Assembly (NCBI GenBank): GCA_040384565.1
Contig: JAZKJC010000015.1
Span: 2,063 to 66,062, forward strand
From: Patescibacteria group bacterium
GTDB taxonomy: Bacteria; Patescibacteriota; Saccharimonadia; Saccharimonadales; JAZKJC01
Direction of reading: 5' to 3'
Length of the DNA stretch: 64,000 nucleotides
Numbering within the stretch: position 1 is the first letter of the stretch; every line of letters begins with the position of its first letter. Below the pieces are notes generated by a model. The model worked only from the letters and a program-made list of their open reading frames with translations, did no database searches and had not been told where the DNA came from. This document shows positions 1 to 64,000 of this stretch, in pieces. Made by a program: the position numbers and the translations under genes.

Positions 1-2
1 AT

Positions 3-120
3 TGGAATACCATTATTCTAACTGGCCAACTGCCCTGGCAAGAAGTCCAAGGGCTCATTGTTCACTCCTATAATCTTGTAAGTGGAGAAGGCGATCAGAC
101 GGCACCTTTCCAGACGCTCT
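3..120 (+). CDS. 3' end of an unidentified gene running off the window start (partial)
   Basis: Frame 3 is open from the window edge to TAA 118-120 (...IILTGQLPWQEVQGLIVHSYNLVSGEGDQTAPFQTL*). No family recognised. Confidence 0.25.
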
Positions 121-139
121 AAAGCTGTAAAAATAGAAA

Positions 140-787
140 TTATTGTGGCTGAGTGGGCTCTGGTCCAAGTAAGGTGCCGACAGCAGAATAGTAATTACCA
201 TAAGTTGTTTTGGTGGATTTGTCGTCCGCAGCGTCGCGGATCTTCTTGAGGGTTTGTTGGTATGTCTTCAGGCTGGCGAGAACTGTTTTGGTAAAGGTCT
301 CATCAAACTGGTTAGATTGCTCGGCGGTGGTGAGCAGCACGTCGGTTTGCGAGTTTTTGCCCAAAACGAGTGATTTGGTAGCAGTGTCGGTACCGGCTTT
401 TTTAGCAAGGCCTAGTGTTGTTACCTGTTGGGAGGCAATTGTAAGTTTGGTGGTAATGGCTAGATTTTTTGCTTCTGACTGTTTAGCCTTTGTTACTCCA
501 ATTTCACTAATGCGCACTAGCTCGGTTTGCTGCTGAGCCAAGCTCAAATAATCGGCTTTTAGATTTGCTCCACCCTTGTTTAGCAGGCTCATTACCCCAA
601 CTATTAAAAGCAGTAAAATGACTAGGCCCACTACTAAAATCAATATACGTTGCATCTTGGAATTACCGCCAGGCAATAATGACTTTTTAGGCGCAGTGGG
701 CGGATTAGTAATAAATTCGTAGGGGTTATGATTTGGCGTCACCGGCTGATACGGTGGAGGTGCCGACGGTAATTGATTCTGATCCAT
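140..787 (-). CDS. membrane-anchored hypothetical protein (Pro-rich N-terminus, one TM helix, helical ectodomain)
   Basis: ORF 140..817. ATG at 787 (MDQNQLP..) is preferred because 805-832 is a heptamer-repeat tract. TM segment ILILVVGLVILLLLIVGVMSLL. Confidence 0.55.
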   Translation of the reverse strand: MDQNQLPSAPPPYQPVTPNHNPYEFITNPPTAPKKSLLPGGNSKMQRILILVVGLVILLLLIVGVMSLLNKGGANLKADYLSLAQQQTELVRISEIGVTKAKQSEAKNLAITTKLTIASQQVTTLGLAKKAGTDTATKSLVLGKNSQTDVLLTTAEQSNQFDETFTKTVLASLKTYQQTLKKIRDAADDKSTKTTYGNYYSAVGTLLGPEPTQPQ

Positions 788-804
788 AAGCATTAGCATA
801 CTAT

Positions 805-832
805 GAGCAATGAGCACAGAGCAATGAGCAGC
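805..832. repeat. tandem heptamers GAGCAAT/GAGCACA/GAGCAAT/GAGCAGC
   Basis: Four consecutive 7-nt units read directly. The same word family recurs inside tlyA (41796-41837). Confidence 0.8.
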
Positions 833-853
833 GTATATTTTTTAAACTTATGC

Positions 854-882
854 TTGACAAAAAAGCTATATACTGCTAGAAT
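854..882 (+). promoter_or_regulatory. sigma-70-type promoter TTGACA-17-TAGAAT
   Basis: TTGACA 854-859, 17-nt spacer, TAGAAT 877-882. Lies 33 nt upstream of ATG 916, which has an AAGGA SD. Confidence 0.55.
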
Positions 883-915
883 ACCTTACGTAGATAACAA
901 TAAAAAGGAACTGTA

Positions 916-1434
916 ATGCTACTAAGACGGAATAGAAAACAAGCACAAGCTCCCCTTGAAACAACAGAATCAGTACGCGGCAAATCAGCTGAATACATGA
1001 GTAATTACGAAAAAGCCTATAATGATAGTGATGAACACGCAGCTAGGGCTAAAACTGCTCGTAATGGCAAGACTTTAGTAGAATCATATCGGGATGAGCT
1101 TGCAGTGGTGGAGAGAATTTCACAAGAAGCATCAGATGGCTCTGATTCATTATCAATGAGGAGGCTAGGGGCTGCCTTTAGAGTTAAGGGACTTGACGAA
1201 GAACTAGCCGCAGACAGATTGATGAAAAAAGCAAACGAAATAGCTGACAAGGATGCAGGTGGTCATTATCGAGCCAATCCTGACACTTACTATGAGGCAG
1301 CACTTGAAGACGCGGTTAAGGCCGGGGAGAATATCCAAGTAGTAGCTACTCCAGATCAAGCATCAGCAGAAGCTGTACAATCAAAAGCTACTCCAAGTCC
1401 TGAGCGTCCTGTTTACTACAGTTCCCCACACTAG
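916..1434 (+). CDS. hypothetical acidic protein
   Basis: 172-aa ORF with SD AAGGA and its own consensus promoter. No motif recognised. Confidence 0.5.
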   Translation: MLLRRNRKQAQAPLETTESVRGKSAEYMSNYEKAYNDSDEHAARAKTARNGKTLVESYRDELAVVERISQEASDGSDSLSMRRLGAAFRVKGLDEELAADRLMKKANEIADKDAGGHYRANPDTYYEAALEDAVKAGENIQVVATPDQASAEAVQSKATPSPERPVYYSSPH

Positions 1435-1481
1435 ATCTCCCCGACATTACTACGATAAAGAGCAAAAAGCTTTATTCTTAT

Positions 1482-1516
1482 GCTATGAGCTACCAGCTAT
1501 AAGCTATAAGCTATAG
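1482..1516. repeat. tandem heptamers GCTATGA/GCTACCA/GCTATAA/GCTATAA/GCTATAG
   Basis: Five 7-nt units ending 2 nt before the dnaG ATG (1519). Confidence 0.8.
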
Positions 1517-1518
1517 AT

Positions 1519-3267
1519 ATGGATGCTGTTGAGGATATTAAGTCCAGGCTTGCGATTGAGGATGTTATAGGTGAATATGTCCAGTTAAAGCGTGCCGGGC
1601 GGAACTTTAAGGGCAAAAGCCCGTTTAGCGATGAAAAGACGCCTAGCTTCATGGTGAGTCCTGAAAAGCAAATTTGGCATGACTTTAGCAGCGGTAAAGG
1701 CGGTAATATATTTAGTTTTGTTATGGAAATGGAGGGGTTGGACTTTAAGGGCGCGCTTGAGCTGCTGGCCCGCAAAGCTGGTGTTGATTTGGATCAGTAC
1801 AGAGGCAGCAGTAGTAACACTCAGCTCAAAGAGCGGTTATATCAAGCCCTAGAGGTAGCAGCTAGGTTTTACCAAGTACAGTTTAGTAAAAATGAGATTG
1901 CGCTGGACTATGTGCTAAAAAAAAGACAATTCACCAAGCCAACGGCTCTGGAGTTTCGCTTAGGTTACGCGCCTAATAACGGCAGCGCCCTTATAGATTT
2001 TCTGGCCAAGAAAGGCTTTACGGAGCAGGAGGTCCAAAAAGCCGGGCTGCTTACCAAGCGTTACAAGGGGCCAGGTGATATGTTTCGGGGGCGGCTGATG
2101 ATCCCGCTGCAGGATCCGCAAAGCAGGGTAATTGGCTTTACCGCCAGATTGCTAGGGGATGAAGACGGCCCCAAGTACATAAATACACCATCAACGCTTT
2201 TGTATGACAAGTCGAGGCATGTCTATGGCCTGCACTTAGCAAAAGACCAGATACGCAAACAGGGCTTTGCGGTACTAGTGGAGGGCAATCTTGACGTGAT
2301 TGCCAGCCATCAGGCAGGGGTGAGTAATGTGGTAGCGACAGCGGGAACAGCGCTGACAGAGCCGCATCTAAAGACTTTAGGGCGCTTTGCAAGCGATGTG
2401 CGGCTGGCTTTTGACGCGGACAAAGCCGGCCTGGCCGCCACCGAGCGGGCAATCCCAATTGCTAGCAAAGTAAACGTGGCATTGAGTATTATCACACTGC
2501 CGGAGGGCAAGGACCCGGATGACCTGATCCGGGATAATCCTAAGCTGTGGGCGGCGGCTATTAATAAGCATACCTACGCGGTTGACTGGCTGATCAAGCG
2601 TTATCAAAAGCAGCTGGACCTGGACAGTGGACAGGGCAAGCGGCGCTTTAGTGATCTGTTGCTGCCAACAATACGTGGTCTGCATGACGCCGTTGAACAA
2701 GATCATTACATCCATGAACTTGCTAAGATTACGGGGGTAAGAGTAGAAGCATTGGATACAAAATTTGCCGTAGACGAACCCCAAAAGCGTTTGCGCAAAA
2801 ATCTGAACACTCGCCGTGTTCAGACCGATCAAATGCAGCTGGAATGGGCTAAAACCCAGGACCACTTATTGTCACTGGCGTTGATGCGGCCAGACTTGCG
2901 TGATCAGTTGGATTTGCTGGAAGCAGAGATGCTCCCGCAGGAGACAGCCCGCCAACTCCTGGAATACTTGCAGATGCATCCAGACTTTGACGGCGTACTT
3001 AATAAAGCGCCGCTATTGCAACCAATCACAGACTATGTCAAAATAGTGGCACTACAGTACGAGGCGTTATTTAATGATCTCGATGAGCACGAAGCGCGTT
3101 ACACCGCGAATCGGCTCCGGATCCGCCTGATTGACATGTTTGTGAAAAGCAAAAAAGTTCAAATTGCCGATGCCTTGCAGGAAGCAAACGAGGAAACATC
3201 CCAAAAATTGCTCGCCCGTGCCAAGGCACTAGATAATTTACTAAAAACCAGCCAAGAAACATATTAG
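1519..3267 (+). CDS. dnaG: DNA primase DnaG (zinc-ligand-less N-terminal domain)
   Basis: Primase N-terminal block SPFSDEKTPSFMVSPEKQIWHDF. TOPRIM block VLVEGNLDVIASHQAG...AFDADKAG. 582 aa. Confidence 0.9.
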   Translation: MDAVEDIKSRLAIEDVIGEYVQLKRAGRNFKGKSPFSDEKTPSFMVSPEKQIWHDFSSGKGGNIFSFVMEMEGLDFKGALELLARKAGVDLDQYRGSSSNTQLKERLYQALEVAARFYQVQFSKNEIALDYVLKKRQFTKPTALEFRLGYAPNNGSALIDFLAKKGFTEQEVQKAGLLTKRYKGPGDMFRGRLMIPLQDPQSRVIGFTARLLGDEDGPKYINTPSTLLYDKSRHVYGLHLAKDQIRKQGFAVLVEGNLDVIASHQAGVSNVVATAGTALTEPHLKTLGRFASDVRLAFDADKAGLAATERAIPIASKVNVALSIITLPEGKDPDDLIRDNPKLWAAAINKHTYAVDWLIKRYQKQLDLDSGQGKRRFSDLLLPTIRGLHDAVEQDHYIHELAKITGVRVEALDTKFAVDEPQKRLRKNLNTRRVQTDQMQLEWAKTQDHLLSLALMRPDLRDQLDLLEAEMLPQETARQLLEYLQMHPDFDGVLNKAPLLQPITDYVKIVALQYEALFNDLDEHEARYTANRLRIRLIDMFVKSKKVQIADALQEANEETSQKLLARAKALDNLLKTSQETY

Positions 3268-3338
3268 TAAACAGCTAACAGTAAACAGTCTACAGCTAGG
3301 CCTGTCCCGACTGTCATCTGTCATCTGTATACTGTAAA
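3268..3338. repeat. heptamer-periodic inverted-repeat element (NNNACAG x4 / CTGTNNN x4-5), family C
   Basis: ACAG cores fall every 7 nt across 3268-3295. CTGT starts at 3311, 3318, 3325 and 3332, with a further one at 3302 (9-nt step). The element starts directly after the dnaG stop. Confidence 0.8.
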
Positions 3339-3356
3339 CTAATCGACGAAGGAGAT

Positions 3357-4478
3357 ATGATGGCAGATGACGTACCGGTTGCTGATGATAGTGTTGATGA
3401 GGTTTTGTTGAAATCTAAAACCGATTTATTAGAAAAAGCCAAAAAAGACGGCAAGATAAAACAACAGGATATTTTTGTTGCCATACCCGACACCCCAGAA
3501 CATGTTGATATCCTGGACCAACTTTATACAGAGCTGGCTGATTTGAACATAGTCATCACCGGTATTGAGCCTACTACCGGTGGTAATGAATGGACCGCTG
3601 AGGACGACGAAGAGATCGTGATTGATGAAAAGGTCTACCTGGACGATATCGCGGATGACTCCGTGCGTTTGTACCTGCGTGAAATTGGTAAAATTCCACT
3701 ACTGACCGCTCCGGAAGAGCTGGCGCTGGCTAATCAGGTGGTTGCTGGTGACAAGGGAGCTAAAGACAAGATGGCGGAGGCCAATATGCGTCTGGTTGTT
3801 TCTATTGCAAAGCGTTACGTGGGGCGTGGTTTGGACTTACTGGATTTGATTCAGGAAGGGAATACCGGACTGCTACGGGCCGTTGAGAAATTTGACCCGG
3901 ATAAGGGGTTCAAGTTCAGTACCTACGCTACCTGGTGGATCCGTCAAGCCATAACCCGTGCTATTGCTGATCAGGCCCGTACCATTCGTATCCCTGTTCA
4001 CATGGTGGAAACTATTAACAAACTGCTGCGGACACAACGCCGTCTGACCCAGGAATTGAACCGCGAGCCATCCAACGAAGAAATTGCCAAAGAAATGGAA
4101 ATTGATGTAGACAAAGTCGAACACATCATGAAGATTAAGCAGGATATATCTTCACTGGATGCTTCTGTTAGGGATGACGAAGAAGACTCGGTACTAGCTG
4201 ATTTTATCGAAGATGAAGACACAGTCAGCCCGGAAGAGTCAGCTACAAACCAGCTACTTAAAGAGCACGTCAAAGACATGCTAGGTGCACTGACAGAGCG
4301 TGAGCAGAAGATCCTCAAGCTACGCTTTGGCTTGGAAGATGGCAAAAGCCACACCTTGGAAGAGGTAGGGCAGGAATTCAGTGTTACCAGAGAACGCATT
4401 CGCCAGATAGAAGCCAAAGCCCTAGCCAAACTGCGTAAGCACAAAGACGCCAAAAAACTCCACGATTACATCAAGTAA
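3357..4478 (+). CDS. rpoD: primary-type RNA polymerase sigma-70 factor
   Basis: Region 1.2 [12 protein letters not shown]. Region 2 [40 protein letters not shown]. Region 4.2 [33 protein letters not shown] upstream. Confidence 0.9.
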
Positions 4479-4489
4479 CCGCTCATACA

Positions 4490-4572
4490 TTGAGCAAAAG
4501 AGGCCGCTTCACGCGGGGAAAATTTAAGAAATTTTCTCCGGCTGCACTCAGCACTCAGCCTCTTTTGCTCAA
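4490..4572 (+). terminator. long nested hairpin 3' of rpoD (15-bp perfect outer stem)
   Basis: TTGAGCAAAAGAGGC 4490-4504 pairs with GCCTCTTTTGCTCAA 4558-4572. There are inner hairpins and a GCACTCA x2 tract. No clear U-tract follows. Confidence 0.4.
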
Positions 4573-4671
4573 AATATTCGCTCTTTTAATGTGTGGTAGC
4601 GGTCTGCATGGACAAGCAAAGATGATGTAATGCTGCCCTTGGCACAAGTGGCCTGGGCAAAAACGATTCGC

Positions 4672-5247
4672 TTATTTATGCACGCTAGTTTCGGCAAGGA
4701 TCTTATCTAATTTGGGGAGAAGATCATCTGTAGTTGTATCGTTCACGAGCGTATAGTCGGCGTAGGCTATGGGGCCGCCTTTTTCTAGGTTCTCAATTTC
4801 GGCGAGTTCACGGGTAATTAATTGTTCTAGAGTATATTTGCGATGGGCATCCTGACGGCTTAAAACTCTATCACGGCGTAGTTTTTTAGGGGCTGCCACT
4901 GCAATGACTAAAAAGTTAGTTCCATATTTTTCTTCTAGGAATTTATACTCTGACCAGCTGTATAAGCCATCTAAAATAATCACTTTTTCGCCGTTATTAA
5001 AATATTCATCCGCTTTGCGACTAACGTGTTTGGCGAGTACCGCTTGGCCCTCGCTCTTGCGCATATCTTCACGTACAAAGACTTCATCCTTGATGTTATC
5101 CAGGCCACGACGCTGGACTTCGTTGTATACCATATTTCCAAAGTGGATCACAGGCCAGCCATGCTTTTCGTGCAAATAATTAGAACATGTACCTTTGCCA
5201 GAGCCAGGCATGCCTACAAAGGCGATTATTTTTTTATCCTCTTGCAT
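4672..5247 (-). CDS. P-loop nucleotide kinase, dephospho-CoA kinase/adenylate kinase-like (UPF0200-like)
   Basis: Walker A GMPGSGKGT. Overall pattern resembles archaeal UPF0200 small kinases (recalled similarity, not searched). Confidence 0.6.
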   Translation of the reverse strand: MQEDKKIIAFVGMPGSGKGTCSNYLHEKHGWPVIHFGNMVYNEVQRRGLDNIKDEVFVREDMRKSEGQAVLAKHVSRKADEYFNNGEKVIILDGLYSWSEYKFLEEKYGTNFLVIAVAAPKKLRRDRVLSRQDAHRKYTLEQLITRELAEIENLEKGGPIAYADYTLVNDTTTDDLLPKLDKILAETSVHK

Positions 5248-5297
5248 AGATGTATTGTACTAAATAACTTACATCAGGGTATAATTTAAGGTCTGTT

Positions 5298-6410
5298 ATG
5301 ACTAAAATTACTGCGGTGAAGAAATCGGATATTGCAGAGTTCAAAACTCAACTCAAGGCTTATAAAAAGGCTATTGATGATGATATTTCCGTCTACAACA
5401 AACATGTTCAGAAAGTTACGCTGCAGCAATTTGGCGCGGAGGCGCGGCTAGAAGTAGACGCGTTTTTAAGCATACTCGGCAGGGGCGGTAAGCGTATCCG
5501 GGGTAGTTTGGTGATGCTGGGCTATGAAATGAGCGGTGGCAAAGATACTGAGATGATACTTCAGGCCGCCAGGGCCATTGAGATGCTGCATGCCTACATT
5601 TTAATTATTGATGACATCCAAGACCGTTCCATTATCCGGCGCGGCGGCCCTACGGCCAATGTGATGCTGGCGGATTACCACCGGGAACATCGTCTGGCTG
5701 ACCAGGCTGATCATTTTGGTATATCAATTGCCCTTAATTCCAGCATGGGCGGCGCGCACGCGGCCCAGATGATATTGGCTAACATGAATGTTGACCAGGA
5801 ACTGCGGCTTAAAGTGCTATCTATAGTTAACCGGACTATGCTAACTACTACGCACGGCCAGACACTCGATATTATGAACGAGGTAGTTGGTGATGTGACT
5901 GATGAGGCTCTGGAACAGGTAATGGAGTGGAAAACAGCCCATTATACGGTCCTCAACCCACTGCATGTGGGCATGGTACTGGCTGGAGCAGATTGCGTGG
6001 CGACTGACGCGATTACAACGTATGCCAAGCATACTGGCAAAGTGTTTCAGATTACGGATGATATTATTGGTACATTTGGAAGCGAAGCCGCCAGCGGCAA
6101 AAGCCCGTTCAATGATATTAGGGAGGGTAAACGCACATTTTTGACAGTTTACGCGTTGCGGCATGCTGACAGTGGCGATAAAAACTTCCTGATACATATG
6201 CTGGGCAACCAGCAACTAACACCAGCCGAGTTTTCACGTTGCAAAGACATTCTGGTAGAAACTGGAGCGCTTGCGTATGCCCAGGAACATGCAAAACACC
6301 ATGCGGCGCTGGCACTTAGTTCGCTGGAAGCAGAAACAGGGCGCTGGAGCCTGGATGGTGTACATTTTTTGCGTGGTTTGGCTGGATACCTGCTTGAACG
6401 CCAGGCTTAA
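5298..6410 (+). CDS. polyprenyl diphosphate synthase (GGPP synthase-like)
   Basis: First Asp-rich motif LIIDDIQDR and second motif FQITDDIIG. Confidence 0.85.
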   Translation: MTKITAVKKSDIAEFKTQLKAYKKAIDDDISVYNKHVQKVTLQQFGAEARLEVDAFLSILGRGGKRIRGSLVMLGYEMSGGKDTEMILQAARAIEMLHAYILIIDDIQDRSIIRRGGPTANVMLADYHREHRLADQADHFGISIALNSSMGGAHAAQMILANMNVDQELRLKVLSIVNRTMLTTTHGQTLDIMNEVVGDVTDEALEQVMEWKTAHYTVLNPLHVGMVLAGADCVATDAITTYAKHTGKVFQITDDIIGTFGSEAASGKSPFNDIREGKRTFLTVYALRHADSGDKNFLIHMLGNQQLTPAEFSRCKDILVETGALAYAQEHAKHHAALALSSLEAETGRWSLDGVHFLRGLAGYLLERQA

Positions 6411-6413
6411 AAA

Positions 6414-7271
6414 ATGAGAGCTAGCCCCGAGCAACAAATATTCAAAAAGGGCAGTATCACGTATTATTTCAGTTCCAAATTCTTCACAAAAAAGGTTCGC
6501 GAAGATGTATTCAAACTCTACAGCTTTGTGCGCATTGCAGATGACTATGTGGATGCCATACCCCAGCAAACCCAACAATTTCACAAGTTGCGCAAACTAT
6601 GGAACCAAGCAAAGCTTGCCCCGCCTACCAACCACCAACTACCAACTATCAGCTCCTTGAACGAGCGTGTCGCCAGAAATATGATAGATGTTACGCGCAA
6701 ATATGACTTTCAGACTGAGTGGATCGAAGCTTTTCTAGACGCTATGCAAGCGGATATAGACAAAAAAACCTATAAGACTCTTGATGATACCCTGGGCTAT
6801 GTGTATGGCTCTGCCGAGGTCATTGGCCTGATGATGGCTAAGATCATGAGGTTGCCCAAAGAATCGTTTGAAGCGGCTCAAATGCAGGGAAGAGCAATGC
6901 AATGGATCAACTTTATCCGCGATATAGAAGAAGATAACGCTCTGGACCGCCAATATTTCCCCCAATCAGATCTGGAGAAATTCGGCATTAAAGACCTGAG
7001 CTCTAAGACTTCAAGAGCTCACCCAGAAAAGTTTAAAGAATTTATGAGATTTCAACTTAGCCGCTATTACGACTGGCAGACGGAGGCTTACAAAGGCTAT
7101 AAATTCATCCCCAGGCGATTACGCGTACCACTTGCTACCGCGGCAGACGTATATAACTGGACGGCGCGGAAGATAGATAAAAATCCATTGACCGTTTTTG
7201 AACAAAAAGTAAAACCGGGCAGTGGGCGGGTTTTAATCCGGGCCTGCAGGCAATTATTGGCCGGGATTTAA
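6414..7271 (+). CDS. phytoene/squalene synthase family protein
   Basis: YSFVRIADDYVD and NFIRDIEEDNALDRQYFP Asp-rich motifs. Starts 3 nt after the polyprenyl synthase stop. Confidence 0.8.
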   Translation: MRASPEQQIFKKGSITYYFSSKFFTKKVREDVFKLYSFVRIADDYVDAIPQQTQQFHKLRKLWNQAKLAPPTNHQLPTISSLNERVARNMIDVTRKYDFQTEWIEAFLDAMQADIDKKTYKTLDDTLGYVYGSAEVIGLMMAKIMRLPKESFEAAQMQGRAMQWINFIRDIEEDNALDRQYFPQSDLEKFGIKDLSSKTSRAHPEKFKEFMRFQLSRYYDWQTEAYKGYKFIPRRLRVPLATAADVYNWTARKIDKNPLTVFEQKVKPGSGRVLIRACRQLLAGI

Positions 7272-10058
7272 TAGTCCTAGAATATGCTCTCTTGTATGGT
7301 GGGTATCAGCGTGACGTTGGACTTCACGGATTAATATAAATATTGTGGCGGCGCCTAAGGCGAATAGCCAGTCAGCACCGCTCAGCGGGCCGGCGCCAAA
7401 GTAGACGTTTAGAAGCGGGTTGTAGATGATATTTAGCACGCAGAACAGCGAAAAGGCCAGTGCGATGGCCAGTGCGCGGTTGTGAAGCTGGTAGCGAGTG
7501 AACAGGCCATTACGTGAGCGACGCTGTAAGATGTTGAGCAGCTGGCACAGTACAATCGTCAGGTAGGTAAGCGTGGTGGCTTTGGCATAAAGGGAAGGAT
7601 GCAAAGTATCAGCGTGCGTGCCGCTGATACCGTTGCGTGTAAAGAAAAACATGAAGTTGGTGAATGCCAGCCCGCCAATTAAGACACCACACCATAACAG
7701 ATCCAAAACATTTTTGGGGTTTAATATATGGTCGCGGGTGCGCCGTGGCTTGTCGTTCATAAGCTCGCCGTCGGCTTTGTCCCAGCCAAGCGCTGCTATA
7801 GGGAAAAGCTCCGCGATCATATCAATAGCCAGCAGCTGCATGACGGTCATGGCCAGTGGAATATTTAGGATTGCGAACGCGCCAATGCTGGTCAAGTTCA
7901 AGACTAGCTCCGCGGCATTGCTGGTGAAGCAACTGAGAGTGGCTTTTTTAATATTTTGAAAGATCACACGGCCTTGGGCGATAGCGCCGACCAGGGTTGA
8001 AAAGCTATCGTCCAGCAGTATGATTTCAGCTGATTGTTTGGCAACGTCCGTACCGGTTTTGCCCATGGCAACACCAATGTCCGCCCGTTTTAACGCTGGA
8101 GCGTCATTTATGCCATCACCGGTGACTGCCACTACACTATCATTGTCTTTGACGAGGTTTACGATCCGCAGTTTGTCTTCCGGGCTAACCCGGCTGAATA
8201 CTACGCCGCCTCGTGTTGCCAGATGCAGTACGCGGGCATCTTCCAGCCTACGCAGCTCCTCGCCGCTGACCACTATCAGCTCCTGACCATTTCTGGCTAA
8301 CCCGGCTTTATGGGCAATAGCTTGCGCCGTGGCGGCAAAGTCACCGGTAATAATAGATACATTAATATGAGCTTTGTGAGCGGCGGCCATGGCAGCAGGG
8401 ACCTCTTCCCGGAGGGGGTCAACCATACCAACCATTCCGAGCCAGGTCAGGCCGTTTTCTGCCTCTTCCATTTTAAGTTTTTTGAGGTTAGTGCCTTTGG
8501 AAAGGACTTTGAAAGCGTAACCCAAGTTACGTGATGCTTGATGAGCCCAAGTATGGTTTTGCCTGTCGACCATGTCCCGGTCTTTCTGGCTCATTTTACG
8601 TACGTGGCCGCCATCCCAGATGTCATCACAACGGTGCAATATACTTTCCGGCGCTCCTTTGACAAATACATACAGCTGGCCGTGGGGGCCATAAGCCCTA
8701 ATAGAGCTCATACGTTTTCTAGCCGAGTCAAAGGCGAATTCTCGGAGTTCCGGCGTGGCCTCATCAAGTTTAATGGTATTTAAACCAGCTTTTTGGGCAA
8801 GTGTGAGCAAAGCGCCTTCCGTCGGATCGCCAACCACATACCAGCTGGGGTGCTCCTCGTCTGGTGGACTGACACGTGCATTACTGGCAAAGACTCCACA
8901 AGCAAAAAACAATTCCAGTTCCTTCAAGGCTGATTCGTGAACCGACGTGCCTTTACGCATTATCTGGCCTTTAGGTTCGTAGCCCGTACCGCTAACCGCG
9001 TAGGTAGTGTGACCAATTTGCAAGCGTTCTACCGTCATCTGGTTTTTAGTAAGCGTACCGGTTTTGTCCGTGCATATAACTGTTGTCGCGCCAAGCGTCT
9101 CGACAGCGGAGAGCTTTTTGACAAGAGCCCGTGCCTTGGCTAATTTACTTGCTGCTCGCGCTAGCCCGGTATTAATTTCTGCCGGCAAACCTTGCGGGAT
9201 AATGGATGCAGCTATGGCTATCGCGTACAAGAAGGCATTTTTAAGTCCAAGCCCAAGGTAAATAGTAAATGGCAACAGGATTGTACAGAGTACTACTGTA
9301 CCCTGAGTAACGCGGCTGGCTATATTGTTCAGTTCGCGTTGTAATGGGCTAACATCTGCCGTCGTATCGGCGCTGAGCGAGGCAATTCGACCAAGCTCTG
9401 TCTGCATCCCCGTGGCTATAACGACGCCATAGCCCCGGCCCATGGCTACGGTGGTGCCCATAAATACCAAGTTATGCCGGTTTGCCAGCTCCACATTATC
9501 GCTGATGGCATGCGTAAATTTGCGGGATGGGTTACTCTCGCCGGTTAGGGCAAAATCGTTAGTGGCTAGCTCGGTCTCTTTGAGTATTCTTAGGTCGGCT
9601 GGTACACTATCTCCCTCTTCAATTTCTACGATATCACCAGGTACTAACTCGCCAGCTGCCACGGTAACAAGGTTACCATTCCGGAGTACCTTGGCCTCGT
9701 TTACTACAAGTTTTTCAAGGCTTTCCATAAGCTTTTCTGCCTTAAACTCCTGGCTAAAGCCTATAATGGTATTAAATAGTACCAATGCCAGTAGCACCGC
9801 CGCCGTCCGGCCATCACCCAAAATCATGCTTATGACCGCACTGGCCAGTAGCATGATAATCATCAGGTCCTTGAACTGGCGCAAATACTTATGCAACCTG
9901 GATTCTTTGCCTAGTTCCTGCAACCTGTTTGGTCCATATTGCTCCAGCCGTTTGGTGGCTTCTTGGCCGTCTAACCCTTGTTTTAGGTCAGATTCTAACT
10001 GTCTCAGAACAACATTGCTGTCTTGCCGGTAATAAGCCAATTGAATTTCTTTACCCAT
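7254..10058 (-). CDS. cation-transporting P-type ATPase (type II-like)
   Basis: ICTDKTGTLTKNQ phosphorylation site, LTGESNP, and hinge TGDGINDAPALKRADIGVAMG. 934 aa with multiple TM segments. Confidence 0.88.
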   Translation of the reverse strand: MGKEIQLAYYRQDSNVVLRQLESDLKQGLDGQEATKRLEQYGPNRLQELGKESRLHKYLRQFKDLMIIMLLASAVISMILGDGRTAAVLLALVLFNTIIGFSQEFKAEKLMESLEKLVVNEAKVLRNGNLVTVAAGELVPGDIVEIEEGDSVPADLRILKETELATNDFALTGESNPSRKFTHAISDNVELANRHNLVFMGTTVAMGRGYGVVIATGMQTELGRIASLSADTTADVSPLQRELNNIASRVTQGTVVLCTILLPFTIYLGLGLKNAFLYAIAIAASIIPQGLPAEINTGLARAASKLAKARALVKKLSAVETLGATTVICTDKTGTLTKNQMTVERLQIGHTTYAVSGTGYEPKGQIMRKGTSVHESALKELELFFACGVFASNARVSPPDEEHPSWYVVGDPTEGALLTLAQKAGLNTIKLDEATPELREFAFDSARKRMSSIRAYGPHGQLYVFVKGAPESILHRCDDIWDGGHVRKMSQKDRDMVDRQNHTWAHQASRNLGYAFKVLSKGTNLKKLKMEEAENGLTWLGMVGMVDPLREEVPAAMAAAHKAHINVSIITGDFAATAQAIAHKAGLARNGQELIVVSGEELRRLEDARVLHLATRGGVVFSRVSPEDKLRIVNLVKDNDSVVAVTGDGINDAPALKRADIGVAMGKTGTDVAKQSAEIILLDDSFSTLVGAIAQGRVIFQNIKKATLSCFTSNAAELVLNLTSIGAFAILNIPLAMTVMQLLAIDMIAELFPIAALGWDKADGELMNDKPRRTRDHILNPKNVLDLLWCGVLIGGLAFTNFMFFFTRNGISGTHADTLHPSLYAKATTLTYLTIVLCQLLNILQRRSRNGLFTRYQLHNRALAIALAFSLFCVLNIIYNPLLNVYFGAGPLSGADWLFALGAATIFILIREVQRHADTHHTREHILGLLNPGQ

Positions 10059-10281
10059 CTTATATATCAGTATAAGGTATATAGCTCATGGTTATCTAGC
10101 CCATAGTTGATAGTATGAGTCTCCATAGACGGAATTACACTGACAACTTATAATAGACAGCCCCAGGAGAGGAATAACTATAGTTAATAGAAATACAGCA
10201 GTTATAGAACAAGACGTAGCAGGCGATATACACGATCCAGCGGAGCAATGGCCGCCAAGCCCAGGGGGATGCCTTGTTGGT

Positions 10282-11340
10282 GTGGATATAGAGCCGTTAG
10301 ATGAGGATTTTGGCGATGATCCGCTGGAAGATCCATACATTGATGAAGATATGTTGGCTGATGATGATTTGGATGCGCCAGATCCCCAACATACCGCAGA
10401 AGCAAGTATGAGAGACGTGGAAAACTATCGTGACGCGGGTTCCGAAGATTTATTAAGGATATATTTAAACGAAGTAGGGCAACATCCTCTTCTTGCTAAA
10501 GCCGACGAGCAAGAACTGGGGGCAAAAATGGTAGCTGGTAGGGAAGCAGCAGAGCAACTTCTAGAACAGAACGGCGCTGACCCAGCCCAGAGACGAGTCT
10601 GGAGGAGGACGGTACTTGGAGCTGAAAGAGCTGAAACCAGATTTGTCCAATGCAATTTGCGGTTAGTAGTATCAATTGCAAAAAGATATCAGGGGACTGG
10701 CTTACCTCTGCTCGATTTAATACAGGAGGGCAATTTTGGATTGATCCAAGCTGTAAGGAAATTTGATCATACCAAAGGCTTTAAATTTTCAACATACGCA
10801 ACCTGGTGGGTTAGGCAAGCAATTCAGCGCGGGGCTGCCAATACTGCCCGCACTATTCGATTGCCCGTTCATGCTGGTGATGTATTGGCCAGAGTCTTAA
10901 AAACTCAAACTCGCTTGGGGCAAGAGCTTGCGCGAACACCTACCCTGGAAGAACTGGCGGCTGAGTTAGAAATATCACGCTCAAAAGTAGCTGAGGTATT
11001 ATCTTCTCCTAGTACCACTAGCTCGCTAAACGACCCGTTGGACTCTGAAGGAAGCGGAGAAGAGCTTGGAAGTTTAATTGAGGATACAGACGCACTTTCC
11101 CCAGTTGATGAAGCAGTTCGTTCAAGCAGACAGGACGAACTTGACACACTACTAAGTAAACTAGATCCTTATGAAAGGGAAGTTTTGCGTTTTCGCTACG
11201 GGCTTGATACAGGCGTACCTCCTACACTGCAAGAAGTAATGGATCGGTTCGGAATTTCACATGACAGGCTTACGAGGATTGAAAACAGGTCACTGGCTGT
11301 GATGAGACAAGCTGCAAAAAAACGTCCTGGCGCTAGGTAA
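10282..11340 (+). CDS. sigma-70 family factor, group 1/2-like paralog
   Basis: [54 protein letters not shown], and 4.2 HTH TLQEVMDRFGISHDRLTRIENRSL. GTG start is uncertain. Confidence 0.85.
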   Translation: MDIEPLDEDFGDDPLEDPYIDEDMLADDDLDAPDPQHTAEASMRDVENYRDAGSEDLLRIYLNEVGQHPLLAKADEQELGAKMVAGREAAEQLLEQNGADPAQRRVWRRTVLGAERAETRFVQCNLRLVVSIAKRYQGTGLPLLDLIQEGNFGLIQAVRKFDHTKGFKFSTYATWWVRQAIQRGAANTARTIRLPVHAGDVLARVLKTQTRLGQELARTPTLEELAAELEISRSKVAEVLSSPSTTSSLNDPLDSEGSGEELGSLIEDTDALSPVDEAVRSSRQDELDTLLSKLDPYEREVLRFRYGLDTGVPPTLQEVMDRFGISHDRLTRIENRSLAVMRQAAKKRPGAR

Positions 11341-11411
11341 CCACCCTGTATATTTAATAGACATAGCTGAGCTCCTATTTTATAATAACTGGCTCAGGAG
11401 AAGTTATTATT

Positions 11412-12563
11412 ATGGTAGCTACGCATAACACGACCCCAGTTATAGCAGGCGATGGCCCAGTCGCAGAGACTTTACCGCCAGAAATAGCGCAAATGCTAGA
11501 AAATGTTGGCGGCGCTGCTATTTGGGGAGCTTCAGAGGCAAGTGCCCCCACCACAGACAATTGCGAGGCTGGTGGTGAAACTGCGATAGTGGCCTCTGAT
11601 TACCAGGGCTCTGTAGCTCCCAACATACCTACTACTAATCGTAATGATAAAGAGATTGATCTTGTGAGGTTATATCTTAACGAGATCGGAAAATATCCGC
11701 TGCTTACCAAGTCAGATGAGCAGCGGTTGGGGCAGAGCATGGAGCAAGCACGTGTCGCAGCCGATACAGTGGCAGCCTCTAGGTCTTTGTCAGCTAAAAA
11801 GAGAGCAGAACTAGAAAAAATTATAGTTGAGGGTAGGGAGGCGTACTTTACTTTAATTCAGTCCAACCTCCGCCTGGTTGTACATGTTGCAAAGAAATTT
11901 AGAAATAGCGGGATGCTGTTGCTTGACTTAATACAGGAAGGCAACCTGGGTCTTATGGGCGCCGCGCAAAAATTTGATCACCACAAAGGATTTAAGTTTT
12001 CTACGTACGCGACCTGGTGGATCCGGCAAGCAATTCAGCGAGGTATAGCCGACAAAGCCCGAAATGTTCGACTACCTGCCCATTCCGTAGACCGGCTGGA
12101 TCAGATTAAAAAAACTCAAGCACGCCTAAGAGAGCAGTTAAACAGAGAGCCAGATATGGAAGAGGTTGCCGAGGAGTTAAAAAATAAGAAAAATGAATTA
12201 AGAGAATTTCTTCAGGCTACTGCCGACACTGTATCAATATTTAACCCTGTCACTTCAGAAGGAGATATGGATATTGCCGACAGAATCGCGGACCCATCCA
12301 ATGATCCAGAGCGACAACCGCCAGATCCTACAATGCCAATGGTTGTAGGGAAGCTCATGACGTTACTAGATGAACGAGAGCAAGAAATTATAAAAAGACG
12401 TTTTGGTTTTGGTGGAGCAGAAGAAACATTACAAGAAATTGCCGACCATTTTCACCTAAGTAGGGAACGCATCCGCCAAATTGAAGCTAGGGCTAAATCT
12501 AAGATGGCTCACCCTTCCGTCGGGATACCGTCTGCATTTATTAATGACTACTTGCGCGAGTGA
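11412..12563 (+). CDS. sigma-70 family factor, group 1/2-like paralog
   Basis: [54 protein letters not shown], and [23 protein letters not shown]. Confidence 0.85.
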   Translation: MVATHNTTPVIAGDGPVAETLPPEIAQMLENVGGAAIWGASEASAPTTDNCEAGGETAIVASDYQGSVAPNIPTTNRNDKEIDLVRLYLNEIGKYPLLTKSDEQRLGQSMEQARVAADTVAASRSLSAKKRAELEKIIVEGREAYFTLIQSNLRLVVHVAKKFRNSGMLLLDLIQEGNLGLMGAAQKFDHHKGFKFSTYATWWIRQAIQRGIADKARNVRLPAHSVDRLDQIKKTQARLREQLNREPDMEEVAEELKNKKNELREFLQATADTVSIFNPVTSEGDMDIADRIADPSNDPERQPPDPTMPMVVGKLMTLLDEREQEIIKRRFGFGGAEETLQEIADHFHLSRERIRQIEARAKSKMAHPSVGIPSAFINDYLRE

Positions 12564-12623
12564 AGTATTAGGGGTGTTTTGCAGCTTGAAACCCTCCCTG
12601 GCTTCTAGAGTATACTGTATCTG

Positions 12624-15275
12624 ATGAGTGAGGTAGTTGAAACTAAGCGCAAGAAGCTGGCGATTATTGATGGCAAGTCGGTCTTTTACCGCGGCTACTA
12701 CGCCATGTCTAATCTGAGCACAAAGGACGGGACGTCTACTGGTGGAGTGTACGGCTTTGCCGTAATGGCTCTGGAAGTTATTAAGCGGCTGAAGCCAGAT
12801 TATGTCTGCGTGGCCTGGGACAAGCCCAAAACCAACATCCGCAAACGTCTGGAGCTTTATCCTGAGTACAAAGCCGGGCGCAAGCCTGCGCCACCAGACT
12901 TTTATGAACAAATTCCACTGCTGCACGAGCTTTTGCAGGCCTTTGGCTGGCCGCTGTATGAACTGGATGATTATGAAGCTGACGACATTATGGGCACACT
13001 AGCTACGCAAGCTACCGCCAAGGACATAGAGACAATGCTCATCACCAGTGATCTAGACATGCTACAGTTGGTGGACCCCCATATACACGTTTACGCGCTC
13101 AAAACAGGCCTCAGTAATATTGAGCTCTACAGTCCCAAAAGTTTTGAAGCCAAGTACGGCATCAAAGCCACCCAGTTCCTGGATATGAAAGCACTCAAAG
13201 GCGATAGTTCGGATAACATCCCAGGTGTGCCCGGAATAGGTGAAAAGGGCGCCCTGGAGCTTCTAAAGGCGCACGAAACACTGGACGGAGTATATGACAA
13301 TCTTGTTTTGATCAAAGATACTACTCGCAAAAAGCTGGAGGCCGGCAAGGACCTAGCATACCTGAGCAAAAAACTGGCCAGCATCTGGATAGACGCGCCA
13401 CTTAAACTGAACCTAGAAGAAGTTGATGGCCGCACCTGTAATCCTGCCGAGATTATGGAAATACTACAAAAGCTGGAGTTCCGGACACTGGCGCGGCAGT
13501 TGCCAACGATTATGCAGGTGCCGGAAGAAGACAAGGAATATGAAATAAGAAATAAGAAATATGGGGGGCTGCAGTCCGGAAAAACAGTGTTGGTTGATAA
13601 CGACAAAGAACTCAGTAAACTGGAGCTGGGTAAAAATGTATACATTCATAGTCGCTCGGCAAGCAAGCATGGGCGCGACCCACTGGTTTTGCTAGTAAGC
13701 CCAGATGGCAAAACCACCTACGCCATTGAGCTTAAAAAAGTCTCCCCAAAATCTCTCTCCTCTCTCCTCTCTCCTCTCTCCTCGGTTGTCGGCTACGACG
13801 TTAAATCAACATTAGAGGTTTTAATAGGCCTAGGCATCCCACTCCCAGCAGTCGAGCACGATGTCCTGGTAGGTGCTTTTTTGCTCAACCCCCTTAGGCG
13901 GGAACAGTCACTATCAGAGCTTGCGACGGCTGACCTTGGCTATGAAAGCAACCTAGAAGATCTAACAACCGAAGAATACATGCACCGTGCCTCTGAGTTA
14001 ATCGCCGTTATCCATGGTCTATACAAACAGCAGTCCAAGGAGCTAACCCATGACTCAAAACTCATGACTCTTGCCTCAAACATAGAGTGGCCAGTAATTT
14101 CTGTACTCGCCCGCATGGAATACGAGGGAATTCAGCTCGATACCAAGTATTTACACATCATGGCAGAGCAGCTCAATGACGCCGTGTCAGACCTCGAACA
14201 ACAAATTTATGGCTATGCTGACCAGGAGTTCAATATCAGCAGCCCATCGCAGCTGGCCGATATTTTGTTCAACAAGCTTAAGCTGCCAGCGGGCAATATC
14301 AAAAAGGGTAAAACCGGTTATTCAACCGCCGCTAGTGAGCTGGTAAAGCTGCATGAAAAACACCCCATTATTGACTTCATCAGCCAGTACCGCGAGGTCA
14401 TGAAGCTCAAGAACACCTATGTAGACACATTGCCGCTGATGGTGGATGAAAACTCACGGCTGCACACCACATTTGCCCTGACGGTGGCTCAGACCGGACG
14501 TCTTAGCTCCAACGATCCAAACCTGCAAAACATTCCTGTTAAAACTGATCTGGGCCGGCAAATCCGCACTGCTTTTGTAGCCGGTTCTGGCAAAATGTTT
14601 GTTAGTGCTGATTATTCGCAGTTTGAGCTCAGAATTGCGGCCTATTTGTCCAAAGACGAACGGCTTATAGATATGTTCAACAGAGACATAGATGTGCACT
14701 TGGCGACTGCCGCTGCGGTCTACGGCCGGGCAGAGGAAGACGTGACCAAAAGCATGCGCCGGGAAGCCAAAGTTATCAATTTTGGAATAATGTACGGCGT
14801 GGGGGCGCACGGCCTGGTTCAGCAAACCAGCATGAACTACGAACAAGCTAAGCATTTCATAGCCAAGTACTTCGAAATCCGCCCTAAGCTTAAAGCCTAT
14901 ATAGATTCCGTCAAAGAACAGGCTCAAACAGAGGGGTACGTAGAAACTATCTTTGGCCGCAGGCGACCAACACCAGACGTAAATTCATCCAACTTTATGG
15001 TCCGAGAATCCGCCATGCGTGCCGCCGTAAACATGCCGTTCCAGGGCAGCGCCGCCGATATAATGAAGTTGGCCATGGTGCGCGTCCAGCAAAAACTGGA
15101 CGGCAGTAAAAGTAATCTATTGCTACAAATCCATGACTCCGTTATAGCCGAATGTCCGGAAGAGGAAGCCGAAAGCGTAGCCCAATTACTCAAAGCAACT
15201 ATGGAAAACGCTCACAAACTCCCCGTAAAACTAACCGTAGACACCAGCATCGGCAAGAATTGGGGCGAACTCTGA
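12624..15275 (+). CDS. polA: DNA polymerase I
   Basis: 5' nuclease (GDSSDNIPGVPGIGEKGA). Pol motifs A (SADYSQFELRIAAYLS), B (RREAKVINFGIMYGV) and C (LLLQIHDSVIAE). The ExoI DxE position reads IHSRSAS, so proofreading is probably absent. Confidence 0.92.
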   Translation: MSEVVETKRKKLAIIDGKSVFYRGYYAMSNLSTKDGTSTGGVYGFAVMALEVIKRLKPDYVCVAWDKPKTNIRKRLELYPEYKAGRKPAPPDFYEQIPLLHELLQAFGWPLYELDDYEADDIMGTLATQATAKDIETMLITSDLDMLQLVDPHIHVYALKTGLSNIELYSPKSFEAKYGIKATQFLDMKALKGDSSDNIPGVPGIGEKGALELLKAHETLDGVYDNLVLIKDTTRKKLEAGKDLAYLSKKLASIWIDAPLKLNLEEVDGRTCNPAEIMEILQKLEFRTLARQLPTIMQVPEEDKEYEIRNKKYGGLQSGKTVLVDNDKELSKLELGKNVYIHSRSASKHGRDPLVLLVSPDGKTTYAIELKKVSPKSLSSLLSPLSSVVGYDVKSTLEVLIGLGIPLPAVEHDVLVGAFLLNPLRREQSLSELATADLGYESNLEDLTTEEYMHRASELIAVIHGLYKQQSKELTHDSKLMTLASNIEWPVISVLARMEYEGIQLDTKYLHIMAEQLNDAVSDLEQQIYGYADQEFNISSPSQLADILFNKLKLPAGNIKKGKTGYSTAASELVKLHEKHPIIDFISQYREVMKLKNTYVDTLPLMVDENSRLHTTFALTVAQTGRLSSNDPNLQNIPVKTDLGRQIRTAFVAGSGKMFVSADYSQFELRIAAYLSKDERLIDMFNRDIDVHLATAAAVYGRAEEDVTKSMRREAKVINFGIMYGVGAHGLVQQTSMNYEQAKHFIAKYFEIRPKLKAYIDSVKEQAQTEGYVETIFGRRRPTPDVNSSNFMVRESAMRAAVNMPFQGSAADIMKLAMVRVQQKLDGSKSNLLLQIHDSVIAECPEEEAESVAQLLKATMENAHKLPVKLTVDTSIGKNWGEL
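13754..13781. repeat. perfect tandem heptamer TCTCTCC x4 inside polA
   Basis: Read directly. Encodes SLSSLLSPLSS. Confidence 0.9.
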
Positions 15276-15829
15276 ATAAAATCATTACCTTTGCAACAAG
15301 TAATAAAGGTAAAATCCTTCAGGCAAATACCTGCTTACAGAAATTTGGCATAACAGTTACACCAGTTGGTCTGGCTGTGCCGGAAATACAGTCACACGAT
15401 TCGCTAAAAATCTCAGAAGCTAAAGCAAAAAGTGCTTACCAGATAATTGGTAAATCGCTGGTGATCTGCGACTTCATGTGGTCCATTAATGCCCTCAATG
15501 GATTCCCCGGTGGTTACATGAAAGATATAGTCCACTGGTTCAAACCTGATGATTTTCTGGCACTAATGCATGGCAAAAAAGACCGAACAATATTGCTTAC
15601 AGAGACAGTCACGTATTATGACGGCTCCATACTAAAGAGTTTCTCATCAGAGTATCCGGGCAACATTACGCAAGACGCAAGGGGTAAAAGCGGAGTTTCG
15701 ATTGACCAGGTAGTAGTTTATGAAAGTCAAAGCGATACAATTGCGGAATGCTTAGATCAGAAAAAGCCTACCAGAGATTTAAGTGAGTCAGCGTGGCAAA
15801 AATTTGGAAACTGGTATGTTAGCAAATAA
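15272..15829 (+). CDS. non-canonical purine NTP pyrophosphatase (RdgB/HAM1-like)
   Basis: IITFATSNKGKILQA N-terminus is typical of the family. There is no ATG near it; candidate starts are CTG 15272, ATC 15281 and ATT 15284. The track's ATG 15152 would overlap polA by 124 nt. Confidence 0.6.
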   Translation: MNKIITFATSNKGKILQANTCLQKFGITVTPVGLAVPEIQSHDSLKISEAKAKSAYQIIGKSLVICDFMWSINALNGFPGGYMKDIVHWFKPDDFLALMHGKKDRTILLTETVTYYDGSILKSFSSEYPGNITQDARGKSGVSIDQVVVYESQSDTIAECLDQKKPTRDLSESAWQKFGNWYVSK

Positions 15830-15906
15830 CTCAGCCAGCTTAAATATAGGAGTGATATTCTTTAACCATTCGTAATAGCTTAAAGTATATTTGCAAGAAA
15901 GGACGT

Positions 15907-16302
15907 GTGAAACATATGGTGAGGCTGGCGGGGTGCGTTATTATCGATGCAAAAGCTAGGTTACTTCTGTTGCACCGCAATACCGCTGCGCATAAACATT
16001 GGGAAATCCCTGGCGGTAAAATAGAAAAAGGCGAGTCTGCAACAGATGCTGCTGTTCGTGAACTTACTGAAGAACTTGGAGTTAAAGTAAAAATTGTTAA
16101 GCGTCTGGGTAGCAAAGACTTTAAAGATGGCGGTAAAAAGTTTGATTATACCTGGTTCAGCGCCGAAATTATCGAGGGCACGCCTACAATTTTGGAGCCA
16201 GAACTATTTGATGACGTACGTTATTTTTCAGGGCAAGAATTGCGGCAAGCTAAAGACCTTTCCATTAATGTCCAAAACTTTCTTGCTATGCTATACCCAT
16301 GA
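15907..16302 (+). CDS. Nudix hydrolase
   Basis: Nudix box GGKIEKGESATDAAVRELTEELG. The start could be ATG 15916. Confidence 0.8.
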   Translation: MKHMVRLAGCVIIDAKARLLLLHRNTAAHKHWEIPGGKIEKGESATDAAVRELTEELGVKVKIVKRLGSKDFKDGGKKFDYTWFSAEIIEGTPTILEPELFDDVRYFSGQELRQAKDLSINVQNFLAMLYP

Positions 16303-16460
16303 TAAGTTGCTTTTCGGTTTTTAGGGTTGATGTTTTATGAGTCAGAAGTTTTTGAAATTTTATCAGCGTACCGGTAGTACGGTTATTAAATTTCGGAAAG
16401 TTCTGGCTATAAAAGGCGAGCTTAAAAGGCCGGAAAGTGGTTTATCATGGGTATAGATAC

Positions 16461-17096
16461 ATGATTCCCGACCAAAAAACAGTATGGAATAACAAACACA
16501 AGAAAGGTGATCACGAATATTTTCGATACCAAACGGAAGAGTTTGCCATACATGTTGAAAAGTTGTTCCCAAGGCTCGCCCAAGTTCTTGATTTGGGTTG
16601 CGGAGTTGGACGAGACGCAATTTATTTTGCAAAACATGATCATACTGTACTTGGGGTGGATTTTTCAGAAGAAATTATTAGGCGAAATCGAGAAATTTTT
16701 CCAGCTCCTAATTTGCAGTTTGCGACACTCGATTTTAGTAAAAAGCTCCCATACTCCTCAACAAGCTATGACGTTGTTTATGCGTACTTGTCCTTACAAT
16801 ATTTTGATGATGTTACGACTCGATCGATAGTATTTGAGATTGCCCGCGTACTTAAATCAGGTGGTTTATTATGCTTTGTATGTAAATCAACTAAAGATCT
16901 ACACTATGGGGATGGAACAGAAATTGAGCCAAATTACTTTGTTTCTACAAAAGGTCGCATTAGAAGATTTTTTACTTCTGAATACACCAAAGACTTATTA
17001 GATGAATCCTTTGAAATTAAGAGCCTGAAGGAAACAAAACGGATATATGAACACCAGATGAGTGATTTTATAGAATGTATGGCAAGGAAAATATGA
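16461..17096 (+). CDS. class I SAM-dependent methyltransferase
   Basis: Motif I VLDLGCGVGRDAIYF. ATG 16461 is preferred over GTG 16437. Confidence 0.75.
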   Translation: MIPDQKTVWNNKHKKGDHEYFRYQTEEFAIHVEKLFPRLAQVLDLGCGVGRDAIYFAKHDHTVLGVDFSEEIIRRNREIFPAPNLQFATLDFSKKLPYSSTSYDVVYAYLSLQYFDDVTTRSIVFEIARVLKSGGLLCFVCKSTKDLHYGDGTEIEPNYFVSTKGRIRRFFTSEYTKDLLDESFEIKSLKETKRIYEHQMSDFIECMARKI

Positions 17097-17515
17097 AAAC
17101 GTTTTACGTGGGAGTTAAGGGTGTAATAGTACAGGACGGCAAAGTCTTGATCCTTAAAAAAGCTGGAGAGGCGGGGATGGACTTTTGGGAAGTGCCGGGT
17201 GGGCGAATTGATGATGACGAAACCATTGAGCAAGCTTTGCTGCGTGAGCTTAGTGAGGAACTTGCCAACATCCAAAATATTGAAATACATGAATTACTGG
17301 ATGCTTACAGGGTGCATAGGGATCTTGAACCTGACATCAGCTTGGTACTGGTGTTTTACCGTGTAACGGCCACATTTAAAGGCGAGCCAGAAATAAGTAA
17401 TGAACATAGTGAGTATAAGTGGGCCACCCAAGACGAAGCCCTCGAATTATTACAAGACAGCACCAAACAAGCTCTGAAGCGGACAATCTCAACAAATTCA
17501 GCCACCATATTGTAA
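17093..17515 (+). CDS. Nudix hydrolase
   Basis: Nudix box PGGRIDDDETIEQALLRELSEEL. ATGA start/stop overlap with the methyltransferase; SD AAGGA. Confidence 0.8.
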   Translation: MKTFYVGVKGVIVQDGKVLILKKAGEAGMDFWEVPGGRIDDDETIEQALLRELSEELANIQNIEIHELLDAYRVHRDLEPDISLVLVFYRVTATFKGEPEISNEHSEYKWATQDEALELLQDSTKQALKRTISTNSATIL

Positions 17516-17559
17516 TCTAGACATATTTGTGGTATTATACCTAAGCTAATAGAGGTTTT

Positions 17560-18141
17560 ATGAGGTATTTAGTCGGCATCTTGGTTGTAATTTTCCTAGC
17601 CATTCTTGGTATAGTTTTGTTGGTTGGTGGCGGTGGGAATAACGATAGCGCCAGCAAGCCCGCTAAACTGAGCAAAACTGCTGACTACGAAAACAGCGAC
17701 GGAGCCAGTATAAGCTGGACGCATCAAGGGCAACTGGTTGGGGATGACAAATATCGCTCAATACGCGTTACCGTGACTCGATCTACCAGAAAAATCGAAA
17801 TCCTAAGTGGTTACCAGGATAGAGTAGAGCGCACTAACGAATACCCCAATACGGCCGCCGCGTTTTCTACGTTTACGCGCGCGCTAGACAACCAGGGTTT
17901 TGGTAAAGAACGCACTGTAAAACAGCCGGATGACAGAGGGATTTGCCCACTGGGTAATCGATTTATCTACCGCTTAACGGATAATAGCCAAGAAATCATG
18001 CGGACTTGGTCAGATACCTGCCTAACCGCAAACGGACCGTTTGGGGGCGGCACAAATGCCGTAGCTACTATTCAGCAGCTTTTTAGGGCGCAAATCCCAG
18101 ACTATTATAACTACACCGCAAACGTCCAGCTCTCTTACTAG
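17560..18141 (+). CDS. hypothetical N-terminally anchored exported protein
   Basis: TM/signal LVGILVVIFLAILGIVLLVGGGG; SD AGAGG. Confidence 0.55.
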   Translation: MRYLVGILVVIFLAILGIVLLVGGGGNNDSASKPAKLSKTADYENSDGASISWTHQGQLVGDDKYRSIRVTVTRSTRKIEILSGYQDRVERTNEYPNTAAAFSTFTRALDNQGFGKERTVKQPDDRGICPLGNRFIYRLTDNSQEIMRTWSDTCLTANGPFGGGTNAVATIQQLFRAQIPDYYNYTANVQLSY

Positions 18142-18188
18142 GTCTGATTCACGCTTACTCGGCATCTACACTCTGCTAAAGTATAGAG

Positions 18189-18758
18189 GTGATAAAAGCG
18201 ATTATATTTGATTGTTTTGGTGTCCTGACAGCAGATAGCTGGCACGAATTCCGTTTGGGTTTGCCGCAAGACCAGCAAGAAGAGGCAAGTGACCTGAACC
18301 ACCAGTATTGCCGAGGCTTGCTTGATAGAAAAAGTTTTATAGATCAAGTTGCAAAGTTGACCAGCAATACCACCAAAGCCATTGAGGATGTTATAGATAA
18401 TGATTACGACAAAAACCACCAACTGCTAAAATATATTGCCGCGCTAAAAAAGAATTATAAAATCGGCCTGCTCAGTAATGTTGCCAGTAACTGGATCAGA
18501 GACCATTTTTTAACACTGGAAGAGCAAAAACTATTTGAGACTTTTGTATTTTCATACCAGACTGGCATGACCAAGCCCGATCCTCATATTTTTGAGCTTG
18601 TGGCTAAGAGATTGGGTGTGGAACTATCTGAAGCCATCATGGTTGATGATATACAGCGCTACGCGGAAGCTGCCAAAGCTACCGGCATGCAAGCTGTCTG
18701 CTACCAGGACTTTGCCCAGTTCAAAGCCGAATTAGATCAAATATTATCTCAGGCGTGA
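18189..18758 (+). CDS. HAD-superfamily hydrolase
   Basis: Motif I IIFDCFGVL; C-terminal MVDDIQ motif. Confidence 0.75.
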   Translation: MIKAIIFDCFGVLTADSWHEFRLGLPQDQQEEASDLNHQYCRGLLDRKSFIDQVAKLTSNTTKAIEDVIDNDYDKNHQLLKYIAALKKNYKIGLLSNVASNWIRDHFLTLEEQKLFETFVFSYQTGMTKPDPHIFELVAKRLGVELSEAIMVDDIQRYAEAAKATGMQAVCYQDFAQFKAELDQILSQA

Positions 18759-18863
18759 TATTTTTGGCGTAACGTTTATGCTTTTTCTCACAGATAGGTG
18801 AAATTATTGACAGTTGGATTTATACTTAAAGTGCAATCAATAAAAATAAAAGAAAGGAACAAA

Positions 18864-19274
18864 ATGCTAACTATGGAAATGCGTGGAAGTTCTTCCATGG
18901 AACTTCCACGTACAGATACTGAAGAAAGTCTAAGATTATTGGCAGAAGCGGAATCCCATAGGCAGTTCAGATTACTGCACGCTCTACTAGAAGCCCATCC
19001 AGGCAGTCAGCCCAGTGATTTATTACGCGTTGTATCCCCGAGAGGGGTATCACCTGAGTTAATTAATTTAGCTGTGTTGGACAGTATGGACTCACATTTC
19101 GATCTTGAACGTCATGAAGGCGCATGGGATCCTGCTGTGCTTAGGGAACTTGAACATCCTACAGATCCTGCAAATCCAGCAAAAGTTCTAGTTTTAGAAG
19201 TTCATACCGGTATACCTCACCTTGTAGAACACATAGGTGTTACGGGAATCGCTGGGCTACAGCTGCCTAGCTAA
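18864..19274 (+). CDS. hypothetical protein
   Basis: ATG 18864 lies after AAAGGAAC. No family recognised. Confidence 0.45.
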   Translation: MLTMEMRGSSSMELPRTDTEESLRLLAEAESHRQFRLLHALLEAHPGSQPSDLLRVVSPRGVSPELINLAVLDSMDSHFDLERHEGAWDPAVLRELEHPTDPANPAKVLVLEVHTGIPHLVEHIGVTGIAGLQLPS

Positions 19275-19509
19275 CAATTCGTAAGACAAGCCGTTTGTCT
19301 GTCTGGCATAACGCCTGCAATTCATGCAGACGCATCCTAATTGCGCCAGCCAGGGAAGCCCCTTTGACGACAATAACAATTTGCCGTGTCTGCACAGTCA
19401 GCTGGCAAGTAGCTTTATAATGCTCCCGCAAAAACTCCCGGATAATAATCAATTCATCCGGCTCATCAAACCGATGTTTCGGCAACAAATTCCCAATAGA
19501 GTCAGCCAT
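19267..19509 (-). CDS. DUF721/DciA-like small protein
   Basis: SIGNLLPK...LTVQTRQIVIVVKGASLAGAIRMRLHELQ matches the recalled DUF721 pattern. ATG 19509 is preferred (extended -10 TGgTACAAT 6 nt upstream). Confidence 0.5.
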   Translation of the reverse strand: MADSIGNLLPKHRFDEPDELIIIREFLREHYKATCQLTVQTRQIVIVVKGASLAGAIRMRLHELQALCQTDKRLVLRIVS

Positions 19510-19515
19510 CCCAAT

Positions 19516-19524
19516 ATTGTACCA
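19516..19524 (-). promoter_or_regulatory. extended -10 (TGgTACAAT) 6 nt upstream of ATG 19509
   Basis: Minus strand reads ..CTGGTACAATATTGGGATG. No good -35. Confidence 0.3.
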
Positions 19525-19648
19525 GCTCCAAAAATACCTCTTTTGATATTTTAATAAGCTTTTTGCTAAAAATAAGCTCAGCATTTTGACTCTTTCATTC
19601 TGCTTTTATATAGTGATTAAGTAATCTGAAATTAAATATTCATTTAAT

Positions 19649-20011
19649 ATGGCGCAAGAAATAAAAAAAGACCAACCAATGTTCTTAATACGTACTAGCG
19701 AAGTAGTTTTAGCTAGGGCAATGGTGGCTCGTTACTGCGGGGAAGAGCATCCTTTGACAGAACGTCTCAAAGACGATGTTACTCATCTAACCGCTGAAAA
19801 TGGAGCCTATGTACCTTGTTTCTCTGGAGGCGACAAGATGCTTCTGAGAGCAGTTTTGCGAGAATGTTTAGAATCGCCTCCAGAATACGAATCAGATTTG
19901 GAAAGGCCACAAGCTGCATTATTATTGAGAATTGACCCATCAATTATAAATAAGGTGCAAGAGCCTACTTCCGAAGTACCAGCACTAAACCTAGTTGCCC
20001 CAAATAGTTAG
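19649..20011 (+). CDS. hypothetical protein
   Basis: 120-aa ORF; no motif recognised. Confidence 0.45.
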   Translation: MAQEIKKDQPMFLIRTSEVVLARAMVARYCGEEHPLTERLKDDVTHLTAENGAYVPCFSGGDKMLLRAVLRECLESPPEYESDLERPQAALLLRIDPSIINKVQEPTSEVPALNLVAPNS

Positions 20012-20063
20012 TTTTGTTCCATAGTTAGCATTCCTAGGTAAATATCTCTACAATAACTTAACT

Positions 20064-21026
20064 ATGCCGGAATTACCTGAGGTTGAAACTGTTCGTCGTG
20101 GCCTGAGCCAGCTTATTGTTGGCAAGGCTGTCCGGGCTATTGAGCATGACTGGGAAAAGTCTTTTCCTAATGCATTATCTGACGTGAATAAGTTTTTAGT
20201 GGATGCAAAAATTATTGATATAAGGCGGCGGGCAAAAGTGTTACTCATAGACCTAAGTACCGAGTACACTCTTGTTATACATCTCAAAATGACTGGACAA
20301 ATGGTTTACGTCAGAAAGCTAGAGTTGTCAGTAATCAGTAATCAGTTTTCAGCTAAAACAGAGAACAGAATACAGGCGACAGATAACATCGCTCTTCCAG
20401 AGCGTTTTGGTGCAGGGCATCCAAATGCTAGTCTAGTAGGGGAGTTGCCAGATAAATCCACAAGGGTAACGTTTACGTTTAGTGATGGCTCGCACCTATA
20501 TTTTAATGATCAGCGGAAGTTTGGCTGGGTTAAGCTATTTCCGACAGCAGAAGTGCCAAATGTTGATTTTATGCGTAAACTTGGTTCGGAGCCGCTGGCG
20601 GCGGATTTTACCGTGCAACACTTTCGCGAATGTCTGATGAGGAGGCCGAACACAAATATTAAAGCCGCGCTGTTAGATCAAACCGTTATTGCCGGCGTAG
20701 GCAACATTTATGCTGATGAGAGCCTATGGGGAGCCAAAATCCATCCCTCTACATTAGTCAAAAACCTGCCTGAAGTGAAGTTTAACAAGCTGTATGAAGA
20801 ACTGCGCTATGTGCTGAATCTGGCGATAGAAAAGGGTGGCAGTACAGACAGAAATTACGTCAATGCCGAGGGCAAAAAAGGTAGCTACCTAACCTTTGCC
20901 CGAGTCTTCCGCCGGGAAAACCAACCATGCCCCCGCTGCGCCACTACAATCCTAAAAACGAGGGTTGCAGGAAGAGGAACGCATATCTGCCCTCATTGCC
21001 AAAAGCTTGGTAAGATAAGCAGATGA
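20064..21026 (+). CDS. mutM: formamidopyrimidine-DNA glycosylase (Fpg/MutM) with internal insertion
   Basis: MPELPEVE catalytic N-terminus, H2TH region, and C-terminal zinc finger CPRC...CPHC. Confidence 0.88.
   Translation: MPELPEVETVRRGLSQLIVGKAVRAIEHDWEKSFPNALSDVNKFLVDAKIIDIRRRAKVLLIDLSTEYTLVIHLKMTGQMVYVRKLELSVISNQFSAKTENRIQATDNIALPERFGAGHPNASLVGELPDKSTRVTFTFSDGSHLYFNDQRKFGWVKLFPTAEVPNVDFMRKLGSEPLAADFTVQHFRECLMRRPNTNIKAALLDQTVIAGVGNIYADESLWGAKIHPSTLVKNLPEVKFNKLYEELRYVLNLAIEKGGSTDRNYVNAEGKKGSYLTFARVFRRENQPCPRCATTILKTRVAGRGTHICPHCQKLGKISR
20329..20386. repeat. period-7 CAGNNNN tract inside mutM
   Basis: CAG starts at 20329, 336, 343, 350, 359, 366, 373 and 380. Spacings are 7,7,7,9,7,7,7. 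Confidence 0.8.
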
Positions 21027-21943
21027 TCATTACTTTAACCGGGAGTAATAGTTTTTTGCTTAGGGCTGAGCTGAAGCGGCTGGTTGCTGAATTTGTGGCT
21101 GAGCATACGGATATGGGGCTGGAGAAGTTGGATGGGGAAGAGGTGGAGTATGACCGGATACGCGAAGCATTGGAGAGCTTGCCATTCTTGGCGAGCAAAA
21201 AACTGGTTGTACTGCGCGCTCCAAGTGCACAAAAACAGTTCATAGAAAAAGCTGAACAACTTTTGAGTAACTTGCCAGAAACGACAGACGTGATTATTGT
21301 TGAACCAAAGCTGGATAAACGTTCGGTTTATTACAAATTATTGAAGAAAAAAACTGACTATAAAGAATTTAACGAGATGGATGAATACGGCTTGAGTAAA
21401 TGGCTGGTGGAGCAAGCCAAAACGCAAGCTGGCAGCCTGAGCAGCAGCGATGCAAAATACCTGGTGGAGCGGGTAGGAGCCAATCAACAACTCCTATTCA
21501 ATGAGCTTGCTAAGCTACTAGCTTATGACTCCAAAATCACTAGACAATCAATTGACCTGTTGACTGAACCTACGCCGCAAAGCACGATCTTTCAGCTGCT
21601 GGATGCTGCCTTTTCGGGCAACCCCAAACATATGCTAAAGCTATACCAGGAGCAACGGGCCAGCAAGGTCGAGCCGCAACAAATCATTGCCATGCTGGGC
21701 TGGCAGCTGCACATACTGGCAATTGTAAAAGCAGCGGGGGACAGAAGCGATGCCAAAGTAGCCAGCGATGCCAAATTGAACCCATTTGTTGTTCGCAAAA
21801 GCCGAAGTATTACGAACAACCTAACATTTGAGCAACTAAAGCGTATGGTCCGCGACCTGGCGGAGCTGGATCTAAAAACCAAAACCACAGCCATTGATGC
21901 CGACGACGCCCTCCAACACTACTTGCTCACGCTCACTATTTAA
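21023..21943 (+). CDS. holA: DNA polymerase III delta subunit
   Basis: Length and pattern fit HolA (recalled). ATGA overlap with the mutM stop. Confidence 0.7.
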   Translation: MIITLTGSNSFLLRAELKRLVAEFVAEHTDMGLEKLDGEEVEYDRIREALESLPFLASKKLVVLRAPSAQKQFIEKAEQLLSNLPETTDVIIVEPKLDKRSVYYKLLKKKTDYKEFNEMDEYGLSKWLVEQAKTQAGSLSSSDAKYLVERVGANQQLLFNELAKLLAYDSKITRQSIDLLTEPTPQSTIFQLLDAAFSGNPKHMLKLYQEQRASKVEPQQIIAMLGWQLHILAIVKAAGDRSDAKVASDAKLNPFVVRKSRSITNNLTFEQLKRMVRDLAELDLKTKTTAIDADDALQHYLLTLTI

Positions 21944-21974
21944 CTTATTAATGTCCGTCTCGCCGGACAAGCGA

Positions 21975-22001
21975 GTTCCTTTTTGGTCGGCAAAAAGGAA
22001 C
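21975..22001. other. perfect 10-bp hairpin GTTCCTTTTT-GGTCGGC-AAAAAGGAAC
   Basis: Read directly, 32 nt after the holA stop. Confidence 0.7.
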
Positions 22002-22015
22002 CGAAAAAGCCGACA

Positions 22016-22170
22016 GGCGCTTCCAGCTCTTGATGCGTTCACCGTCAAAGTCACAATGCTTAGGGTAACTTACCCTTTTCTTTCTTATTCTCCATAGAAG
22101 GAAAAGGGCTTAAACACCCCCACGCTCTAATTGTGACTTTGACATTCACGCTTCAGGAGCTTCCAGAGCC
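22016..22170. other. 155-nt long imperfect hairpin (candidate structured RNA or MITE-like element)
   Basis: Perfect 14-bp core GTCAAAGTCACAAT 22044-57 / ATTGTGACTTTGAC 22130-43. Arms extend to about 42 nt, with apical sub-hairpins. Confidence 0.5.
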
Positions 22171-22200
22171 TGGGGAGCCTCCATGGATGCTTCGCTGTTT
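22168..22200. repeat. left copy of an about 33-bp inverted repeat bracketing the PadR-like gene
   Basis: The reverse complement of GCCTGGGGAGCCTCCATGGATGCTTCGCTGTTT matches 22761-22792 at about 28/33. Confidence 0.7.
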
Positions 22201-22224
22201 ATATAAATTGAGCTGTGCTGAAAT

Positions 22225-22596
22225 CTATTGTAGATTTTCTAATGGGCAATTTTTAGGCGGCACCAAGAAGGTGCGCACGTCAATTCCTAATGCAGAGGTT
22301 GATAGCATATGAAGTCTCCTCGGAGGTTTATCGGGATCCATTGAGTTTACGGTTTCTTTAGCAGAAGTTAAAACGTCGGCATCCTCTAATCTTTGCAATA
22401 TTGGATACACTGTACTGGCGCCCAAACCCGTACATCTAATAATCTGATATCCCCAGACACCGTTTGAATTTTCAGAATCTGGACCTCCGCACTTGCACGC
22501 AATACAACCCAAAACTTCGCGTTGTGTACTTGAACGCCTATTAAGCGCTCCGACACCCATTAAAAATTCTTCTGTCGGATTAGTAATACGGGGCAT
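22225..22596 (-). CDS. PadR-like winged-helix transcriptional regulator
   Basis: GYQIIRCTGLGASTVYPILQRLEDADVL. ATG 22596 is preferred because the promoter -10 lies inside the longer ORF. Confidence 0.6.
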   Translation of the reverse strand: MPRITNPTEEFLMGVGALNRRSSTQREVLGCIACKCGGPDSENSNGVWGYQIIRCTGLGASTVYPILQRLEDADVLTSAKETVNSMDPDKPPRRLHMLSTSALGIDVRTFLVPPKNCPLENLQ

Positions 22597-22630
22597 GAGG
22601 AGAGATTCCTTGTACTTAGCGTGGAGTCTT

Positions 22631-22658
22631 AGTATAGACAATATATCTAAGTTGTCAA
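22631..22658 (-). promoter_or_regulatory. promoter TTGACA-16-TATACT for the PadR-like gene
   Basis: Minus strand reads TTGACAACTTAGATATATTGTCTATACT. Confidence 0.5.
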
Positions 22659-22760
22659 ATATGCAACAATAGTTCTGAGTTGCTTTTTGAATGATTTGCT
22701 ACTGACCAACAAAATTTTCAAAAGCGTTTTGTACTTGAGCACAAGGCGCCCTTTTATTAT

Positions 22761-22792
22761 AAACAGCGAAGCTCCATGGCGCTTCCCCAGGC
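22761..22792. repeat. right copy of the inverted repeat bracketing the PadR-like gene
   Basis: AAACAGCGAAGCTCCATGGCGCTTCCCCAGGC. Confidence 0.7.
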
Positions 22793-23039
22793 CGAGGAAC
22801 AGCCTGACTAGATGTAGTGAGAAAGAGGCGTCCTTGGGTGCCTTGGAGTGTTTGGAGGAGGAAACATGCTTACCTAGCATGTTTCTGGAGGAGTTGCCAA
22901 GGCAAGCCTGTTTATGACTACAGATAGATCAAGCTGAGACGTTTTGCCTGCGGCTTTTTTGCCTACTTTTGCAGCTGCTGGCAAAAGTAGGTCGAGAGCG
23001 AGCTAAGCGTGCGTCGAAACTGGAGTTTGTTAAAAAGAG

Positions 23040-23393
23040 TTATTTCTTCTTTTTGGCGGCTGGCTTTTTCTTGGCGGCTGGCTTTTTAGGAGCAGCTTTT
23101 TTGGTGGCTGGTTTCTTGGCAACAGTTTTCTTGGTTGAGACGGTTGGCTTAACGCCGGCTTTTTTGGCGGCGCGGGCTAGCTGGCGCTTTTTGCGGGCGA
23201 CTTTGTTCTTGTGGAGCAGGCCTTTTTTGCCGGCTTTGTCTAGAGCGCTTTGAGCTTTGCTATGCGAGCTGCCGGTGGCTTTGCTGGCAAAACTCTTGAG
23301 TGCTGTACGCAGAGTGCGCTTGGTTTTGGCGTTACGGATGGTTGCTTTGCGGGCGACCCGAACGCGTTTTTTGGCTGATTTGATGATTGGCAT
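23040..23393 (-). CDS. rpsT: 30S ribosomal protein S20 with Lys/Ala-rich C-terminal tail
   Basis: MPIIKSAKKRVRVARKATIRNAKTKR. Tail is KKTVAKKPATKKAAPKKPAAKKKPAAKKKK. Confidence 0.9.
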   Translation of the reverse strand: MPIIKSAKKRVRVARKATIRNAKTKRTLRTALKSFASKATGSSHSKAQSALDKAGKKGLLHKNKVARKKRQLARAAKKAGVKPTVSTKKTVAKKPATKKAAPKKPAAKKKPAAKKKK

Positions 23394-23476
23394 TGTGATT
23401 TCCTTTTTGCTTATGCTTATATGACTTCGAACCTGAATGTACCATCCCCCAACTCCTTTGTAAAGGGGAAGGCCCG

Positions 23477-23564
23477 CGTAGTACGTATAACGTAGTACGT
23501 ATAACGGCTAAGACAAAACATTTGAAGCTAACCGTACTACGTAATACGTACTACTTTCTACGTG
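23477..23564. repeat. heptamer/14-mer inverted-repeat element, family D
   Basis: CGTAGTACGTATAA x2 (23477-23504). Right arm CGTACTA/CGTAATA/CGTACTA (23533-23553). Confidence 0.8.
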
Positions 23565-23630
23565 TTTTTCTTGTTGCTAATTGGTTACGTTTATGATACC
23601 CTTACCAACAGAGGATAAAATAAAACAAAA

Positions 23631-25595
23631 ATGGATACTCAAAAAACTCAGATTACTGACCGCTTAAAGCAGGCGACTAACATCTTGGTGACAGTTAGTG
23701 CCAATCCGTCAGTTGATCAATTGGCTGGTGCAGTGGGTCTTACATTACTACTAAACAAGCTTGGCAAGCACGCGACTGCCGTTTTCAGTGGCCAGATTCC
23801 GAGTACATTGGAGTTTTTGCAGCCAGATAAAACACTCGAAAAAAACACCGACAGCCTGCGTGATTTCATAATCGCTCTGGATAAAACCAAAGCCGACAAA
23901 CTGCGCTATAAGGTTGAAGACCAGATGGTCAAGATATTCATCACGCCATACAGGACGTCTATAAGTGACAAGGACCTGGAATTTAGCCAGGGCGACTTTA
24001 ACGTGGAAGTCGTATTTGCGATTGGCGTTAATCAGCAGCAAGATCTAGACCAGGCAATTATCACCCACGGCCGCATACTGCATGACGCTACCGTAATCAG
24101 TGTTAACAAACAAGACGGCGCTTCGCTTGGCAGTATTAACTGGGTACAGGCCGACACCAGTAGTTTGTGTGAAATGTTGGTTGACCTCGGACTCAGCATG
24201 AAAGCGGATGTTATCGATGGTCAAATGGCTACGGCGTTCCTGACTGGAATAGTTGCTGAAACTGATCGGTTTAGCAATGAGAAAACTTCATCTCAAACCA
24301 TGGCACTAAGCGCCAAACTAATGGCAGCGGGGGCTAATCAACAGCTCATCGCTAGCCAATTAGAACCTGTAACTCCTGTAGTCAATCCTGCGCCCGCAGC
24401 CCAAACGCCACCTGTTGATAAAAGTGCCGAGCTGCCAGAAATAGTTGATACAACTGCAGATTCGTCCCAACAGCCAGCTCCTGAATCAAAGAAATCTAGC
24501 GACGGTTCATTAGAGATTGACCACGGTGAACCAAAGCTATTCGAAAATGACGCGGAAATAAGTGAAGAGCTCGAAGCGGAGAATGAAGAGGATAAAGTTG
24601 AGCAAATTCATATAGACGCGGAAGGTCAGTTGAAAGCTGCTGCTGATATGATTAGTATAAATCAAAAGGTCATTGAGCCGCTCGCCCCGACAGATGAAGC
24701 CACCAATAAGGAAACCACTCGACTTGTCTTGGAGCCGCCCACTTTAGGCGGAAAACTAACAGCCAACAGTGTACCAGAAGCGCTAGATCCGAGTGTTGAT
24801 CCATTGGCTAGCGCTTCCGGCGTGTCGGGTCCGACGCTATCTCATGCTCCTACCGCACCTGCCGACCTATCAATAGCAATGCCACCACTTTCAGGCCCAG
24901 CGCCTATCACTACACCGGCCTTGGAAGATATTATTGGCAGCACTTCTTCAATAACCGAGGATACGTCTGTAGTAGATACTCCCGAGCCACCTCAACCATC
25001 AGTGCAGCCGGTGATGCCAAGCACTGATAACACCACCACCGATAGTACAAGCGCATCCACTAGCCCTCCATCAGATACATTATCTGATCTTGAAAAAGTT
25101 GTTGATAGCCCCCACCTTGATCAAGTTTCTGCTATGTCAGAGGAACAGTCGTCAGCCATCACAAACTCTACGGATGTTACTGCCGCCCGAGATGCTGTCA
25201 TGAACGCGGTTAGTGGTACTACTCCGCAAGTCCTGGAACCAATACAGTCATTGAATGCCGCCCCTATGGATCTGAACTTGGGAGATATGCCCGCTGTCGC
25301 AACGTCACCACTATCGGCTTTTTCTGACCAAAATCTTATGCCACCATCGCCTTCAGCCTTTGCTCCTCCCAGCACGGAGGCTGCAGTCAACCCTAATCAA
25401 TTAGCGGGGCTAAATCTTACTGATCCAGGCATGCCTAGGGACAATACGGCCGCGTCCGTAAGTGATCCAACCGCGCCACCGACAGTTCCACCACCTTTAT
25501 TGCCTCCAAATGAGCCAACAATGACCTATGGTCAGCAGTCATTGCCAAACGCAGAAGATGACAATCAGTCGACTGACCCCATGGGCCCCTTATAG
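23631..25595 (+). CDS. DHH-phosphoesterase-like protein with degenerate catalytic motifs and long disordered tail
   Basis: NrnA-like layout, with GIVAETDRFSN in place of GDTGRF. DHH position reads VNK and the DxD position reads SVD. The C-terminal about 400 aa are P/S/T/A-rich. Confidence 0.55.
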   Translation: MDTQKTQITDRLKQATNILVTVSANPSVDQLAGAVGLTLLLNKLGKHATAVFSGQIPSTLEFLQPDKTLEKNTDSLRDFIIALDKTKADKLRYKVEDQMVKIFITPYRTSISDKDLEFSQGDFNVEVVFAIGVNQQQDLDQAIITHGRILHDATVISVNKQDGASLGSINWVQADTSSLCEMLVDLGLSMKADVIDGQMATAFLTGIVAETDRFSNEKTSSQTMALSAKLMAAGANQQLIASQLEPVTPVVNPAPAAQTPPVDKSAELPEIVDTTADSSQQPAPESKKSSDGSLEIDHGEPKLFENDAEISEELEAENEEDKVEQIHIDAEGQLKAAADMISINQKVIEPLAPTDEATNKETTRLVLEPPTLGGKLTANSVPEALDPSVDPLASASGVSGPTLSHAPTAPADLSIAMPPLSGPAPITTPALEDIIGSTSSITEDTSVVDTPEPPQPSVQPVMPSTDNTTTDSTSASTSPPSDTLSDLEKVVDSPHLDQVSAMSEEQSSAITNSTDVTAARDAVMNAVSGTTPQVLEPIQSLNAAPMDLNLGDMPAVATSPLSAFSDQNLMPPSPSAFAPPSTEAAVNPNQLAGLNLTDPGMPRDNTAASVSDPTAPPTVPPPLLPPNEPTMTYGQQSLPNAEDDNQSTDPMGPL

Positions 25596-25652
25596 CGTCC
25601 ACTCCATATCCTGAAGCTTTCTCTACGTGGAGTGCCGTATACTAGTTTGAAT

Positions 25653-26375
25653 ATGAATGGAATGCTACTTATAGATAAACCACTTGGGTGGACGTCTTTT
25701 GATGTGGTTGCAAAAGTTCGCGGACAACTTCGTCAAGCCAAAGACGCGGAGCTATCAGCTACAAGCTATCAGCCATCAGCTCTTACCCAAAAGGTGAAAG
25801 TGGGACATACAGGTACTTTGGACCCGCTGGCAACAGGGCTTTTGGTATTAGTGGTCGGAAACTACTGTAAAAGGGCTGGGGAGTTTAGCAAATTGGACAA
25901 AACCTACGAAGTTACCATGACTTTGGGTGCAACCAGCGCAACAGGGGACGCTGAAGGCGAAATCACGCCAGTTTCAGACAAAGAGCCATCAAATACTCAA
26001 ATAAATTCTGTAATCCAACAATTTATTGGGCAGATTGAGCAAATACCACCGGCCTATTCCGCCATAAAAGTGAATGGCCAAAGAGCCTACAAACTGGCTC
26101 GTGCAGGCAAAGAACCGCAGCTTGACCCCAGGATCATAACAATCCATGCTATAGCATCAATTGTTATAGACTATCCTGAAGTTAGATTTACGGCCAGGGT
26201 ATCTTCAGGGACGTATATTCGTAGCTTGGTAGAAGATATTGGTGAGACTCTGGGCACTGGTGCGTATATGTCGGGGCTTCGTCGCACCACTGTTGGCGAA
26301 TGGGATGTTATTAAGGCACTAACTATGCCAGATATCAGCGCTGAAAGCCTGACAAATAATCTCATTACTCTCTAA
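25653..26375 (+). CDS. truB: tRNA pseudouridine(55) synthase
   Basis: LLIDKPLGWTSFDVV and catalytic HTGTLDPLATGLLVLVVG. Confidence 0.9.
   Translation: MNGMLLIDKPLGWTSFDVVAKVRGQLRQAKDAELSATSYQPSALTQKVKVGHTGTLDPLATGLLVLVVGNYCKRAGEFSKLDKTYEVTMTLGATSATGDAEGEITPVSDKEPSNTQINSVIQQFIGQIEQIPPAYSAIKVNGQRAYKLARAGKEPQLDPRIITIHAIASIVIDYPEVRFTARVSSGTYIRSLVEDIGETLGTGAYMSGLRRTTVGEWDVIKALTMPDISAESLTNNLITL
25751..25785. repeat. period-7 tract GCTATCA/GCTACAA/GCTATCA/GCCATCA/GCTCTTA inside truB
   Basis: Read directly. Encodes ELSATSYQPSAL between conserved blocks. Confidence 0.85.
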
Positions 26376-26417
26376 TTAATTCTATTTTCTTGTCTCTAAC
26401 CCCTATACTCTAACGCT

Positions 26418-28082
26418 ATGATTGCCAATATTGATATTTTTGATAAGTCTTATGGCGACAAAACCCTTTACCGGGACTTGTCGTTTCAGTTGCGCGCCCA
26501 TGAAAAGGTGGGTCTGATAGGGCGTAACGGTACGGGCAAAACAACTTTGTTCAATATATTAACAGGGGTGGATGCTGATTTTGCCGGCGATATTGATTTC
26601 AAAAAGGGCTTAGTGGTCATTAGCTCCCGGCAAGAGCACCACGGCTACGAAAATCTAGCGGTTTTAGCGTATATTCTGGATGATTTGCCAGGGTACACAA
26701 AGCTCAAACACATTTTGGATACGTATCCGGAAACCATGGGCAGTAATATGAAGAAAATGCATGATTACAGCGAGGCGTTAGAGCGGTTTAACGTTTTGGG
26801 CTATTTTATGGTAGAGGAAGAGATTGTCCGTAGTCTAACCGCGTATCAGCTTAATGAGGAGCAGATTAACGGAACGCTAGGCAAGCTATCTGGTGGGCAG
26901 AAGCGCTTTGTAGAACTTGTTAAGGTGCAGCACGCTAAAGCCGATCTGGCATTAATTGATGAGCCAACCAACCACATGGACTATGTTGCCAAAGAAGTCT
27001 TTCTGGAGTGGTTTGGAGCCACTAAAGAAGCCGTAGTTGTTATTACGCATGACCGTGATGTGCTTAGGCAGGTTGACCGGATTATAGAGGTGCGTGACAG
27101 CCAGACATTCAATTTTCCCGGCAATTATGACGATTACCTGCGTATTAACGCTACCAAGGTAGTTTCACAAGTTAACGAGTTCGAAGTTGTACAGCGGCGT
27201 ATATCAAACCTTAAAGAAAATGTTATCCGGTTTCGCCGGCTCAAAGAACGGTCCCGTGATCCTGGCACCATCCAGCGGTTCAAATCGCTGGAAGCCCGCG
27301 CTGCCAAAGAATTGGCGGAGCTACTGCTTAAAGATAAGCCATCTTTTTGGATTGACCGCGAATCTGCCGGTAACCTGAACACAAAAATGAGCGATGCCTA
27401 CGATGAGCACAAAGCCCGTAACATAATTGTTCGCACCAAAGCTGGTGTAAAGGGTAGTAACCGGCTCTTGCTTGCCGTCAGTAAAGTGAGTCTTGGATAT
27501 GGCGAAAAACCCTTATTTACAGAGGTAAGTTTCCAGCTTCGTGAAGCTGAACGGCTTCGATTGCATGGCCGGAATGGAGCAGGCAAATCAACACTGGTAA
27601 AAGCCATTTTAGCTAATGCCCAGAGCAAGCAAGTAGCCTCAAAATTGTTTGCTGGCGAAATTAAGGTTGAGCCAGAAATTAAAATTGGTGTGTATGAACA
27701 AGAAATTAATGAGAAATATTTATCCATGACATTGCACAATGCCATTGATAGTGCCTGTCGAGACCGAGGATTAATTATGAGCGAGCAAAAGATCAAACAA
27801 TTCCTGAGTGACTATCTATTCAACCCCGCAACAGATGGCTCGGTACCTGTTAGCCAGCTCAGCGGCGGCCAAAAAGCCCGCTTTCAGCTGATCCAGATGC
27901 TGGCCGACGATCCGCAGGTGTTAATCCTGGACGAGCCTACCAACCACCTGGACCTGCCCAGCATAGAAGAGCTGGAAGACGCCCTAAAGCAATACCACGG
28001 CGCTATCCTATACATCAGCCACGACAGCTACTTTGTCAAAAACCTGGGCGGGGACTCAATAACAATTGAAAGTGATAAGTAG
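26418..28082 (+). CDS. ABC-F family ATPase (two ABC domains, no TM domain)
   Basis: Walker A GRNGTGKTT and GRNGAGKST. Signatures LSGGQKRF and LSGGQKARF. Confidence 0.88.
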   Translation: MIANIDIFDKSYGDKTLYRDLSFQLRAHEKVGLIGRNGTGKTTLFNILTGVDADFAGDIDFKKGLVVISSRQEHHGYENLAVLAYILDDLPGYTKLKHILDTYPETMGSNMKKMHDYSEALERFNVLGYFMVEEEIVRSLTAYQLNEEQINGTLGKLSGGQKRFVELVKVQHAKADLALIDEPTNHMDYVAKEVFLEWFGATKEAVVVITHDRDVLRQVDRIIEVRDSQTFNFPGNYDDYLRINATKVVSQVNEFEVVQRRISNLKENVIRFRRLKERSRDPGTIQRFKSLEARAAKELAELLLKDKPSFWIDRESAGNLNTKMSDAYDEHKARNIIVRTKAGVKGSNRLLLAVSKVSLGYGEKPLFTEVSFQLREAERLRLHGRNGAGKSTLVKAILANAQSKQVASKLFAGEIKVEPEIKIGVYEQEINEKYLSMTLHNAIDSACRDRGLIMSEQKIKQFLSDYLFNPATDGSVPVSQLSGGQKARFQLIQMLADDPQVLILDEPTNHLDLPSIEELEDALKQYHGAILYISHDSYFVKNLGGDSITIESDK

Positions 28083-28164
28083 GTATTGTGTGCACGCTAA
28101 CTTTGTTGACAATTACGATAATTTAATATAAAGTTTCTTTTAATCTTTAAGAAAGGGCTCAGTA

Positions 28165-28428
28165 ATGACATTTAATGAACATATTGCAGCGATAACCGCT
28201 GTCGGACTTATGCTTTCCGGAGGTGCTATTGTTTTGGGGAATGTCGTAAGAGATGAAATTCCGGTCGTAGAGGCCTCGAAAGAGAGTGCTCCTGATGTGA
28301 TGAACCGGCAGGTTGATACCTTGAATAATTTAGCTTTAATTGGGTTAAAGGCATCGGGTTTAATATTCTCAGTGGGTTTTATAACGGCTGCGGTCCGCGG
28401 GAGTAAGTCGAGCAGCGAAGCTTCTTAG
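28165..28428 (+). CDS. small membrane protein (two TM)
   Basis: 87-aa ORF; hydrophobic segments AAITAVGLMLSGGAIVLG and GLIFSVGFITAAV. Confidence 0.45.
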   Translation: MTFNEHIAAITAVGLMLSGGAIVLGNVVRDEIPVVEASKESAPDVMNRQVDTLNNLALIGLKASGLIFSVGFITAAVRGSKSSSEAS

Positions 28429-28482
28429 GCAGATCAGCCCCTTTTCATACTGACCTTGAAATCTAATTACAGTCAGTGTAAT

Positions 28483-28511
28483 TTGACAGGCCTTTGAATA
28501 CTTGTTAGAAT
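28483..28511 (+). promoter_or_regulatory. promoter TTGACA-17-TAGAAT, 7 nt before ATG 28519 (leaderless candidate)
   Basis: TTGACA 28483-88; TAGAAT 28506-11. Confidence 0.5.
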
Positions 28512-28518
28512 ATGTTAT

Positions 28519-29205
28519 ATGAGTGAACTACCTCTTGCGTCAAAACCGGAAGGGCTTAACCCCGGAGATGTTATTGGGTTTGCGGATATGCCGGAGCTTA
28601 TGGCTTTTGAGGATTTGCTTGCGCCTCTGGTTGATCCTTTGTCAAACGCTGTACTGTGGCAGACACGGCCCAAACTCAGTGACCTACTGCGACCACCAAC
28701 ATTTAACGGTACAATCAGAGACATTACTCTTACTGCTATGGATGAACCCTATGAACGCTTGTTGGATGCTAAAGACAGGGGTTGGACAATGCCAAGACCG
28801 AGTGGCAGCTTTGAAAGGACTCAACTTGGATTCGAGCAAAAAGTTAACAGATATCTAGGCTTTATTTTTGACGCAGAAGCCTACAGCTCGGGAACAGGAG
28901 TAAAAGGGCGAATCGCAGCTGAGCTATGGTATTATCCTTTACCCCAGTTACTTAAAAAAGCTGGAAGTATTACCGTATACACTGCAGTAACGAAAAACGG
29001 TGATGTTTCTACATACACCTCAGTTGCCAAAAAAGACTCTTATAAGACACTTAAAAATAGGGGTGAAGCCATCCGCAGAGTTGTGACGAAACCGAGATTG
29101 GATGCTGAGCGATTTTTGGCAGCCCATGATGTAGCTTGCGCGATTGGCTTTAGCGTACTACGGGATGCGATGCGAGCCGTCATATCAACACCGATGCGTG
29201 ATTAG
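28519..29205 (+). CDS. hypothetical protein
   Basis: 228-aa ORF; no family recognised. Confidence 0.5.
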   Translation: MSELPLASKPEGLNPGDVIGFADMPELMAFEDLLAPLVDPLSNAVLWQTRPKLSDLLRPPTFNGTIRDITLTAMDEPYERLLDAKDRGWTMPRPSGSFERTQLGFEQKVNRYLGFIFDAEAYSSGTGVKGRIAAELWYYPLPQLLKKAGSITVYTAVTKNGDVSTYTSVAKKDSYKTLKNRGEAIRRVVTKPRLDAERFLAAHDVACAIGFSVLRDAMRAVISTPMRD

Positions 29206-29305
29206 GCAATAACAATTACCTGTTGCCTAACAGGGGCGGGTGTGGTAGTATTGGTTTAACTAATGCAAATCTCTTATTATTTAACAGATTGGGAACAATA
29301 GATTC

Positions 29306-29572
29306 ATGATAACCACCGAGAAAAAGAGCAAGATTATTAGTGACTTACAGACTAGCAAAACTGACACTGGCAGTCCGGCTGTCCAGGCGGGGATATTGAC
29401 AGAGCGGATTAAGGAACTGACGGCACATCTGAAAGTAAATAAGCACGACTTTATGGCCCGCCGGGGGCTGTTGCAGGCAGTTGGCAAGCGCAAAAGATTG
29501 CTCAAATACCTGGCAGAACAAGACGCGCCAGCTTACTTAGCAGTCATTGCAAAGCTTGGTCTTAGAAAGTAA
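29306..29572 (+). CDS. rpsO: 30S ribosomal protein S15
   Basis: TGSPAVQAGILTERIKELTAHLKVNKHDFMARRGLL. Confidence 0.92.
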   Translation: MITTEKKSKIISDLQTSKTDTGSPAVQAGILTERIKELTAHLKVNKHDFMARRGLLQAVGKRKRLLKYLAEQDAPAYLAVIAKLGLRK

Positions 29573-29574
29573 AG

Positions 29575-29725
29575 CGCGAAAAACTAAGCACGAAACATGC
29601 GAAACAAGCACGAAATACGAAATCACAAGCACGAAACTTTAGCTCCGAAAGCTGAATTTGTTTCGGATTTCTGATTTCGGATTTCAAATTTGTTTCATAT
29701 TTCGATATTCGAATTTAATATTTAA
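29575..29725. repeat. CGAAA/TTTCG period-7 inverted-repeat element, family B
   Basis: Left arm is rich in AAGCACGAAA words. Right arm is TTTCGGA/TTTCTGA/TTTCGGA/TTTCAAA/TTTGTTT. Starts right after the rpsO stop. Confidence 0.8.
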
Positions 29726-29804
29726 CGACCGTAGGTGATGGAGCGCAGGTTTCTGCCCCCTATGGCGGACACTTGAACCTCGTTACCTACAGAAAAGGAA
29801 GTAA

Positions 29805-31937
29805 ATGGCGACAATAAATCCATTTGGAAAAGAAGTTATAAAAGTAGAGGCAGAGCTGTGCGGACGCACGCTGAGCCTAGAGGTAGGCCGGGTTGGATTC
29901 CGTAGTAGTGCCAGCGTACTGGTACGTTACGGTGATACTGTCGTGCTGGGAACAGCTATGGTCAGTGACCGCTCTATCAGCGGCATGGATTACTTCCCGT
30001 TAAGTGTTGATTATGAAGAGAAGATGTATGCCTCCGGCAAAGTCAGCGGCAGCAGATTTATAAAGCGCGAAGGCCGTCCATCTGATGACGCGGTATTGAT
30101 TGGCCGTTTAATTGACCGTCCAATACGCCCACTGTTTCCAAAAGGTTACCGGCAGGAAGTGCAGGGAGTGGCTACGGTGTTGAGTATGGATCCAGATTTC
30201 CGCCCAGATATGGTGGCAATGATTGCTATGAGCGCGGCCATGAGCTTGAGTGGCGCGCCATATGACGGGCCTGTTGCAGGTCTGCGTGTAGGTCTCGTTG
30301 ACGGTAAGTATAAGGCTTTCGCAACCCCCGAAGAACTGGAAAAGGGCGACCTTGACCTAGTAGTAGCCGGGACTAAAGACGGCATTATGATGGTAGAAGC
30401 TGGCGCTTCTGAAGTCAGCGAGCAACAGATTGTAGAAGCTATGCAGTTTGCCTTTGAAGCTATGCAGCCGGCCATTAAATTACAGGAAGAGTTGGCCAAG
30501 AAAGTAGGTGTTACCAAACGGGAATTTGAGCTTATTCTGCCAGAAGAATCAATTCTAAGTGATGTAGAGAAGTGGATGGACGGTAAACTTGGCGAAGCGG
30601 TTCGGCAGCCCTATCCGGAACGCAATGAACTGATCAAAACCTTACGTGACGCGTTTCATGCGGAGTTCGCGGAAAAAATGGGCGAAGATTACGGCGCTAA
30701 ACGCAATGATTACGACGAAGCATTCACGATGGCGCTGCACAAGGACGTGCGTAAGGGGATTATCAAAGACCAGGTCCGTCCTGACGGTCGCAAACTGGAT
30801 GAAATTCGTCCACTGAGTAGCGAAATTGGTATCTTGCCAAGGGCTCACGGCTCCAGCTTATTCACCCGGGGTATGACCCAGGCTTTAAATATTGTTACGT
30901 TAGCACCACTCAGCTACGTGCAACTGGTAGATACCATGGAGCGGGAAGGCGAACGACGCTACCTGCACCACTACAACGCCCCCGGCTACACTGTTGGTGA
31001 AGTTAAGCGCTTAGGCTCACCAGGCCGGCGTGAAATTGGCCACGGCTACCTTGCGGAGCGTGCCCTAACAGCGGTTTTGCCTAGCGAAACAGAATTTCCG
31101 TACATGATCCGTTCCGTTACGGAAATCATGAGCCAAAACGGCTCAACCAGCATGGCAGCAACGTGTTCCAGCTGTTTGGCACTGATGGATGCGGGCGTGC
31201 CACTGAAGCGGCCTGTTTCTGGCATTGCCATGGGGTTGATGCTGGATGGCACCACACCATACATCATGAGTGATATTGCTGACGCCGAAGATTTTGCCGG
31301 TGATATGGACTTTAAGGTAACAGGTACTAGCGAGGGTATAACAGCTCTACAAATGGACATGAAAGTCCACGGCTTGCCGGTAGATATTTTACAAAAAGCT
31401 TTAGAGCAAGGCCGCACCGGCCGGGCTAAAATTCTGGAGCACATGATAAGCATCATTGCCGAGCCTAAGGCAGAGATGAGCCAGTACGCGCCGCGCGTCG
31501 AAGCCATCAAGATCAACCCGGACAAAATCCGCGAAGTGATTGGTAAGGGCGGCGAAACCATCAATCGGATTATTGCTGAAACAGGGGCAGAAATCGACAT
31601 TAAAGATGACGGCACCGTTATGATTGCCAGCCCTGACAAGACATCAATTGATGCTGCCATCAAAATGGTCCGTGATATTACCGTAGAACCTGAAGTTGGC
31701 ACTATCTATGAAAATGTGCCGGTGATGAGCGTGATGGACTTCGGCGTATTTGTACAAATCCTGCCCGGCAAAGACGGCCTGGTGCATGTGTCGGAAATGA
31801 GCGAAGAACGCGTCAACAAACCAAGCGACGTTGCCAAAGAAGGTGACTTAGTAACAGTCAAGCTGGTAGCCATTGATGAAAAGGGCCGCCTGAATCTAAG
31901 CATGAAACAAGCCGCCCGGGAGCTAGGAACTAAATAA
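29805..31937 (+). CDS. pnp: polyribonucleotide nucleotidyltransferase (PNPase)
   Basis: Two RNase PH domains, KH ([15 protein letters not shown]) and S1 ([19 protein letters not shown]). Confidence 0.93.
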
Positions 31938-31945
31938 GGAAAAAT

Positions 31946-32137
31946 ATGATCAATAGTACAGTACGTTCAATCTTATTGATTGCAGCTTTAGCACTAATAT
32001 TTATTGGTTTTAGATTTGTAACTCAAGCTGGCCAGGGGCTTGACGCGGTGCAAAATGATGGCTACGGCGGTACAGGAGGTTTCATGATACTTGCGGGTGG
32101 ATACTTATTAGGGTATTTAACAAAAAAAGAAAAATAA
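31946..32137 (+). CDS. small membrane protein
   Basis: 63 aa with two hydrophobic segments. Confidence 0.4.
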
Positions 32138-32334
32138 TGAGGAGCTTAAATACGCCAGATCAATTTAAAACTAAATCTGCCTTACTGTTTATGGGCACCG
32201 TGGGCATTGTGCTGGCGTATCTGCTGCTGACAAGAGCGTTCGATACCGGCAGCTGGTGGCAGTACTTCGGTACAGTCGCACTGCTGGCACTAAGCATTCG
32301 TTTGCTAATGCATGGCTTTAAATCCAAGAAATAA
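32137..32334 (+). CDS. small membrane protein
   Basis: 65 aa with two hydrophobic segments. Start overlaps the previous stop (TAATG). Confidence 0.4.
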   Translation: MRSLNTPDQFKTKSALLFMGTVGIVLAYLLLTRAFDTGSWWQYFGTVALLALSIRLLMHGFKSKK

Positions 32335-32339
32335 TATGA

Positions 32340-32460
32340 CAAAAAATTTCCAAGTCGCAATTTTCAATTTTCAATCAAACCTCAATGAACCAATGAGCCA
32401 AATGTTTGAATCCTTGAAAATTAATATATTGATTGAAAATTGCAAAATTGGTAATTGAAA
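32340..32460. repeat. TTTTCAA/TTGAAAA period-7 inverted-repeat element
   Basis: Perfect 14-bp inverted repeat: CAATTTTCAATCAA 32365-78 / TTGATTGAAAATTG 32429-42. Confidence 0.8.
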
Positions 32461-32463
32461 ATT

Positions 32464-33027
32464 ATGAGCACTAAGCAGCAACAATTAGATAAAATCGCCA
32501 AGCAAATCGTGAAAGATAAGGTTTGCAAAGAGTTGGCCAAGCAGGCGACCCAACTGGTGTTTGGTGATGGTAGTCCGGATGCAGACGTGGTGTTCATTGG
32601 CGAAGCGCCGGGCAAGAACGAGGATTTGCAGGGCAAGCCGTTTGTTGGGGCTGCTGGGAAGTTTCTGGATAAAATGCTGGCTATGATTAACCTAAAGCGG
32701 GAAGATATATACATCACCAACATTGTTAAATACCGGCCACCGGATAACCGCGATCCGCTGCCGGAAGAAAAATCAGCGTTTCTGCCGTATCTCAATCAGC
32801 AACTAGACGTAATAGAACCTAAAATGATTGTCACTCTGGGCAGGCACAGCATGGATGTGCTACTACCCGGGATGAAAATCTCGCAAGTTCACGGTCAACC
32901 GAAGCGCTATAAAGGCAGAGTGTTTCTGCCGTTATTCCACCCGGCAGCGGCGCTGTACGATGGCGGTTTAAAACAAACCTTAATCGATGATTTTGCGAAG
33001 ATCCCATTAATCTTAGAAAAAATTTAA
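32464..33027 (+). CDS. uracil-DNA glycosylase, family 4
   Basis: [20 protein letters not shown] motif. Confidence 0.85.
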
Positions 33028-33055
33028 ATATCTCTCATAAATAGAAAGGATAGAT

Positions 33056-35149
33056 ATGCAACCAAAAAAACCTAACCCAAACAACAAACCAGTCCCTAAA
33101 CCGGCTTCTAACAATAACGGCAATGGAAATGGCCGTAATGCTTCACGTGGCGCAGCCATCCGTGCCCACAGGCGTGCCCAAGACGACGCTAGCCGAACAT
33201 TGAATCAATATGTTGATACACCATCACAAACTGACGATAAACCCCGCGCTAACTTCATAGATGATAGCCCGCGGCTCAAGATCATCGGCCTGGGCGGTAT
33301 GGACGGTGGCGGCTCCAAAAACATGATCCTTGTAGAGTACATGAACGACGCCGTGGTGATGGACTGCGGTAACGATTTAGGAGTTGACTTGCCGGGTATT
33401 AACTATGGTATTTGTGATGTTAGCTACCTAGAATCCATCAAGCATAAACTTCGTGCCTACATAATCACCCATGGTCACCTGGACCACATTGGTGGCTTAC
33501 CGCACATTGTGCCTAGATTTCCGGCACCAATTTATGGCTCAAGGTTTACCATTGGCCGGGTAGAAGAAATTTTTGGCAACTTTGGCATGCCCATGCCAGA
33601 TGGCTTTGAGCTCCGGACAGTTACCATGAATGAAGATACCCATGAACGACTCAAAATTGGACCGTTTTTTGTGGAGCTTGTCCGTGTAACACACTCCATC
33701 CCTGGTAGTACGGTGATCGCTCTTGATACCCCCGTTGGACGCATCATTAATACGGGCGACTTCAAGTTTGACCCCAAACCGCTTGACCAAGAATTGACAG
33801 ACTACGAACGCCTCAAGCAACTTGGTGATGAGGGTGTGCTGGCATTACTTTCCGAAAGTACCACCGCTGACCGCCCTGGCCGTACGCCGTCAGAAAGCAT
33901 TATTGAACCAACTATCATTGACATTATGGACAGGGCGCCGGGACGTATTTTTGTTGCCTTGTTCTCTACCAATATGAAACGGGTTCAGATGATAGTAAAC
34001 GCAGCTGTGCACCACAACAAAAAGGTAGCCATGGATGGCCGCAGCATGGTTAGCACACTCGAGATGGCCATAAGACATGGCTTTATGAAAATTCCCAAAG
34101 GTACGTTTGTGCCCATTGCCGCAAGTGGTGGCATGAAAGACGAAGAGCTGGTAGTAGTGTGTACGGGCAGCCAAGGTGAGCCAAGTTCTGCCTTGCAGCG
34201 CATGGCTTCTGGTGACCACCGTCATATTAAACTCAAACAGCAAGATACAGTCATACTTTCCAGTAGCCCGATTCCAGAATCAGGCAACGATGCTTCAGTT
34301 GGCTTAATGGTTGACGGCTTAGTCCGAAAAGGCGTGCATGTATATGAGCATCGCAATCGAGAAATGGATCATATTGGTCCGCTGCATGCTTCTGGTCATG
34401 CCAGCCAGGAGGAATACGCCGAGATGATAAATATGACCAAACCCAAGTTCTTCATACCTATTTACGGAGCTTATCGTTCTAAACAACGCCATATTGATCT
34501 GGCCATCGAACATGGCGTACCGCGCGCCAATTGTCTAAACGCCGAAAACGGTCAAGTTATTGCGCTCACCCCAGACAAAATGGAAGTAATTGGTGAAGTG
34601 CCTGTCGGCACAATGCTGGTAGACCAGTCTGGTGCCTTAGTTAGCGGCGTGGTCATAAAAGACCGGCTCATGCTGGCAGAAGAAGGCTTGGTGGCAGTAG
34701 TGCTAACGCTGGACAGAAAGACAGGACAGCTTATGACCAGCCCGGATATCATTAGCCGCGGCTTCATATATATGCGCGATAACGAGGAGCTCATGAACGC
34801 TTTCCGTATAGAGCTAAAGCGGGCCGTAGCCCAGCGCTTTAAGCGCATAGATCTGGACCGCTTCAAGGCGGAACTAAAAGACCACATCACTCACTTCTTG
34901 TTTGAACACACTGGCGGCAGCCCAATTGTCATCCCAGTAGTAAATATTGTTGGTGGCGGCGGCAAGCCCGGCGGTTCAAGCAATGCGCCCCGACAGTCAG
35001 AGCAGGATGCTCAGTCGCAACAGGGCAGACCCAAGCAACCAGTAGTGGTCCCCCAAGTTCCTACCCCCGAGCAAATAGCCGCCGACCAGCAAAAACGCTT
35101 CGAAGAAATGCGCTCCCGCCTGCTAGGCCAAGACGCCCGCGTAGACTAA
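33056..35149 (+). CDS. rnj: ribonuclease J
   Basis: Metallo-beta-lactamase THGHLDHIGG and beta-CASP layout. About 65-aa basic N-terminal extension and Q/P-rich C-terminal tail. Confidence 0.88.
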   Translation: MQPKKPNPNNKPVPKPASNNNGNGNGRNASRGAAIRAHRRAQDDASRTLNQYVDTPSQTDDKPRANFIDDSPRLKIIGLGGMDGGGSKNMILVEYMNDAVVMDCGNDLGVDLPGINYGICDVSYLESIKHKLRAYIITHGHLDHIGGLPHIVPRFPAPIYGSRFTIGRVEEIFGNFGMPMPDGFELRTVTMNEDTHERLKIGPFFVELVRVTHSIPGSTVIALDTPVGRIINTGDFKFDPKPLDQELTDYERLKQLGDEGVLALLSESTTADRPGRTPSESIIEPTIIDIMDRAPGRIFVALFSTNMKRVQMIVNAAVHHNKKVAMDGRSMVSTLEMAIRHGFMKIPKGTFVPIAASGGMKDEELVVVCTGSQGEPSSALQRMASGDHRHIKLKQQDTVILSSSPIPESGNDASVGLMVDGLVRKGVHVYEHRNREMDHIGPLHASGHASQEEYAEMINMTKPKFFIPIYGAYRSKQRHIDLAIEHGVPRANCLNAENGQVIALTPDKMEVIGEVPVGTMLVDQSGALVSGVVIKDRLMLAEEGLVAVVLTLDRKTGQLMTSPDIISRGFIYMRDNEELMNAFRIELKRAVAQRFKRIDLDRFKAELKDHITHFLFEHTGGSPIVIPVVNIVGGGGKPGGSSNAPRQSEQDAQSQQGRPKQPVVVPQVPTPEQIAADQQKRFEEMRSRLLGQDARVD

Positions 35150-35229
35150 CCTAGGAACTGAATATTTTTCTTGTAGAGCGGAAGTAACGTTCATCATTTT
35201 CACTCAGGTTAGCACTTTAGTGCGGACAA

Positions 35230-35251
35230 GCCTGCCTGCCGGCAGGCAGGC
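35230..35251. other. perfect 22-bp palindrome GCCTGCCTGCCGGCAGGCAGGC
   Basis: Read directly, 80 nt after the rnj stop. Confidence 0.8.
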
Positions 35252-35350
35252 ATGGAATATTACGCACTGCGTTCAGCATAACTACCCTGAGCCAACAGTT
35301 CACTTAATTTAATTTTTATATCAAAGAACATTTCTAAGACTGCATCAATA

Positions 35351-35379
35351 TTGACATAGCTTAAGATATTTGCTATAAT
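35351..35379 (+). promoter_or_regulatory. consensus promoter TTGACA-17-TATAAT
   Basis: TTGACA 35351-56; TATAAT 35374-79; 49 nt upstream of ATG 35429. Confidence 0.6.
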
Positions 35380-35428
35380 GGGTTAATAAACTTAAGTTTG
35401 AAAAAATTGTTAGATTGTAAGAACCACA

Positions 35429-35803
35429 ATGACTAGAACTAAACTATCACTTTTTGAGCATCAACATCCACACTTTGCCGAAGACCCTATTGAGGCAGCA
35501 GAAAGACATCGAATAGAAAGGCAGCTTAGATCATTTGATAAGTCTGCTCCTAGTATAGACTCGGGCACAATAACTGTAGCCGAGCACATGGATTTAGTTG
35601 CGGATAACTTAGGATTAAACACTAGAATAAGTGATAGAGAAGCTGAAGCAGCATCGGAATCGGCTCCATGGGATTTAGAGAACATAACTAAAAGTGTTGG
35701 TACAGCTTCTTTGGGAGGAGCACATATTAGTTCTGAGCCAATTAAGGCACCTCATCCTAGAGCAGCGTTAAGCAGTTCTAGTCACCAGCTACAGATTAGC
35801 TAA
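35429..35803 (+). CDS. hypothetical protein
   Basis: 124-aa ORF behind a consensus promoter. No SD seen and no family recognised. Confidence 0.45.
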   Translation: MTRTKLSLFEHQHPHFAEDPIEAAERHRIERQLRSFDKSAPSIDSGTITVAEHMDLVADNLGLNTRISDREAEAASESAPWDLENITKSVGTASLGGAHISSEPIKAPHPRAALSSSSHQLQIS

Positions 35804-35811
35804 TCACCTAA

Positions 35812-35841
35812 TTGGACAAGTGTAGTAATTTTTGCTATAAT
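35812..35841 (+). promoter_or_regulatory. promoter TTGGAC-18-TATAAT, 6 nt before ATG 35848 (leaderless candidate)
   Basis: TTGGAC 35812-17; TATAAT 35836-41. Confidence 0.45.
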
Positions 35842-35847
35842 ATTGAC

Positions 35848-36171
35848 ATGGATAATGAACACACTCCAGCTGACTCAGAACCGATACTTTACACGTCTTT
35901 TTATGAATCGTCTGCTATAGGTGATGCTGATGTTGCTGAGAGCGAAAGCCCAAGTTTGTATCCAGAGCCACCTGATCCTGAAGAACGAGATATAAGAGAC
36001 AAACTGGAAGAGCTTCGAGATATTGAAAATGAACTAAGAGAAATTCAAAACCGTATTGATGCTGGTGATGAAACAGCTGCTGATATGTACCGCAAAGATC
36101 AGCTAACCGCAGGACAAATTCATTATAAGGCTCAGACTGCTCCGGAAAACACTGATCCACCCGCTCGATAA
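35848..36171 (+). CDS. hypothetical acidic protein
   Basis: ATG 35848 is preferred over TTG 35812, which coincides with the -35 box. Confidence 0.45.
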   Translation: MDNEHTPADSEPILYTSFYESSAIGDADVAESESPSLYPEPPDPEERDIRDKLEELRDIENELREIQNRIDAGDETAADMYRKDQLTAGQIHYKAQTAPENTDPPAR

Positions 36172-36191
36172 GTGTTATAATACATAAAGCT

Positions 36192-38396
36192 ATGGCTAAA
36201 AAGAAAAAACAAACTAGAAAAAGAACACCGGAACCAGAGTACAGCGAGCGCTCGGCCTTTTGGCCTTTGGCGGGGGCTATACTCATGTTTTTGCTTGCGG
36301 TATTTGTGCTTCTGGGTGGTTTTGGAACTGGTGGAAATCTGCCACGCAGTCTTTACAGTGGTGCTTATTGGGCACTGGGTTGGGGCGGGTTTTTGGTGCC
36401 AATTGCGTTGGTTTACTTTGGAATACTAAAGTTCACCAGTGAAGATCGGCATATACCACTGGCCAAATTTGTCAGTACGCTGGCATTTATGGCCATGAGC
36501 GCTACCTGGTTGCAGGTTGGGTTTGTTAGCAAATTAGAAGACGGTACATTTACTGGTGGGCATGGCGGTGCGGTAGGGCAGCTGTTTGGAAATATTGCTT
36601 TAGGCGCACTAGACAAAATGCCGGCGGCGATCATGTTTTTTGTCTTCGCATTGCTGCTTTTCTTCCTTACATTTGGCATTTCACCTAGGGTACTACTGCA
36701 TTTGTTGAATATATTTAAGCGTGAGCCAAAGGAAGATACTGACCTGGAAGACCTAAAGGCCAAAGCCGGCGATAACGGATTTAAGATGAATGAGGGCGTG
36801 CCAGTAGAGCACCACAAAGGTGAGCCAGCAGCCCGCCTGAGCAGCTTCCGGAACACTGCCCAGAAGCTCACTCCTACGGAAAACCACCAAGCACTCACTA
36901 CCGCCAGTGATCCTGACTGGCAGTTCCCGGGCACTGACCTGTTGATCCAGAAGCAGGACAAAGCTGACGCCGGTGATGTCGAAGGCAACGCCGAAATTAT
37001 CAAAGAAACTTTGGCCAACTTTAACATAGCGGTAGATATGGAGGGCGCCAATATTGGTCCGCGTGTCACGCAGTTTACACTCAAGCCGCCAACAGGAGTA
37101 AAGTTAACCAAAATAACTGCTTTAGAAAACAATCTTGCACTTGATTTAGCCGCTCAAACCATACGTATTGAGGCGCCTATTCCTGGTAAACGGGCCGTAG
37201 GAATCGAGGTCCCAAATATCAAGGCAGCAACGGTGCGCATAGCATCAATCCTGCAAACACGTGAGTGGCAAGAGGCAACTAGTCCGCTGACATTTGTGAT
37301 TGGTAAGGACATCTCCGGACAACCAGTATTGGGCGATCTAGCTCGCATGCCGCACTTGTTAGTAGCCGGACAAACCGGTTCTGGTAAGTCCGTCATGATT
37401 AACGACATTCTGACCAGTCTTTTATATAGGAACAGCCCGGCAGACTTAAAGCTGATATTGGTAGACCCAAAGCAGGTTGAGCTAAAGCCTTATGATGATA
37501 TTCCGCATCTGTTAACACCAGTAATTACGGAGCCGGAAAAATGTATAAGCGCGCTTAAATGGACAGTGGCCGAGATGGAACGCCGCTACCGGGCACTAAG
37601 TGAAGTCCATCGCCGTAATATTGTGGAATACAACAACCTCAAAAAAGAAGAGGGTATGCCCTACATTGTGATCATAATAGACGAGTTATCTGATCTTATG
37701 ATGATGGCTGCCAGAGACGTCGAGTCCCTGATTGTCCGTATTGCTCAAAAAGCCCGCGCCGTTGGCATACACCTGGTGCTGGCAACCCAACGCCCCAGCG
37801 TGGACGTCATAACCGGGCTAATTAAAGCCAATGTGCCGGCTAGAATCGCGTTTACTACCACTAGCCTAGTGGACTCACGGACAATTATTGACCAGATGGG
37901 TGCCGAGAAGCTTCTGAACATGGGTGACATGCTGATCACAACGGCAGATAACCCTAAGCCACGGCGTGTCCAAGCTGCACTTATTGAAGATTCTGAAGCC
38001 TTAAAGGTAAATGACTTTATACGCATGCAACGCCCGCCACAATATGACGATGAGGTGGTCAGCCAACCCGTCCAGCTAAATGGTAAGGGCGGCATTGTGG
38101 CCGATTATGGCGGCCAGGACGCTGACGACGACATGTTTAAGGACGCCGTTAGGGCAGTGATAGAAGGCAAAAAAGCCAGTACCAGCCTACTGCAACGCCG
38201 TCTGCGGATAGGTTATGGCCGGGCAGCGCGCCTGATAGAAACCATGGAAGAGCAAGGCATAATCAGCCACGCCGACGGCAATCGCCCCCGCGAAGTCCTG
38301 GTTAGCAGCCTGGACGATGTATTCGGCGGCGGCGACTCCTCCACTGAAGATGACATGTACGACGAAAACTTCCCAGAAGAACACGAAGAGGAGTAA
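36192..38396 (+). CDS. ftsK: DNA translocase FtsK/SpoIIIE
   Basis: N-terminal TM segments, Walker A GQTGSGKSV, and gamma-domain LLQRRLRIGYGRAARLIETMEEQGII. Confidence 0.92.
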   Translation: MAKKKKQTRKRTPEPEYSERSAFWPLAGAILMFLLAVFVLLGGFGTGGNLPRSLYSGAYWALGWGGFLVPIALVYFGILKFTSEDRHIPLAKFVSTLAFMAMSATWLQVGFVSKLEDGTFTGGHGGAVGQLFGNIALGALDKMPAAIMFFVFALLLFFLTFGISPRVLLHLLNIFKREPKEDTDLEDLKAKAGDNGFKMNEGVPVEHHKGEPAARLSSFRNTAQKLTPTENHQALTTASDPDWQFPGTDLLIQKQDKADAGDVEGNAEIIKETLANFNIAVDMEGANIGPRVTQFTLKPPTGVKLTKITALENNLALDLAAQTIRIEAPIPGKRAVGIEVPNIKAATVRIASILQTREWQEATSPLTFVIGKDISGQPVLGDLARMPHLLVAGQTGSGKSVMINDILTSLLYRNSPADLKLILVDPKQVELKPYDDIPHLLTPVITEPEKCISALKWTVAEMERRYRALSEVHRRNIVEYNNLKKEEGMPYIVIIIDELSDLMMMAARDVESLIVRIAQKARAVGIHLVLATQRPSVDVITGLIKANVPARIAFTTTSLVDSRTIIDQMGAEKLLNMGDMLITTADNPKPRRVQAALIEDSEALKVNDFIRMQRPPQYDDEVVSQPVQLNGKGGIVADYGGQDADDDMFKDAVRAVIEGKKASTSLLQRRLRIGYGRAARLIETMEEQGIISHADGNRPREVLVSSLDDVFGGGDSSTEDDMYDENFPEEHEEE

Positions 38397-38477
38397 TATA
38401 ATAAAATGCTGCCACTAATATATTTTGCAGGTTGGAGAGGATGTAATAACTCAGCTCAAGAACGCAGTGGAGTAATC

Positions 38478-38645
38478 ATGGCTTTTGTACTTGGTTTTAT
38501 TGTATTGGTGTTGTTTGCCTATATTGCATACAGATCAAAATACTCAAAACTCGGTAAGATACTATTTTTATTGCTCGGTTTAATATTGGCAGCTTTAATG
38601 GTAGTTGCGATGGGCCTAGCGAGTTTCGTAAAGTCTTGCTTATAG
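38478..38645 (+). CDS. small membrane protein
   Basis: ATG 38478 with GGAG 6 nt upstream. 55 aa, two TM. Confidence 0.4.
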   Translation: MAFVLGFIVLVLFAYIAYRSKYSKLGKILFLLLGLILAALMVVAMGLASFVKSCL

Positions 38646-38681
38646 TTGACGGAATAAACTACAAAAGATATACTTTGTAGT

Positions 38682-38954
38682 ATGAAAACTGTTATTAGCG
38701 TTAAGACAGATGTCAGCACTAAATTGCGCGCTCAGAGTGTGGCCAAGCAGATTGGCATTCCTCTGAGTACTCTCATCAATGCTTATTTGCGTGATTTGGC
38801 TAGTAGCGGTACGGTTCATTTCAGTGCGCCGGAACCCATGACACCACAGATGGAAAAAATTATCGAGCAAGCTGAAAGGGACATAGCGGCAGGCGATGTC
38901 TCCGGACCATTTAAGACAAGCAAAGAGCTTTTTGATCACCTAGACAACTTATGA
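38682..38954 (+). CDS. type II antitoxin, RelB/DinJ-like
   Basis: RHH-like N-terminus VISVKTDVSTKLRAQSVAKQIGIPLSTLINAYLR. 4-nt overlap with the toxin gene. Confidence 0.7.
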   Translation: MKTVISVKTDVSTKLRAQSVAKQIGIPLSTLINAYLRDLASSGTVHFSAPEPMTPQMEKIIEQAERDIAAGDVSGPFKTSKELFDHLDNL

Positions 38955-39217
38955 TCCAAATTGGAACTACTAAGCATTTTGACAAACAATATAAAAAGCT
39001 CCGTGTTGCTGTAAAGCAGCGCTTCCAGGAAAGAATAGAAGTTTTTAAAGTAAATCCGTTAGATCCGGAACTACGAAACCATGCTATCAAAGGCAAAAAA
39101 TACCAAGGTCACCGAAGTATTGATATAACCGGAGATATACGGGCGCTGTATGCAGAAAAAGACGGTGAAATGATTATTTTTGGTTTCATTGGTAGTCACA
39201 GCCAACTTTATGGTTGA
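38951..39217 (+). CDS. type II toxin, RelE/YafQ family mRNA interferase
   Basis: FDKQYKKL...NPLDPELRNHAIKGKKYQGHRSIDITGDIRALY...GSHSQLY pattern. Confidence 0.75.
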   Translation: MIQIGTTKHFDKQYKKLRVAVKQRFQERIEVFKVNPLDPELRNHAIKGKKYQGHRSIDITGDIRALYAEKDGEMIIFGFIGSHSQLYG

Positions 39218-39350
39218 CTAACAGGGGTGGATAAGATACAATTATTTCTAGCTTAGACTTAAGCTTCAGGTTACGGCCAACTTTAGTGCACGTAATCATA
39301 AGTCCGGCCTCCTGCGAGGAAGCCGGATGAACCAAAGGAAGGAGTTCAAA

Positions 39351-39731
39351 TTGAATCAGTACGAGATTGCTGTGCTGTATCACCCAGATTTGGAAGTAGA
39401 TCTGTCCAAGGCGGAAGAAAAAGTGGCAAAAATTATCACCAGCAATGGTGGTAAGGTTGTTGCTACAGACAACTGGGGCAAACGTAAGCTGGCCTACACA
39501 ATCAAGAAGCAGGAACACGCCGTGTACGTGTTCTATACGGTAGAAATGCCCGGAGAAGGCGTTAAAAAGGTAGAAGCCACACTGAACATCACAGATGAAG
39601 TAGTGCGCTACCTGATTGTCCGTCCGGACCTTAAGGCAATTGCCAAAGCAGAAGCTGCCAAAGCCGACAAGGCCAAGAAAGCCGCTGAGCGTGGTGATAG
39701 GCGAGACGATGATGAAAAAGAAGAAGAGTAA
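39351..39731 (+). CDS. rpsF: 30S ribosomal protein S6
   Basis: YEIAVLYHPDL. TTG 39351 lies 6 nt after AGGAAGGAG and is preferred over ATG 39327. Confidence 0.88.
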   Translation: MNQYEIAVLYHPDLEVDLSKAEEKVAKIITSNGGKVVATDNWGKRKLAYTIKKQEHAVYVFYTVEMPGEGVKKVEATLNITDEVVRYLIVRPDLKAIAKAEAAKADKAKKAAERGDRRDDDEKEEE

Positions 39732-39750
39732 AAATTTACCAATTTAACAA

Positions 39751-39832
39751 GTTCCCATTTACCAAATTATTTTCCATTAGCCATTTCTGAAAAATGAAAA
39801 TTGGCAAATAATTGAGAATTGAAAACTGGTAA
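39751..39832. repeat. 82-bp intergenic element A, copy 1
   Basis: 100% identical to 40072-40153. Confidence 0.9.
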
Positions 39833-39855
39833 GTGGTAAATTTAAGGAGCGAATT

Positions 39856-40059
39856 GTGGCGAAGATATTTAAGAACAGAACGGATGTAGCCTTTTTTGAC
39901 TACAAGGATTTCAAGACCTTGCAGCGCTACGTAAACGGGTTTGGCCAGATAGAATCACAGAAAAAGACCGGCCTGAAAGAGCATGAACAACGCCGCCTGG
40001 CGGTGGCTATCAAGCGTGCCCGCCACATTGCATTACTGCCATTTGTGGCATCAAACTAG
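39856..40059 (+). CDS. rpsR: 30S ribosomal protein S18
   Basis: FDYKDFKTLQRYVNGFGQIESQKKTGL...RRLAVAIKRARHIALLPF. GTG start after AAGGAG. Confidence 0.9.
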   Translation: MAKIFKNRTDVAFFDYKDFKTLQRYVNGFGQIESQKKTGLKEHEQRRLAVAIKRARHIALLPFVASN

Positions 40060-40071
40060 GCAATTTACCAA

Positions 40072-40153
40072 GTTCCCATTTACCAAATTATTTTCCATTA
40101 GCCATTTCTGAAAAATGAAAATTGGCAAATAATTGAGAATTGAAAACTGGTAA
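40072..40153. repeat. 82-bp intergenic element A, copy 2
   Basis: 100% identical to 39751-39832. Upstream homology differs by a 7-nt indel. Confidence 0.9.
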
Positions 40154-40245
40154 CTGATAAATTAAACTTGACGATTAGGAAGCTCGAGGTGTACGGTATA
40201 CATACAATTAAGTTAAAGGACATAGTTCCTACAAGGAGGTGAGCC

Positions 40246-40722
40246 ATGGCTCGATCATTTAACCAAGTAATCTTAATGGGTAACCTGACCCGCGACCCTG
40301 AAGTCAGGACAATCCCAAGTGGCCAGACCGTTTGTAGTTTTGGCTTGGCGCTAAACCGCAGCTTTAAAGGCAGCGATGGCAACTGGCAGGAAGCTACAGA
40401 CTTTGTGGATATTGTAGCGTGGGGACCACTTGGCGACCGGGTAGCCCAATACCTGAGCAAAGGCCGGCCCTGCCTAGTAAACGGCAGCCTGCGCTACAGT
40501 AGCTGGGAAAAGGATGGCCAAAAACGCAACAAACTGGAAGTAGTTGCCCAAGACGTTACTTTCCTTGGCGGTCCAGAGGGTGGCCAAGGCGGAAATAGCG
40601 GTTCTAGCAGCCGCAGCAACGACGATGACGCTCCGAAACCTAGCAAACCCACCAAAAAAGACGACATTGTCATAGAAGACATAGGTGACGAACCAATTAA
40701 TTTGGACGACATCCCATTCTAA
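40246..40722 (+). CDS. ssb: single-stranded DNA-binding protein
   Basis: OB-fold N-terminus NQVILMGNLTRDPEVR, Gly-rich linker, acidic tip DDIPF. SD GGAGGTGA. Confidence 0.92.
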   Translation: MARSFNQVILMGNLTRDPEVRTIPSGQTVCSFGLALNRSFKGSDGNWQEATDFVDIVAWGPLGDRVAQYLSKGRPCLVNGSLRYSSWEKDGQKRNKLEVVAQDVTFLGGPEGGQGGNSGSSSRSNDDDAPKPSKPTKKDDIVIEDIGDEPINLDDIPF

Positions 40723-40727
40723 GACAA

Positions 40728-40803
40728 GTAAACAGCTAACAGTACACAGTAGACAGCTAGCTGCAGCCAAAACTGTATGCTGTCAGCTGTAACCTATATA
40801 CTT
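40728..40803. repeat. heptamer-periodic inverted-repeat element, family C
   Basis: The left arm's first 33 nt (40728-40760) are about 29/33 identical to 3267-3299. ACAG every 7 nt; CTGT at 40783, 790 and 797. Confidence 0.8.
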
Positions 40804-40822
40804 ATTCGACAAAGGAGAATAG

Positions 40823-41386
40823 ATGGCTTTTGGACCGACTGATTTAAAAAAAGGACAAATTTTTCAGATGGACGGCGTGCCATACCGGGTTGTTGAATAT
40901 GCTCAAAAGGTTATGGGGCGCGGCGGCTCGATTGTTAATGTCAAAATCAAAAGTATTTTGGACGGCAAGGTGCTGGACAAGACTTTTAAAGGCAATGAAT
41001 CTATTGAACCGGCTGATGTGTCTAACAAGGCTGTCCAGTTTTTGTACAACGATGCCAAAACGTTCTTTTTTATGGATGAAGCCTCTTATGAACAGTTTGA
41101 ACTATCAGCTATGGACATGAGCGATCAAGCTGGCTATATGAAAGAAGGGGACAGAGTGCAGGCACAACTATTTGACGGCCGTGTGATCAACATTGAACTT
41201 CCAAAAAATGTACCACTCAAAGTTACATATACCGAAACGGCTGTGAAAGGCGACACCAGCTCATCTATCACTAAAGACGCAACCTTGGAAACAGGGATTA
41301 AAGTCAAGGTGCCAGCATTTGTGAAAGAGGGCGACATTATCTCTGTTGATACGGTTTCGGGAGCGTATCGTGAGCGTGTCAAATAG
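40823..41386 (+). CDS. efp: elongation factor P (Arg at loop tip)
   Basis: Aligns along its length to EF-P. The loop reads VMGRGGS where E. coli has KPGKGQA. Confidence 0.9.
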   Translation: MAFGPTDLKKGQIFQMDGVPYRVVEYAQKVMGRGGSIVNVKIKSILDGKVLDKTFKGNESIEPADVSNKAVQFLYNDAKTFFFMDEASYEQFELSAMDMSDQAGYMKEGDRVQAQLFDGRVINIELPKNVPLKVTYTETAVKGDTSSSITKDATLETGIKVKVPAFVKEGDIISVDTVSGAYRERVK

Positions 41387-42161
41387 GCTAGATAAAGCAT
41401 TGATGGCACGTGGGTTGGTGTTGTCACGCAGTCAGGCCGAAAGTTTTATAAAACTTGGCAAAGTCAACGTAAATGGCAAGACAGTTACAAAACCCGCTAC
41501 ATTGGTTTTGGCTGGAGATGAATTAAAACTTAAGGTTACTGAGCAATACGTTAACCGTGCCGCCTTAAAATTAGCCTCAGTGGCAGCAGCATTAAAACTG
41601 GATTTTAAGGGCAAGGTTGTTCTGGATGTTGGCTCTTCAACCGGAGGGTTTACCGACTATGCTTTAAAACATGGGGTATCCAAGGTTATTGCCGTAGATG
41701 TAGGGACTGACCAGATGCATCCAAGCCTGCGAAATAATCTGCGCATAGAGCTGCATGAAAAAACCGACATACGGAATGTTTGGCCACGCCAAACCGAGCA
41801 AAGAGCAATGAGCAATGAGGAGAGAGCAGAGAGCATGGAACAAAGAATTGAAATAGAAAAACCAGATATTGTTTTGATTGATGTGAGCTTTATTAGCCTG
41901 AGAGAAATTTTGCCTCATTGCTCACGGCTCACGGCTCAAAATTCATTGGTTGTAGCAATGGTAAAACCGCAGTTTGAGGCTGGCGACTCGCTTAAGCACA
42001 AAGGCGTGATTAAAAACGACACCATGCGCCGTAACATCTTAAAAGATTTCGAAACTTGGGTACAAAAACTGTTCAAGGTTATTGATAAAGCTGACTCTAG
42101 AGTCCATGGCGGCAAGGGCAATATAGAGAGATTTTACTTGCTCAAACCCCTAAACAAATAA
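41370..42161 (+). CDS. tlyA: TlyA-family rRNA 2'-O-methyltransferase
   Basis: S4-like N-terminus RLDKALMARGLVLSRSQAESFIKLGKVNVNGK, DVGSSTGGFTD, DVSFISL, KPQFEAG. The GTG start is approximate. Confidence 0.8.
   Translation: MSVSNRLDKALMARGLVLSRSQAESFIKLGKVNVNGKTVTKPATLVLAGDELKLKVTEQYVNRAALKLASVAAALKLDFKGKVVLDVGSSTGGFTDYALKHGVSKVIAVDVGTDQMHPSLRNNLRIELHEKTDIRNVWPRQTEQRAMSNEERAESMEQRIEIEKPDIVLIDVSFISLREILPHCSRLTAQNSLVVAMVKPQFEAGDSLKHKGVIKNDTMRRNILKDFETWVQKLFKVIDKADSRVHGGKGNIERFYLLKPLNK
41796..41941. repeat. intragenic inverted heptamer arrays in tlyA (GAGCNNN x6 / CTCANNN x4)
   Basis: Units 41796-41837 and 41914-41941. Perfect 12-bp inverted repeat: 41809-20 / 41913-24. Confidence 0.75.
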
Positions 42162-42169
42162 TTTACTAT

Positions 42170-42229
42170 TTACCAGTTTTCAATTCTCATTTTTCAGAAA
42201 TGGCTAATGGAAAATAATTTGGTAAATGG
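42170..42229. repeat. element A, inverted truncated copy 3
   Basis: The 37-bp core at 42191-42227 is identical to the reverse complement of 39757-39793. Confidence 0.85.
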
Positions 42230-42260
42230 TAATTTGTTAAATAGGTAAATTGTTTTTGAC

Positions 42261-42926
42261 TTATAGGAAAGAGCGTAACTTTTCAACGTCCTTAAGTAGC
42301 AAGTATTGAGGATCAGCAACTATTAAACCTTTCTTTTCCAGTGCTGATAGTTCACGGCTGGTTGTCTCGCGCGAGGCGTTGATGGAGCTAGCAATATCGT
42401 GTTGGCGCAGAGGTAGATCAACCAAAATTCCCTCATCGATTTGCTTGCCAAAGCGATTAGCAGTTGTTAGCATAAAAGAAATTAAACGCTCCCTAACCGT
42501 CCGGTATTCCAGAGTGATAATTCTTTCTGAATGTATACGGTACATTTCTAGCGTCATATCGAGCAGTGGGGCAAGGTTGTTAGATGGGTTTTCTATGAAG
42601 ACCTTAAATTCTTTGCGGCTTATCCGCCAGACTGTCGTAGGTCCCAAAGCCTGATAGATGATGCTGCGTTCTTGACCGGTAAAAGCCCAAATAAGGGGGA
42701 ATAGTTCATTTTCTTTGCGAATAATTAATAAGTTTTCTTCGCCGTATTTGGTAATGTCAAAAGCCTTAACTAACCCCATCTCTATAAAAAAAACGCCAGA
42801 AGGCGTTTCACCTGGACGGATGATAAATTCACCCTTTTTGTAGCTAAGCCTGGTGCCTCGCTTAAAGGTTGACACCAATGCCGCCGTTTGTTGATCATCG
42901 GCTAACATGTTTACATTATGCCACAT
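42261..42926 (-). CDS. Crp/Fnr-family transcriptional regulator
   Basis: cNMP-binding-like beta-roll (GEFIIRPGETPSGVFFIEMGLVKAF). C-terminal HTH RQHDIASSINASRETTSRELSALEKKGLI. Confidence 0.8.
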   Translation of the reverse strand: MWHNVNMLADDQQTAALVSTFKRGTRLSYKKGEFIIRPGETPSGVFFIEMGLVKAFDITKYGEENLLIIRKENELFPLIWAFTGQERSIIYQALGPTTVWRISRKEFKVFIENPSNNLAPLLDMTLEMYRIHSERIITLEYRTVRERLISFMLTTANRFGKQIDEGILVDLPLRQHDIASSINASRETTSRELSALEKKGLIVADPQYLLLKDVEKLRSFL

Positions 42927-42966
42927 CTGCTTAAATTTTGCATTTTACAATCTCCAATCTTTTCTA

Positions 42967-43011
42967 TTTACCAATTTTCAGAAATGGCTAATGGAAAATA
43001 ATTTGGTAAAT
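42967..43011. repeat. element A, inverted truncated copy 4
   Basis: The 37-bp core at 42975-43011 is identical to 42191-42227. Confidence 0.85.
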
Positions 43012-43118
43012 TTTTACAGGTTTGTGATAAAAGTCTCACTAGTTTCGTGATGAAGAGTACCGACAATTAAATATATAGAGAATAGACTGAGCATACGTAA
43101 TAGAAAGGGAGGACGCAC

Positions 43119-43718
43119 GTGGTACACAAAGATGAGGTAACTCAGCAGCTGAAAGACCTCGGCGCTAACTTCAGTTTCTGGTGCCGGGCGGAAATCAAAG
43201 AATTACCCAAAATACTTTTTGAAAATGAGAAACTTAAGCATCTTATTATAGGGCGCTATGAAGGTGGCTTCGCTTTGCTCTGTGCGACAGATCACCGAGT
43301 CCTGCTAATCGATAAAAAACCGTTTTATCTGACCATAGAGGATATACGGTACGACATGGTATCGGATGTCCAGTACAACCACCGCATGATCGACGCTTCT
43401 ATTAGGCTCGGCACTATGCACAAGACAATCACGTTCCTTGGCTACAACCATAACAAGCTAAGGCAGTTTACGAGCTATATTCAGGAACAAGTCCTATATT
43501 ATCGACAGCAGCAGATGGGTGGGGCTCAGCCACAGCTACAACAATCAGAACAACTGTTAAATCCTGCCACCCCAGTGCCGGCGTCGCTTACCACTCTTCA
43601 GCAACCTAATCCTAATCAAAACCCAGTTCAAGCAATTTTGAACGGTCCTAAAAGACCGGTTATTAATCCTTACAATATGCCGGTAATGATTAGACGACGA
43701 GTCTCTCGGTTTTATTGA
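43119..43718 (+). CDS. bacterial PH-domain (YokE-like) protein with Q/P-rich tail
   Basis: The IIGRYEGGFALLCATDHRVLLIDKKPFY...IRYDMVSDV pattern recalls bPH domains. GTG start after GGGAGGA. Confidence 0.5.
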   Translation: MVHKDEVTQQLKDLGANFSFWCRAEIKELPKILFENEKLKHLIIGRYEGGFALLCATDHRVLLIDKKPFYLTIEDIRYDMVSDVQYNHRMIDASIRLGTMHKTITFLGYNHNKLRQFTSYIQEQVLYYRQQQMGGAQPQLQQSEQLLNPATPVPASLTTLQQPNPNQNPVQAILNGPKRPVINPYNMPVMIRRRVSRFY

Positions 43719-43721
43719 AAC

Positions 43722-43846
43722 CTAATTAGCGAATAGCAATTTTCAATGAGCAATGTATTAGCAATTGGCGATTAGCTATAAAGTAGCATCGCCAATTGCT
43801 AATCGCTAATGTAATGCTACTTGCTAATTGTAAATTGCTAATGTTA
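43722..43846. repeat. AATNNNN / GCTAATN period-7 inverted-repeat element
   Basis: Perfect 14-bp inverted repeat: TAGCAATTGGCGAT 43759-72 / ATCGCCAATTGCTA 43788-801. Confidence 0.8.
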
Positions 43847-44971
43847 TTAATTAGAGACGTTAAACCTAAACTCAACAATGTCATCCGGTTGCATTATGTA
43901 GGTTTTGCCTTCGGTTCGAATTTTGCCAGCAGCTTTAGCGGCTGTTTCTGAGCCTGCGTCTATCAGGTCGTTGTAATCGATTACTTGGGCAGCAATGAAG
44001 CCACGCTCAAAATCGCCGTGAATAACGCCAGCGGCTTGCGGGGCAGTGGCACCTTTGGGGATTGTCCAGGCGCGGACTTCTTGCTCCCCAGCCGTTAGGT
44101 AACTTTGTAGTCTCAATACATCATATGCCGAGTGAATAACCTGGTTTAATCCGGGCTCCTGTTGGCCATAGCTTTCCAGCAATTCCTGGCGGTCAGGTTC
44201 GTCAAGGCCGCGCAGCTCGCTTTCTAATTTTGCACACACAAATAGTGCGGTTGAGGGGGCAACCAGCGCTTGTAAATCTTTTTGCAAGGACGGTTCTTGC
44301 AAAGACTTTTCGTCAACATTGAACATATAAATTATTGGCTTCATGGTCAGCAGTTGCAGGTCTTTCAGAAAATCTTGGTTATCATTTATCCAGGCTTCAG
44401 TCTGCTTAAATAACGGCTTGCCACTATCTAGAATACCCCTAGCTTCGTTGAGCGAATTAACTAAAGGTTTTAGCTTTGGGTCTGCTTTTGCCAATTTCTC
44501 TGTTTGGAGCAAGCGCTTATCCACTGTCTGGAGATCGGCTAAAACTAGTTCTGTGTTAATGACATCAATGTCATTTTTGGGGTCATGTTTGCCCGGCCAG
44601 CCCTCTGCTAAGAGAGCAGAGTCGTTAATATGCAGGACATTGGGGTCATCAAACGCCCGGACAACATGGCAAATAGCATTACAGGACCGAATGTTAGCCA
44701 GAAACTGATTGCCCAGCCCTTCACCCTGACTGGCGCCAGCGACTAAGCCGGCAATATCAACAAAAGTAACAGTCGCGGGAACAACCTTTTGGGATTTGTA
44801 CATCTCGGTCAGTTTTTGTAGCCGCGCGTCAGGTACCGGTACAATCCCGGTATTTGGCTCAATAGTCGCGAAAGGATAGTTGGCCGCCAAAACAGAATTA
44901 TCCGTCAACGCGTTAAACAAAGTCGACTTGCCAACATTCGGCAACCCAATTATGGCTATTTCTAATGACAC
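43847..44971 (-). CDS. ychF: ribosome-binding ATPase YchF
   Basis: GLPNVGKSTLFNALT, with G-domain and TGS-like C-terminus. 374 aa. Confidence 0.92.
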   Translation of the reverse strand: MSLEIAIIGLPNVGKSTLFNALTDNSVLAANYPFATIEPNTGIVPVPDARLQKLTEMYKSQKVVPATVTFVDIAGLVAGASQGEGLGNQFLANIRSCNAICHVVRAFDDPNVLHINDSALLAEGWPGKHDPKNDIDVINTELVLADLQTVDKRLLQTEKLAKADPKLKPLVNSLNEARGILDSGKPLFKQTEAWINDNQDFLKDLQLLTMKPIIYMFNVDEKSLQEPSLQKDLQALVAPSTALFVCAKLESELRGLDEPDRQELLESYGQQEPGLNQVIHSAYDVLRLQSYLTAGEQEVRAWTIPKGATAPQAAGVIHGDFERGFIAAQVIDYNDLIDAGSETAAKAAGKIRTEGKTYIMQPDDIVEFRFNVSN

Positions 44972-45027
44972 AAAGTACCTCTAATTTCCATATCCTAAGA
45001 ATAACACAGTGTTCACCTCATTTTTTA

Positions 45028-45052
45028 GAGGACTGTCCTCTATAGGTGTTAT
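45028..45052. repeat. left 25-bp terminal inverted repeat with REP-like palindrome
   Basis: GAGGACTGTCCTCTATAGGTGTTAT. Its perfect reverse complement is at 45714-45738. Confidence 0.9.
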
Positions 45053-45080
45053 TTATTGATAGTTATGGTAGACTTGCACT

Positions 45081-45695
45081 ATGCCCTCACGAAATATTAT
45101 CAAAGAACAAGCAGCTCAGTCGTATTATCATGTGTACGCCAGGGGCGCTAGTAAGCAAAAAATATTCGTCGAAGCGACAGATTACGGATATTTTATAAAA
45201 CTTTTGGAGCGTTACTTGTCGAATAAGCCGGTAATTAGCAAAACCGGGGAAGCCTATCCTCATTTCTTGAATCAAGTTGAGCTATTAGCGTATTGTCTGA
45301 TGTCCAATCACTTTCACTTACTCGTCTATCAGTCCGACGTACCATTCCTTGAAAAGTTTATGCGAAGTCTCATGACCAGTTATAGCCGATATTTCAACCT
45401 CAAATACAAACGTACAGGCTCATTGTTTGAGAGTAGATATAAGGCAGTTAGAATTGATCAGGATGCTTACTTGCGGCACATTACCCGCTATATACATCTT
45501 AACCCCAGACTTTGGGAGCATTACAGATATTCAAGCCTGAACTATTATCGGCAGGGCAATGAACCAGTCTGGCTTCGTACCAGCAAGATTTTAGATTTAT
45601 TCAGCAGCCGAGAAGGTTACATGGACTTTGTCTCCGACTATGAAGAACTTCGTGATATGTTGGCCGAACTCAAGCATCAGCTAGCAGATCAATAA
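45081..45695 (+). CDS. REP-associated tyrosine transposase-like HUH (IS200/Y1-type) protein
   Basis: HUH motif SNHFHLLV and Tyr motif RYIHLNP. Flanked by perfect inverted repeats carrying hairpins. Confidence 0.7.
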   Translation: MPSRNIIKEQAAQSYYHVYARGASKQKIFVEATDYGYFIKLLERYLSNKPVISKTGEAYPHFLNQVELLAYCLMSNHFHLLVYQSDVPFLEKFMRSLMTSYSRYFNLKYKRTGSLFESRYKAVRIDQDAYLRHITRYIHLNPRLWEHYRYSSLNYYRQGNEPVWLRTSKILDLFSSREGYMDFVSDYEELRDMLAELKHQLADQ

Positions 45696-45713
45696 ATACC
45701 TAACTATCACAAA

Positions 45714-45738
45714 ATAACACCTATAGAGGACAGTCCTC
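45714..45738. repeat. right 25-bp terminal inverted repeat with REP-like palindrome
   Basis: ATAACACCTATAGAGGACAGTCCTC. Confidence 0.9.
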
Positions 45739-45826
45739 GTAAGTACTCTAAGTAGTATGGTTTGAGTTATGGCTAAGGTGAAGAGAGTGCAGTTTTAATT
45801 TTTTCCTAACACAAAAAGGATCCTGG

Positions 45827-47098
45827 ATTTAATCCCGAAGTGCAACATTCTGTAAATTGAGGAGGTAGATCCGTTGCTCGACTGGCGTGCGGTAATTGTA
45901 CCTTTTACGTGGGCGATTGTTAAGTTTGTTTTGAACATTAGTTACTTGTTTTTGGTTGAGGTGTTTGAAGTCCGATCTTTTCGGGAAGTACTGCCTAATT
46001 AGGCCATTAAGGTTTTCGTTGCTGCCACGCTGCCAGGAACTGTAAGCATCAGCAAAGTAGACTTTGGAATCCATCTGTCTTTGGATTGAGTAGTAGTCGG
46101 CAAACTCGATGCCCCGGTCGTAGGTTATGGTGCCCAGCGTAGCCTGGTTCGCTTGAGCCAGCCACAAGGTCTTGGCAGCAATCTTGGTGGCGCTAAATCC
46201 CAACACCAGACCTATGAGGCACTCACCGCTGCTGCGGTCGACATAGGTTAATAACCGATCCTTGGTGTCCAGTCCGACAACAGTATCGCCCTCATAGTCA
46301 TCTAGACGGGTTCGAGCCTCGATTACCGGCTCTCTATCGTGAATAGATGGGATATTATTCTTGTTATTCTTAACCCGCTTGACGGTGCCATGCTTGCGGC
46401 GATACCGTCCACCCTCGTGCCGTAAGTGTTTAACGAGCTCTTCTTGTCACTACTGGCGTATATGTAGTCATAGATGGTCTGAGGGCTTATGTGGACTGCG
46501 TGGTGTTCCAGCAACCTGCCGGCTATTTGCTCTGGTGACCATTGCTCATGTTTCAGATTATCCAGTACGTATGTCTCCAGGAATGAACCACTGCCTTGAA
46601 CTATCCTGATACGTAGTTGGTTGGCCAGTTTGCGTCGTTTCTTGGTTCTTTTGCCAGCTAGTCCAGCGTAGTAGTATTTCTGTTTGCTGGCTCGATTGGC
46701 AACTGCTTTATTGCAGACATCCAGAGCTTCATACTTGGTTTTTGTGAAGCCGCTGCCTCGGAGTTTTCGACCGTCCATGTCGATGATCTTTGGACGAACC
46801 ACGTGCTTAGTGTTTTTTGGTTTTGGCTTGCTGCCACGTATAATCTCTCTACCGATACTGGAGCGATCTATTCCCAGCCGCCTGGCGATGTACGCTTTCG
46901 TTCTGTTCTCGGATAACAGCGTATCTATGACAATCCTATCCTGTGAATTAATATGTTTGTAGGACACCGAAAACCACCTTCCTAAAGTTACACGTTTTAC
47001 CGCTTGTTAGTTTAGGCCAGGAGGGCTAACGGTGTCCTAGTTTATTGTCACTACTTTACAGATTGTTAGTTTATGATTGTTGCACTTCGGGATGGAAT
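45827..47098 (-). mobile_element. IS30-family insertion sequence (about 1.27 kb), transposase frameshifted
   Basis: Terminal inverted repeat with a 16-bp perfect core: ATCCCGAAGTGCAACA 45832-47 / TGTTGCACTTCGGGAT 47078-93. The transposase C-terminus runs into the repeat. Confidence 0.75.
45829..46967 (-). pseudogene. IS30-family transposase interrupted by one frameshift near 46440-46446
   Basis: N-terminal HTH ORF 46323..46967. The remainder (ELVKHLRHEGGRYRRK...DDYEGDTVVG...YFADAYSSWQRGSNENLNGLIRQYFPK) reads in the -1 frame down to 45829. Confidence 0.75.
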
Positions 47099-47112
47099 TG
47101 CGGGATATTTTG

Positions 47113-47141
47113 TTGACAATACTAAAATATTTTAGTATAAT
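47113..47141 (+). promoter_or_regulatory. consensus promoter TTGACA-17-TATAAT
   Basis: TTGACA 47113-18; TATAAT 47136-41; directly outside the IS end. Confidence 0.6.
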
Positions 47142-47174
47142 AACTACCATTCTTAAGTTTTGGGAGAAATAAGT

Positions 47175-48047
47175 ATGGGTTCAGAAATTAATGCCGGTAT
47201 TTTACATTCAGCACGTGAAACGTTAGGTCGTGGCCTAGCAGCTTGCGCGTTTGTCGCAACTGGTCTTGTGGGATTTGGTGCAGTTGAAACTATACAAGCC
47301 GCATCGGCTGCCGCCGAAGCGCCAGCTGATCCTAAAGGCAAGGCAGATGGAGGTAACTCTGAAACTGCTCATGAAAACAGAGGTCAAGCTAAAAAAGATG
47401 TAGCCGATGAAACTACCCCTGAGTCTTCAGGCGATAGCGTCACTGATACGGGGACAAGTTCGACTTTCTCGCAGCCTGAGGACGCCGGGGTAAACAGTAA
47501 ATCGCCCTCAACGCCTGACCAGGACGGTATTGGAGCTGACCATGGCGCAGACAATAATGACAAAACAGGACCGGGAACAGACCCTAATAACGGTTGCGGT
47601 AATGATCCGCGGCTAGCTGCTCCCCGTGATGGCGGCCGGCCCACGGATGATGACAATAACGGCAATTGCGGCGGTAATAAACTTCCAAAACCTCCAGTAG
47701 TTGTTGAAACCTGTCCGGACGGCAGCCCATTGCCTCTAAAAGGCAACTGTACTCCTCAACCTGCTGTTAATCCCGAGCCTGTAGAAGTCAATCCAATTCT
47801 CCCTATTGAAGAAGCAGTAACAGCAACACTTGTTGTTGCCACTGCTGAAGTTCATGAAGTTTCTGTCGAGGCCATCCTGCTTGAGGCAGAAGCCATACCT
47901 GTTTTAGAAGAAACATCTTCTATACACCCGGCACCAGAACAGCCAACCTTGCCTATAACTGGCGGCGATACCCACAACGGACTGGCCGGCGCGCTTCTCG
48001 TAGCAGCTGGTCTTGGTGAAATTCTGCGTAGACGAAGCTTTTCTTAG
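47175..48047 (+). CDS. LPXTG-anchored surface protein
   Basis: N-terminal signal-like segment. C-terminal LPITGG, then hydrophobic GLAGALLVAAGLG, then RRRSFS. Confidence 0.75.
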   Translation: MGSEINAGILHSARETLGRGLAACAFVATGLVGFGAVETIQAASAAAEAPADPKGKADGGNSETAHENRGQAKKDVADETTPESSGDSVTDTGTSSTFSQPEDAGVNSKSPSTPDQDGIGADHGADNNDKTGPGTDPNNGCGNDPRLAAPRDGGRPTDDDNNGNCGGNKLPKPPVVVETCPDGSPLPLKGNCTPQPAVNPEPVEVNPILPIEEAVTATLVVATAEVHEVSVEAILLEAEAIPVLEETSSIHPAPEQPTLPITGGDTHNGLAGALLVAAGLGEILRRRSFS

Positions 48048-48161
48048 AGCCTGACAAAATCCCTCAATTAACACGTATATAGCCTCCTGAGCATAATGTG
48101 GGTCATAAGCAATGTAAATCAGGCTCTTAGAGATCTGACCTCTTTCCTCCTCTCTTTCCCC

Positions 48162-48364
48162 CCTGAACTATTATCGGCAGGGCAATGAACCAGTCTGGCT
48201 TCGTACCAGCAAGATTTTAGATTTATTCAGCAGCCGAGAAGGTTACATGGACTTTGTCTCCGACTATGAAGAACTTCGTGATATGTTGGCCGAACTCAAG
48301 CATCAGCTAGCAGATCAATAAAATACCAACTATCAGAGATTAACACCTATAGAGGACTGTCCTC
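48162..48364 (+). repeat. direct duplicate of the RAYT gene 3' end plus REP hairpin (copy of 45536-45738)
   Basis: About 160 bp identical to 45536-45695, then about 80% identity through the REP palindrome. Confidence 0.9.
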
Positions 48365-48419
48365 TTGGTGCCCTCTTGGTGCCCTCTTGGTGCCCTCTTG
48401 GTGCCTGGCCTCTTGGTGC
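48361..48419. repeat. tandem 11-mer CCTCTTGGTGC x4 (+1 after CTGG)
   Basis: Read directly. The first unit overlaps the REP palindrome arm. Confidence 0.9.
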
Positions 48420-48443
48420 CAAGACTAAAAGTTACACTATTTG

Positions 48444-48472
48444 TTGACTTTTTAAGCTTCTTGCGATATCAT
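48444..48472 (+). promoter_or_regulatory. promoter TTGACT-17-TATCAT, 7 nt before ATG 48480 (leaderless candidate)
   Basis: TTGACT 48444-49; TATCAT 48467-72. Confidence 0.45.
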
Positions 48473-48479
48473 TGAACAT

Positions 48480-48761
48480 ATGAATGTAACTATATCCCTC
48501 AAACAGCTGCGAACCGACCCACGCGAATACATTCGGTTACTAAATAGTGGATATGAAGTGTCGATAACTGAGCATCGCCATGAGTTAGTACGGGTCAAAG
48601 CAAAAGTTAATCCTAAAACTCCCCAAAGAGGGGACAGCAAAGCTTTGCTTGAGGCTATAAGAACACTACCGCGCATTAAAGACCCTGCGCCCCATGTGGA
48701 TACACCGACAAGATTAAGACAAATCAAGGCTGAACGCTTCGCGAGAAAATATGGGTCATGA
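48480..48761 (+). CDS. type II antitoxin (Phd/YefM-like) paired with PIN toxin
   Basis: Small ORF overlapping the PIN gene by 4 nt (ATGA). The N-terminal pattern is antitoxin-like. Confidence 0.6.
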   Translation: MNVTISLKQLRTDPREYIRLLNSGYEVSITEHRHELVRVKAKVNPKTPQRGDSKALLEAIRTLPRIKDPAPHVDTPTRLRQIKAERFARKYGS

Positions 48762-49132
48762 TTCTACTGGATACTAATATACTGCTCGAAATATTAGAAA
48801 ACCGTCGGAAGCATGATGCGGTGACGCGGGCAATAGCGAATAGCAGTCAACCATTTGCGATAACCGTTCTTACGATAAGTGACGTGTTTTATATAGCCGA
48901 AAGGAACAAACTGGATTTTGGTAAAGTCGAAAACTTGATAAAAAGCCACCAGTATATCGATGTAGTTAGCGCGGATGTTGACTGGGCGCTGGCGTATTAC
49001 AAGGGCAAAGATTTTGAAGATGCCTTGCAGGTTGCCGCTGCTCTGCGAAAAAAATGCACGGCCTTTATGACAATTGATTCATCACTCGCAAAAAAGTACA
49101 ACAAGTTTTTGGCAGTAGACCTAATAGTATAA
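48758..49132 (+). CDS. vapC: PIN-domain toxin VapC
   Basis: MILLDTNILLEIL with conserved acidic positions (D5, FEDAL, TID). Confidence 0.8.
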   Translation: MILLDTNILLEILENRRKHDAVTRAIANSSQPFAITVLTISDVFYIAERNKLDFGKVENLIKSHQYIDVVSADVDWALAYYKGKDFEDALQVAAALRKKCTAFMTIDSSLAKKYNKFLAVDLIV

Positions 49133-49333
49133 CAAACAGTTAATTCAGAAAATTGCAAAAATCTTATCTGTTAGAGATCCGATCTCTTTTTCTTCCCAAA
49201 GAGAGAGAACAGTGTGATTTTTCGCACATTGTTCATTTTATAAGCATGAACAATATGCAGAGACGCAAAAATAGTGTATGATCACCATATGAATAGTGTT
49301 ATTAATTTTAATTAAGGATCAATAGTATCGCTC

Positions 49334-49987
49334 ATGAGCACCGAAGCAGTTAGCACCGAAGCATTAGCAGTTAATCCAGCTGTTGAGTCCGGCATGGTCT
49401 GGACACAGTTTAAAGATCGGGTTATGGGCGCTACGGTCCTGACCGGCGCCCTGTTACTAGGCGCGCTAGGAACCGCTGGACCTGCCAGTGCCGATCACTG
49501 TTATGATGGCCAAGGGCATATTGTGGGTCGAGATGGAGAGCCAGATTGCCCGTTACCAAAACATCTTATTGATCGTCCACCCGAAACCGCACCTACTCCT
49601 CCACCAACTGAAGCGCCTGCGCCTCGTCCAACCGCGCCTCCAACAACCGCCGCTAGAAGGCAAGTTGTCGCTACAACAGTGGCGCCGACCACCACAACCA
49701 CTACTGTTGCCATTACCACGACCCTTGCGCCGACCACTACTCTACCACCTACCACCGAAGTGCTCACGACAACTTCCACCACGACTGCCGCCGTTAGCGG
49801 AAGCGAGTCAGATGGTGGTATTAATAATGGTGGTCAACCAGAAAAGACAGAGTCTGACACCAGCAGAGCATTACTTTTACTCGCGGGCATTGGTGTCGCG
49901 GGTAGCGGAATATTTTATGCCGGCCGCCGTATACACGACAATGGCAAAAAACCCGGAAAGCCCGGACCTCGCCCAAGGCATGCCTAA
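49334..49987 (+). CDS. Thr/Pro-rich exported protein with C-terminal membrane anchor
   Basis: Signal-like MGATVLTGALLLGALGTAGPASA, then TTTTT/PPT tracts. C-terminal TM LLLLAGIGVAGSGIFYAG plus a basic tail. Start uncertain. Confidence 0.55.
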   Translation: MSTEAVSTEALAVNPAVESGMVWTQFKDRVMGATVLTGALLLGALGTAGPASADHCYDGQGHIVGRDGEPDCPLPKHLIDRPPETAPTPPPTEAPAPRPTAPPTTAARRQVVATTVAPTTTTTTVAITTTLAPTTTLPPTTEVLTTTSTTTAAVSGSESDGGINNGGQPEKTESDTSRALLLLAGIGVAGSGIFYAGRRIHDNGKKPGKPGPRPRHA

Positions 49988-50278
49988 ACTCATCTCCATT
50001 TACTCCAAGGACTTTCTAAAGTCTGCCGTAATCGAACCCAAAACTTACGCTACTAAGATCTAATCCACATCTATCTGTCAGTTAAAAGCTTTAGGTCTGC
50101 TACTTTCAATCTGTTTTTCGTTTTCGCTCATACTATTCCGGTACGATCAAAAACCGAGAAAACAGATGAGAAATTATGACCGCTACTTCAATTTTACCTA
50201 TAACAGAGGGATTTGGTCAGGCTCCAAGATCAGTTATTTGTATCTGCTTGTATAGTTTGGAGTAGCTTTGTTATACTA

Positions 50279-50854
50279 ATGCTTATGAAACTTCCGGCCA
50301 AGCGGCAAAAATTGGCACTTATAAGTGCCTTGGTCTTGCTGGTAATTATTGTAGCAGTGACAGTAGTTGTATTGAGAAGACAAACGCAGCAAGAAAAAAA
50401 CCAGGCCGGATCAAACACAAACCTGACTGTATCGGAGCAAGAGAGCAAAGAAGTGGCAACCCAGGCGCAAAAGTACCTGGCGGAACTTGACGCCGCGAAT
50501 GAAAAACTCTATAAAAGAACCGAAGGTATCAAAACGGTTGCGGAGTTTGAGGAGCGATTTAAAGACAGCGAACGCGAAAAATTTCTGATATTGGTCCTGC
50601 AAAGGCTCGAGGCGGAAAAAAACGACAACGCCGCGCTGGACTTTGTTACGTATATAGAAGCAAAATACCCGCAGGTCGCTAAAACAATTGACTTCCAGAT
50701 ACGGGCATACCTAGTTGCTAAAAGCCTTAACCGGGCAGATTTGCAGGCGGCCTATAAGCAAAAAGTTGAAACTACCCTGAGAGAGCAAGGGGCATTAGGC
50801 TCAGGCGAGTCTTTGCCGGACAGCTACTTTAACGGAGAGGGCCAAAGTGATTAA
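50279..50854 (+). CDS. N-terminally anchored helical protein, coupled to the giant secreted protein
   Basis: TM LALISALVLLVIIVAVTVVVL. Its stop overlaps the GTG of the next gene by 8 nt. Confidence 0.55.
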   Translation: MLMKLPAKRQKLALISALVLLVIIVAVTVVVLRRQTQQEKNQAGSNTNLTVSEQESKEVATQAQKYLAELDAANEKLYKRTEGIKTVAEFEERFKDSEREKFLILVLQRLEAEKNDNAALDFVTYIEAKYPQVAKTIDFQIRAYLVAKSLNRADLQAAYKQKVETTLREQGALGSGESLPDSYFNGEGQSD

Positions 50855-53800
50855 TCTGACTAAAAAACCTTCTTTGGCACTGGGGTTCATTGTGATCGCC
50901 GGAAGCTTACTGGGTATATTGGGGCTAGGGGAAACCGCCCAGGCCGCTTTCCCCGCGGGGATGCCAAGCAACGCCATCCCCAACAACAGCTATTGGCAGA
51001 CGCCGCCACGAACCCAAGGAGCCTACCTGGTAGTAGCGCATGGCGGCATGGAAGCTCCGGGCATGTACGCCGATATTTATTATCCCAGCACCCAGACTTC
51101 GGTGGATTTGACAATTGAGGACGCTTGTGATAATTCGGGTATTGATGTTGCCGGCTGGCGGGCAACAACTAACTTTAGGTTTGACAGGAGTTTCGGGCTA
51201 ACTGACCTTGGCGGTAACGGTTTGGTAACACCTGTAGATCCAGACACCCAAAGCATTGAGTGTGTCAGTGGCACTGACTTACAGATCAGGCTTACGACCG
51301 ATACAGGACCGGGCAGAACGTTTGGAGGAGTAGCTTATAGAAGAGTATATTTTGCGGCTCTAGCTAGTAATAGCGGCGGTCTGGATTATGAAAACCAATT
51401 CCGGTTAAGCAGCCCTGACGGCGGGATAGTCATCAGCTACCCAAATTATAACGTTACCGGCGGGTTCCTGGGTCTTTACAACCGTACCCCTGATGTTAAT
51501 GCCGGAAGTTGTCCCAACACGTCCGGCGGTAGAGCGGATGCTTCGTGTTACTGGGGTACGGCCGTGGCCTTCGCACCGCCTTGTAGCTGGCCGGCTGGAG
51601 GCACCGCGAATGTAGACTTTTATGATTCTGATGCCCAGGCGGGGGGGTACCAAAGCACCAGGCAGGTTGCTTATCTGGTTCTTCGATATCCGAGGGACGG
51701 ATCAGGAGGAAGTACAATAGTCAGCTCAGGCAACCTAAGTGGTCCTGATAATACTATAAATACCGTTTCGGGCATTCCGTTTGATCCCGCCTTTGCTTAT
51801 GAATTACGTATGGGTGATATTTTTGCACGAAACAGTCTTCAGGTGCGATTGCCTTGGGAGCAGATTAACGTGCGAGAAGTTTGTCAACCTCCACCCCAGC
51901 CTCCGCCCGGAACTATTCAGGGGATTAAGGTTGGTGGTGGATCGGATACAGACGGTGCTACAATTACCTATGTTCAGGGTGGCGGTCCACTTGCAGCTGG
52001 TACTACGTCCAATGCAAATCCTTACAGCTTTCCCGCTAACACTCCATCTGATCACCATATACGGGCGGATCAAGTTAACGGCTATAGACTGCTTGGGTTT
52101 ACTCTTTGTGTTAATGACACGAGCTGTCACGGCAACCCACCTACTCCCGGAAGTGAAGTTATTTTTAATCTAGGCAACCCCGGTGATTATGCTGACCTTT
52201 GGTGGCATTACGCGCCAAATCCGCCGCCAAATATGGTACAAACATGTTCTAACGGGAACATTGGAGCGGATATCAGCTGGTCTGACGCTGGACTAGGAGA
52301 AGCTTTTTACGTAGTGGATATATCTGCTAACGACCCTGGCTTTGGAGCATTTTGGAATAAAGCAGTAGGGGGTACGTCTACGACCGCGCCCGGGGGTTTT
52401 GCTGATGGCAGCGGCAATGGATTTTCCTTTGTGCCAGGGGTGCCTTACTATATGAGGGTTTATTATCCGAATAATAACCTGCACTCTACCGTCGCCAGTT
52501 TTACCCCTTATGTTTGTCCGAATGTTCAGGCTCATGTGTTTAAGGTTGACAGCAGTGGCAACTATTTGGGGGATATGCCCGGCGTGACAATTGAGACCTG
52601 TGGAAATCCTGGTATAACGACTGACGGATCTGGCCTTGGCTATATGACAGTGGCTGTGGGTACCGCGTTTTGCTTGAGGATTACCTCGGGGCCACCCCCA
52701 GGTACTGCCGGGGGACCATTCGTGCGGCCATGGGCAGAGGGCTATAACGGCTGCGGCGGTTTTGGGGCTCCACCCTGGAGCGGATATTGCGGCGATAGTA
52801 CCTATGAATGCCAAACAGCAGGCGGCTACTCTAGCCCTGATGTTTGTGGTTTTAACATTGATCGTAATTGGGATGGCGGTTATGATTTTGTCTATGTCAT
52901 AGATAGGCCGCCAACCGGCAATGTCGATAATGTTACCTGTAAACCCTCCAGGCTGACCGGCTGGGCACAAGATGCGGATAGTCCGGGTACAGCAATACAA
53001 TTGCATTTATTTGTACTCGATGGCGTTAATCCTGTTGGTGTTGACTTTGGGGTGCACCCCACACAACCTAACCATAGTTTTGATATTGATGTTAGTGCTT
53101 TTGACGATCATGGCTACCATTATTATTATGTGTATGCTTACGGGGTAGATCCAGCGGGTAACAAGAATAATGTTGACGTACTTTTGCCCAATAGCGGCAT
53201 ACGGAACGGGCCTTGCGCACCGCCAACGTGCGGTAGTATTTATTCCAACCCAAGCGATCCGGAACCCGGCACACCTTTTACCATTACCGCCAGTTTTACT
53301 AACAATGCTGGACCCAGAGGCAGGTCAATTAACGGAGTCGACCACCCTATGAGGCTTCAAGTCAGTGGCGCGGGCATAGTCGCTTATGATAATGCGAACG
53401 AAGATTATAGCCCCGATCCGGTATTACCGGGTATGGGTGCCAGTGCTACCACTGATCCGCCGCCTTTTGTTTCCGCTACAGGGGGTAATGTGAATGTTAC
53501 TATGACACTATCTGGTGGCCCTGTCTTGAGTCCCGGAGGTAATTGCACCAATACTATCAGGATTACCAATAAACCATATGCACGGTTTTATGGCGGCGAT
53601 ATGCGTGTGGGGTGCGGAGTGGGCAGTACCTCAACATTAATAGGCTATAACACTGGAACAGGCCAAGGGGCAGGTGTGCAACTGGCAGCATTGGCGGCCC
53701 AACAAATCAAAGACTTTACCAGCGCGACAGGCAGGACAAGTCCAGGACCACCGAATGGCTTGAGCTTTGCCAATAACGCTGCGGCAGGAACCTACGGAGG

Positions 53801-54434
53801 GTTGTTTGGCGAAGTTATAGACTGCCCGGCTAATCCTTATGAGGATGTTCCCGGTGATGCAATAGAATTATTAGACCCGGTCACGGCAGCGTCGTTTACG
53901 GCTAAAAAATCACATAAATACAGTGGTAATTTGCAGTTGACATTATCCGGGTTCGCAGCTGCTAACACGGCACTGTTTGTGGACGGCGATGTATATATAA
54001 ACGACCTAACCTACGACACAGCAGCAGTGGCCGACATAAAGGATATGCCGCATATAACACTTGTAGCAAAAGGGAACGTTTATATAAGCAATACGCTGTC
54101 CCAGGTAGACGGTATCATAGAGGCGGGTGGTAAAATATATACCTGTGCCGTACCAAGCGGCGGAATACTTGTGGCGCCAACGTCCGCACAGATTGGTAAT
54201 GACTGTAATAGTAAATTAACTGTTAACGGCGCGCTGATATCGCCCCAGATGCGTTTCTTCAGATCCTTTGGCAGCCTTTCAAAAGGCACACCGGCAGAAC
54301 CATCGGCATCTACGAATATAGCCGAAAGCGTTAACTATAATCCTGCCGACTGGTTCCTGCCGGCGCCGTTTACTACAAAAAACAACTGTGACTGTAGCAT
54401 TCAGTCTGCCACCAGCTTGCCGCCAATACTCTAG
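50847..54434 (+). CDS. giant secreted Cys/Gly/Pro/Asn-rich protein (candidate pilus-associated adhesin)
   Basis: SD GGAGAGG 6 nt before GTG. Signal peptide ends ...GETAQA|AF. About 30 Cys and a PPPQPPPG linker. No known domain recognised. Confidence 0.75.
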   Translation: MINLTKKPSLALGFIVIAGSLLGILGLGETAQAAFPAGMPSNAIPNNSYWQTPPRTQGAYLVVAHGGMEAPGMYADIYYPSTQTSVDLTIEDACDNSGIDVAGWRATTNFRFDRSFGLTDLGGNGLVTPVDPDTQSIECVSGTDLQIRLTTDTGPGRTFGGVAYRRVYFAALASNSGGLDYENQFRLSSPDGGIVISYPNYNVTGGFLGLYNRTPDVNAGSCPNTSGGRADASCYWGTAVAFAPPCSWPAGGTANVDFYDSDAQAGGYQSTRQVAYLVLRYPRDGSGGSTIVSSGNLSGPDNTINTVSGIPFDPAFAYELRMGDIFARNSLQVRLPWEQINVREVCQPPPQPPPGTIQGIKVGGGSDTDGATITYVQGGGPLAAGTTSNANPYSFPANTPSDHHIRADQVNGYRLLGFTLCVNDTSCHGNPPTPGSEVIFNLGNPGDYADLWWHYAPNPPPNMVQTCSNGNIGADISWSDAGLGEAFYVVDISANDPGFGAFWNKAVGGTSTTAPGGFADGSGNGFSFVPGVPYYMRVYYPNNNLHSTVASFTPYVCPNVQAHVFKVDSSGNYLGDMPGVTIETCGNPGITTDGSGLGYMTVAVGTAFCLRITSGPPPGTAGGPFVRPWAEGYNGCGGFGAPPWSGYCGDSTYECQTAGGYSSPDVCGFNIDRNWDGGYDFVYVIDRPPTGNVDNVTCKPSRLTGWAQDADSPGTAIQLHLFVLDGVNPVGVDFGVHPTQPNHSFDIDVSAFDDHGYHYYYVYAYGVDPAGNKNNVDVLLPNSGIRNGPCAPPTCGSIYSNPSDPEPGTPFTITASFTNNAGPRGRSINGVDHPMRLQVSGAGIVAYDNANEDYSPDPVLPGMGASATTDPPPFVSATGGNVNVTMTLSGGPVLSPGGNCTNTIRITNKPYARFYGGDMRVGCGVGSTSTLIGYNTGTGQGAGVQLAALAAQQIKDFTSATGRTSPGPPNGLSFANNAAAGTYGGLFGEVIDCPANPYEDVPGDAIELLDPVTAASFTAKKSHKYSGNLQLTLSGFAAANTALFVDGDVYINDLTYDTAAVADIKDMPHITLVAKGNVYISNTLSQVDGIIEAGGKIYTCAVPSGGILVAPTSAQIGNDCNSKLTVNGALISPQMRFFRSFGSLSKGTPAEPSASTNIAESVNYNPADWFLPAPFTTKNNCDCSIQSATSLPPIL

Positions 54435-54625
54435 CCCTGTGAAATTATTAATGCAAAAGGGTTGCGGATAAGCATGTATACCCATGAGAAACTACCTTCC
54501 GGCATTTAGGCTCACCCTTTCCGGCCAGAAGCTTCCGAAATTTTATAACCATACCTTAGGGTATGCTGATAAAATTTCAAAACTTTCTGGCTCGGCAATC
54601 ATCGACCCTAAAAACCGAAAAGCAA

Positions 54626-54654
54626 TTTCACATGGGTATAGCTTATGCTATAAT
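54626..54654 (+). promoter_or_regulatory. candidate pil operon promoter TTTCAC-17-TATAAT with extended -10 TGc
   Basis: TTTCAC 54626-31; TGCTATAAT 54646-54. Leaves an about 170-nt 5' UTR before pilM. Confidence 0.4.
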
Positions 54655-54824
54655 CAAGCCAATATGAGCTCTATTAAATCAAAAATACATAGCTATTGTT
54701 CATGGGTTGCTTCCAGCAAGAATTTTTGCGATAGAGCATTTGATACAGGGCTGAATCTGATAATTAAGGGAGTGGGCAAACGCAGTGGGGTTAAGAGACT
54801 GCAACCTGTCCATATACGGATAAA

Positions 54825-55868
54825 ATGAGTTTATTAACAGGAGTATCTGATTTTTTTGGGCTAGATATCGGCACGACTGCCATACGTATGGTGCAGCTGC
54901 AAGGAACCGGTCCATTAAAGAGTCTGGCAAAATATGGCTATCTGCCAATTGATATAAAAACCGCGCAGAGTGACTCCAAAGCCGATCAGCTAAAGTTGCT
55001 AGAAGGCGTAAAAGAACTGCTTAACCAAGCGCGTGTATCAACCAAAAACGCAGTAGTAGGCATACCTTCAGGAAGAGTTTTTACCACGGTGACAGATTTT
55101 GATCGCTTACCCCCTAATGAGCTCTCCAAATCTATCCGCTATCAAGCAGAATCCCTAATTCCTACGCCTATTAGCCAGTCTACGCTGGACTGGGCACAAA
55201 TAGGTGATTCGCCAGCCGATAAAAACAAGGTTGAGGTACTCTTAAGCAGTGTTTCAAATGACTTTGTTGAGGGAAGACTGGATATACTGGAATCCATCGG
55301 TCTAAATGTTATTGCCTTTGAACCTGATGCTATGGCACTTACCCGGGCAATTCTGACACCCGATTCCACCACCCCTCAAATGATTATAGATGTCGGCAAT
55401 CTTACTACTGACCTGATCATCGCAATGAATGGTGCCCCAAGGCTTACCCGAGCGATTCCAACTGGCTCAGACGCTATCATAAAATCAGCTATGCAAAACC
55501 TAAATATTGATCAAGCCCAGGCGACTCAGTTCGTCAATAAATTTGGCTTATCCAAAGATAAACTTGAGGGGCAGGTTCACCAAGCAATCATTGGGACTAT
55601 AGATATTTTGATGGGCGAAATTGACAAATCCATCAAGTTTTTTCACAAACGCTATGGTGACAATGCCAAAATAGAGCGGATAATTGTAACTGGTTCAGCC
55701 TCGGCATTGCCAGAATTTCCATTGTATATAGCTAATAAATTCGGTGTCAGCGTAGAGATTGGCAACGCCTGGCGCAATGTAGCATTTGATGCAAACCGAC
55801 AAAACGAACTTTTAGCATTATCTAACCATTTTGGCGTAGCAGCCGGACTTGCGGAGAGACAAGAATGA
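54825..55868 (+). CDS. pilM: type IV pilus assembly protein PilM
   Basis: Actin-like ATPase fold with FFGLDIGTTAIRMVQL N-terminus. 347 aa. Confidence 0.85.
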   Translation: MSLLTGVSDFFGLDIGTTAIRMVQLQGTGPLKSLAKYGYLPIDIKTAQSDSKADQLKLLEGVKELLNQARVSTKNAVVGIPSGRVFTTVTDFDRLPPNELSKSIRYQAESLIPTPISQSTLDWAQIGDSPADKNKVEVLLSSVSNDFVEGRLDILESIGLNVIAFEPDAMALTRAILTPDSTTPQMIIDVGNLTTDLIIAMNGAPRLTRAIPTGSDAIIKSAMQNLNIDQAQATQFVNKFGLSKDKLEGQVHQAIIGTIDILMGEIDKSIKFFHKRYGDNAKIERIIVTGSASALPEFPLYIANKFGVSVEIGNAWRNVAFDANRQNELLALSNHFGVAAGLAERQE

Positions 55869-55872
55869 ACAA

Positions 55873-55980
55873 ACAGTCAACAGTCAACAGTCAACAGTCA
55901 ACAGTCTTTGGGGCTGAAAGCCGTTCTTTGATTTTTGTTCTTAGAACTGTTAACTGTCAACTGTTAACTGTCAACTATTT
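55873..55980. repeat. ACAGTCA x4 (+ACAGTCT) / ACTGT(T/C)A x4 inverted heptamer element
   Basis: Left units 55873-55907 and right units 55946-55980. Starts 5 nt after the pilM stop. Confidence 0.9.
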
Positions 55981-55995
55981 GATCGGAGATCAAAG

Positions 55996-56682
55996 ATGAT
56001 TCAGTTTAACTTGCTGCCTGATGTAAAGCGTGAATATGTACGGGCACGTCGTAATAAACGTATGACACTTCTGATTGCCTCATTGGCAGCCGGCGCAGCC
56101 TTTGCAGTTTTAGTGATACTTTTTGTAGGGGTACAGATCTTTCAAAAGAAATATTCGGCCGATCTTTCAAAAGATATAAAATCAGAGAGCAGCAAGCTTA
56201 AAGGCATACAAGACCTGGAAAAGATTCTTACAATCCAGAACCAGCTGGCTATTCTACCGGAACTCCATAATAAAAAGCCGGTTGCTACCCGTACCCTTGA
56301 TTATTTCAAGCAAGTCACCCCGGCAAAGGCCAGTATTGCTAAAATGAACCTGGATTATGATACTCAGATTATGAATATTACGGGTGCAGCTGATGCCATC
56401 AGTACTATCAATAAATTTGTCGATACGCTCAAATTTACTACTTATAAAACGGAAGATGGCAAGGAAGGCAATGCATTTAATTCGGTGGTACTTAGCACCT
56501 TTGGAAGGGATGACAAAGGGGCCAGTTATCAAATAACATTCAAATTCGACCCGATTATATTTTCCAATGATAGCCCTGTGGCGCTGACTGTACCGGCAGG
56601 TAAGATTACCACCCGCTCTGAAACTGAAAAACCCGATTCATTATTTCAACCCTTAAGTAACCCTAATCCCACAGGACAATAG
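55996..56682 (+). CDS. pilN: type IV pilus assembly protein PilN-like
   Basis: MIQFNLLPDVKRE... followed by a single TM, the typical PilN N-terminus. Confidence 0.7.
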   Translation: MIQFNLLPDVKREYVRARRNKRMTLLIASLAAGAAFAVLVILFVGVQIFQKKYSADLSKDIKSESSKLKGIQDLEKILTIQNQLAILPELHNKKPVATRTLDYFKQVTPAKASIAKMNLDYDTQIMNITGAADAISTINKFVDTLKFTTYKTEDGKEGNAFNSVVLSTFGRDDKGASYQITFKFDPIIFSNDSPVALTVPAGKITTRSETEKPDSLFQPLSNPNPTGQ

Positions 56683-56688
56683 ATTATT

Positions 56689-57363
56689 ATGGCTGCTAAT
56701 AAAATTATATCCAGTAAACGGCTCCAAATAGACAAAGCAAATGCCAGCATGGTTATTTTTCTGGCTGCGGCATCATTCGTTATTGTATTTTCACTGTTAG
56801 CGAGCCGGGCATTGCTGGGACAGCGCAGTTATCAAACACGCGTCATCAAAGAAAAAAAGAAAGCCCTAACCCAACTTAAGGCCAATAATCAGGCAGCGTC
56901 ACAGCTGGCTAATACTTATAAAACTTTTGTATCAACTCCGGATAATATTATAGGCGGCAACCCGACTGGAAGTGGAGACCGCGACGGTGATAACGCCCGG
57001 ATTGTGCTGGATGCTCTGCCAAGCAAATATGATTTCCCGGCATTGGCAACCAGCCTGGATAAAATCCTCAATGATAAGAAGTATAAAATCAATAGTATTA
57101 GCGGCACGGACGATGAGCTTGCCCAGTCCACCCCCACAGCTACTGCCGCGCAACCTGTGGAAATTCCTTTCCAGGTAAGTATAAGCGGAAGCTTTGATGC
57201 TATCCAGGGGTTGCTGAATGTTTTCCAGAACTCCATAAGGCCCATTTACCTGCACAGTATGGATTTGAGCGGAAGCGACAATAACCTGACAATAAACGTT
57301 ACGGCTGGAACGTACTATCAACCCGAAAAAAAGATTAACATTACTACAAAGGTGGTGAAATGA
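56689..57363 (+). CDS. pilO: PilO-like pilus assembly protein
   Basis: TM plus coiled-coil plus C-terminal domain, in the PilO position of the operon. Confidence 0.5.
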   Translation: MAANKIISSKRLQIDKANASMVIFLAAASFVIVFSLLASRALLGQRSYQTRVIKEKKKALTQLKANNQAASQLANTYKTFVSTPDNIIGGNPTGSGDRDGDNARIVLDALPSKYDFPALATSLDKILNDKKYKINSISGTDDELAQSTPTATAAQPVEIPFQVSISGSFDAIQGLLNVFQNSIRPIYLHSMDLSGSDNNLTINVTAGTYYQPEKKINITTKVVK

Positions 57364-57370
57364 ACCAAAA

Positions 57371-57448
57371 ACGTAGAACGTATAACGTAGAACGTATAAA
57401 GGGGAAAGCGGCGGGATTGAAGCCAGCCGTAATACGTTATACGAATCC
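57371..57448. repeat. heptamer/14-mer inverted-repeat element, family D
   Basis: ACGTAGAACGTATA x2 (57371-98), about 29/31 identical to 23477-23507. Right arm CGTAATA/CGTTATA/CGAATCC. Confidence 0.8.
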
Positions 57449-57475
57449 CATATTACTGCGACAGAATGGAGCTTT

Positions 57476-57721
57476 ATGAAACAGAAGGACATTATTTTGA
57501 TAATAGTGGTTGTATTCATTAGCGGTGTGCTATCGCTGGTATTGTCTAACATGCTAATATCTTCCCCTAAAAACAGACAAGAAAAAGTGGAAGTGGTAGA
57601 AGCGATATCATCTGATTTTACGCAACCTGACAAAAAATATTTCAATGCTAATTCCATAGATCCTACCCAGATTATCAGAATTGGCGAAAACAACAACAAT
57701 CAGCCATTTAAAAAGCAGTAA
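57476..57721 (+). CDS. small single-TM protein in the pil operon
   Basis: 81 aa; TM IILIIVVVFISGVLSLVLSNMLI. Confidence 0.5.
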   Translation: MKQKDIILIIVVVFISGVLSLVLSNMLISSPKNRQEKVEVVEAISSDFTQPDKKYFNANSIDPTQIIRIGENNNNQPFKKQ

Positions 57722-57759
57722 AAAGTTATGGTACACAGAGAGCTCTTAAGCATGCCGGG

Positions 57760-57866
57760 TTACCGTTTACCGTTTACCGTTTACCGTACATTAGCCATGG
57801 CCTTTTTTCCATGGAAAACAGAAAACAGAAAACGTGCCGAAAACAGTAAAAAGTTACCAGTAAACG
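57760..57866. repeat. TTACCGT x4 / AAAACAG x2-3 inverted heptamer element
   Basis: Units at 57760-87 and 57815-35, with central CCATGG..CCATGG. Confidence 0.8.
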
Positions 57867-57885
57867 ATTTGGCTGGAGGTCGCAT

Positions 57886-59682
57886 ATGAGTGTATTGTCA
57901 GCTGCTACGCAACAACTGGTAGAAGAAAGCCTTATCAAAGAAGGTGTTTTAAGTGATGAACAACTTAAGACCTTTAAAACAAAGGCCGAAGAGTCAAAAA
58001 CACCTCTTTTTACTTTGCTACTACAAGAAAAACTACTCAATAGTGAGATTTTAACTAAAACTACAGCACACGTTACAAAACTACCTTACGTGAACCTGTC
58101 TAATGCCAAGATTGATTCGGATACATTAGCTTTATTGCCAAAAGAAATTGCAGAGCGTTATATGGCTGTGCCATTAGGCGAAATGCAAAGGCGTTTGGTT
58201 GTAGCAATGCTTGACGCGGATAATGTCCAGGCAGTTGACTTTTTATCTAATAAAATTGGCCGTCCATTAAAAGTATATGCTGCCAGTGAAGAGGGGATTC
58301 GACAGGTATTAAAGCAATATTCATTGAGCTTGGACGATAGTGTATCAGACGTTTTTGCACCGGATGAAGCAAAGACCAAAAAAGACGAGGACGATGGTAA
58401 ACCTACCAAAAATAAAACAATCAAAACTATTGTCCAGGACTCGCCTATCAGCAAGGCTCTATCGGCTATATTGGAATACGCGGCCAAGAACCGTGCCAGC
58501 GATATTCATATGGAGCCAATGGAAAAAGAATTCAAAATCCGTTGCCGGGTGGATGGGGTATTAAGAGAAATCATGAAACTGCCTAAAAGCACCGAACCAG
58601 CCCTTGTATCACGCGTAAAGATTCTAAGCAACCTTAAGATTGATGAACACCGTATACCGCAGGATGGACAGTTTACGGTGCATGTCATGGAAAAAGACAT
58701 TGACTTGCGTATTGCTATATCGCCCGTGGTGTGGGGTGAGCAAATTGTTATCCGTTTGCTCGACAAAACCGGCACAAGTCTCAAGCTAGAAGATATGGGT
58801 TATATGGGGCGAGCCCTTAGGGCCATACGCACCGGCCTAAAACAGCCCAACGGTATGATCCTCACCTCCGGTCCTACTGGTTCGGGCAAATCAACGTCTC
58901 TGTATGCTTTGCTCCAGGAAATTATTAGCGATGAAATAAACATTGTTACGCTAGAAGACCCTGTCGAGTATAAAATGGGCGGCATTAATCAGATTCAGGT
59001 TAATGCTGATGTTGGTCTGACTTTTGCTTCAGGTCTGCGATCTATTCTGCGCCAAGATCCAGACGTAGTCATGGTCGGGGAAATACGTGACAAAGAAACT
59101 GCTACACTGGCAGTACAGGCTGCATTAACAGGGCACTTGGTCTTTTCCACGCTACACACTAATTCAGCGTCTGGGATCTTGCCTCGTTTGTTAGATATGG
59201 ACATAGAACCATTTCTAATTGCCAGTACCGTACACACCGTTATTGGACAGCGTTTAGTTCGGCGTATTCCGCAAGACGACAATAAGGTCAGTTATGTCTC
59301 CGATAAAGCAGAAACAGAAGCAATTCATAAGACGCTGGGCGAGTTACTGCCTAAAACAAAAGAAGATATTCCAGCTGTTAGCAAAGATTTAGGCTACGAA
59401 TCCTTGCCACTTGCCACTGAAAACGCTTATACTTTGTTTAAGGGAACCGATTCACCGGAAACCCCAGGCGGATACACGGGACGGATGGGACTATATGAAG
59501 TCTTTGAAATTACCGAAGCTATCCAAGATCTGATATTAAAAAGATCAACCAGCAGTGAAATCCAACGGGCTGCCCAGGCAGAGGGTATGATAACAATGCA
59601 GCAGGATGGTTATCTGAAAGCCTTAGCGGGGTTAACCTCACTGACTGAAGTTAACCGAGTAGCATCCGGGGATAGCGCGTAA
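57886..59682 (+). CDS. pilB: type IV pilus assembly ATPase PilB (GspE family)
   Basis: N-terminal T2SSE_N-like domain. Walker A GPTGSGKST. Asp and His boxes (VMVGEIRDKETA; TGHLVFSTLHTN). Confidence 0.9.
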   Translation: MSVLSAATQQLVEESLIKEGVLSDEQLKTFKTKAEESKTPLFTLLLQEKLLNSEILTKTTAHVTKLPYVNLSNAKIDSDTLALLPKEIAERYMAVPLGEMQRRLVVAMLDADNVQAVDFLSNKIGRPLKVYAASEEGIRQVLKQYSLSLDDSVSDVFAPDEAKTKKDEDDGKPTKNKTIKTIVQDSPISKALSAILEYAAKNRASDIHMEPMEKEFKIRCRVDGVLREIMKLPKSTEPALVSRVKILSNLKIDEHRIPQDGQFTVHVMEKDIDLRIAISPVVWGEQIVIRLLDKTGTSLKLEDMGYMGRALRAIRTGLKQPNGMILTSGPTGSGKSTSLYALLQEIISDEINIVTLEDPVEYKMGGINQIQVNADVGLTFASGLRSILRQDPDVVMVGEIRDKETATLAVQAALTGHLVFSTLHTNSASGILPRLLDMDIEPFLIASTVHTVIGQRLVRRIPQDDNKVSYVSDKAETEAIHKTLGELLPKTKEDIPAVSKDLGYESLPLATENAYTLFKGTDSPETPGGYTGRMGLYEVFEITEAIQDLILKRSTSSEIQRAAQAEGMITMQQDGYLKALAGLTSLTEVNRVASGDSA

Positions 59683-59683
59683 A

Positions 59684-59827
59684 AATAGCCAATAGCTTGT
59701 AGCTGATAGCAGTTAGCTAAAAAGGAATAAGGAAAAGACAATGAAAACACCAGATATCAAACAAGACAATCAGAATCATTCCCATGAGGCTAGGTTATTA
59801 GCTACCAGCTACCAGCTACCAGCTTAC
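59684..59827. repeat. NNTAGCN x5 / AGCTACC x3 (+AGCTTAC) heptamer arms separated by 81 nt
   Basis: TAGC at 59686, 693, 700, 707 and 714. AGCTACC at 59800, 807 and 814. Confidence 0.8.
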
Positions 59828-59847
59828 GTTTCCAAGGGGGGTGTGTA

Positions 59848-60918
59848 ATGGCCGGAGCGCAACCAAGAATTGAAGTTTTACTTGAAGAAGTTATTAAGAA
59901 AAAAGCTTCTGACCTTCACTTGCAAGTGGGCTTACCGCCAATGCTACGTGTGGACGGCGCTTTGACGCCTGTGCCTAGTGCAGAAGCTTTGACGGAAGAA
60001 TCACTAGAAACTCTTCTTTTTGCAGTACTTGATGAAGAGCAAAAGCAAATTTTGCTAAAAGATAAAGAATTTGACTTCAGTTTTGCCTTTGGTGATTTAG
60101 GTCGCTTCCGTGTAAATGCTTTCCACGAAAGAGGCAACTTAGCTGCCGCGCTTCGCTTAATTCCTAACGAAATGATGACAGTGGAGCAGCTTGGTTTGCC
60201 GCCAATTGTAAATAAGTTTGCCGATTACCCTAGGGGCTTGGTTCTAGTAACTGGGCCGACAGGATCTGGCAAATCGACGACACTAGCGGCCATGATTCAT
60301 AAGATTAATCATGAGCGTGCTTGCCATATAATCACCATTGAAGACCCAATTGAATACACTCATAAGAGCCACAAAGCAGTCATTGTGCAGCGTGAAGTCC
60401 ATTATGATACATACTCTTTCTCAGCAGCTCTCAGAAGCAGCCTGCGTGAAGACCCGGACGTTGTGCTCATTGGCGAGATGCGCGATCTAGAAACCATGGC
60501 AGCTGCCATAACCATCGCAGAAACCGGTCACTTGGTTTTTGCGACGCTCCACACTAACTCTGCCGCGCAGAGCATTGACCGTATGATAGATGTTTTCCCG
60601 CCACATCAGCAACCACAAATCCGGGCCCAGCTGGCAAATATCTTGATGGCTATTTGCTCCCAGCGTCTTATCCCGACCATTGGCGGGGGACGTGTAGCCG
60701 CCGCCGAAATCCTGGTAGCAACTCCGGCCGTGCGAAACATCATACGTGAGGGCAAAAGCCACCAGCTGGAAGCAGTCATCCAGACCGGAGCAGAGTTTGG
60801 CATGCAGTCCATGGACAAAACCCTGGTCAACTTAATTCATAACGGTACAATAACATATGATGAAGCCCGTAACTTTGCGGTAGATCTGGATGAAATTGAT
60901 CGTTTAATGAGAAGCTAA
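59848..60918 (+). CDS. pilT: twitching-motility retraction ATPase PilT
   Basis: GPTGSGKSTT, VLIGEMRDLETM, TGHLVFATLHTN. 356 aa. Confidence 0.9.
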   Translation: MAGAQPRIEVLLEEVIKKKASDLHLQVGLPPMLRVDGALTPVPSAEALTEESLETLLFAVLDEEQKQILLKDKEFDFSFAFGDLGRFRVNAFHERGNLAAALRLIPNEMMTVEQLGLPPIVNKFADYPRGLVLVTGPTGSGKSTTLAAMIHKINHERACHIITIEDPIEYTHKSHKAVIVQREVHYDTYSFSAALRSSLREDPDVVLIGEMRDLETMAAAITIAETGHLVFATLHTNSAAQSIDRMIDVFPPHQQPQIRAQLANILMAICSQRLIPTIGGGRVAAAEILVATPAVRNIIREGKSHQLEAVIQTGAEFGMQSMDKTLVNLIHNGTITYDEARNFAVDLDEIDRLMRS

Positions 60919-60924
60919 TTATGA

Positions 60925-61051
60925 AAAACACGAAATCCGAAGCACGAAATCCGAAACAAGCACGAAACTTTCAAACTAGAAACGTATCAGGTTTCGAGCT
61001 TCTAGCTTCTAATTTGTTTCTATTTTCGTGCTTCAGTTTTCAAATTTCGAG
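60925..61051. repeat. CGAAA/TTTCG period-7 inverted-repeat element, family B
   Basis: GAAATCC/GAAGCAC/GAAATCC/GAAACAA. Shares GAAACAAGCACGAAA and AATTTGTTTC with 29575-29725. Confidence 0.8.
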
Positions 61052-61063
61052 CGGAGCGAACAG

Positions 61064-62287
61064 GTGTTAGTTTATAGCTATATAGCCCGTGATCCGGAAA
61101 CAGGCCAGAAAGTTAAAGCTGACTTGCAAGCAGAAAATGAGCAATCTGCTGCCAAACTGCTTAGTAGCCAGGGTTTATCGCCACTGAGCATTAAGCTTAA
61201 AGACAGTGGATCAGCCGCAGGCCTTGGGAAAATATTCCACAAAATTAAAACTAAAGACAAAATTTTGTTTTCGCGCCAGCTTTCTACGCTGATTAACGCG
61301 GGGCTACCGCTTGTGCAAAGTTTGCGTAATGTGACTAAACAAACCCAAAGTAAGCCCTTGCAGGTAATTCTGAACCAGATTATCTCTGATGTGGAGGGTG
61401 GGAGCGCATTTTCCGCTGCTTTGGGGCATCACCCCAAAGTTTTCAACCGCGTGTACATCAGCTTGATAGCAGCCGGTGAAACATCTGGAAACCTAGATTC
61501 AGCCTTAGAGCGGCTGGCCAACCAACAAGAAAAAGACGCCGAAATCATTAGCAAAGTACGCGGAGCACTGGTTTACCCGGCTATTGTCTTGTTGGTCATG
61601 TTGATTGTTATGGGCTTTATGGTTGTAAAAGTATTGCCGCAAGTAGAAGTTATTTATAGTGGCATAAAAGGCGAAACCTTGCCGCTCATAACCCGTATAC
61701 TTCTGGCACTTTCGCATTTTATAATCAAACGTTGGTGGCTGGTATTCATTTTACTAGGCCTACTGGTATTTTTTGGAAGCAGATGGATACGGACAGTCGG
61801 AGGCAAGCGTATTTTTGACAAGGTCAAGATGCGCGCTTGGCCTGTGGGACCCTTATTCATGAAGTTATACATGGCCCGGTTTGCCCGAACCGGTACCACG
61901 CTTGTTGCCAGTGGTGTCCCACTGCTTCAGGTACTGGAAATCACCGGCAATGCCATTGATAACATTTATATTGAGGAGTCGCTCGTAAAAGCGGGCGAGA
62001 AAGTAAAAGGTGGCAAAGCTCTGTCAGAGTGTCTGTCCGGCGATCCAAATTTTTTGGAACTGGTACCGGATATGTTAAGAATTGGCGAACAATCAGGTTC
62101 TATAGAGCAGATGATGGCCAAAACGGCGGATTACTATGAAAAGGAAGTTGATAACGAGATCAAGACAATCTCTACCATCATAGAGCCGGTTTTGATGGTG
62201 GTTATGGGTGTGTTTGCGTTTGTTATTGTGGCGGCGGTGCTGCTACCGATATATGGCCTGGCAGGCAAATCCGGCTTTGGCGGTTAA
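61064..62287 (+). CDS. pilC: type IV pilus platform protein PilC (GspF family)
   Basis: Two GspF repeats with three TM segments. GTG 61064 lies 7 nt after GGAG and is preferred over GTG 61028, which sits inside the repeat element. Confidence 0.88.
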   Translation: MLVYSYIARDPETGQKVKADLQAENEQSAAKLLSSQGLSPLSIKLKDSGSAAGLGKIFHKIKTKDKILFSRQLSTLINAGLPLVQSLRNVTKQTQSKPLQVILNQIISDVEGGSAFSAALGHHPKVFNRVYISLIAAGETSGNLDSALERLANQQEKDAEIISKVRGALVYPAIVLLVMLIVMGFMVVKVLPQVEVIYSGIKGETLPLITRILLALSHFIIKRWWLVFILLGLLVFFGSRWIRTVGGKRIFDKVKMRAWPVGPLFMKLYMARFARTGTTLVASGVPLLQVLEITGNAIDNIYIEESLVKAGEKVKGGKALSECLSGDPNFLELVPDMLRIGEQSGSIEQMMAKTADYYEKEVDNEIKTISTIIEPVLMVVMGVFAFVIVAAVLLPIYGLAGKSGFGG

Positions 62288-62411
62288 ATAAATCTTTCCA
62301 ACTCCATACCATTAAATAGTGTTGTAACTCCCTACGAGTTGATGTTAAAATGTATAATGTAAGTATTTTGCTACATATTTACGCATATTTGTAATTAAAT
62401 AGACTATCCAC

Positions 62412-63599
62412 ATGAAAAAAAGATTACTTTACTACGAGACAGAAAATCAACTAGAACACAAAAACGCTCTGGTTATCACAGGTATGCGCCAAGTGGGAAA
62501 GACCACCTTATTGCTTCAGCTTTTTGACTCGCTGGGCGACAAACCAAAACTCTTTTTTGATTTTGATAACCCACTAGACCAAAAAATGTTTGAAGATGAG
62601 CAGTACAATAACATTTATAGTCGGCTGGTCGTAATGGCAGGCGCAAAAGACCAAAGACTTTATATTTTTTTGGATGAGATACAAAACTTTCCGATGGTTA
62701 CAAAAGTCATGAAATACCTGATTGATCACTACAAGACAAAGTTTGTGGTTACCGGCTCATCGAGCTTCTACTTGAAAAACCTGTTCCCAGAATCACTCAG
62801 TGGCAGAAAATTCCTATATGTTTTGCCAACACTAACTTTCAGGGAGTATTTGTATTTTACGGATCTCATCAGCCTGGATCAAGCAAGGAATGACAATCTT
62901 GAGGAGCATTTAGTTGGTACCGACCTTTTTATACATAAACGTTACGAAGTAGCATACGACCAATACCTGATATACGGTGGCTTTCCTGAAGTTGCAACAA
63001 CTCATGACAGTCAAACAAAGAGCTTGGTTTTGCGCAATATATTTGGTTCGTTTTTTGAGAAAGACATACATTTGCTTTCAGACCACTCAGACATTAGGCA
63101 ACTCCGTGATCTGATTCTACTGCTGGTACCAAGGGTTGGCTCAATGATTGATGTTACCAAACTGGCCAATGCGCTTAGTATAGACCGACCAAAGTTGTAT
63201 AGCTTTTTGGATTTTCTGCAGAATACCTTTATGATAACCCTGTTGCCCAAGTTTTCTCATAGCATTGATCGCTCGGTAGCGGGCGGCCGGAAAGTCTATT
63301 TTACTGATACTGGGTTGCTAACTGCTATCGGTAATGTAAATGACGGCCAATTATTTGAAAACGCTGTCTGCAACCAGCTGTCTCACTATGGTGGACTAAG
63401 TTTTTATAATAGACGTAACACTGCGGAAATCGACTTTATTCTCAACAAAGAAATCGCTTTTGAGGTAAAGCTGACAGCCGATAGTCGAGACGTCCAAAAA
63501 GTTCAAAAACTAGCGACCAATCTGGGGATTCCTAAATGCTACGTGTTATCTAAATATTATTCCGACAAAGATGACATCACTTCGGCCATTAATATTTAG
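62412..63599 (+). CDS. AAA+ ATPase (AAA_14/DUF4143-type)
   Basis: Walker A GMRQVGKTTLL, Walker B IFLDEIQ, and a C-terminal DUF4143-like region (recalled). Confidence 0.75.
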   Translation: MKKRLLYYETENQLEHKNALVITGMRQVGKTTLLLQLFDSLGDKPKLFFDFDNPLDQKMFEDEQYNNIYSRLVVMAGAKDQRLYIFLDEIQNFPMVTKVMKYLIDHYKTKFVVTGSSSFYLKNLFPESLSGRKFLYVLPTLTFREYLYFTDLISLDQARNDNLEEHLVGTDLFIHKRYEVAYDQYLIYGGFPEVATTHDSQTKSLVLRNIFGSFFEKDIHLLSDHSDIRQLRDLILLLVPRVGSMIDVTKLANALSIDRPKLYSFLDFLQNTFMITLLPKFSHSIDRSVAGGRKVYFTDTGLLTAIGNVNDGQLFENAVCNQLSHYGGLSFYNRRNTAEIDFILNKEIAFEVKLTADSRDVQKVQKLATNLGIPKCYVLSKYYSDKDDITSAINI

Positions 63600-63739
63600 T
63601 AGAGGTCTATTACTTCCGATGCGCCAACGTGTGGATAACTTATAGACGGGGGAACAATAGGGCTTGCATTAAGTACTGAATTTCATTATCATCAGAACCA
63701 TAAGCATTAAATTATTGTTCTAAAGGGGGCATTTGTAAC

Positions 63740-64000
63740 ATGAAAACTAAACTAAATAACCAAAAAGGGTCTACCCTGAGCGCGTCGAAGGGCTTTACCA
63801 TTATCGAAGTCCTGATTGTACTGGCTATCGCAGGCTTAATTCTGCTGATCGTATTCCTGGCTGTTCCAGCCTTGCAACGTAACTCACGTAATACGCAGCG
63901 TAAGAATGACATTGGCCGCTTAGGCGGTTCTGCAACAGAGTTTGTATCTAATAATAATGGTACCTTGCCAACTGCCAGCAACGCCGCCACCGTCACAAGT
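63740..64000 (+). CDS. type IV pilin precursor (partial, runs off window end)
   Basis: SD AAGGGGG. The class III signal ...SKG|FTIIEVLIVLAIAGLILLIVFLAV has Gly-1, Phe+1 and Glu+5. Absent from the ORF track because no stop falls in the window. Confidence 0.85.
   Translation, partial: MKTKLNNQKGSTLSASKGFTIIEVLIVLAIAGLILLIVFLAVPALQRNSRNTQRKNDIGRLGGSATEFVSNNNGTLPTASNAATVTS

Follow-up and report, generated by a model that had tools for sequence, protein, structure and literature searches.

The intergenic DNA of the 64,000-nt stretch analysed here (hereafter, the window) carries recurrent modules: small non-coding DNA palindromes of ~75–160 bp, each arm a run of degenerate tandem heptamers. We give about an even chance to the reading that they are palindromic repeats of a MITE/RPE-like kind with STRR-like heptamers in their arms, copied to new sites, remodelled by 7- and 14-nt slippage and filtered by translation. 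They thus unite traits of miniature palindromic repeats, whether MITE-like or Rickettsia-palindromic-element-like, with traits of STRR-type heptamer arrays.

Period-7 arrays in intergenic DNA

The period-7 pattern that an earlier note had noticed in this DNA is real. Lag-7 identity is 0.326 in intergenic DNA versus 0.2675 ± 0.0059 in 100 dinucleotide shuffles (z=10.0), with further excess at lags 14 (z=6.0) and 21 (z=3.7); coding DNA of the window, at 0.249, shows none. A uniform detector finds 28 arrays of period 7 versus 1, 0, 1 and 0 for periods 6, 8, 9 and 10. Tandem Repeats Finder returns 58 rows on the window, 28 with period 7 and 6 with period 14, and recovers essentially all the heptamer coordinates that the note had listed. 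Nine period-7 arrays fall within coding DNA, in which one would normally expect multiples of 3 to dominate.

Among the modules of the window are at least nine unrelated core sequences, and most modules have a private unit sequence. Perfect 14-nt duplications lie inside the arms at 23477-23506, 55945-55976, 57370-57399 and 60929-60955, supporting the slippage origin that the earlier note had suggested. The modules are also present in an independent assembly: the Logan assembly of SRR26324625 is identical to the window over 54612-58656, three modules included. Heptamer arrays had been described as a trait of heterocystous cyanobacteria. The host, a tiny-genome Saccharibacteria (TM7/CPR) bacterium, is indeed no cyanobacterium, but that description was too narrow, since such arrays are reported as over-represented in many bacteria (PMC4679880, PMC4692102).

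Modules occur in at least 15 of the 40 gaps of 60 nt or more in the window, so the claim that they fill most gaps was overstated. Their placement directly after stop codons is borne out for many, which begin within 0–10 nt, but not for 23470-23570 and 32335-32465, between divergent genes. The modules outside the pil operon are as follows.

801-830, lone array of four ATGAGCA heptamers at the 5′ end of ORF 140-817(-), divergent region
1482-1518, single heptamer array, AGCTATA-type, ~5 units, stopping 1 nt short of the dnaG start codon
3266-3340, inverted module ACAG/CTGT, dnaG-rpoD gap; MFE -21.6 (+ strand), -27.6 (- strand)
23470-23570, inverted module of CGTA 14-mers between rpsT(-) and 23631(+); arms 95% complementary
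29573-29730, inverted module CGAAA/TTTCG, rpsO-pnp gap
32335-32465, inverted module TTTTCAA/TTGAAAA, upstream of udg
39725-39860, ATTTACC/GGTAAAT palindrome, copy 1 of 4, upstream of small ORF 39856-40059, probable rpsR
40046-40181, ATTTACC family copy 2, upstream of ssb, 96-97% identical to copy 1
40722-40805, inverted module ACAG/CTGT, ssb-efp gap; MFE -23.8 (+ strand), -34.5 (- strand)
42150-42275, ATTTACC family copy 3, inverted, between tlyA and a crp-like gene
42930-43060, ATTTACC family copy 4, inverted, more diverged
43719-43846, inverted module ATTAGC/GCTAAT, filling the gap of convergent 43119(+) and ychF(-); folding z about -6 on both strands

An inverted partner was looked for at 801-830 and none was found; the unit of this array resembles that of the tlyA array (family D10). 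The inverted arms that had been proposed were confirmed for 3266-3340, 23470-23570, 29573-29730, 32335-32465, 40722-40805 and 43719-43846, and in the pil operon for 55866-55982, 57364-57450, 59683-59830 and 60919-61055. The span 57760-57866, also given as an inverted module, shows only weak complementarity on the + strand (z=-0.2) and pairs mainly by G·U on the - strand (z=-2.7). The four-copy ATTTACC family and the arrays inside coding genes had been overlooked.

Lineage-specific insertions at pil junctions

Modules occupy five of the six pil junctions:

55866-55982, inverted module AACAGTC x5 / AACTGTY, pilM-pilN; MFE -37.1 (+ strand), -54.0 (- strand), z -10.9
57364-57450, inverted module of AACGTAG/AACGTAT 14-mers, pilO-g81
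57750-57870, module TTACCGT x4 / GAAAACA, g81-pilB
59683-59830, inverted module TAGC/GCTA, pilB-pilT, inserted after the stop codon and ahead of the native Shine-Dalgarno sequence
60919-61055, inverted module CGAAA/TTTCG, pilT-pilC; MFE -33.9 (+ strand), -47.9 (- strand)

The pilM-pilN junction measures 127 nt in the window versus -4 to +11 nt in 71 of 74 relatives, pilO-g81 112 nt versus a median of -4 nt (n=68), g81-pilB 164 nt versus a median of 15 nt (n=71), pilB-pilT 165 nt versus a median of 20 nt (n=79), and pilT-pilC 109-145 nt versus about 0. Because the equivalent junctions of 70-80 relatives overlap or are below 20 nt, the modules are lineage-specific insertions. Their distribution is patchy, with heptamer-rich stretches in just ~22 of 160 related loci. 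In four genomes, however, the pilM-pilN spacer is 115-128 nt long and holds a relay ORF of 40-44 aa, while the spacer sequences are unrelated; a spacer of kept length could itself be useful, which counts against our preferred explanation.

Related modules at non-orthologous sites

Several modules have relatives elsewhere that are homologous over their full length, with 77-97% identity within the window and ~75-79% at non-orthologous sites in other genomes. The dnaG-rpoD and ssb-efp modules (3268-3356 and 40723-40822) are 77% identical over 93 nt, Shine-Dalgarno region included, and three of the four ATTTACC copies are 94-97% identical within 3.3 kb (D4, D5). The 43719-43846 module is homologous, in both arms and the loop, along a whole ~120-nt alignment to a module of locus L093 (79% over an 82-nt BLAST segment), which lies after rpsR, a non-orthologous site. 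Locus L100 has, upstream of efp, a module with 81% similarity to the 32330-32470 region, and the CGAAA family is common to 29573-29730, 60919-61055 and a different junction in L014. We could link the modules to no transposase, terminal signature or target-site duplication; the repeats that flank them are start-codon context alone (ATGA, ATGAA, ATG) and could be explained by selection alone.

These relationships suggest a history in which whole modules were copied into further sites, both inside a genome and from one Saccharibacteria genome to another. The arms would then have been remodelled in place by slipped-strand duplication and loss of 7- and 14-nt units, as the perfect 14-nt duplications and the varied arrays and palindromes of one TlyA loop (below) suggest, rough complementarity being kept plausibly via intrastrand template switching. 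Such modules would most likely be selfish or neutral DNA rather than regulators, the host merely filtering the insertions that survive.

Relay mini-ORFs through the pil modules

Each pil module overlaps a small open frame on the + strand:

55865-55999 (+), relay mini-ORF, 44 aa; joined by its ATG to the pilM stop and by its TGA to the pilN start, each time in an ATGA overlap
57360-57479 (+), relay mini-ORF, 39 aa; ATGA overlap at each end
57728-57889 (+), relay mini-ORF, 53 aa; starts 7 nt past the g81 stop, TGA overlaps the pilB ATG
59741-59848 (+), mini-ORF, 35 aa; starts in the module loop, TAATG end on the pilT start
60921-61070 (+), relay mini-ORF, 49 aa; starts 3 nt past the pilT stop

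The first is also a gene call in the Logan contig, and its layout recurs in L001, L003 and L013. The last closes with GTGTTAG, which covers the probable true pilC start, GTG 61064; the pilT-pilC mini-ORFs of 10 relatives with this junction expanded (L009, L010, L011, L026, L027, L029, L031, L041, L048 and L058) likewise end Cys-stop with a 7-nt overlap of the pilC start. Of 30 expanded junctions, 21 contain a relay ORF, versus 5.06 expected from interior shuffles (P<5e-6; 0 of 200,000 simulations reach 21), and at least one frame is open in 27 of 30 interiors in sense versus 14 of 30 in antisense. The relay peptides have no sequence relation to one another. Modules without relay ORFs sit at dnaG-rpoD, ssb-efp and rpsO-pnp.

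We propose that a module survives in junctions and genes because ribosomes can still read through. In a gap with its own Shine-Dalgarno sequence it would just sit there; inside a gene, survival would require that it be in frame and lie in a permissive loop; and at an overlapping stop/start junction, that it form an open relay mini-ORF. Ribosomes would start at the retained old start codon, read through and melt the palindrome, and terminate on the codon at which the downstream gene now starts, so that translational coupling would be preserved.

Arrays inside genes

The modules inside fpg, tlyA, truB and polA are in frame. The features within genes are:

6624-6655, heptamer array within a squalene/phytoene synthase-like gene
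13533-13787, two heptamer arrays in polA, AAGAAAT x4 and CTCTCTC x4.4, in a linker/exonuclease-like region
20322-20450 (+), in-frame 43-aa insertion (aa 87-129) in fpg/mutM
25748-25795 (+), in-frame heptamer array, AGCTATC-type, in truB (D7), just before the conserved GHTGTLDP motif
41793-41941 (+), module inside tlyA (I10)

The first half of the fpg/mutM insertion consists of heptamer arrays (TCAGTAA / AACAGAx). Alignment of Fpg to MutM structures leaves out query residues 87-129, and residues 1-155 cover Pfam profile positions 1-116. In tlyA, the left arm (GAGCAAn, 41793-41842) adds ~18-20 aa in frame, and the right arm (41913-41941) falls in aligned coding sequence. The heptamer arrays that this TlyA loop hosts in the window, L100, L115 and L150 are unrelated; the loop has a plain 15-bp palindrome in L083, the outer bases of which are conserved TlyA codons, and a plain 11-bp palindrome in L117, L118 and L109.

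Folding and strand asymmetry

On the better strand, inverted-arm modules have MFE z-scores of -2.2 to -10.9. The modules do not act like hairpins of the sense RNA: antisense is more stable than sense in 15 of 19 heptamer gaps, every one with genes on the + strand of its locus (Wilcoxon p=0.012), whereas ordinary gaps favour sense (195 versus 146; difference p=0.0012). G·U makes up 7.8% of sense pairs versus 14.5% of antisense pairs, and the asymmetry may be partly due to an A+C-rich sense strand. As the earlier note had observed, no U-tract follows the modules and they are not canonical terminators, sites of that kind showing no enrichment in the window (13 versus 20.8 and 28 versus 21.0 expected).

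Competing explanations

Under a purely local origin, a module would grow in situ from a short pre-existing inverted repeat by 7-nt slippage and template switching. No mobilisation would be involved, and likeness between modules would reflect a limited vocabulary of preferred units or occasional recombination. In the TlyA loop, the 15-bp and 11-bp palindromes and the heptamer arms of four genomes form a size series, and the right arm of the tlyA module belongs to aligned coding sequence. The perfect 14-mer duplications point the same way; private units and at least nine cores are more readily explained by growth in place than by a few mobile families; and ACTGTTn, the same unit as here, makes a long array on a cyanobacterial plasmid. 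Convergence is nevertheless no explanation for the homology with L093, loop included, for the near-identical ATTTACC copies or for the likeness of the dnaG-rpoD and ssb-efp gaps, and we consider local origin alone unlikely. A role as RNA hairpins in operon mRNA (3′-end stabilisers, RNase processing sites or attenuators), part of which the earlier note had named as possible, seems to us improbable. Many modules do run from just past a stop codon to the next Shine-Dalgarno sequence, several fold better than shuffles on the + strand (z -2.2 to -5.8), canonical terminators are few in the genome, and the pilM-pilN spacer length is conserved. One module lies between rpsO and pnp, where E. coli has an RNase III-cleaved hairpin. 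Yet sense folds worse than antisense, opposite to ordinary gaps, and since relay ORFs in the tight pil junctions read through the module, its hairpin would be melted by ribosomes. Modules also occur in divergent promoter regions and inside genes, are absent from the equivalent junctions of most relatives and have no match in an Rfam search.

Slightly less probable again are contingency (phase-variation) switches, in which slippage would toggle the translational coupling of type IV pilus genes. As 7 is 1 mod 3, one heptamer gained or lost breaks the register between a relay ORF and the start codon downstream, and perfect tracts do lie within relay ORFs, (AACAGTC)5 at 55872-55906 and (TTACCGT)4 at 57760-57787. 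The concentration of modules in the pil operon would suit such switches, and heptanucleotide tracts mediate phase variation in Haemophilus influenzae (PMC2651432). The tracts here, however, are short (3-5 units), the housekeeping junctions have modules without relay ORFs, and unit counts are equal in the MAG and Logan assemblies and in the strain pairs L117/L118 (99.98% identity) and L122/L124 (96.9%), the latter differing by a single 1-nt indel over 4 kb. Least probable is mobilisation of the modules as REP/REPIN elements by the RAYT-like Y1 transposase encoded at 45081-45695, a reading largely refuted by sequence. That gene is Y1_Tnp / REP-associated tyrosine transposase-like (Pfam 39.4 bits; NCBIfam REP_Tyr_transpos 39.1 bits, under the cut-off of 80), and the modules form hairpins, lack target-site duplications and show GTAG in one family. 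REP families are, however, defined by a conserved sequence, as against the nine or more unrelated module cores, and the REP hairpin that belongs to this gene and flanks it, AACACCTATAGAGGACnGTCCTC, is a different one, found in none of the heptamer modules; the distinction drawn in the earlier note between the modules and this REP thus stands. Copies of the REP hairpin, GAGGACnGTCCTC, flank the gene at 45027-45050 and 45722-45745, and a third lies at 48345-48365.

Period-7 modules in the intergenic DNA of the window

Genes were called with a greedy longest-ORF rule corrected with Pfam, and the 7.3 kb of intergenic DNA in the window has a pronounced 7-nt periodicity. Identity at lag 7 is 0.326 in this intergenic DNA against 0.2675 ± 0.0059 in 100 dinucleotide shuffles (z = 10.0), with further signals at lag 14 (z = 6.0) and lag 21 (z = 3.7); coding DNA has a lag-7 identity of 0.249 and no excess. 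Of the 58 rows that Tandem Repeats Finder returns, 28 have a period of 7 and 6 a period of 14, and one detector applied to all periods yields 28 period-7 arrays, 19 of them intergenic, against 1, 0, 1 and 0 for periods 6, 8, 9 and 10. The modules that an earlier note had described, small palindromes with arms of degenerate tandem 7-nt units (hereafter named by unit core), are borne out by all three measures, including the predicted intergenic excess over shuffled controls and Tandem Repeats Finder rows at the listed coordinates, and the inverted arm layout is confirmed in at least 10 of them. Their claimed presence in most gaps was too strong, as 15 of the 40 gaps of at least 60 nt carry a module, and the location directly after stop codons fails for 23470-23570 and 32335-32465, which both lie between divergent genes. 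Overlooked in that note were arrays inside coding genes and a four-copy family:

39725-39860, ATTTACC/GGTAAAT module
40046-40181, ATTTACC/GGTAAAT module
42150-42275, ATTTACC/GGTAAAT module
42930-43060, ATTTACC/GGTAAAT module

An assembly artefact is ruled out: the Logan contig, from an independent assembly of run SRR26324625, is identical to the window over 54612-58656, where the modules are neither missing nor collapsed, and comparable modules turn up in the MAGs of many different studies.

A search with PilB returned 80 loci, nearly all titled Candidatus Saccharibacteria or Saccharimonadales MAGs, the best being 82% identical. PilO has 100% identity to a protein of an NCBI MAG recorded as "Patescibacteria group bacterium" (locus tag V4702_), and its next relative is only 73% identical; looking up the exact PNPase protein gave no record. 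These loci and their conserved gene order rule out a cyanobacterial origin of the window, in agreement with the earlier view that the host is not a heterocystous cyanobacterium. Saccharibacteria genomes are about 1 Mb in size with very little non-coding DNA; in the window, a single class of repeat is found in roughly 40% of the larger gaps and in several housekeeping genes. The genes of the window include:

dnaG-rpoD, two further sigma-70 paralogues and polA
rpsT, rpsO-pnp, RNase J and ftsK
rpsF-ssb-efp-tlyA
pilM-pilN-pilO-(81-aa gene, g81)-pilB-pilT-pilC, an operon without a secretin

Modules as insertions into pil junctions

Synteny of the pil operon extends to all relatives, so junction lengths are directly comparable, with gene calls in the relatives based on ORFs and tblastn.

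Length of pil junctions in the window and in relatives
pilM-pilN: 127 nt in the window; -4 to +11 nt in 71 of 74 relatives
pilO-g81: 112 nt; median -4 nt in relatives (n = 68)
g81-pilB: 164 nt; median 15 nt (n = 71)
pilB-pilT: 165 nt; median 20 nt (n = 79)
pilT-pilC: 109 nt as called, 145 nt to the probable true start; about 0 nt in relatives

The inserts at pilM-pilN, pilO-g81, g81-pilB and pilT-pilC lie directly 3′ of the ancestral overlapping start codon (ATGA, ATGAA, ATG and ATG, respectively) and end with a fresh Shine-Dalgarno sequence and start codon; at pilB-pilT the insert follows the stop codon and precedes the native Shine-Dalgarno sequence. Judged from this comparison of junctions, the modules are demonstrably insertions into ancestrally overlapping junctions. 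Direct repeats flanking the modules are of start-codon size only (ATGA, ATGAA, ATG) and stand at start codons, where selection alone could have produced them; a possible duplicate of about 15 nt of the pilM-pilN junction is the exception.

The modules are not fixed at orthologous gaps, as comparison with related genomes finds pil junctions that are mostly tight and free of modules. Expanded junctions are scattered over the branches of a PilB tree (single-gene neighbour-joining), and many of those in relatives hold inverted heptamer arrays with other unit sequences. Among 160 related loci, heptamer-rich stretches occur in only about 22, and period-8 arrays are essentially absent everywhere. The ssb-efp interval of relatives is at least 224 nt long and includes other genes, and is not comparable as an orthologous junction.

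Relay mini-ORFs

Four of the five pil inserts are crossed by a relay mini-ORF, an open reading frame that leads from the old overlapping start codon to a stop on the start codon of the downstream gene; at pilB-pilT the frame is partial.

Open reading frames across pil modules
pilM-pilN: 55865-55999, 44 codons; ATG overlaps the pilM stop (ATGA) and TGA overlaps the pilN ATG (ATGA)
pilO-g81: 57360-57479, 39 codons; ATGA at both ends
g81-pilB: 53 codons; ends in ATGA on pilB
pilT-pilC: 49 codons; starts 3 nt after the stop and ends in GTGTTAG over GTG 61064
pilB-pilT: partial ORF only, ending in TAATG; the junction kept its native Shine-Dalgarno sequence

The same layout recurs in relatives, the peptides being unrelated in sequence. 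At pilM-pilN, all four junctions that are expanded (the window and loci L001, L003 and L013) hold an ORF of 40-44 codons with both overlaps, and in the expanded pilT-pilC junctions of ten relatives and the window the ORF ends in Cys-stop across the pilC start, beginning 0-14 nt after the upstream stop (at most 3 nt except in locus L011). Overall, 21 of 30 expanded junctions contain a relay ORF against 5.06 expected from dinucleotide shuffles of the interior only, and none of 200,000 simulations reaches 21. The junction interiors have an open sense frame in 27 of 30 cases, compared with 14 of 30 on the antisense strand. The density of stop trinucleotides is alike on the two strands (0.0505 vs 0.0553, not significant), so the open frames are due to stop placement, not stop depletion. 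We infer that a stop/start-overlap junction would tolerate a module only if ribosomes can pass through it. The inserts form a natural experiment, in which a tolerated insertion in a coupled junction is open and runs from the old start codon to a stop on the new one.

The mini-ORFs are already called as genes in the Logan contig; gene callers will list them as hypothetical proteins and misplace downstream starts, as for pilC and possibly truB. The longest-ORF start of pilC is GTG 61028, and alignments of relatives' PilC begin at residue 12-13, which corresponds to GTG 61064; the former start is probably wrong, with the relay ORF ending on the latter.

Strand asymmetry of folding

The earlier note had proposed a hairpin acting in the sense RNA, as a 3′-UTR stabiliser or attenuator. 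When both strands were folded, the antisense strand was much more stable than the sense strand in most modules.

Minimum free energy of module folds
pilM-pilN: antisense -54.0, sense -37.1
pilT-pilC: antisense -47.9, sense -33.9
pilB-pilT: antisense -47.3, sense -33.8
ssb-efp: antisense -34.5, sense -23.8

Across the window and all loci, 19 heptamer-rich gaps separate co-directional genes, and the antisense strand folds better in 15 of them (Wilcoxon P = 0.012); the sample is small, and all of these gaps lie on the + strand of their loci. The 341 ordinary gaps favour the sense strand (195 vs 146, P = 0.009), and the two kinds of gap differ in strand preference (P = 0.0012). The greater antisense stability arises because A·C mismatches between the sense-strand arms turn into G·U pairs on the antisense strand, where G·U accounts for 14.5% of pairs compared with 7.8% on the sense strand. 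One contributor to these mismatches is avoidance of TGA: a perfect complement to (AACAGTC)n would read (GACTGTT)n, with TGA in every frame, and the observed arm, AACTGTY, avoids it. The modules do not look like RNA elements selected to fold in mRNA, for which the opposite strand bias would be expected, and the strand preference, along with the relay ORFs that cross modules, speaks against the proposed sense-RNA hairpin.

The view that the modules are not canonical intrinsic terminators stands: no T-run lies 3′ of any of them, as the note had observed for U-tracts, they are missing from the lists of the terminator scan, and folding is weaker on the sense strand. The window shows no enrichment of consensus terminator-like sites, none of which coincides with a module; nor does it contain Rfam families or tRNAs.

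Evidence for copying and remodelling in place

Several modules have full-length relatives at unrelated sites. The dnaG-rpoD and ssb-efp gaps (the ACAG pair) are 77% identical over 93 nt, from the stop codon through the Shine-Dalgarno sequence. The four ATTTACC/GGTAAAT copies lie within 3.3 kb, three of them 94-97% identical and one with an 18-nt indel. The ATTAGC module at 43719-43846 aligns over about 120 nt, arms and loop (79% over an 82-nt BLAST segment), with a module in locus L093 that sits 3′ of rpsR, in another genome and another context; no target-site duplication is seen at either copy. The TTTTCAA module at 32330-32470 matches one upstream of efp in locus L100. These four families show full-length homology at unrelated sites; in addition, the CGAAA family (rpsO-pnp and pilT-pilC) recurs at pilB-pilT of locus L014. 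The remaining modules are singletons within the 64 kb.

Arrays also lie within coding genes. Fpg has a 43-residue insertion (nt 20322-20450, aa 87-129) that is missing from all solved MutM structures and whose first half consists of heptamer arrays. An in-frame AGCTATC-type array of about 16 aa precedes the GHTGTLDP motif of truB, and the middle region of polA holds two arrays. In tlyA, an insertion of about 18-20 residues corresponds to the left module arm, the right arm lying within aligned coding sequence. The corresponding TlyA loop is 19-20 residues long in 38 of 54 homologues and 19-24 in 43 of 54 (an alignment of homologues taken from metagenome contigs), and is longer by 20-29 residues in four genomes (the window, L100, L115 and L150), with a lag-7 identity of 0.43-0.50 and entirely different unit sequences. 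In locus L083 (contig Ga0193753_10003993) this TlyA loop holds a perfect palindrome of 15 bp with 5 nt between its arms, CGACTTTGCTAGAGG-TCCGT-CCTCTAGCAAAGTCG; its outer bases coincide with the Arg-Asp and Val-Asp codons that are conserved in TlyA. L117, L118 and L109 have a 10-11-bp palindrome. This series points to palindromes that form and turn over in place. Similarity of whole modules, loops included, goes beyond convergence, and taken with the TlyA series it suggests that whole-module copying and in-place remodelling must both occur.

Relation to known repeats

A RAYT-like Y1 gene lies in the window at 45081-45695, scoring 39.4 bits with Pfam Y1_Tnp and 39.1 bits with NCBIfam REP_Tyr_transpos, the latter below the cut-off. 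On either side of the gene stands a hairpin of its own, GAGGACnGTCCTC, which recurs as a third copy at 48345-48365 and bears no relation to the heptamer modules. REP/REPIN elements resemble the modules as short, hairpin-forming extragenic repeats without target duplications, and a RAYT-like gene is at hand, but this gene has its own distinct REP, and the modules share no consensus with it or with each other. With GAGGACnGTCCTC missing from all modules, an origin as REP/REPIN-RAYT elements was rejected, and the distinction made earlier between the two holds. The copies of this REP-like hairpin around the Y1 (IS200-type) gene, AACACCTATAGAGGACnGTCCTC, are inverted and lie at 45027-45050 and 45722-45745, and the last 203 nt of the gene with the hairpin are repeated at 48162-48364 with 96% identity. 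A perfect 11-nt tandem repeat (CCTCTTGGTGC, 4.1 copies, 48361-48405) begins in the right arm of the third REP-like hairpin and looks as if it was seeded by it.

Rickettsia palindromic elements (RPE) are palindromic repeats found in frame in unrelated housekeeping genes and translated (PMC10969869). Like RPE and ORF-compatible MITEs (ERIC, BOX), the modules are palindromic repeats of about 100-150 bp without a transposase of their own, and as with RPE they occur both between genes and in frame in housekeeping genes (fpg, tlyA, truB and polA), with junction mini-ORFs that would also be translated. RPE have a conserved sequence and peptide, whereas the modules have diverse sequences, unrelated peptides and 7-nt arms. 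The modules are palindromic throughout, and no terminal inverted repeat or target-site duplication signature can be made out; nor was a cognate transposase identified that would mobilise them in trans. A search of a phage collection with the four-copy family gave no match, nor did plasmid searches with 57750-57870 and 29573-29730. The plasmid search with 59683-59830 gave a 25-nt exact (AGCTACC)n match (59800-59824, E = 9e-3) to an unannotated stretch of 27 Klebsiella, Citrobacter and Enterobacter plasmids (for example, NZ_CP022277.1, 38332-38356); this match to enterobacterial conjugative plasmids is probably a coincidence.

The short tandemly repeated repetitive (STRR) sequences STRR1-3 of heterocystous cyanobacteria have the consensus units CCCCAGT, TTGGTCA and CAACAGT. 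Assignment of the modules to STRR1-3 was rejected, the host being a saccharibacterium and the units different except for (AACAGTC)5, which is a rotation of CAACAGT; all other units of the window differ from STRR1-3. Other known heptamers are Calothrix STRR, Xanthomonas GGGAATC, Nostoc GGGGAYT (some in inverted pairs) and TTTTGAA/TTCAAAA, Beggiatoaceae TAACTGA and Geobacter GGGACCG. For many bacteria, heptanucleotide repeats are reported to be the most abundant class of long simple sequence repeats (SSR), and have speculatively been linked to slippage of the polymerase (Mrazek and colleagues, summarised in PMC4679880 and PMC4692102). The STRR/SSR class resembles the modules in its short arrays of 2-7 copies of a 7-nt unit, mostly intergenic and often within operons, in its many units per genome with some inverted pairs (PMC4692102), and in its patchiness among relatives (PMC4679880). 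Individual units are also similar: on a Gloeothece (cyanobacterial) plasmid, ACTGTTn, which is also the unit of the right arm at pilM-pilN, is repeated more than 13 times in an intergenic array, and TTTTCAA/TTGAAAA of the window resembles the Nostoc Hept_L/Hept_R units. Unlike STRR, the modules reside in CPR/Saccharibacteria, are nearly always palindromic pairs of characteristic size, form full-length-homologous families, and are inserted in ancestrally overlapping junctions and open for translation. They combine the 7-nt arrays of STRR with the copy-competent, translation-compatible palindromes of MITEs and RPE, and add relay ORFs. Our literature search turned up no paper on intergenic repeats of the heptamer or palindromic kind in Saccharibacteria.

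Possible phase variation and a possible shared 7-nt register

One heptamer shifts the reading frame by +1 (7 = 1 mod 3), and perfect tracts lie inside relay ORFs that end on pilus-gene start codons. This makes conceivable a slippage switch in which gain or loss of one unit uncouples or recouples translation of the next pilus gene. Heptanucleotide contingency loci are known (for example, the hmw promoters of Haemophilus influenzae, PMC2651432) and share with the modules heptamer tracts near or in the reading frames of surface-structure genes and a +1 frame shift per unit. The tracts of the modules are short, however, at 3-5 units compared with 13-38, are embedded in palindromes, and occur also at housekeeping genes and at housekeeping junctions without relay ORFs. 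Unit counts are equal in the MAG and the Logan assembly, and do not differ between L117 and L118 (99.98% identical) or L122 and L124 (96.9% identical; a single indel, of 1 nt, over 4 kb), these three being very few comparisons, all of assembled sequences. The switch thus has a low probability. If real, it would let an episymbiotic saccharibacterium control its type IV pilus operon gene by gene, in a heritable yet reversible way. This would be phase variation of a new type, in organisms that attach to their hosts by means of pili.

A heptamer-generating process with partly common units (ACAGT, TTTTCAA) may also be shared by Saccharibacteria and cyanobacteria, which would favour a specific activity with a 7-nt register over generic slippage. 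We regard either proposal, phase-variable translational coupling or a 7-nt-register process common to both groups, as improbable. With the modules, the preference for 7-nt repeats reaches a phylogenetically remote lineage and is tied to palindromic, copy-competent elements, a link that may help to find its mechanism.

Other features of the window

The sigma-70 family is represented by three paralogues with regions 1.2-4 inside a 10-kb stretch (3357-4478, 10282-11340 and 11412-12563), two of them adjacent. The g81 gene (57476-57721) encodes an 81-aa membrane protein without a Pfam match; of 80 Saccharibacteria pil loci, 71 have the gene between pilO and pilB, and its product may be a component of pilus assembly that has escaped recognition. 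On the - strand, rpsT has internal repeats of 15, 18 and 30 nt at 23049-23135 (CTTTTTGGCGGCTGG...), which presumably encode a repetitive Lys/Ala-rich tail of S20. Two stretches free of ORFs of at least 60 aa are unusually long for a compact genome, 15276-15906 (631 nt) and 48048-48479 (432 nt), and have no Rfam or tRNA match. Genes of mobile or defence type are:

38951-39217, YafQ/ParE-type toxin
46323-46967, IS30-like transposase fragment
48758-49132, PIN-domain protein with a small ORF in front

A different element, nested-palindromic and about 165 nt long (termini CTATACCCATGA / TCATGGGTATAG), is present in two copies that are about 75% identical. The copy at 16291-16456 fills the gap 3′ of a NUDIX gene (MFE z = -7.7), and that at 54477-54640 lies inside a doubtful ORF (54484-54828) just upstream of pilM.

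Follow-up and report, generated by a model that had tools for sequence, protein, structure and literature searches.

A mosaic direct repeat at the right end of a RAYT-like transposase unit in a patescibacterial genome

How did the 3' end of a transposase gene come to stand twice, in the same orientation, on either side of a surface-protein gene? In the 64-kb stretch of DNA analysed here (the window), an independent repeat search recovered direct repeats of 203 nt each at 45536-45738 and 48162-48364, spaced 2626 nt from start to start and with the same coordinates as in the original prediction. As had also been described, the 2423 nt between them (45739-48161) contain a frameshifted IS30-family element and a promoter-equipped LPXTG-type gene. 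The pattern had been read as a surface-protein cassette inserted by, or into, a RAYT locus. The reading that we favour, with moderate confidence, is that of a non-functional recombination or repair scar with two age layers at the right end of a resident RAYT-like unit. The features of the locus are listed in Table 1.

Table 1. Features of the RAYT-like locus, in window positions
Feature	Position	Strand	Remarks
LE, left-end module of the RAYT unit	45025..45070	+	Hairpin AGAGGAC-T-GTCCTCT (45027-45041) plus inner ~30 nt
Intact RAYT-like Y1 (HUH) transposase gene	45081..45695	+	204 aa; Pfam Y1_Tnp
S1, identical part of repeat copy 1	45536..45696	+	Codons 152 (third base) to 204, stop codon and 1 further nt
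RE1, right-end module	45697..45738	+	Hairpin 45725-45739; no tandem array after it
IS30-family insertion sequence	45827..47098	-	1272 bp; 24-nt terminal inverted repeats
Sigma-70-type consensus promoter	47113..47141	+	TTGACA-17-TATAAT, 12/12 consensus matches; precedes the LPXTG gene
LPXTG-type surface protein gene	47175..48047	+	290 aa; LPITGG, hydrophobic stretch and RRR tail at the end
Hairpin H3	48129..48143	+	AGAGATC-T-GACCTCT, pyrimidine tail to 48161; last unique sequence before the junction
Single novel joint 48161/48162	48160..48163	+	From the alignment; within Logan contig L001
S2, identical part of repeat copy 2	48162..48322	+	161/161 identical to S1; dead RAYT C-terminus fragment
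RE2, right-end module, distinct subtype	48323..48364	+	…GAGATTAACACC…, loop T; hairpin 48351-48365
11-nt tandem array	48361..48420	+	CCTCTTGGTGC; TRF and repeat search; begins within the 3' arm of the RE2 hairpin
Toxin-antitoxin pair	48480..49132	+	93-aa antitoxin candidate and PIN-domain toxin; just downstream of the scar

The repeat is a mosaic of identical and diverged parts

BLAST aligned the two copies at 97% identity and placed two gaps (E = 3e-94). The initial 161 nt show no difference at all, and the 42-nt tail, which is the hairpin module, is 81% identical, with eight ungapped differences that all fall within 45697-45732 (two indels and four substitutions in a gapped alignment); about 160 identical bp followed by about 45 bp at 80% had been predicted. 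Identity gives way to divergence 1-2 nt past the RAYT stop codon, where the inverted-repeat module starts. This contrast of 0/161 differences in the coding part with 8/42 in the tail (Fisher p = 1.9e-6) is not due to chance, and so sharp a mosaic means that the two copies are not the product of one simple duplication. A simple tandem duplication and the transposition of a mini-circle made of S and its RE module both predict that RE2 equals RE1 and are contradicted by the diverged RE2. The 161 identical nucleotides must be young or recently converted, and the hairpin modules must be old, because each of the two has changes of its own that are absent both from LE and from the right end of the sister genome described below, RE1 as well as RE2. 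A young simple duplication combined with a hypermutable hairpin module is possible.

Copy 2 is a dead, non-functional gene fragment. It holds RAYT codons 153-204, is truncated at its 5' side with an in-frame stop upstream (at or before 48138), lacks a start codon ahead of the final 21 codons, and contains no ORF that reaches 40 aa. Because 45536 corresponds to base three of codon 152, the left junction of copy 2 falls in mid-codon as predicted, and a truncated fragment with one illegitimate junction bears out the earlier description of this copy as a recombination scar. The shared sequence opens with CC, a microhomology that leaves the breakpoint ambiguous by 2 nt. Nothing ties the ends of IS30 or the RAYT end sites to this junction.

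Both repeat junctions were recovered in an independent assembly. The k=31 Logan contigs of the public run SRR26324625, made independently of the window assembly, match the window at 100% identity, and two of them (L001, 45667-48191, and L002, 42982-45565) stop inside the 161-nt repeat, exactly 30 nt from each of its edges. Since these contigs cross each repeat edge, both junctions are present in reads; the IS30 sequence also lies in L001. A search for an empty or single-copy allele or for other strains by exact-protein look-ups (RAYT, LPXTG, YchF and PIN) returned only SRR26324625 and the NCBI MAG. With no pre-event strain and the organism in one sample only, we infer the order of events from the locus itself.

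The RAYT-like unit and its neighbours

The intact gene encodes a protein that scored 39.4 bits against Pfam Y1_Tnp (cut-off 23) and 39.1 bits against NCBIfam REP_Tyr_transpos (NF047646), under the equivalog cut-off of 80. The Y1 HUH core is present, with both NHFHLL and RYIHLNP. Residues H77, H79 and Y137 are invariant among 33 homologues and align weakly (E = 0.1) to the HUH motif and the catalytic Tyr region of ISDra2 TnpA. This was the only and marginal match of a profile search, and a single-sequence PDB search gave none. An NCBI MAG of a Patescibacteria bacterium encodes a protein of the same sequence (100% identity).

Inverted palindromic modules flank the gene. The LE hairpin folds as single-stranded DNA in a fold computation, and LE is an inverted repeat of 45697-45742 (38 nt at 95% identity, or 47 nt with gaps); RE1 is its best inverse match, at 95% against 87% for RE2. 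Inverted hairpin flanks of the same kind surround the RAYT homologues at about 14 of 18 related loci, so the gene together with its two modules is the unit. Only three modules of the LE/RE type and five AGAG...CTCT hairpins, H3 among the latter, occur in the 64 kb, the modules all at the RAYT locus, and no dispersed REPs were seen in this window. Within 12 kb, most relatives carry no more than the two flanking module copies. Three solo intergenic modules without any RAYT were found in other metagenome contigs, one of them of the RE2 subtype; the combination of ATTAACACC and a T loop is common to RE2 and a solo module in L084/L085. The window holds one copy of the intact gene and contig L087 two. 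Beside RE2, the CCTCTTGGTGC array comprises 4.1 perfect copies up to 48405, followed by a degenerate copy. The original label of RAYT is thus reasonable as far as the architecture goes, and falls short on the NCBIfam score and on dispersed REPs in the window.

Like the RAYT/TnpA-REP systems (Nunvar 2010; Bertels & Rainey 2011; Ton-Hoang 2012, PMC3333891; Bertels 2017, PMC5581495), the locus has a lone Y1 HUH gene between inverted palindromic modules, a chromosomal position that is conserved, adjoining ychF, in four genomes (the window, L088, L009 and L010), solo modules in intergenic DNA of other genomes, and short tandem amplification beside palindromes. Unlike them, its protein scores 39 bits against the NCBIfam RAYT cut-off of 80, it lacks a GTAG/CGTC tag, the 64 kb showed neither high-copy dispersed REPs nor REPIN doublets, and close relatives (70-75% identity) occupy other, unrelated loci, a distribution that looks more IS-like. 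A partial gene duplicate is not among the described features of RAYTs. With one small Y1 transposase gene and hairpins close to either end, the unit also resembles the TnpA-only IS200-type members of the IS200/IS605 family; among solved structures, ISDra2 TnpA is the best, though weak, match. However, the elements of that family lack terminal inverted repeats and carry two hairpins on the same strand (PMC3333891), whereas the ends here are inverted repeats of about 46 nt, which sets the unit apart from the IS200 group, and multiple identical copies of it were not seen.

Between the repeats, the IS30 element is a separate, frameshifted insertion. Its C-terminal ORF scored 125 bits against NCBIfam transpos_IS30 and its N-terminal ORF matches HTH_38. 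The element resembles the IS30 family in its length, its inverted ends and the HTH and DDE regions in the N- and C-terminal parts of its transposase. Unlike in typical members, the reading frame is broken once (at about 46440-46446 in a three-frame translation), and the flanking 3 nt (TGG/TGC) show no clean or exact target duplication. Its ends coincide with neither repeat boundary, leaving gaps of 88 nt and 1063 nt, and an IS30-mediated rearrangement was rejected. One element end is followed, 14 nt further downstream, by the promoter of the LPXTG-type gene. In the product of this gene, L259, P260, T262 and G263 and a central core (NNGCGN...DDDNNG.CG) are invariant among 17 homologues, and the C-terminus (…LPITGGDTHNGLAGALLVAAGLGEILRRRSFS) combines LPXTG, a hydrophobic segment and a positive tail, as predicted for a sortase substrate. 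The downstream toxin matches Pfam PIN (E = 1e-11), and the toxin and antitoxin ORFs overlap by 4 nt.

A sister genome with the same gene order

A sister genome from the same sample (L088/L089) encodes a RAYT with 81% amino acid identity and shares the gene order TlyA-CRP-bPH-YchF-RAYT with the window; its inserts, a 218-aa ORF and a MazE and PIN pair adjoining ychF, are absent from the window. After the stop codon of the L088 RAYT come, in this order, a hairpin, four copies of CCTCTTTTTGC, a promoter, an LPVTG protein and an antitoxin and PIN pair. The CCTCTTTTTGC array is nearly identical to the 11-nt array of the window and holds the same place after the RAYT hairpin, and the hairpin and array together match RE2 with its array, not RE1. 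Because they directly follow the stop codon of the L088 RAYT, RE2 and its array are best read, from this comparison, as the probable counterpart of the native right end of the sister genome. The better inverse match of RE1 to LE sits awkwardly with RE2 as the native end.

The same layout argues against the claim of a cassette insertion. Since L088 already has an LPXTG-type gene directly downstream of RAYT, such a gene appears to be part of a common architecture and not a fresh cassette; the RE2 type of the L088 hairpin and array, the mosaic, which rules out one simple duplication, and a junction tied to neither the IS30 ends nor the RAYT end sites also stand against it. Sequence comparison detected no similarity between the two LPXTG-type proteins, so their equivalent positions could be a coincidence. 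An 'MGEISM' N-terminus common to the window protein and another L088 protein was discarded, as it had no support at the DNA level.

Among the other genomes, no synteny with L009 or L010 extends downstream past RAYT. A scan of genome contigs with the RAYT protein gave a best match of 70% identity and no conspecific genome, a scan of metagenome contigs for the hairpin core found four loci, none from the window species, and a literature search on RAYTs in Saccharibacteria gave nothing relevant. Well-conserved 204-aa RAYT-like genes with inverted hairpin ends are widespread in Patescibacteria, and in one lineage the gene has its fixed place beside ychF. Short arrays of 7-12 nt at hairpin feet recur in this family, many with unit borders at C|T.

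Origin of the duplicate

Partial gene duplications arise by illegitimate and homologous recombination, including joints of homology-facilitated illegitimate recombination (HFIR), templated repair patches and gene conversion between short repeats. The locus resembles such duplications in its one junction with 2-nt microhomology, its other boundary at a short pre-existing homology and its non-functional product. It differs in that the bounding homology is a transposase end module, and the mechanism is one that we infer. The old layer would consist of RE1 after the intact gene and RE2, with its 11-nt array, upstream of the toxin-antitoxin pair; the two are related end-hairpin modules and point in the same direction. 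The young layer would be a stretch of 161 nt from the RAYT coding sequence, up to the stop codon, that may have been copied beside RE2, or else recently homogenised with the RAYT gene by gene conversion. Copying would have used the ~46-nt homology of the hairpin modules on one side and ended on the other in the illegitimate CC join. The LPXTG gene would be an ordinary RAYT neighbour, upstream of whose promoter IS30 presumably inserted later.

The original idea of cassette acquisition survives in a form that we regard as unlikely. RAYT-RE1-(IS30)-LPXTG DNA of a sibling strain would have recombined into a recipient carrying RAYT-RE2-array-toxin-antitoxin, by homology within the RAYT gene or upstream of it at one end and by an illegitimate join inside the recipient RAYT at the other, either through HFIR or because a fragment circularised and integrated by a single crossover; in that case the S copies would represent the donor and recipient alleles. 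A single novel joint with just 2-nt microhomology, the resemblance of RE2 and its array to a native recipient end, and the variable sequence downstream of RAYT in syntenic genomes all fit. However, the two alleles would have to be identical over 161 nt, silent sites included, yet ~15-20% apart in the adjoining 42 nt, the protein look-ups found no second allele or other strain, and the sister genome already has an LPXTG-type gene beside RAYT.

It is doubtful that the junction and the hairpin-foot arrays are footprints of an active RAYT-like enzyme in Patescibacteria, which could nick single-stranded DNA at C^T, its own gene included, and religate it after limited synthesis. Such an enzyme would give rise to duplicated gene fragments and to 7-12-nt arrays at its own ends, and would reshape the adjoining variable region of surface-protein and toxin-antitoxin genes. 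That the joint itself was made in this way, by cutting at CC^T in the gene (…AGCC^TGAAC) and after the LPXTG gene (…CCCCCC^T) and joining the ends, with the same nick-extend-religate chemistry building the 11-nt arrays at the hairpin foot, we consider improbable. Both partners do end or begin at CC|T, and many family members have hairpin-foot arrays with unit borders at C|T. For E. coli TnpA-REP a CT dinucleotide suffices, and the enzyme performs strand transfer and has been proposed to amplify units in this way (PMC3333891). Against this, a transposed or amplified S-RE unit should have RE1 and not the diverged RE2, tandem amplification should double the whole S-RE1-B unit (B, the intervening DNA), which is not seen, and CC|T is a very weak motif.

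A mis-resolved assembly is more improbable still. Here the chromosome would read RAYT-RE2-array-toxin-antitoxin, and S-RE1-IS30-LPXTG would be a 2626-bp circle, a tandem array or a co-assembled strain. In the k=31 graph the 161-nt S has two ways in and two out, which fits a chromosome plus a circle equally well. On the other side, the B|S junction is backed by reads (L001), RE1 is the cognate partner of LE, the 75.9-kb NCBI contig runs through the repeat, and a circle would have no replication gene, so that it would itself have to come from an A-B-A' arrangement.

Hardly credible is copy 2 as a non-autonomous mini-element (PATE- or MITE-like) that would join H3 as left hairpin to the right end across an internal deletion: 18 nt left of the junction there is indeed a REP-like hairpin (12/15 match), but H3 lacks the ~30-nt inner LE module, has no stable fold and is nearer to H5 (49168-49189; 19/22 identical), which has no RAYT sequence beside it, and the window has no other copy; on the H3 fold and the nearness to H5 this reading was rejected.

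A recombination or repair scar of the kind favoured here is of little weight in itself, recording one rearrangement in an uncultured Saccharibacteria-like genome. The identical 161-bp copies are a plausible substrate for deletion of the 2.6-kb interval, judging from their sequence: RecA-type recombination between them could remove IS30 and the surface-protein gene, or free a 2626-bp circle, and the perfect repeat is useful for strain comparison and for judging assemblies. The recurrent hairpin-foot arrays could help the study of RAYT-like enzymes in genomes without obvious REP populations.

Mosaic direct repeat and its assembly

The original prediction described a direct repeat of the 3' end of a RAYT (REP-associated tyrosine transposase) gene, and its coordinates and percentages were reproduced by a repeat search of the window (45536-45738 and 48162-48364; 203 nt, spacing 2626) and by BLAST of the window against itself (97% identity, two gaps, E = 3e-94). 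The segments S1 (45536-45696) and S2 (48162-48322) are identical at 161/161 positions, and the eight ungapped differences between the copies all lie inside 45697-45732, a contrast of 0 differences in 161 nt vs 8 in 42 nt (Fisher p = 1.9e-6). A gapped alignment resolves the differences into two indels of 1 nt each, three substituted bases within one hexamer (CAAAAT vs GAGATT) and an A vs T change in the hairpin loop; the hairpin-closing base also differs (G vs T) at 45739, just outside the repeat. The first base of the repeat is position 3 of codon 152, and the repeat covers only the C-terminal 52 codons, 3' of all catalytic motifs. Copy 2 is dead, since it has no start codon and its reading frame meets a stop codon no later than 48138. 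The predicted 2.4-kb interval measures 2423 nt and does hold, after a spacer, the frameshifted IS30 element and the promoter-equipped LPXTG gene. Alignment of homologues of the LPXTG protein revealed an invariant LPxTG and an invariant core NNGCGN…DDDNNG.CG. Members of this family (about 180-355 aa) have no Pfam domain; their strikingly invariant central motif, STPDQDG.G.D.G..NNDKTGPGTD.NNGCGN..R.AAPRDGGRPTDDDNNG.CG, has low-complexity regions on both sides.

The window is a portion of a 75.9-kb NCBI MAG contig of a Patescibacteria group bacterium, and Logan contigs of run SRR26324625 match the window at 100% identity. Two of these (L002, 42982-45565; L001, 45667-48191) stop precisely k-1 = 30 nt inside the 161-nt segment, and L003 begins within the array, at 48376. 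From these edges, the junctions of RE1 (the module after the intact gene) with the spacer and of the LPXTG 3' region with the segment are read-supported, as is the IS30 frameshift. The assembly graph has a single entry (the RAYT 5' part) and a single exit (RE2, the module after copy 2), and the assembled order is the sole linear path that takes in every graph segment. The alternative is graph mis-resolution, with a one-copy chromosome and a 2626-bp circle, but such a circle would be without a replication function and would itself come from the assembled arrangement.

Features of the repeat locus and related loci (window positions unless a locus is named)
Feature	Position	Details
RAYT-like Y1/HUH transposase ORF, 204 aa	45081-45695	Pfam Y1_Tnp, 39.4 bits
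Inverted repeat around RAYT-like gene	45025-45070 / 45697-45742	outer end of each arm is hairpin AGAGGAC-N-GTCCTC
ychF + RAYT-like gene	43847-45695; L088 7998-10564; L009 4810-6609; L010 4783-6612	
Spacer after copy 1		88 nt; first of three parts between copies
IS30-family element	45827-47098	24-nt inverted ends; transposase broken by one frameshift at about 46440-46446
Promoter, perfect	47113-47141	TTGACA-17-TATAAT; drives 290-aa protein
LPXTG-type protein, 290 aa	47175-48047	C-terminus LPITG, hydrophobic stretch, RRR
11-nt tandem array	48361-48405	CCTCTTGGTGC x4.1, after copy 2; unit 1 overlaps 3' arm of hairpin
Antitoxin/PIN pair	3' of array	ORFs and Pfam
Hairpin-foot arrays	48361-48420; L088 9876-9897, 10602-10646; L007 4078-4154, 4780-4837; L011 4172-4191, 4877-4922; L087 751-768, 1483-1508; L091 5927-5948	
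29-nt inverted repeat	48042-48070 / 50201-50229	25/29; core GAGCCTGACMAAATCCCTC, 2 matches vs 0.03 expected
170-nt inverted repeat	16287-16458 / 54474-54645	81% identity, 38 kb between copies; self-BLAST
60-100-nt repeats, several	39730-43011 (39740-39842, 40061-40163, 42181-42255, 42972-43011)	93-100% identity; self-BLAST
Y1-transposase segment copies, L059	317-582 / 1098-1363	Synergistaceae contig; 100% over 266 nt
Y1-transposase segment copies, L075	1941-2147 / 7196-7402	Patescibacteria contig; 74% over 207 nt, across gene's 3' end

The RAYT-like unit

The 204-aa protein exceeds the Pfam Y1_Tnp cut-off (23 bits) and scores 39 bits with NCBIfam REP_Tyr_transpos, under the cut-off of 80. All 33 aligned homologues have residues H77 and H79 (NHFHLL) and Y137 (RYIHLNP), which a profile search weakly matches to the HUH and catalytic-Tyr region of ISDra2 TnpA (E = 0.1). 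The unit is like RAYT genes with flanking REPs in architecture (PMC5581495, PMC3333891), but the protein fails the curated RAYT score, the 64-kb window gives no evidence of a dispersed REP population, and the inverted-repeat ends differ from IS200/IS605. Thus, we call the gene RAYT-like.

Its homologues number about 3,900, the closest being 63-81% identical and nearly all about 204 aa; those with named hosts come from Saccharibacteria or other Patescibacteria. Inverted hairpin modules, with stem sequences that co-vary between species, flank the gene in about 14 of 18 related loci, indicating that the gene and two modules form a conserved unit. Within 12 kb, these loci mostly have just two modules each. 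An exact-pattern metagenome scan yielded three solo modules in intergenic DNA, none of them with a RAYT in the surrounding several kb (L084/L085, L086), and one contig on which two RAYTs converge (L087). The window, L009 and L010 have the order TlyA-CRP-bPH-YchF(-)-RAYT in common, which recurs in the co-occurring sister genome L088 with two inserts absent from the window (a 218-aa ORF and a MazE+PIN pair), whereas other relatives, 70-75% identical, occupy different, unrelated loci. The combination of ychF-anchored copies with closer relatives elsewhere is a mixed housekeeping-like and mobile behaviour. Four Saccharibacteria-type genomes carry the gene beside ychF with relative orientation unchanged, at a YchF protein identity of only about 68%.

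Origin of the scar

L088 (GCA_040384045.1) and Logan contig L089, which comes from the run that gave the window contigs, are identical; the L088 RAYT protein is 81% identical to that of the window, and DNA identity in conserved genes is about 75-78%. In L088, a hairpin module comes after the RAYT stop codon, and next are four CCTCTTTTTGC copies, a promoter, a 315-aa protein ending in LPVTG, a hydrophobic stretch and RR, and an antitoxin+PIN pair. Judged by sequence, a predicted surface-protein gene directly 3' of RAYT, then a PIN toxin-antitoxin pair, is a layout common to both genomes, although no similarity between the two surface proteins was detectable. The proposed insertion of a surface-protein cassette by or into the RAYT locus is therefore not supported.

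The first variable position is G in both RE2 and the L088 right end, which also share the …CCTCT hairpin closure and an 11-nt array (units 9/11 identical), and RE1 has no array; RE2 with its array thus corresponds to the native right end. Both RE1 and RE2 carry private changes relative to the left-end module (LE) and the sister right end, and the RE2 subtype "ATTAACACC + T loop" is seen again in the solo module of L084/L085. These modules therefore look old; in contrast, the 161-nt coding part has not diverged at all.

The recombination scar was correctly anticipated: a single novel joint lies at 48161/48162, with a 2-nt CC overlap. On the right, perfect identity ends just where the hairpin module has its inner edge, and the IS30 ends have no link to the scar. 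Models have to explain the lone CC joint, the module-edge boundary, old modules beside a young segment, and the missing IS30-end link. As the most economical reading, we infer two-step copying or conversion: the 161 nt would have been copied from the gene beside RE1 to the equivalent site beside RE2 or, as an alternative first step, S2 would recently have been converted by S1, with module homology as one anchor and an illegitimate join ending the event. The organism occurs in one sample only, and no pre-event allele was found. If the RE1-LPXTG block had instead been acquired from a sibling allele, through homologous recombination at one end and illegitimate recombination at the other, the alleles would have to be identical in the segment yet 15-20% apart in the adjoining 42 nt. 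A joint catalysed by RAYT at CC^T agrees with the junction bases and array borders and echoes E. coli TnpA-REP, with its CT-only specificity and proposed nick-extend-religate amplification (PMC3333891), but predicts RE2 identical to RE1. The duplication itself is best classed with ordinary partial duplications via illegitimate and homologous recombination. Copy 2 as a mini-element was rejected, since hairpin H3 (48129-48143) has no LE module and is nearer to hairpin H5 (49168-49189). The two identical 161-bp repeats are a plausible deletion substrate, as expected from RecA-dependent recombination in general.

Hairpin-foot arrays and other repeats

Many members of this Patescibacteria RAYT family have, at one end or at both, short tandem arrays (7-12-nt units, 2-6 copies) that start within the end hairpin's outer arm and extend outward. 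The units vary in sequence by locus, and their borders fall almost always between C and T, mostly between CC and TC. At a lenient TRF threshold, 20/54 RAYT flanks scored for arrays vs 201/1268 control windows. The arrays could come from hairpin-driven slippage or from amplification of the kind proposed for E. coli TnpA-REP (PMC3333891). These recurrent arrays are a more intriguing by-product than the scar.

The 29-nt inverted repeat encloses S2, RE2, the array, the toxin/antitoxin genes and ORF217, with its first arm overlapping the LPXTG stop codon; among all fetched loci, it was found only in L001, which is the same DNA. Related hairpins, AGAGATC-N-GAYCTCT, lie just past the LPXTG gene (48124-48161) and the PIN gene (49168-49200), are 19/22 identical with flanks, and a pyrimidine run comes after each. 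The 64 kb contain just five AGAG…CTCT hairpins of 7 bp: this pair and the three at RAYT ends. The pair may be elements resembling terminators, or a second REP type that has degenerated. Two distant loci, L059 and L075, also contain Y1-transposase gene segments in partial or second copies. Logan contig L002 terminates in one of the 60-100-nt repeats.
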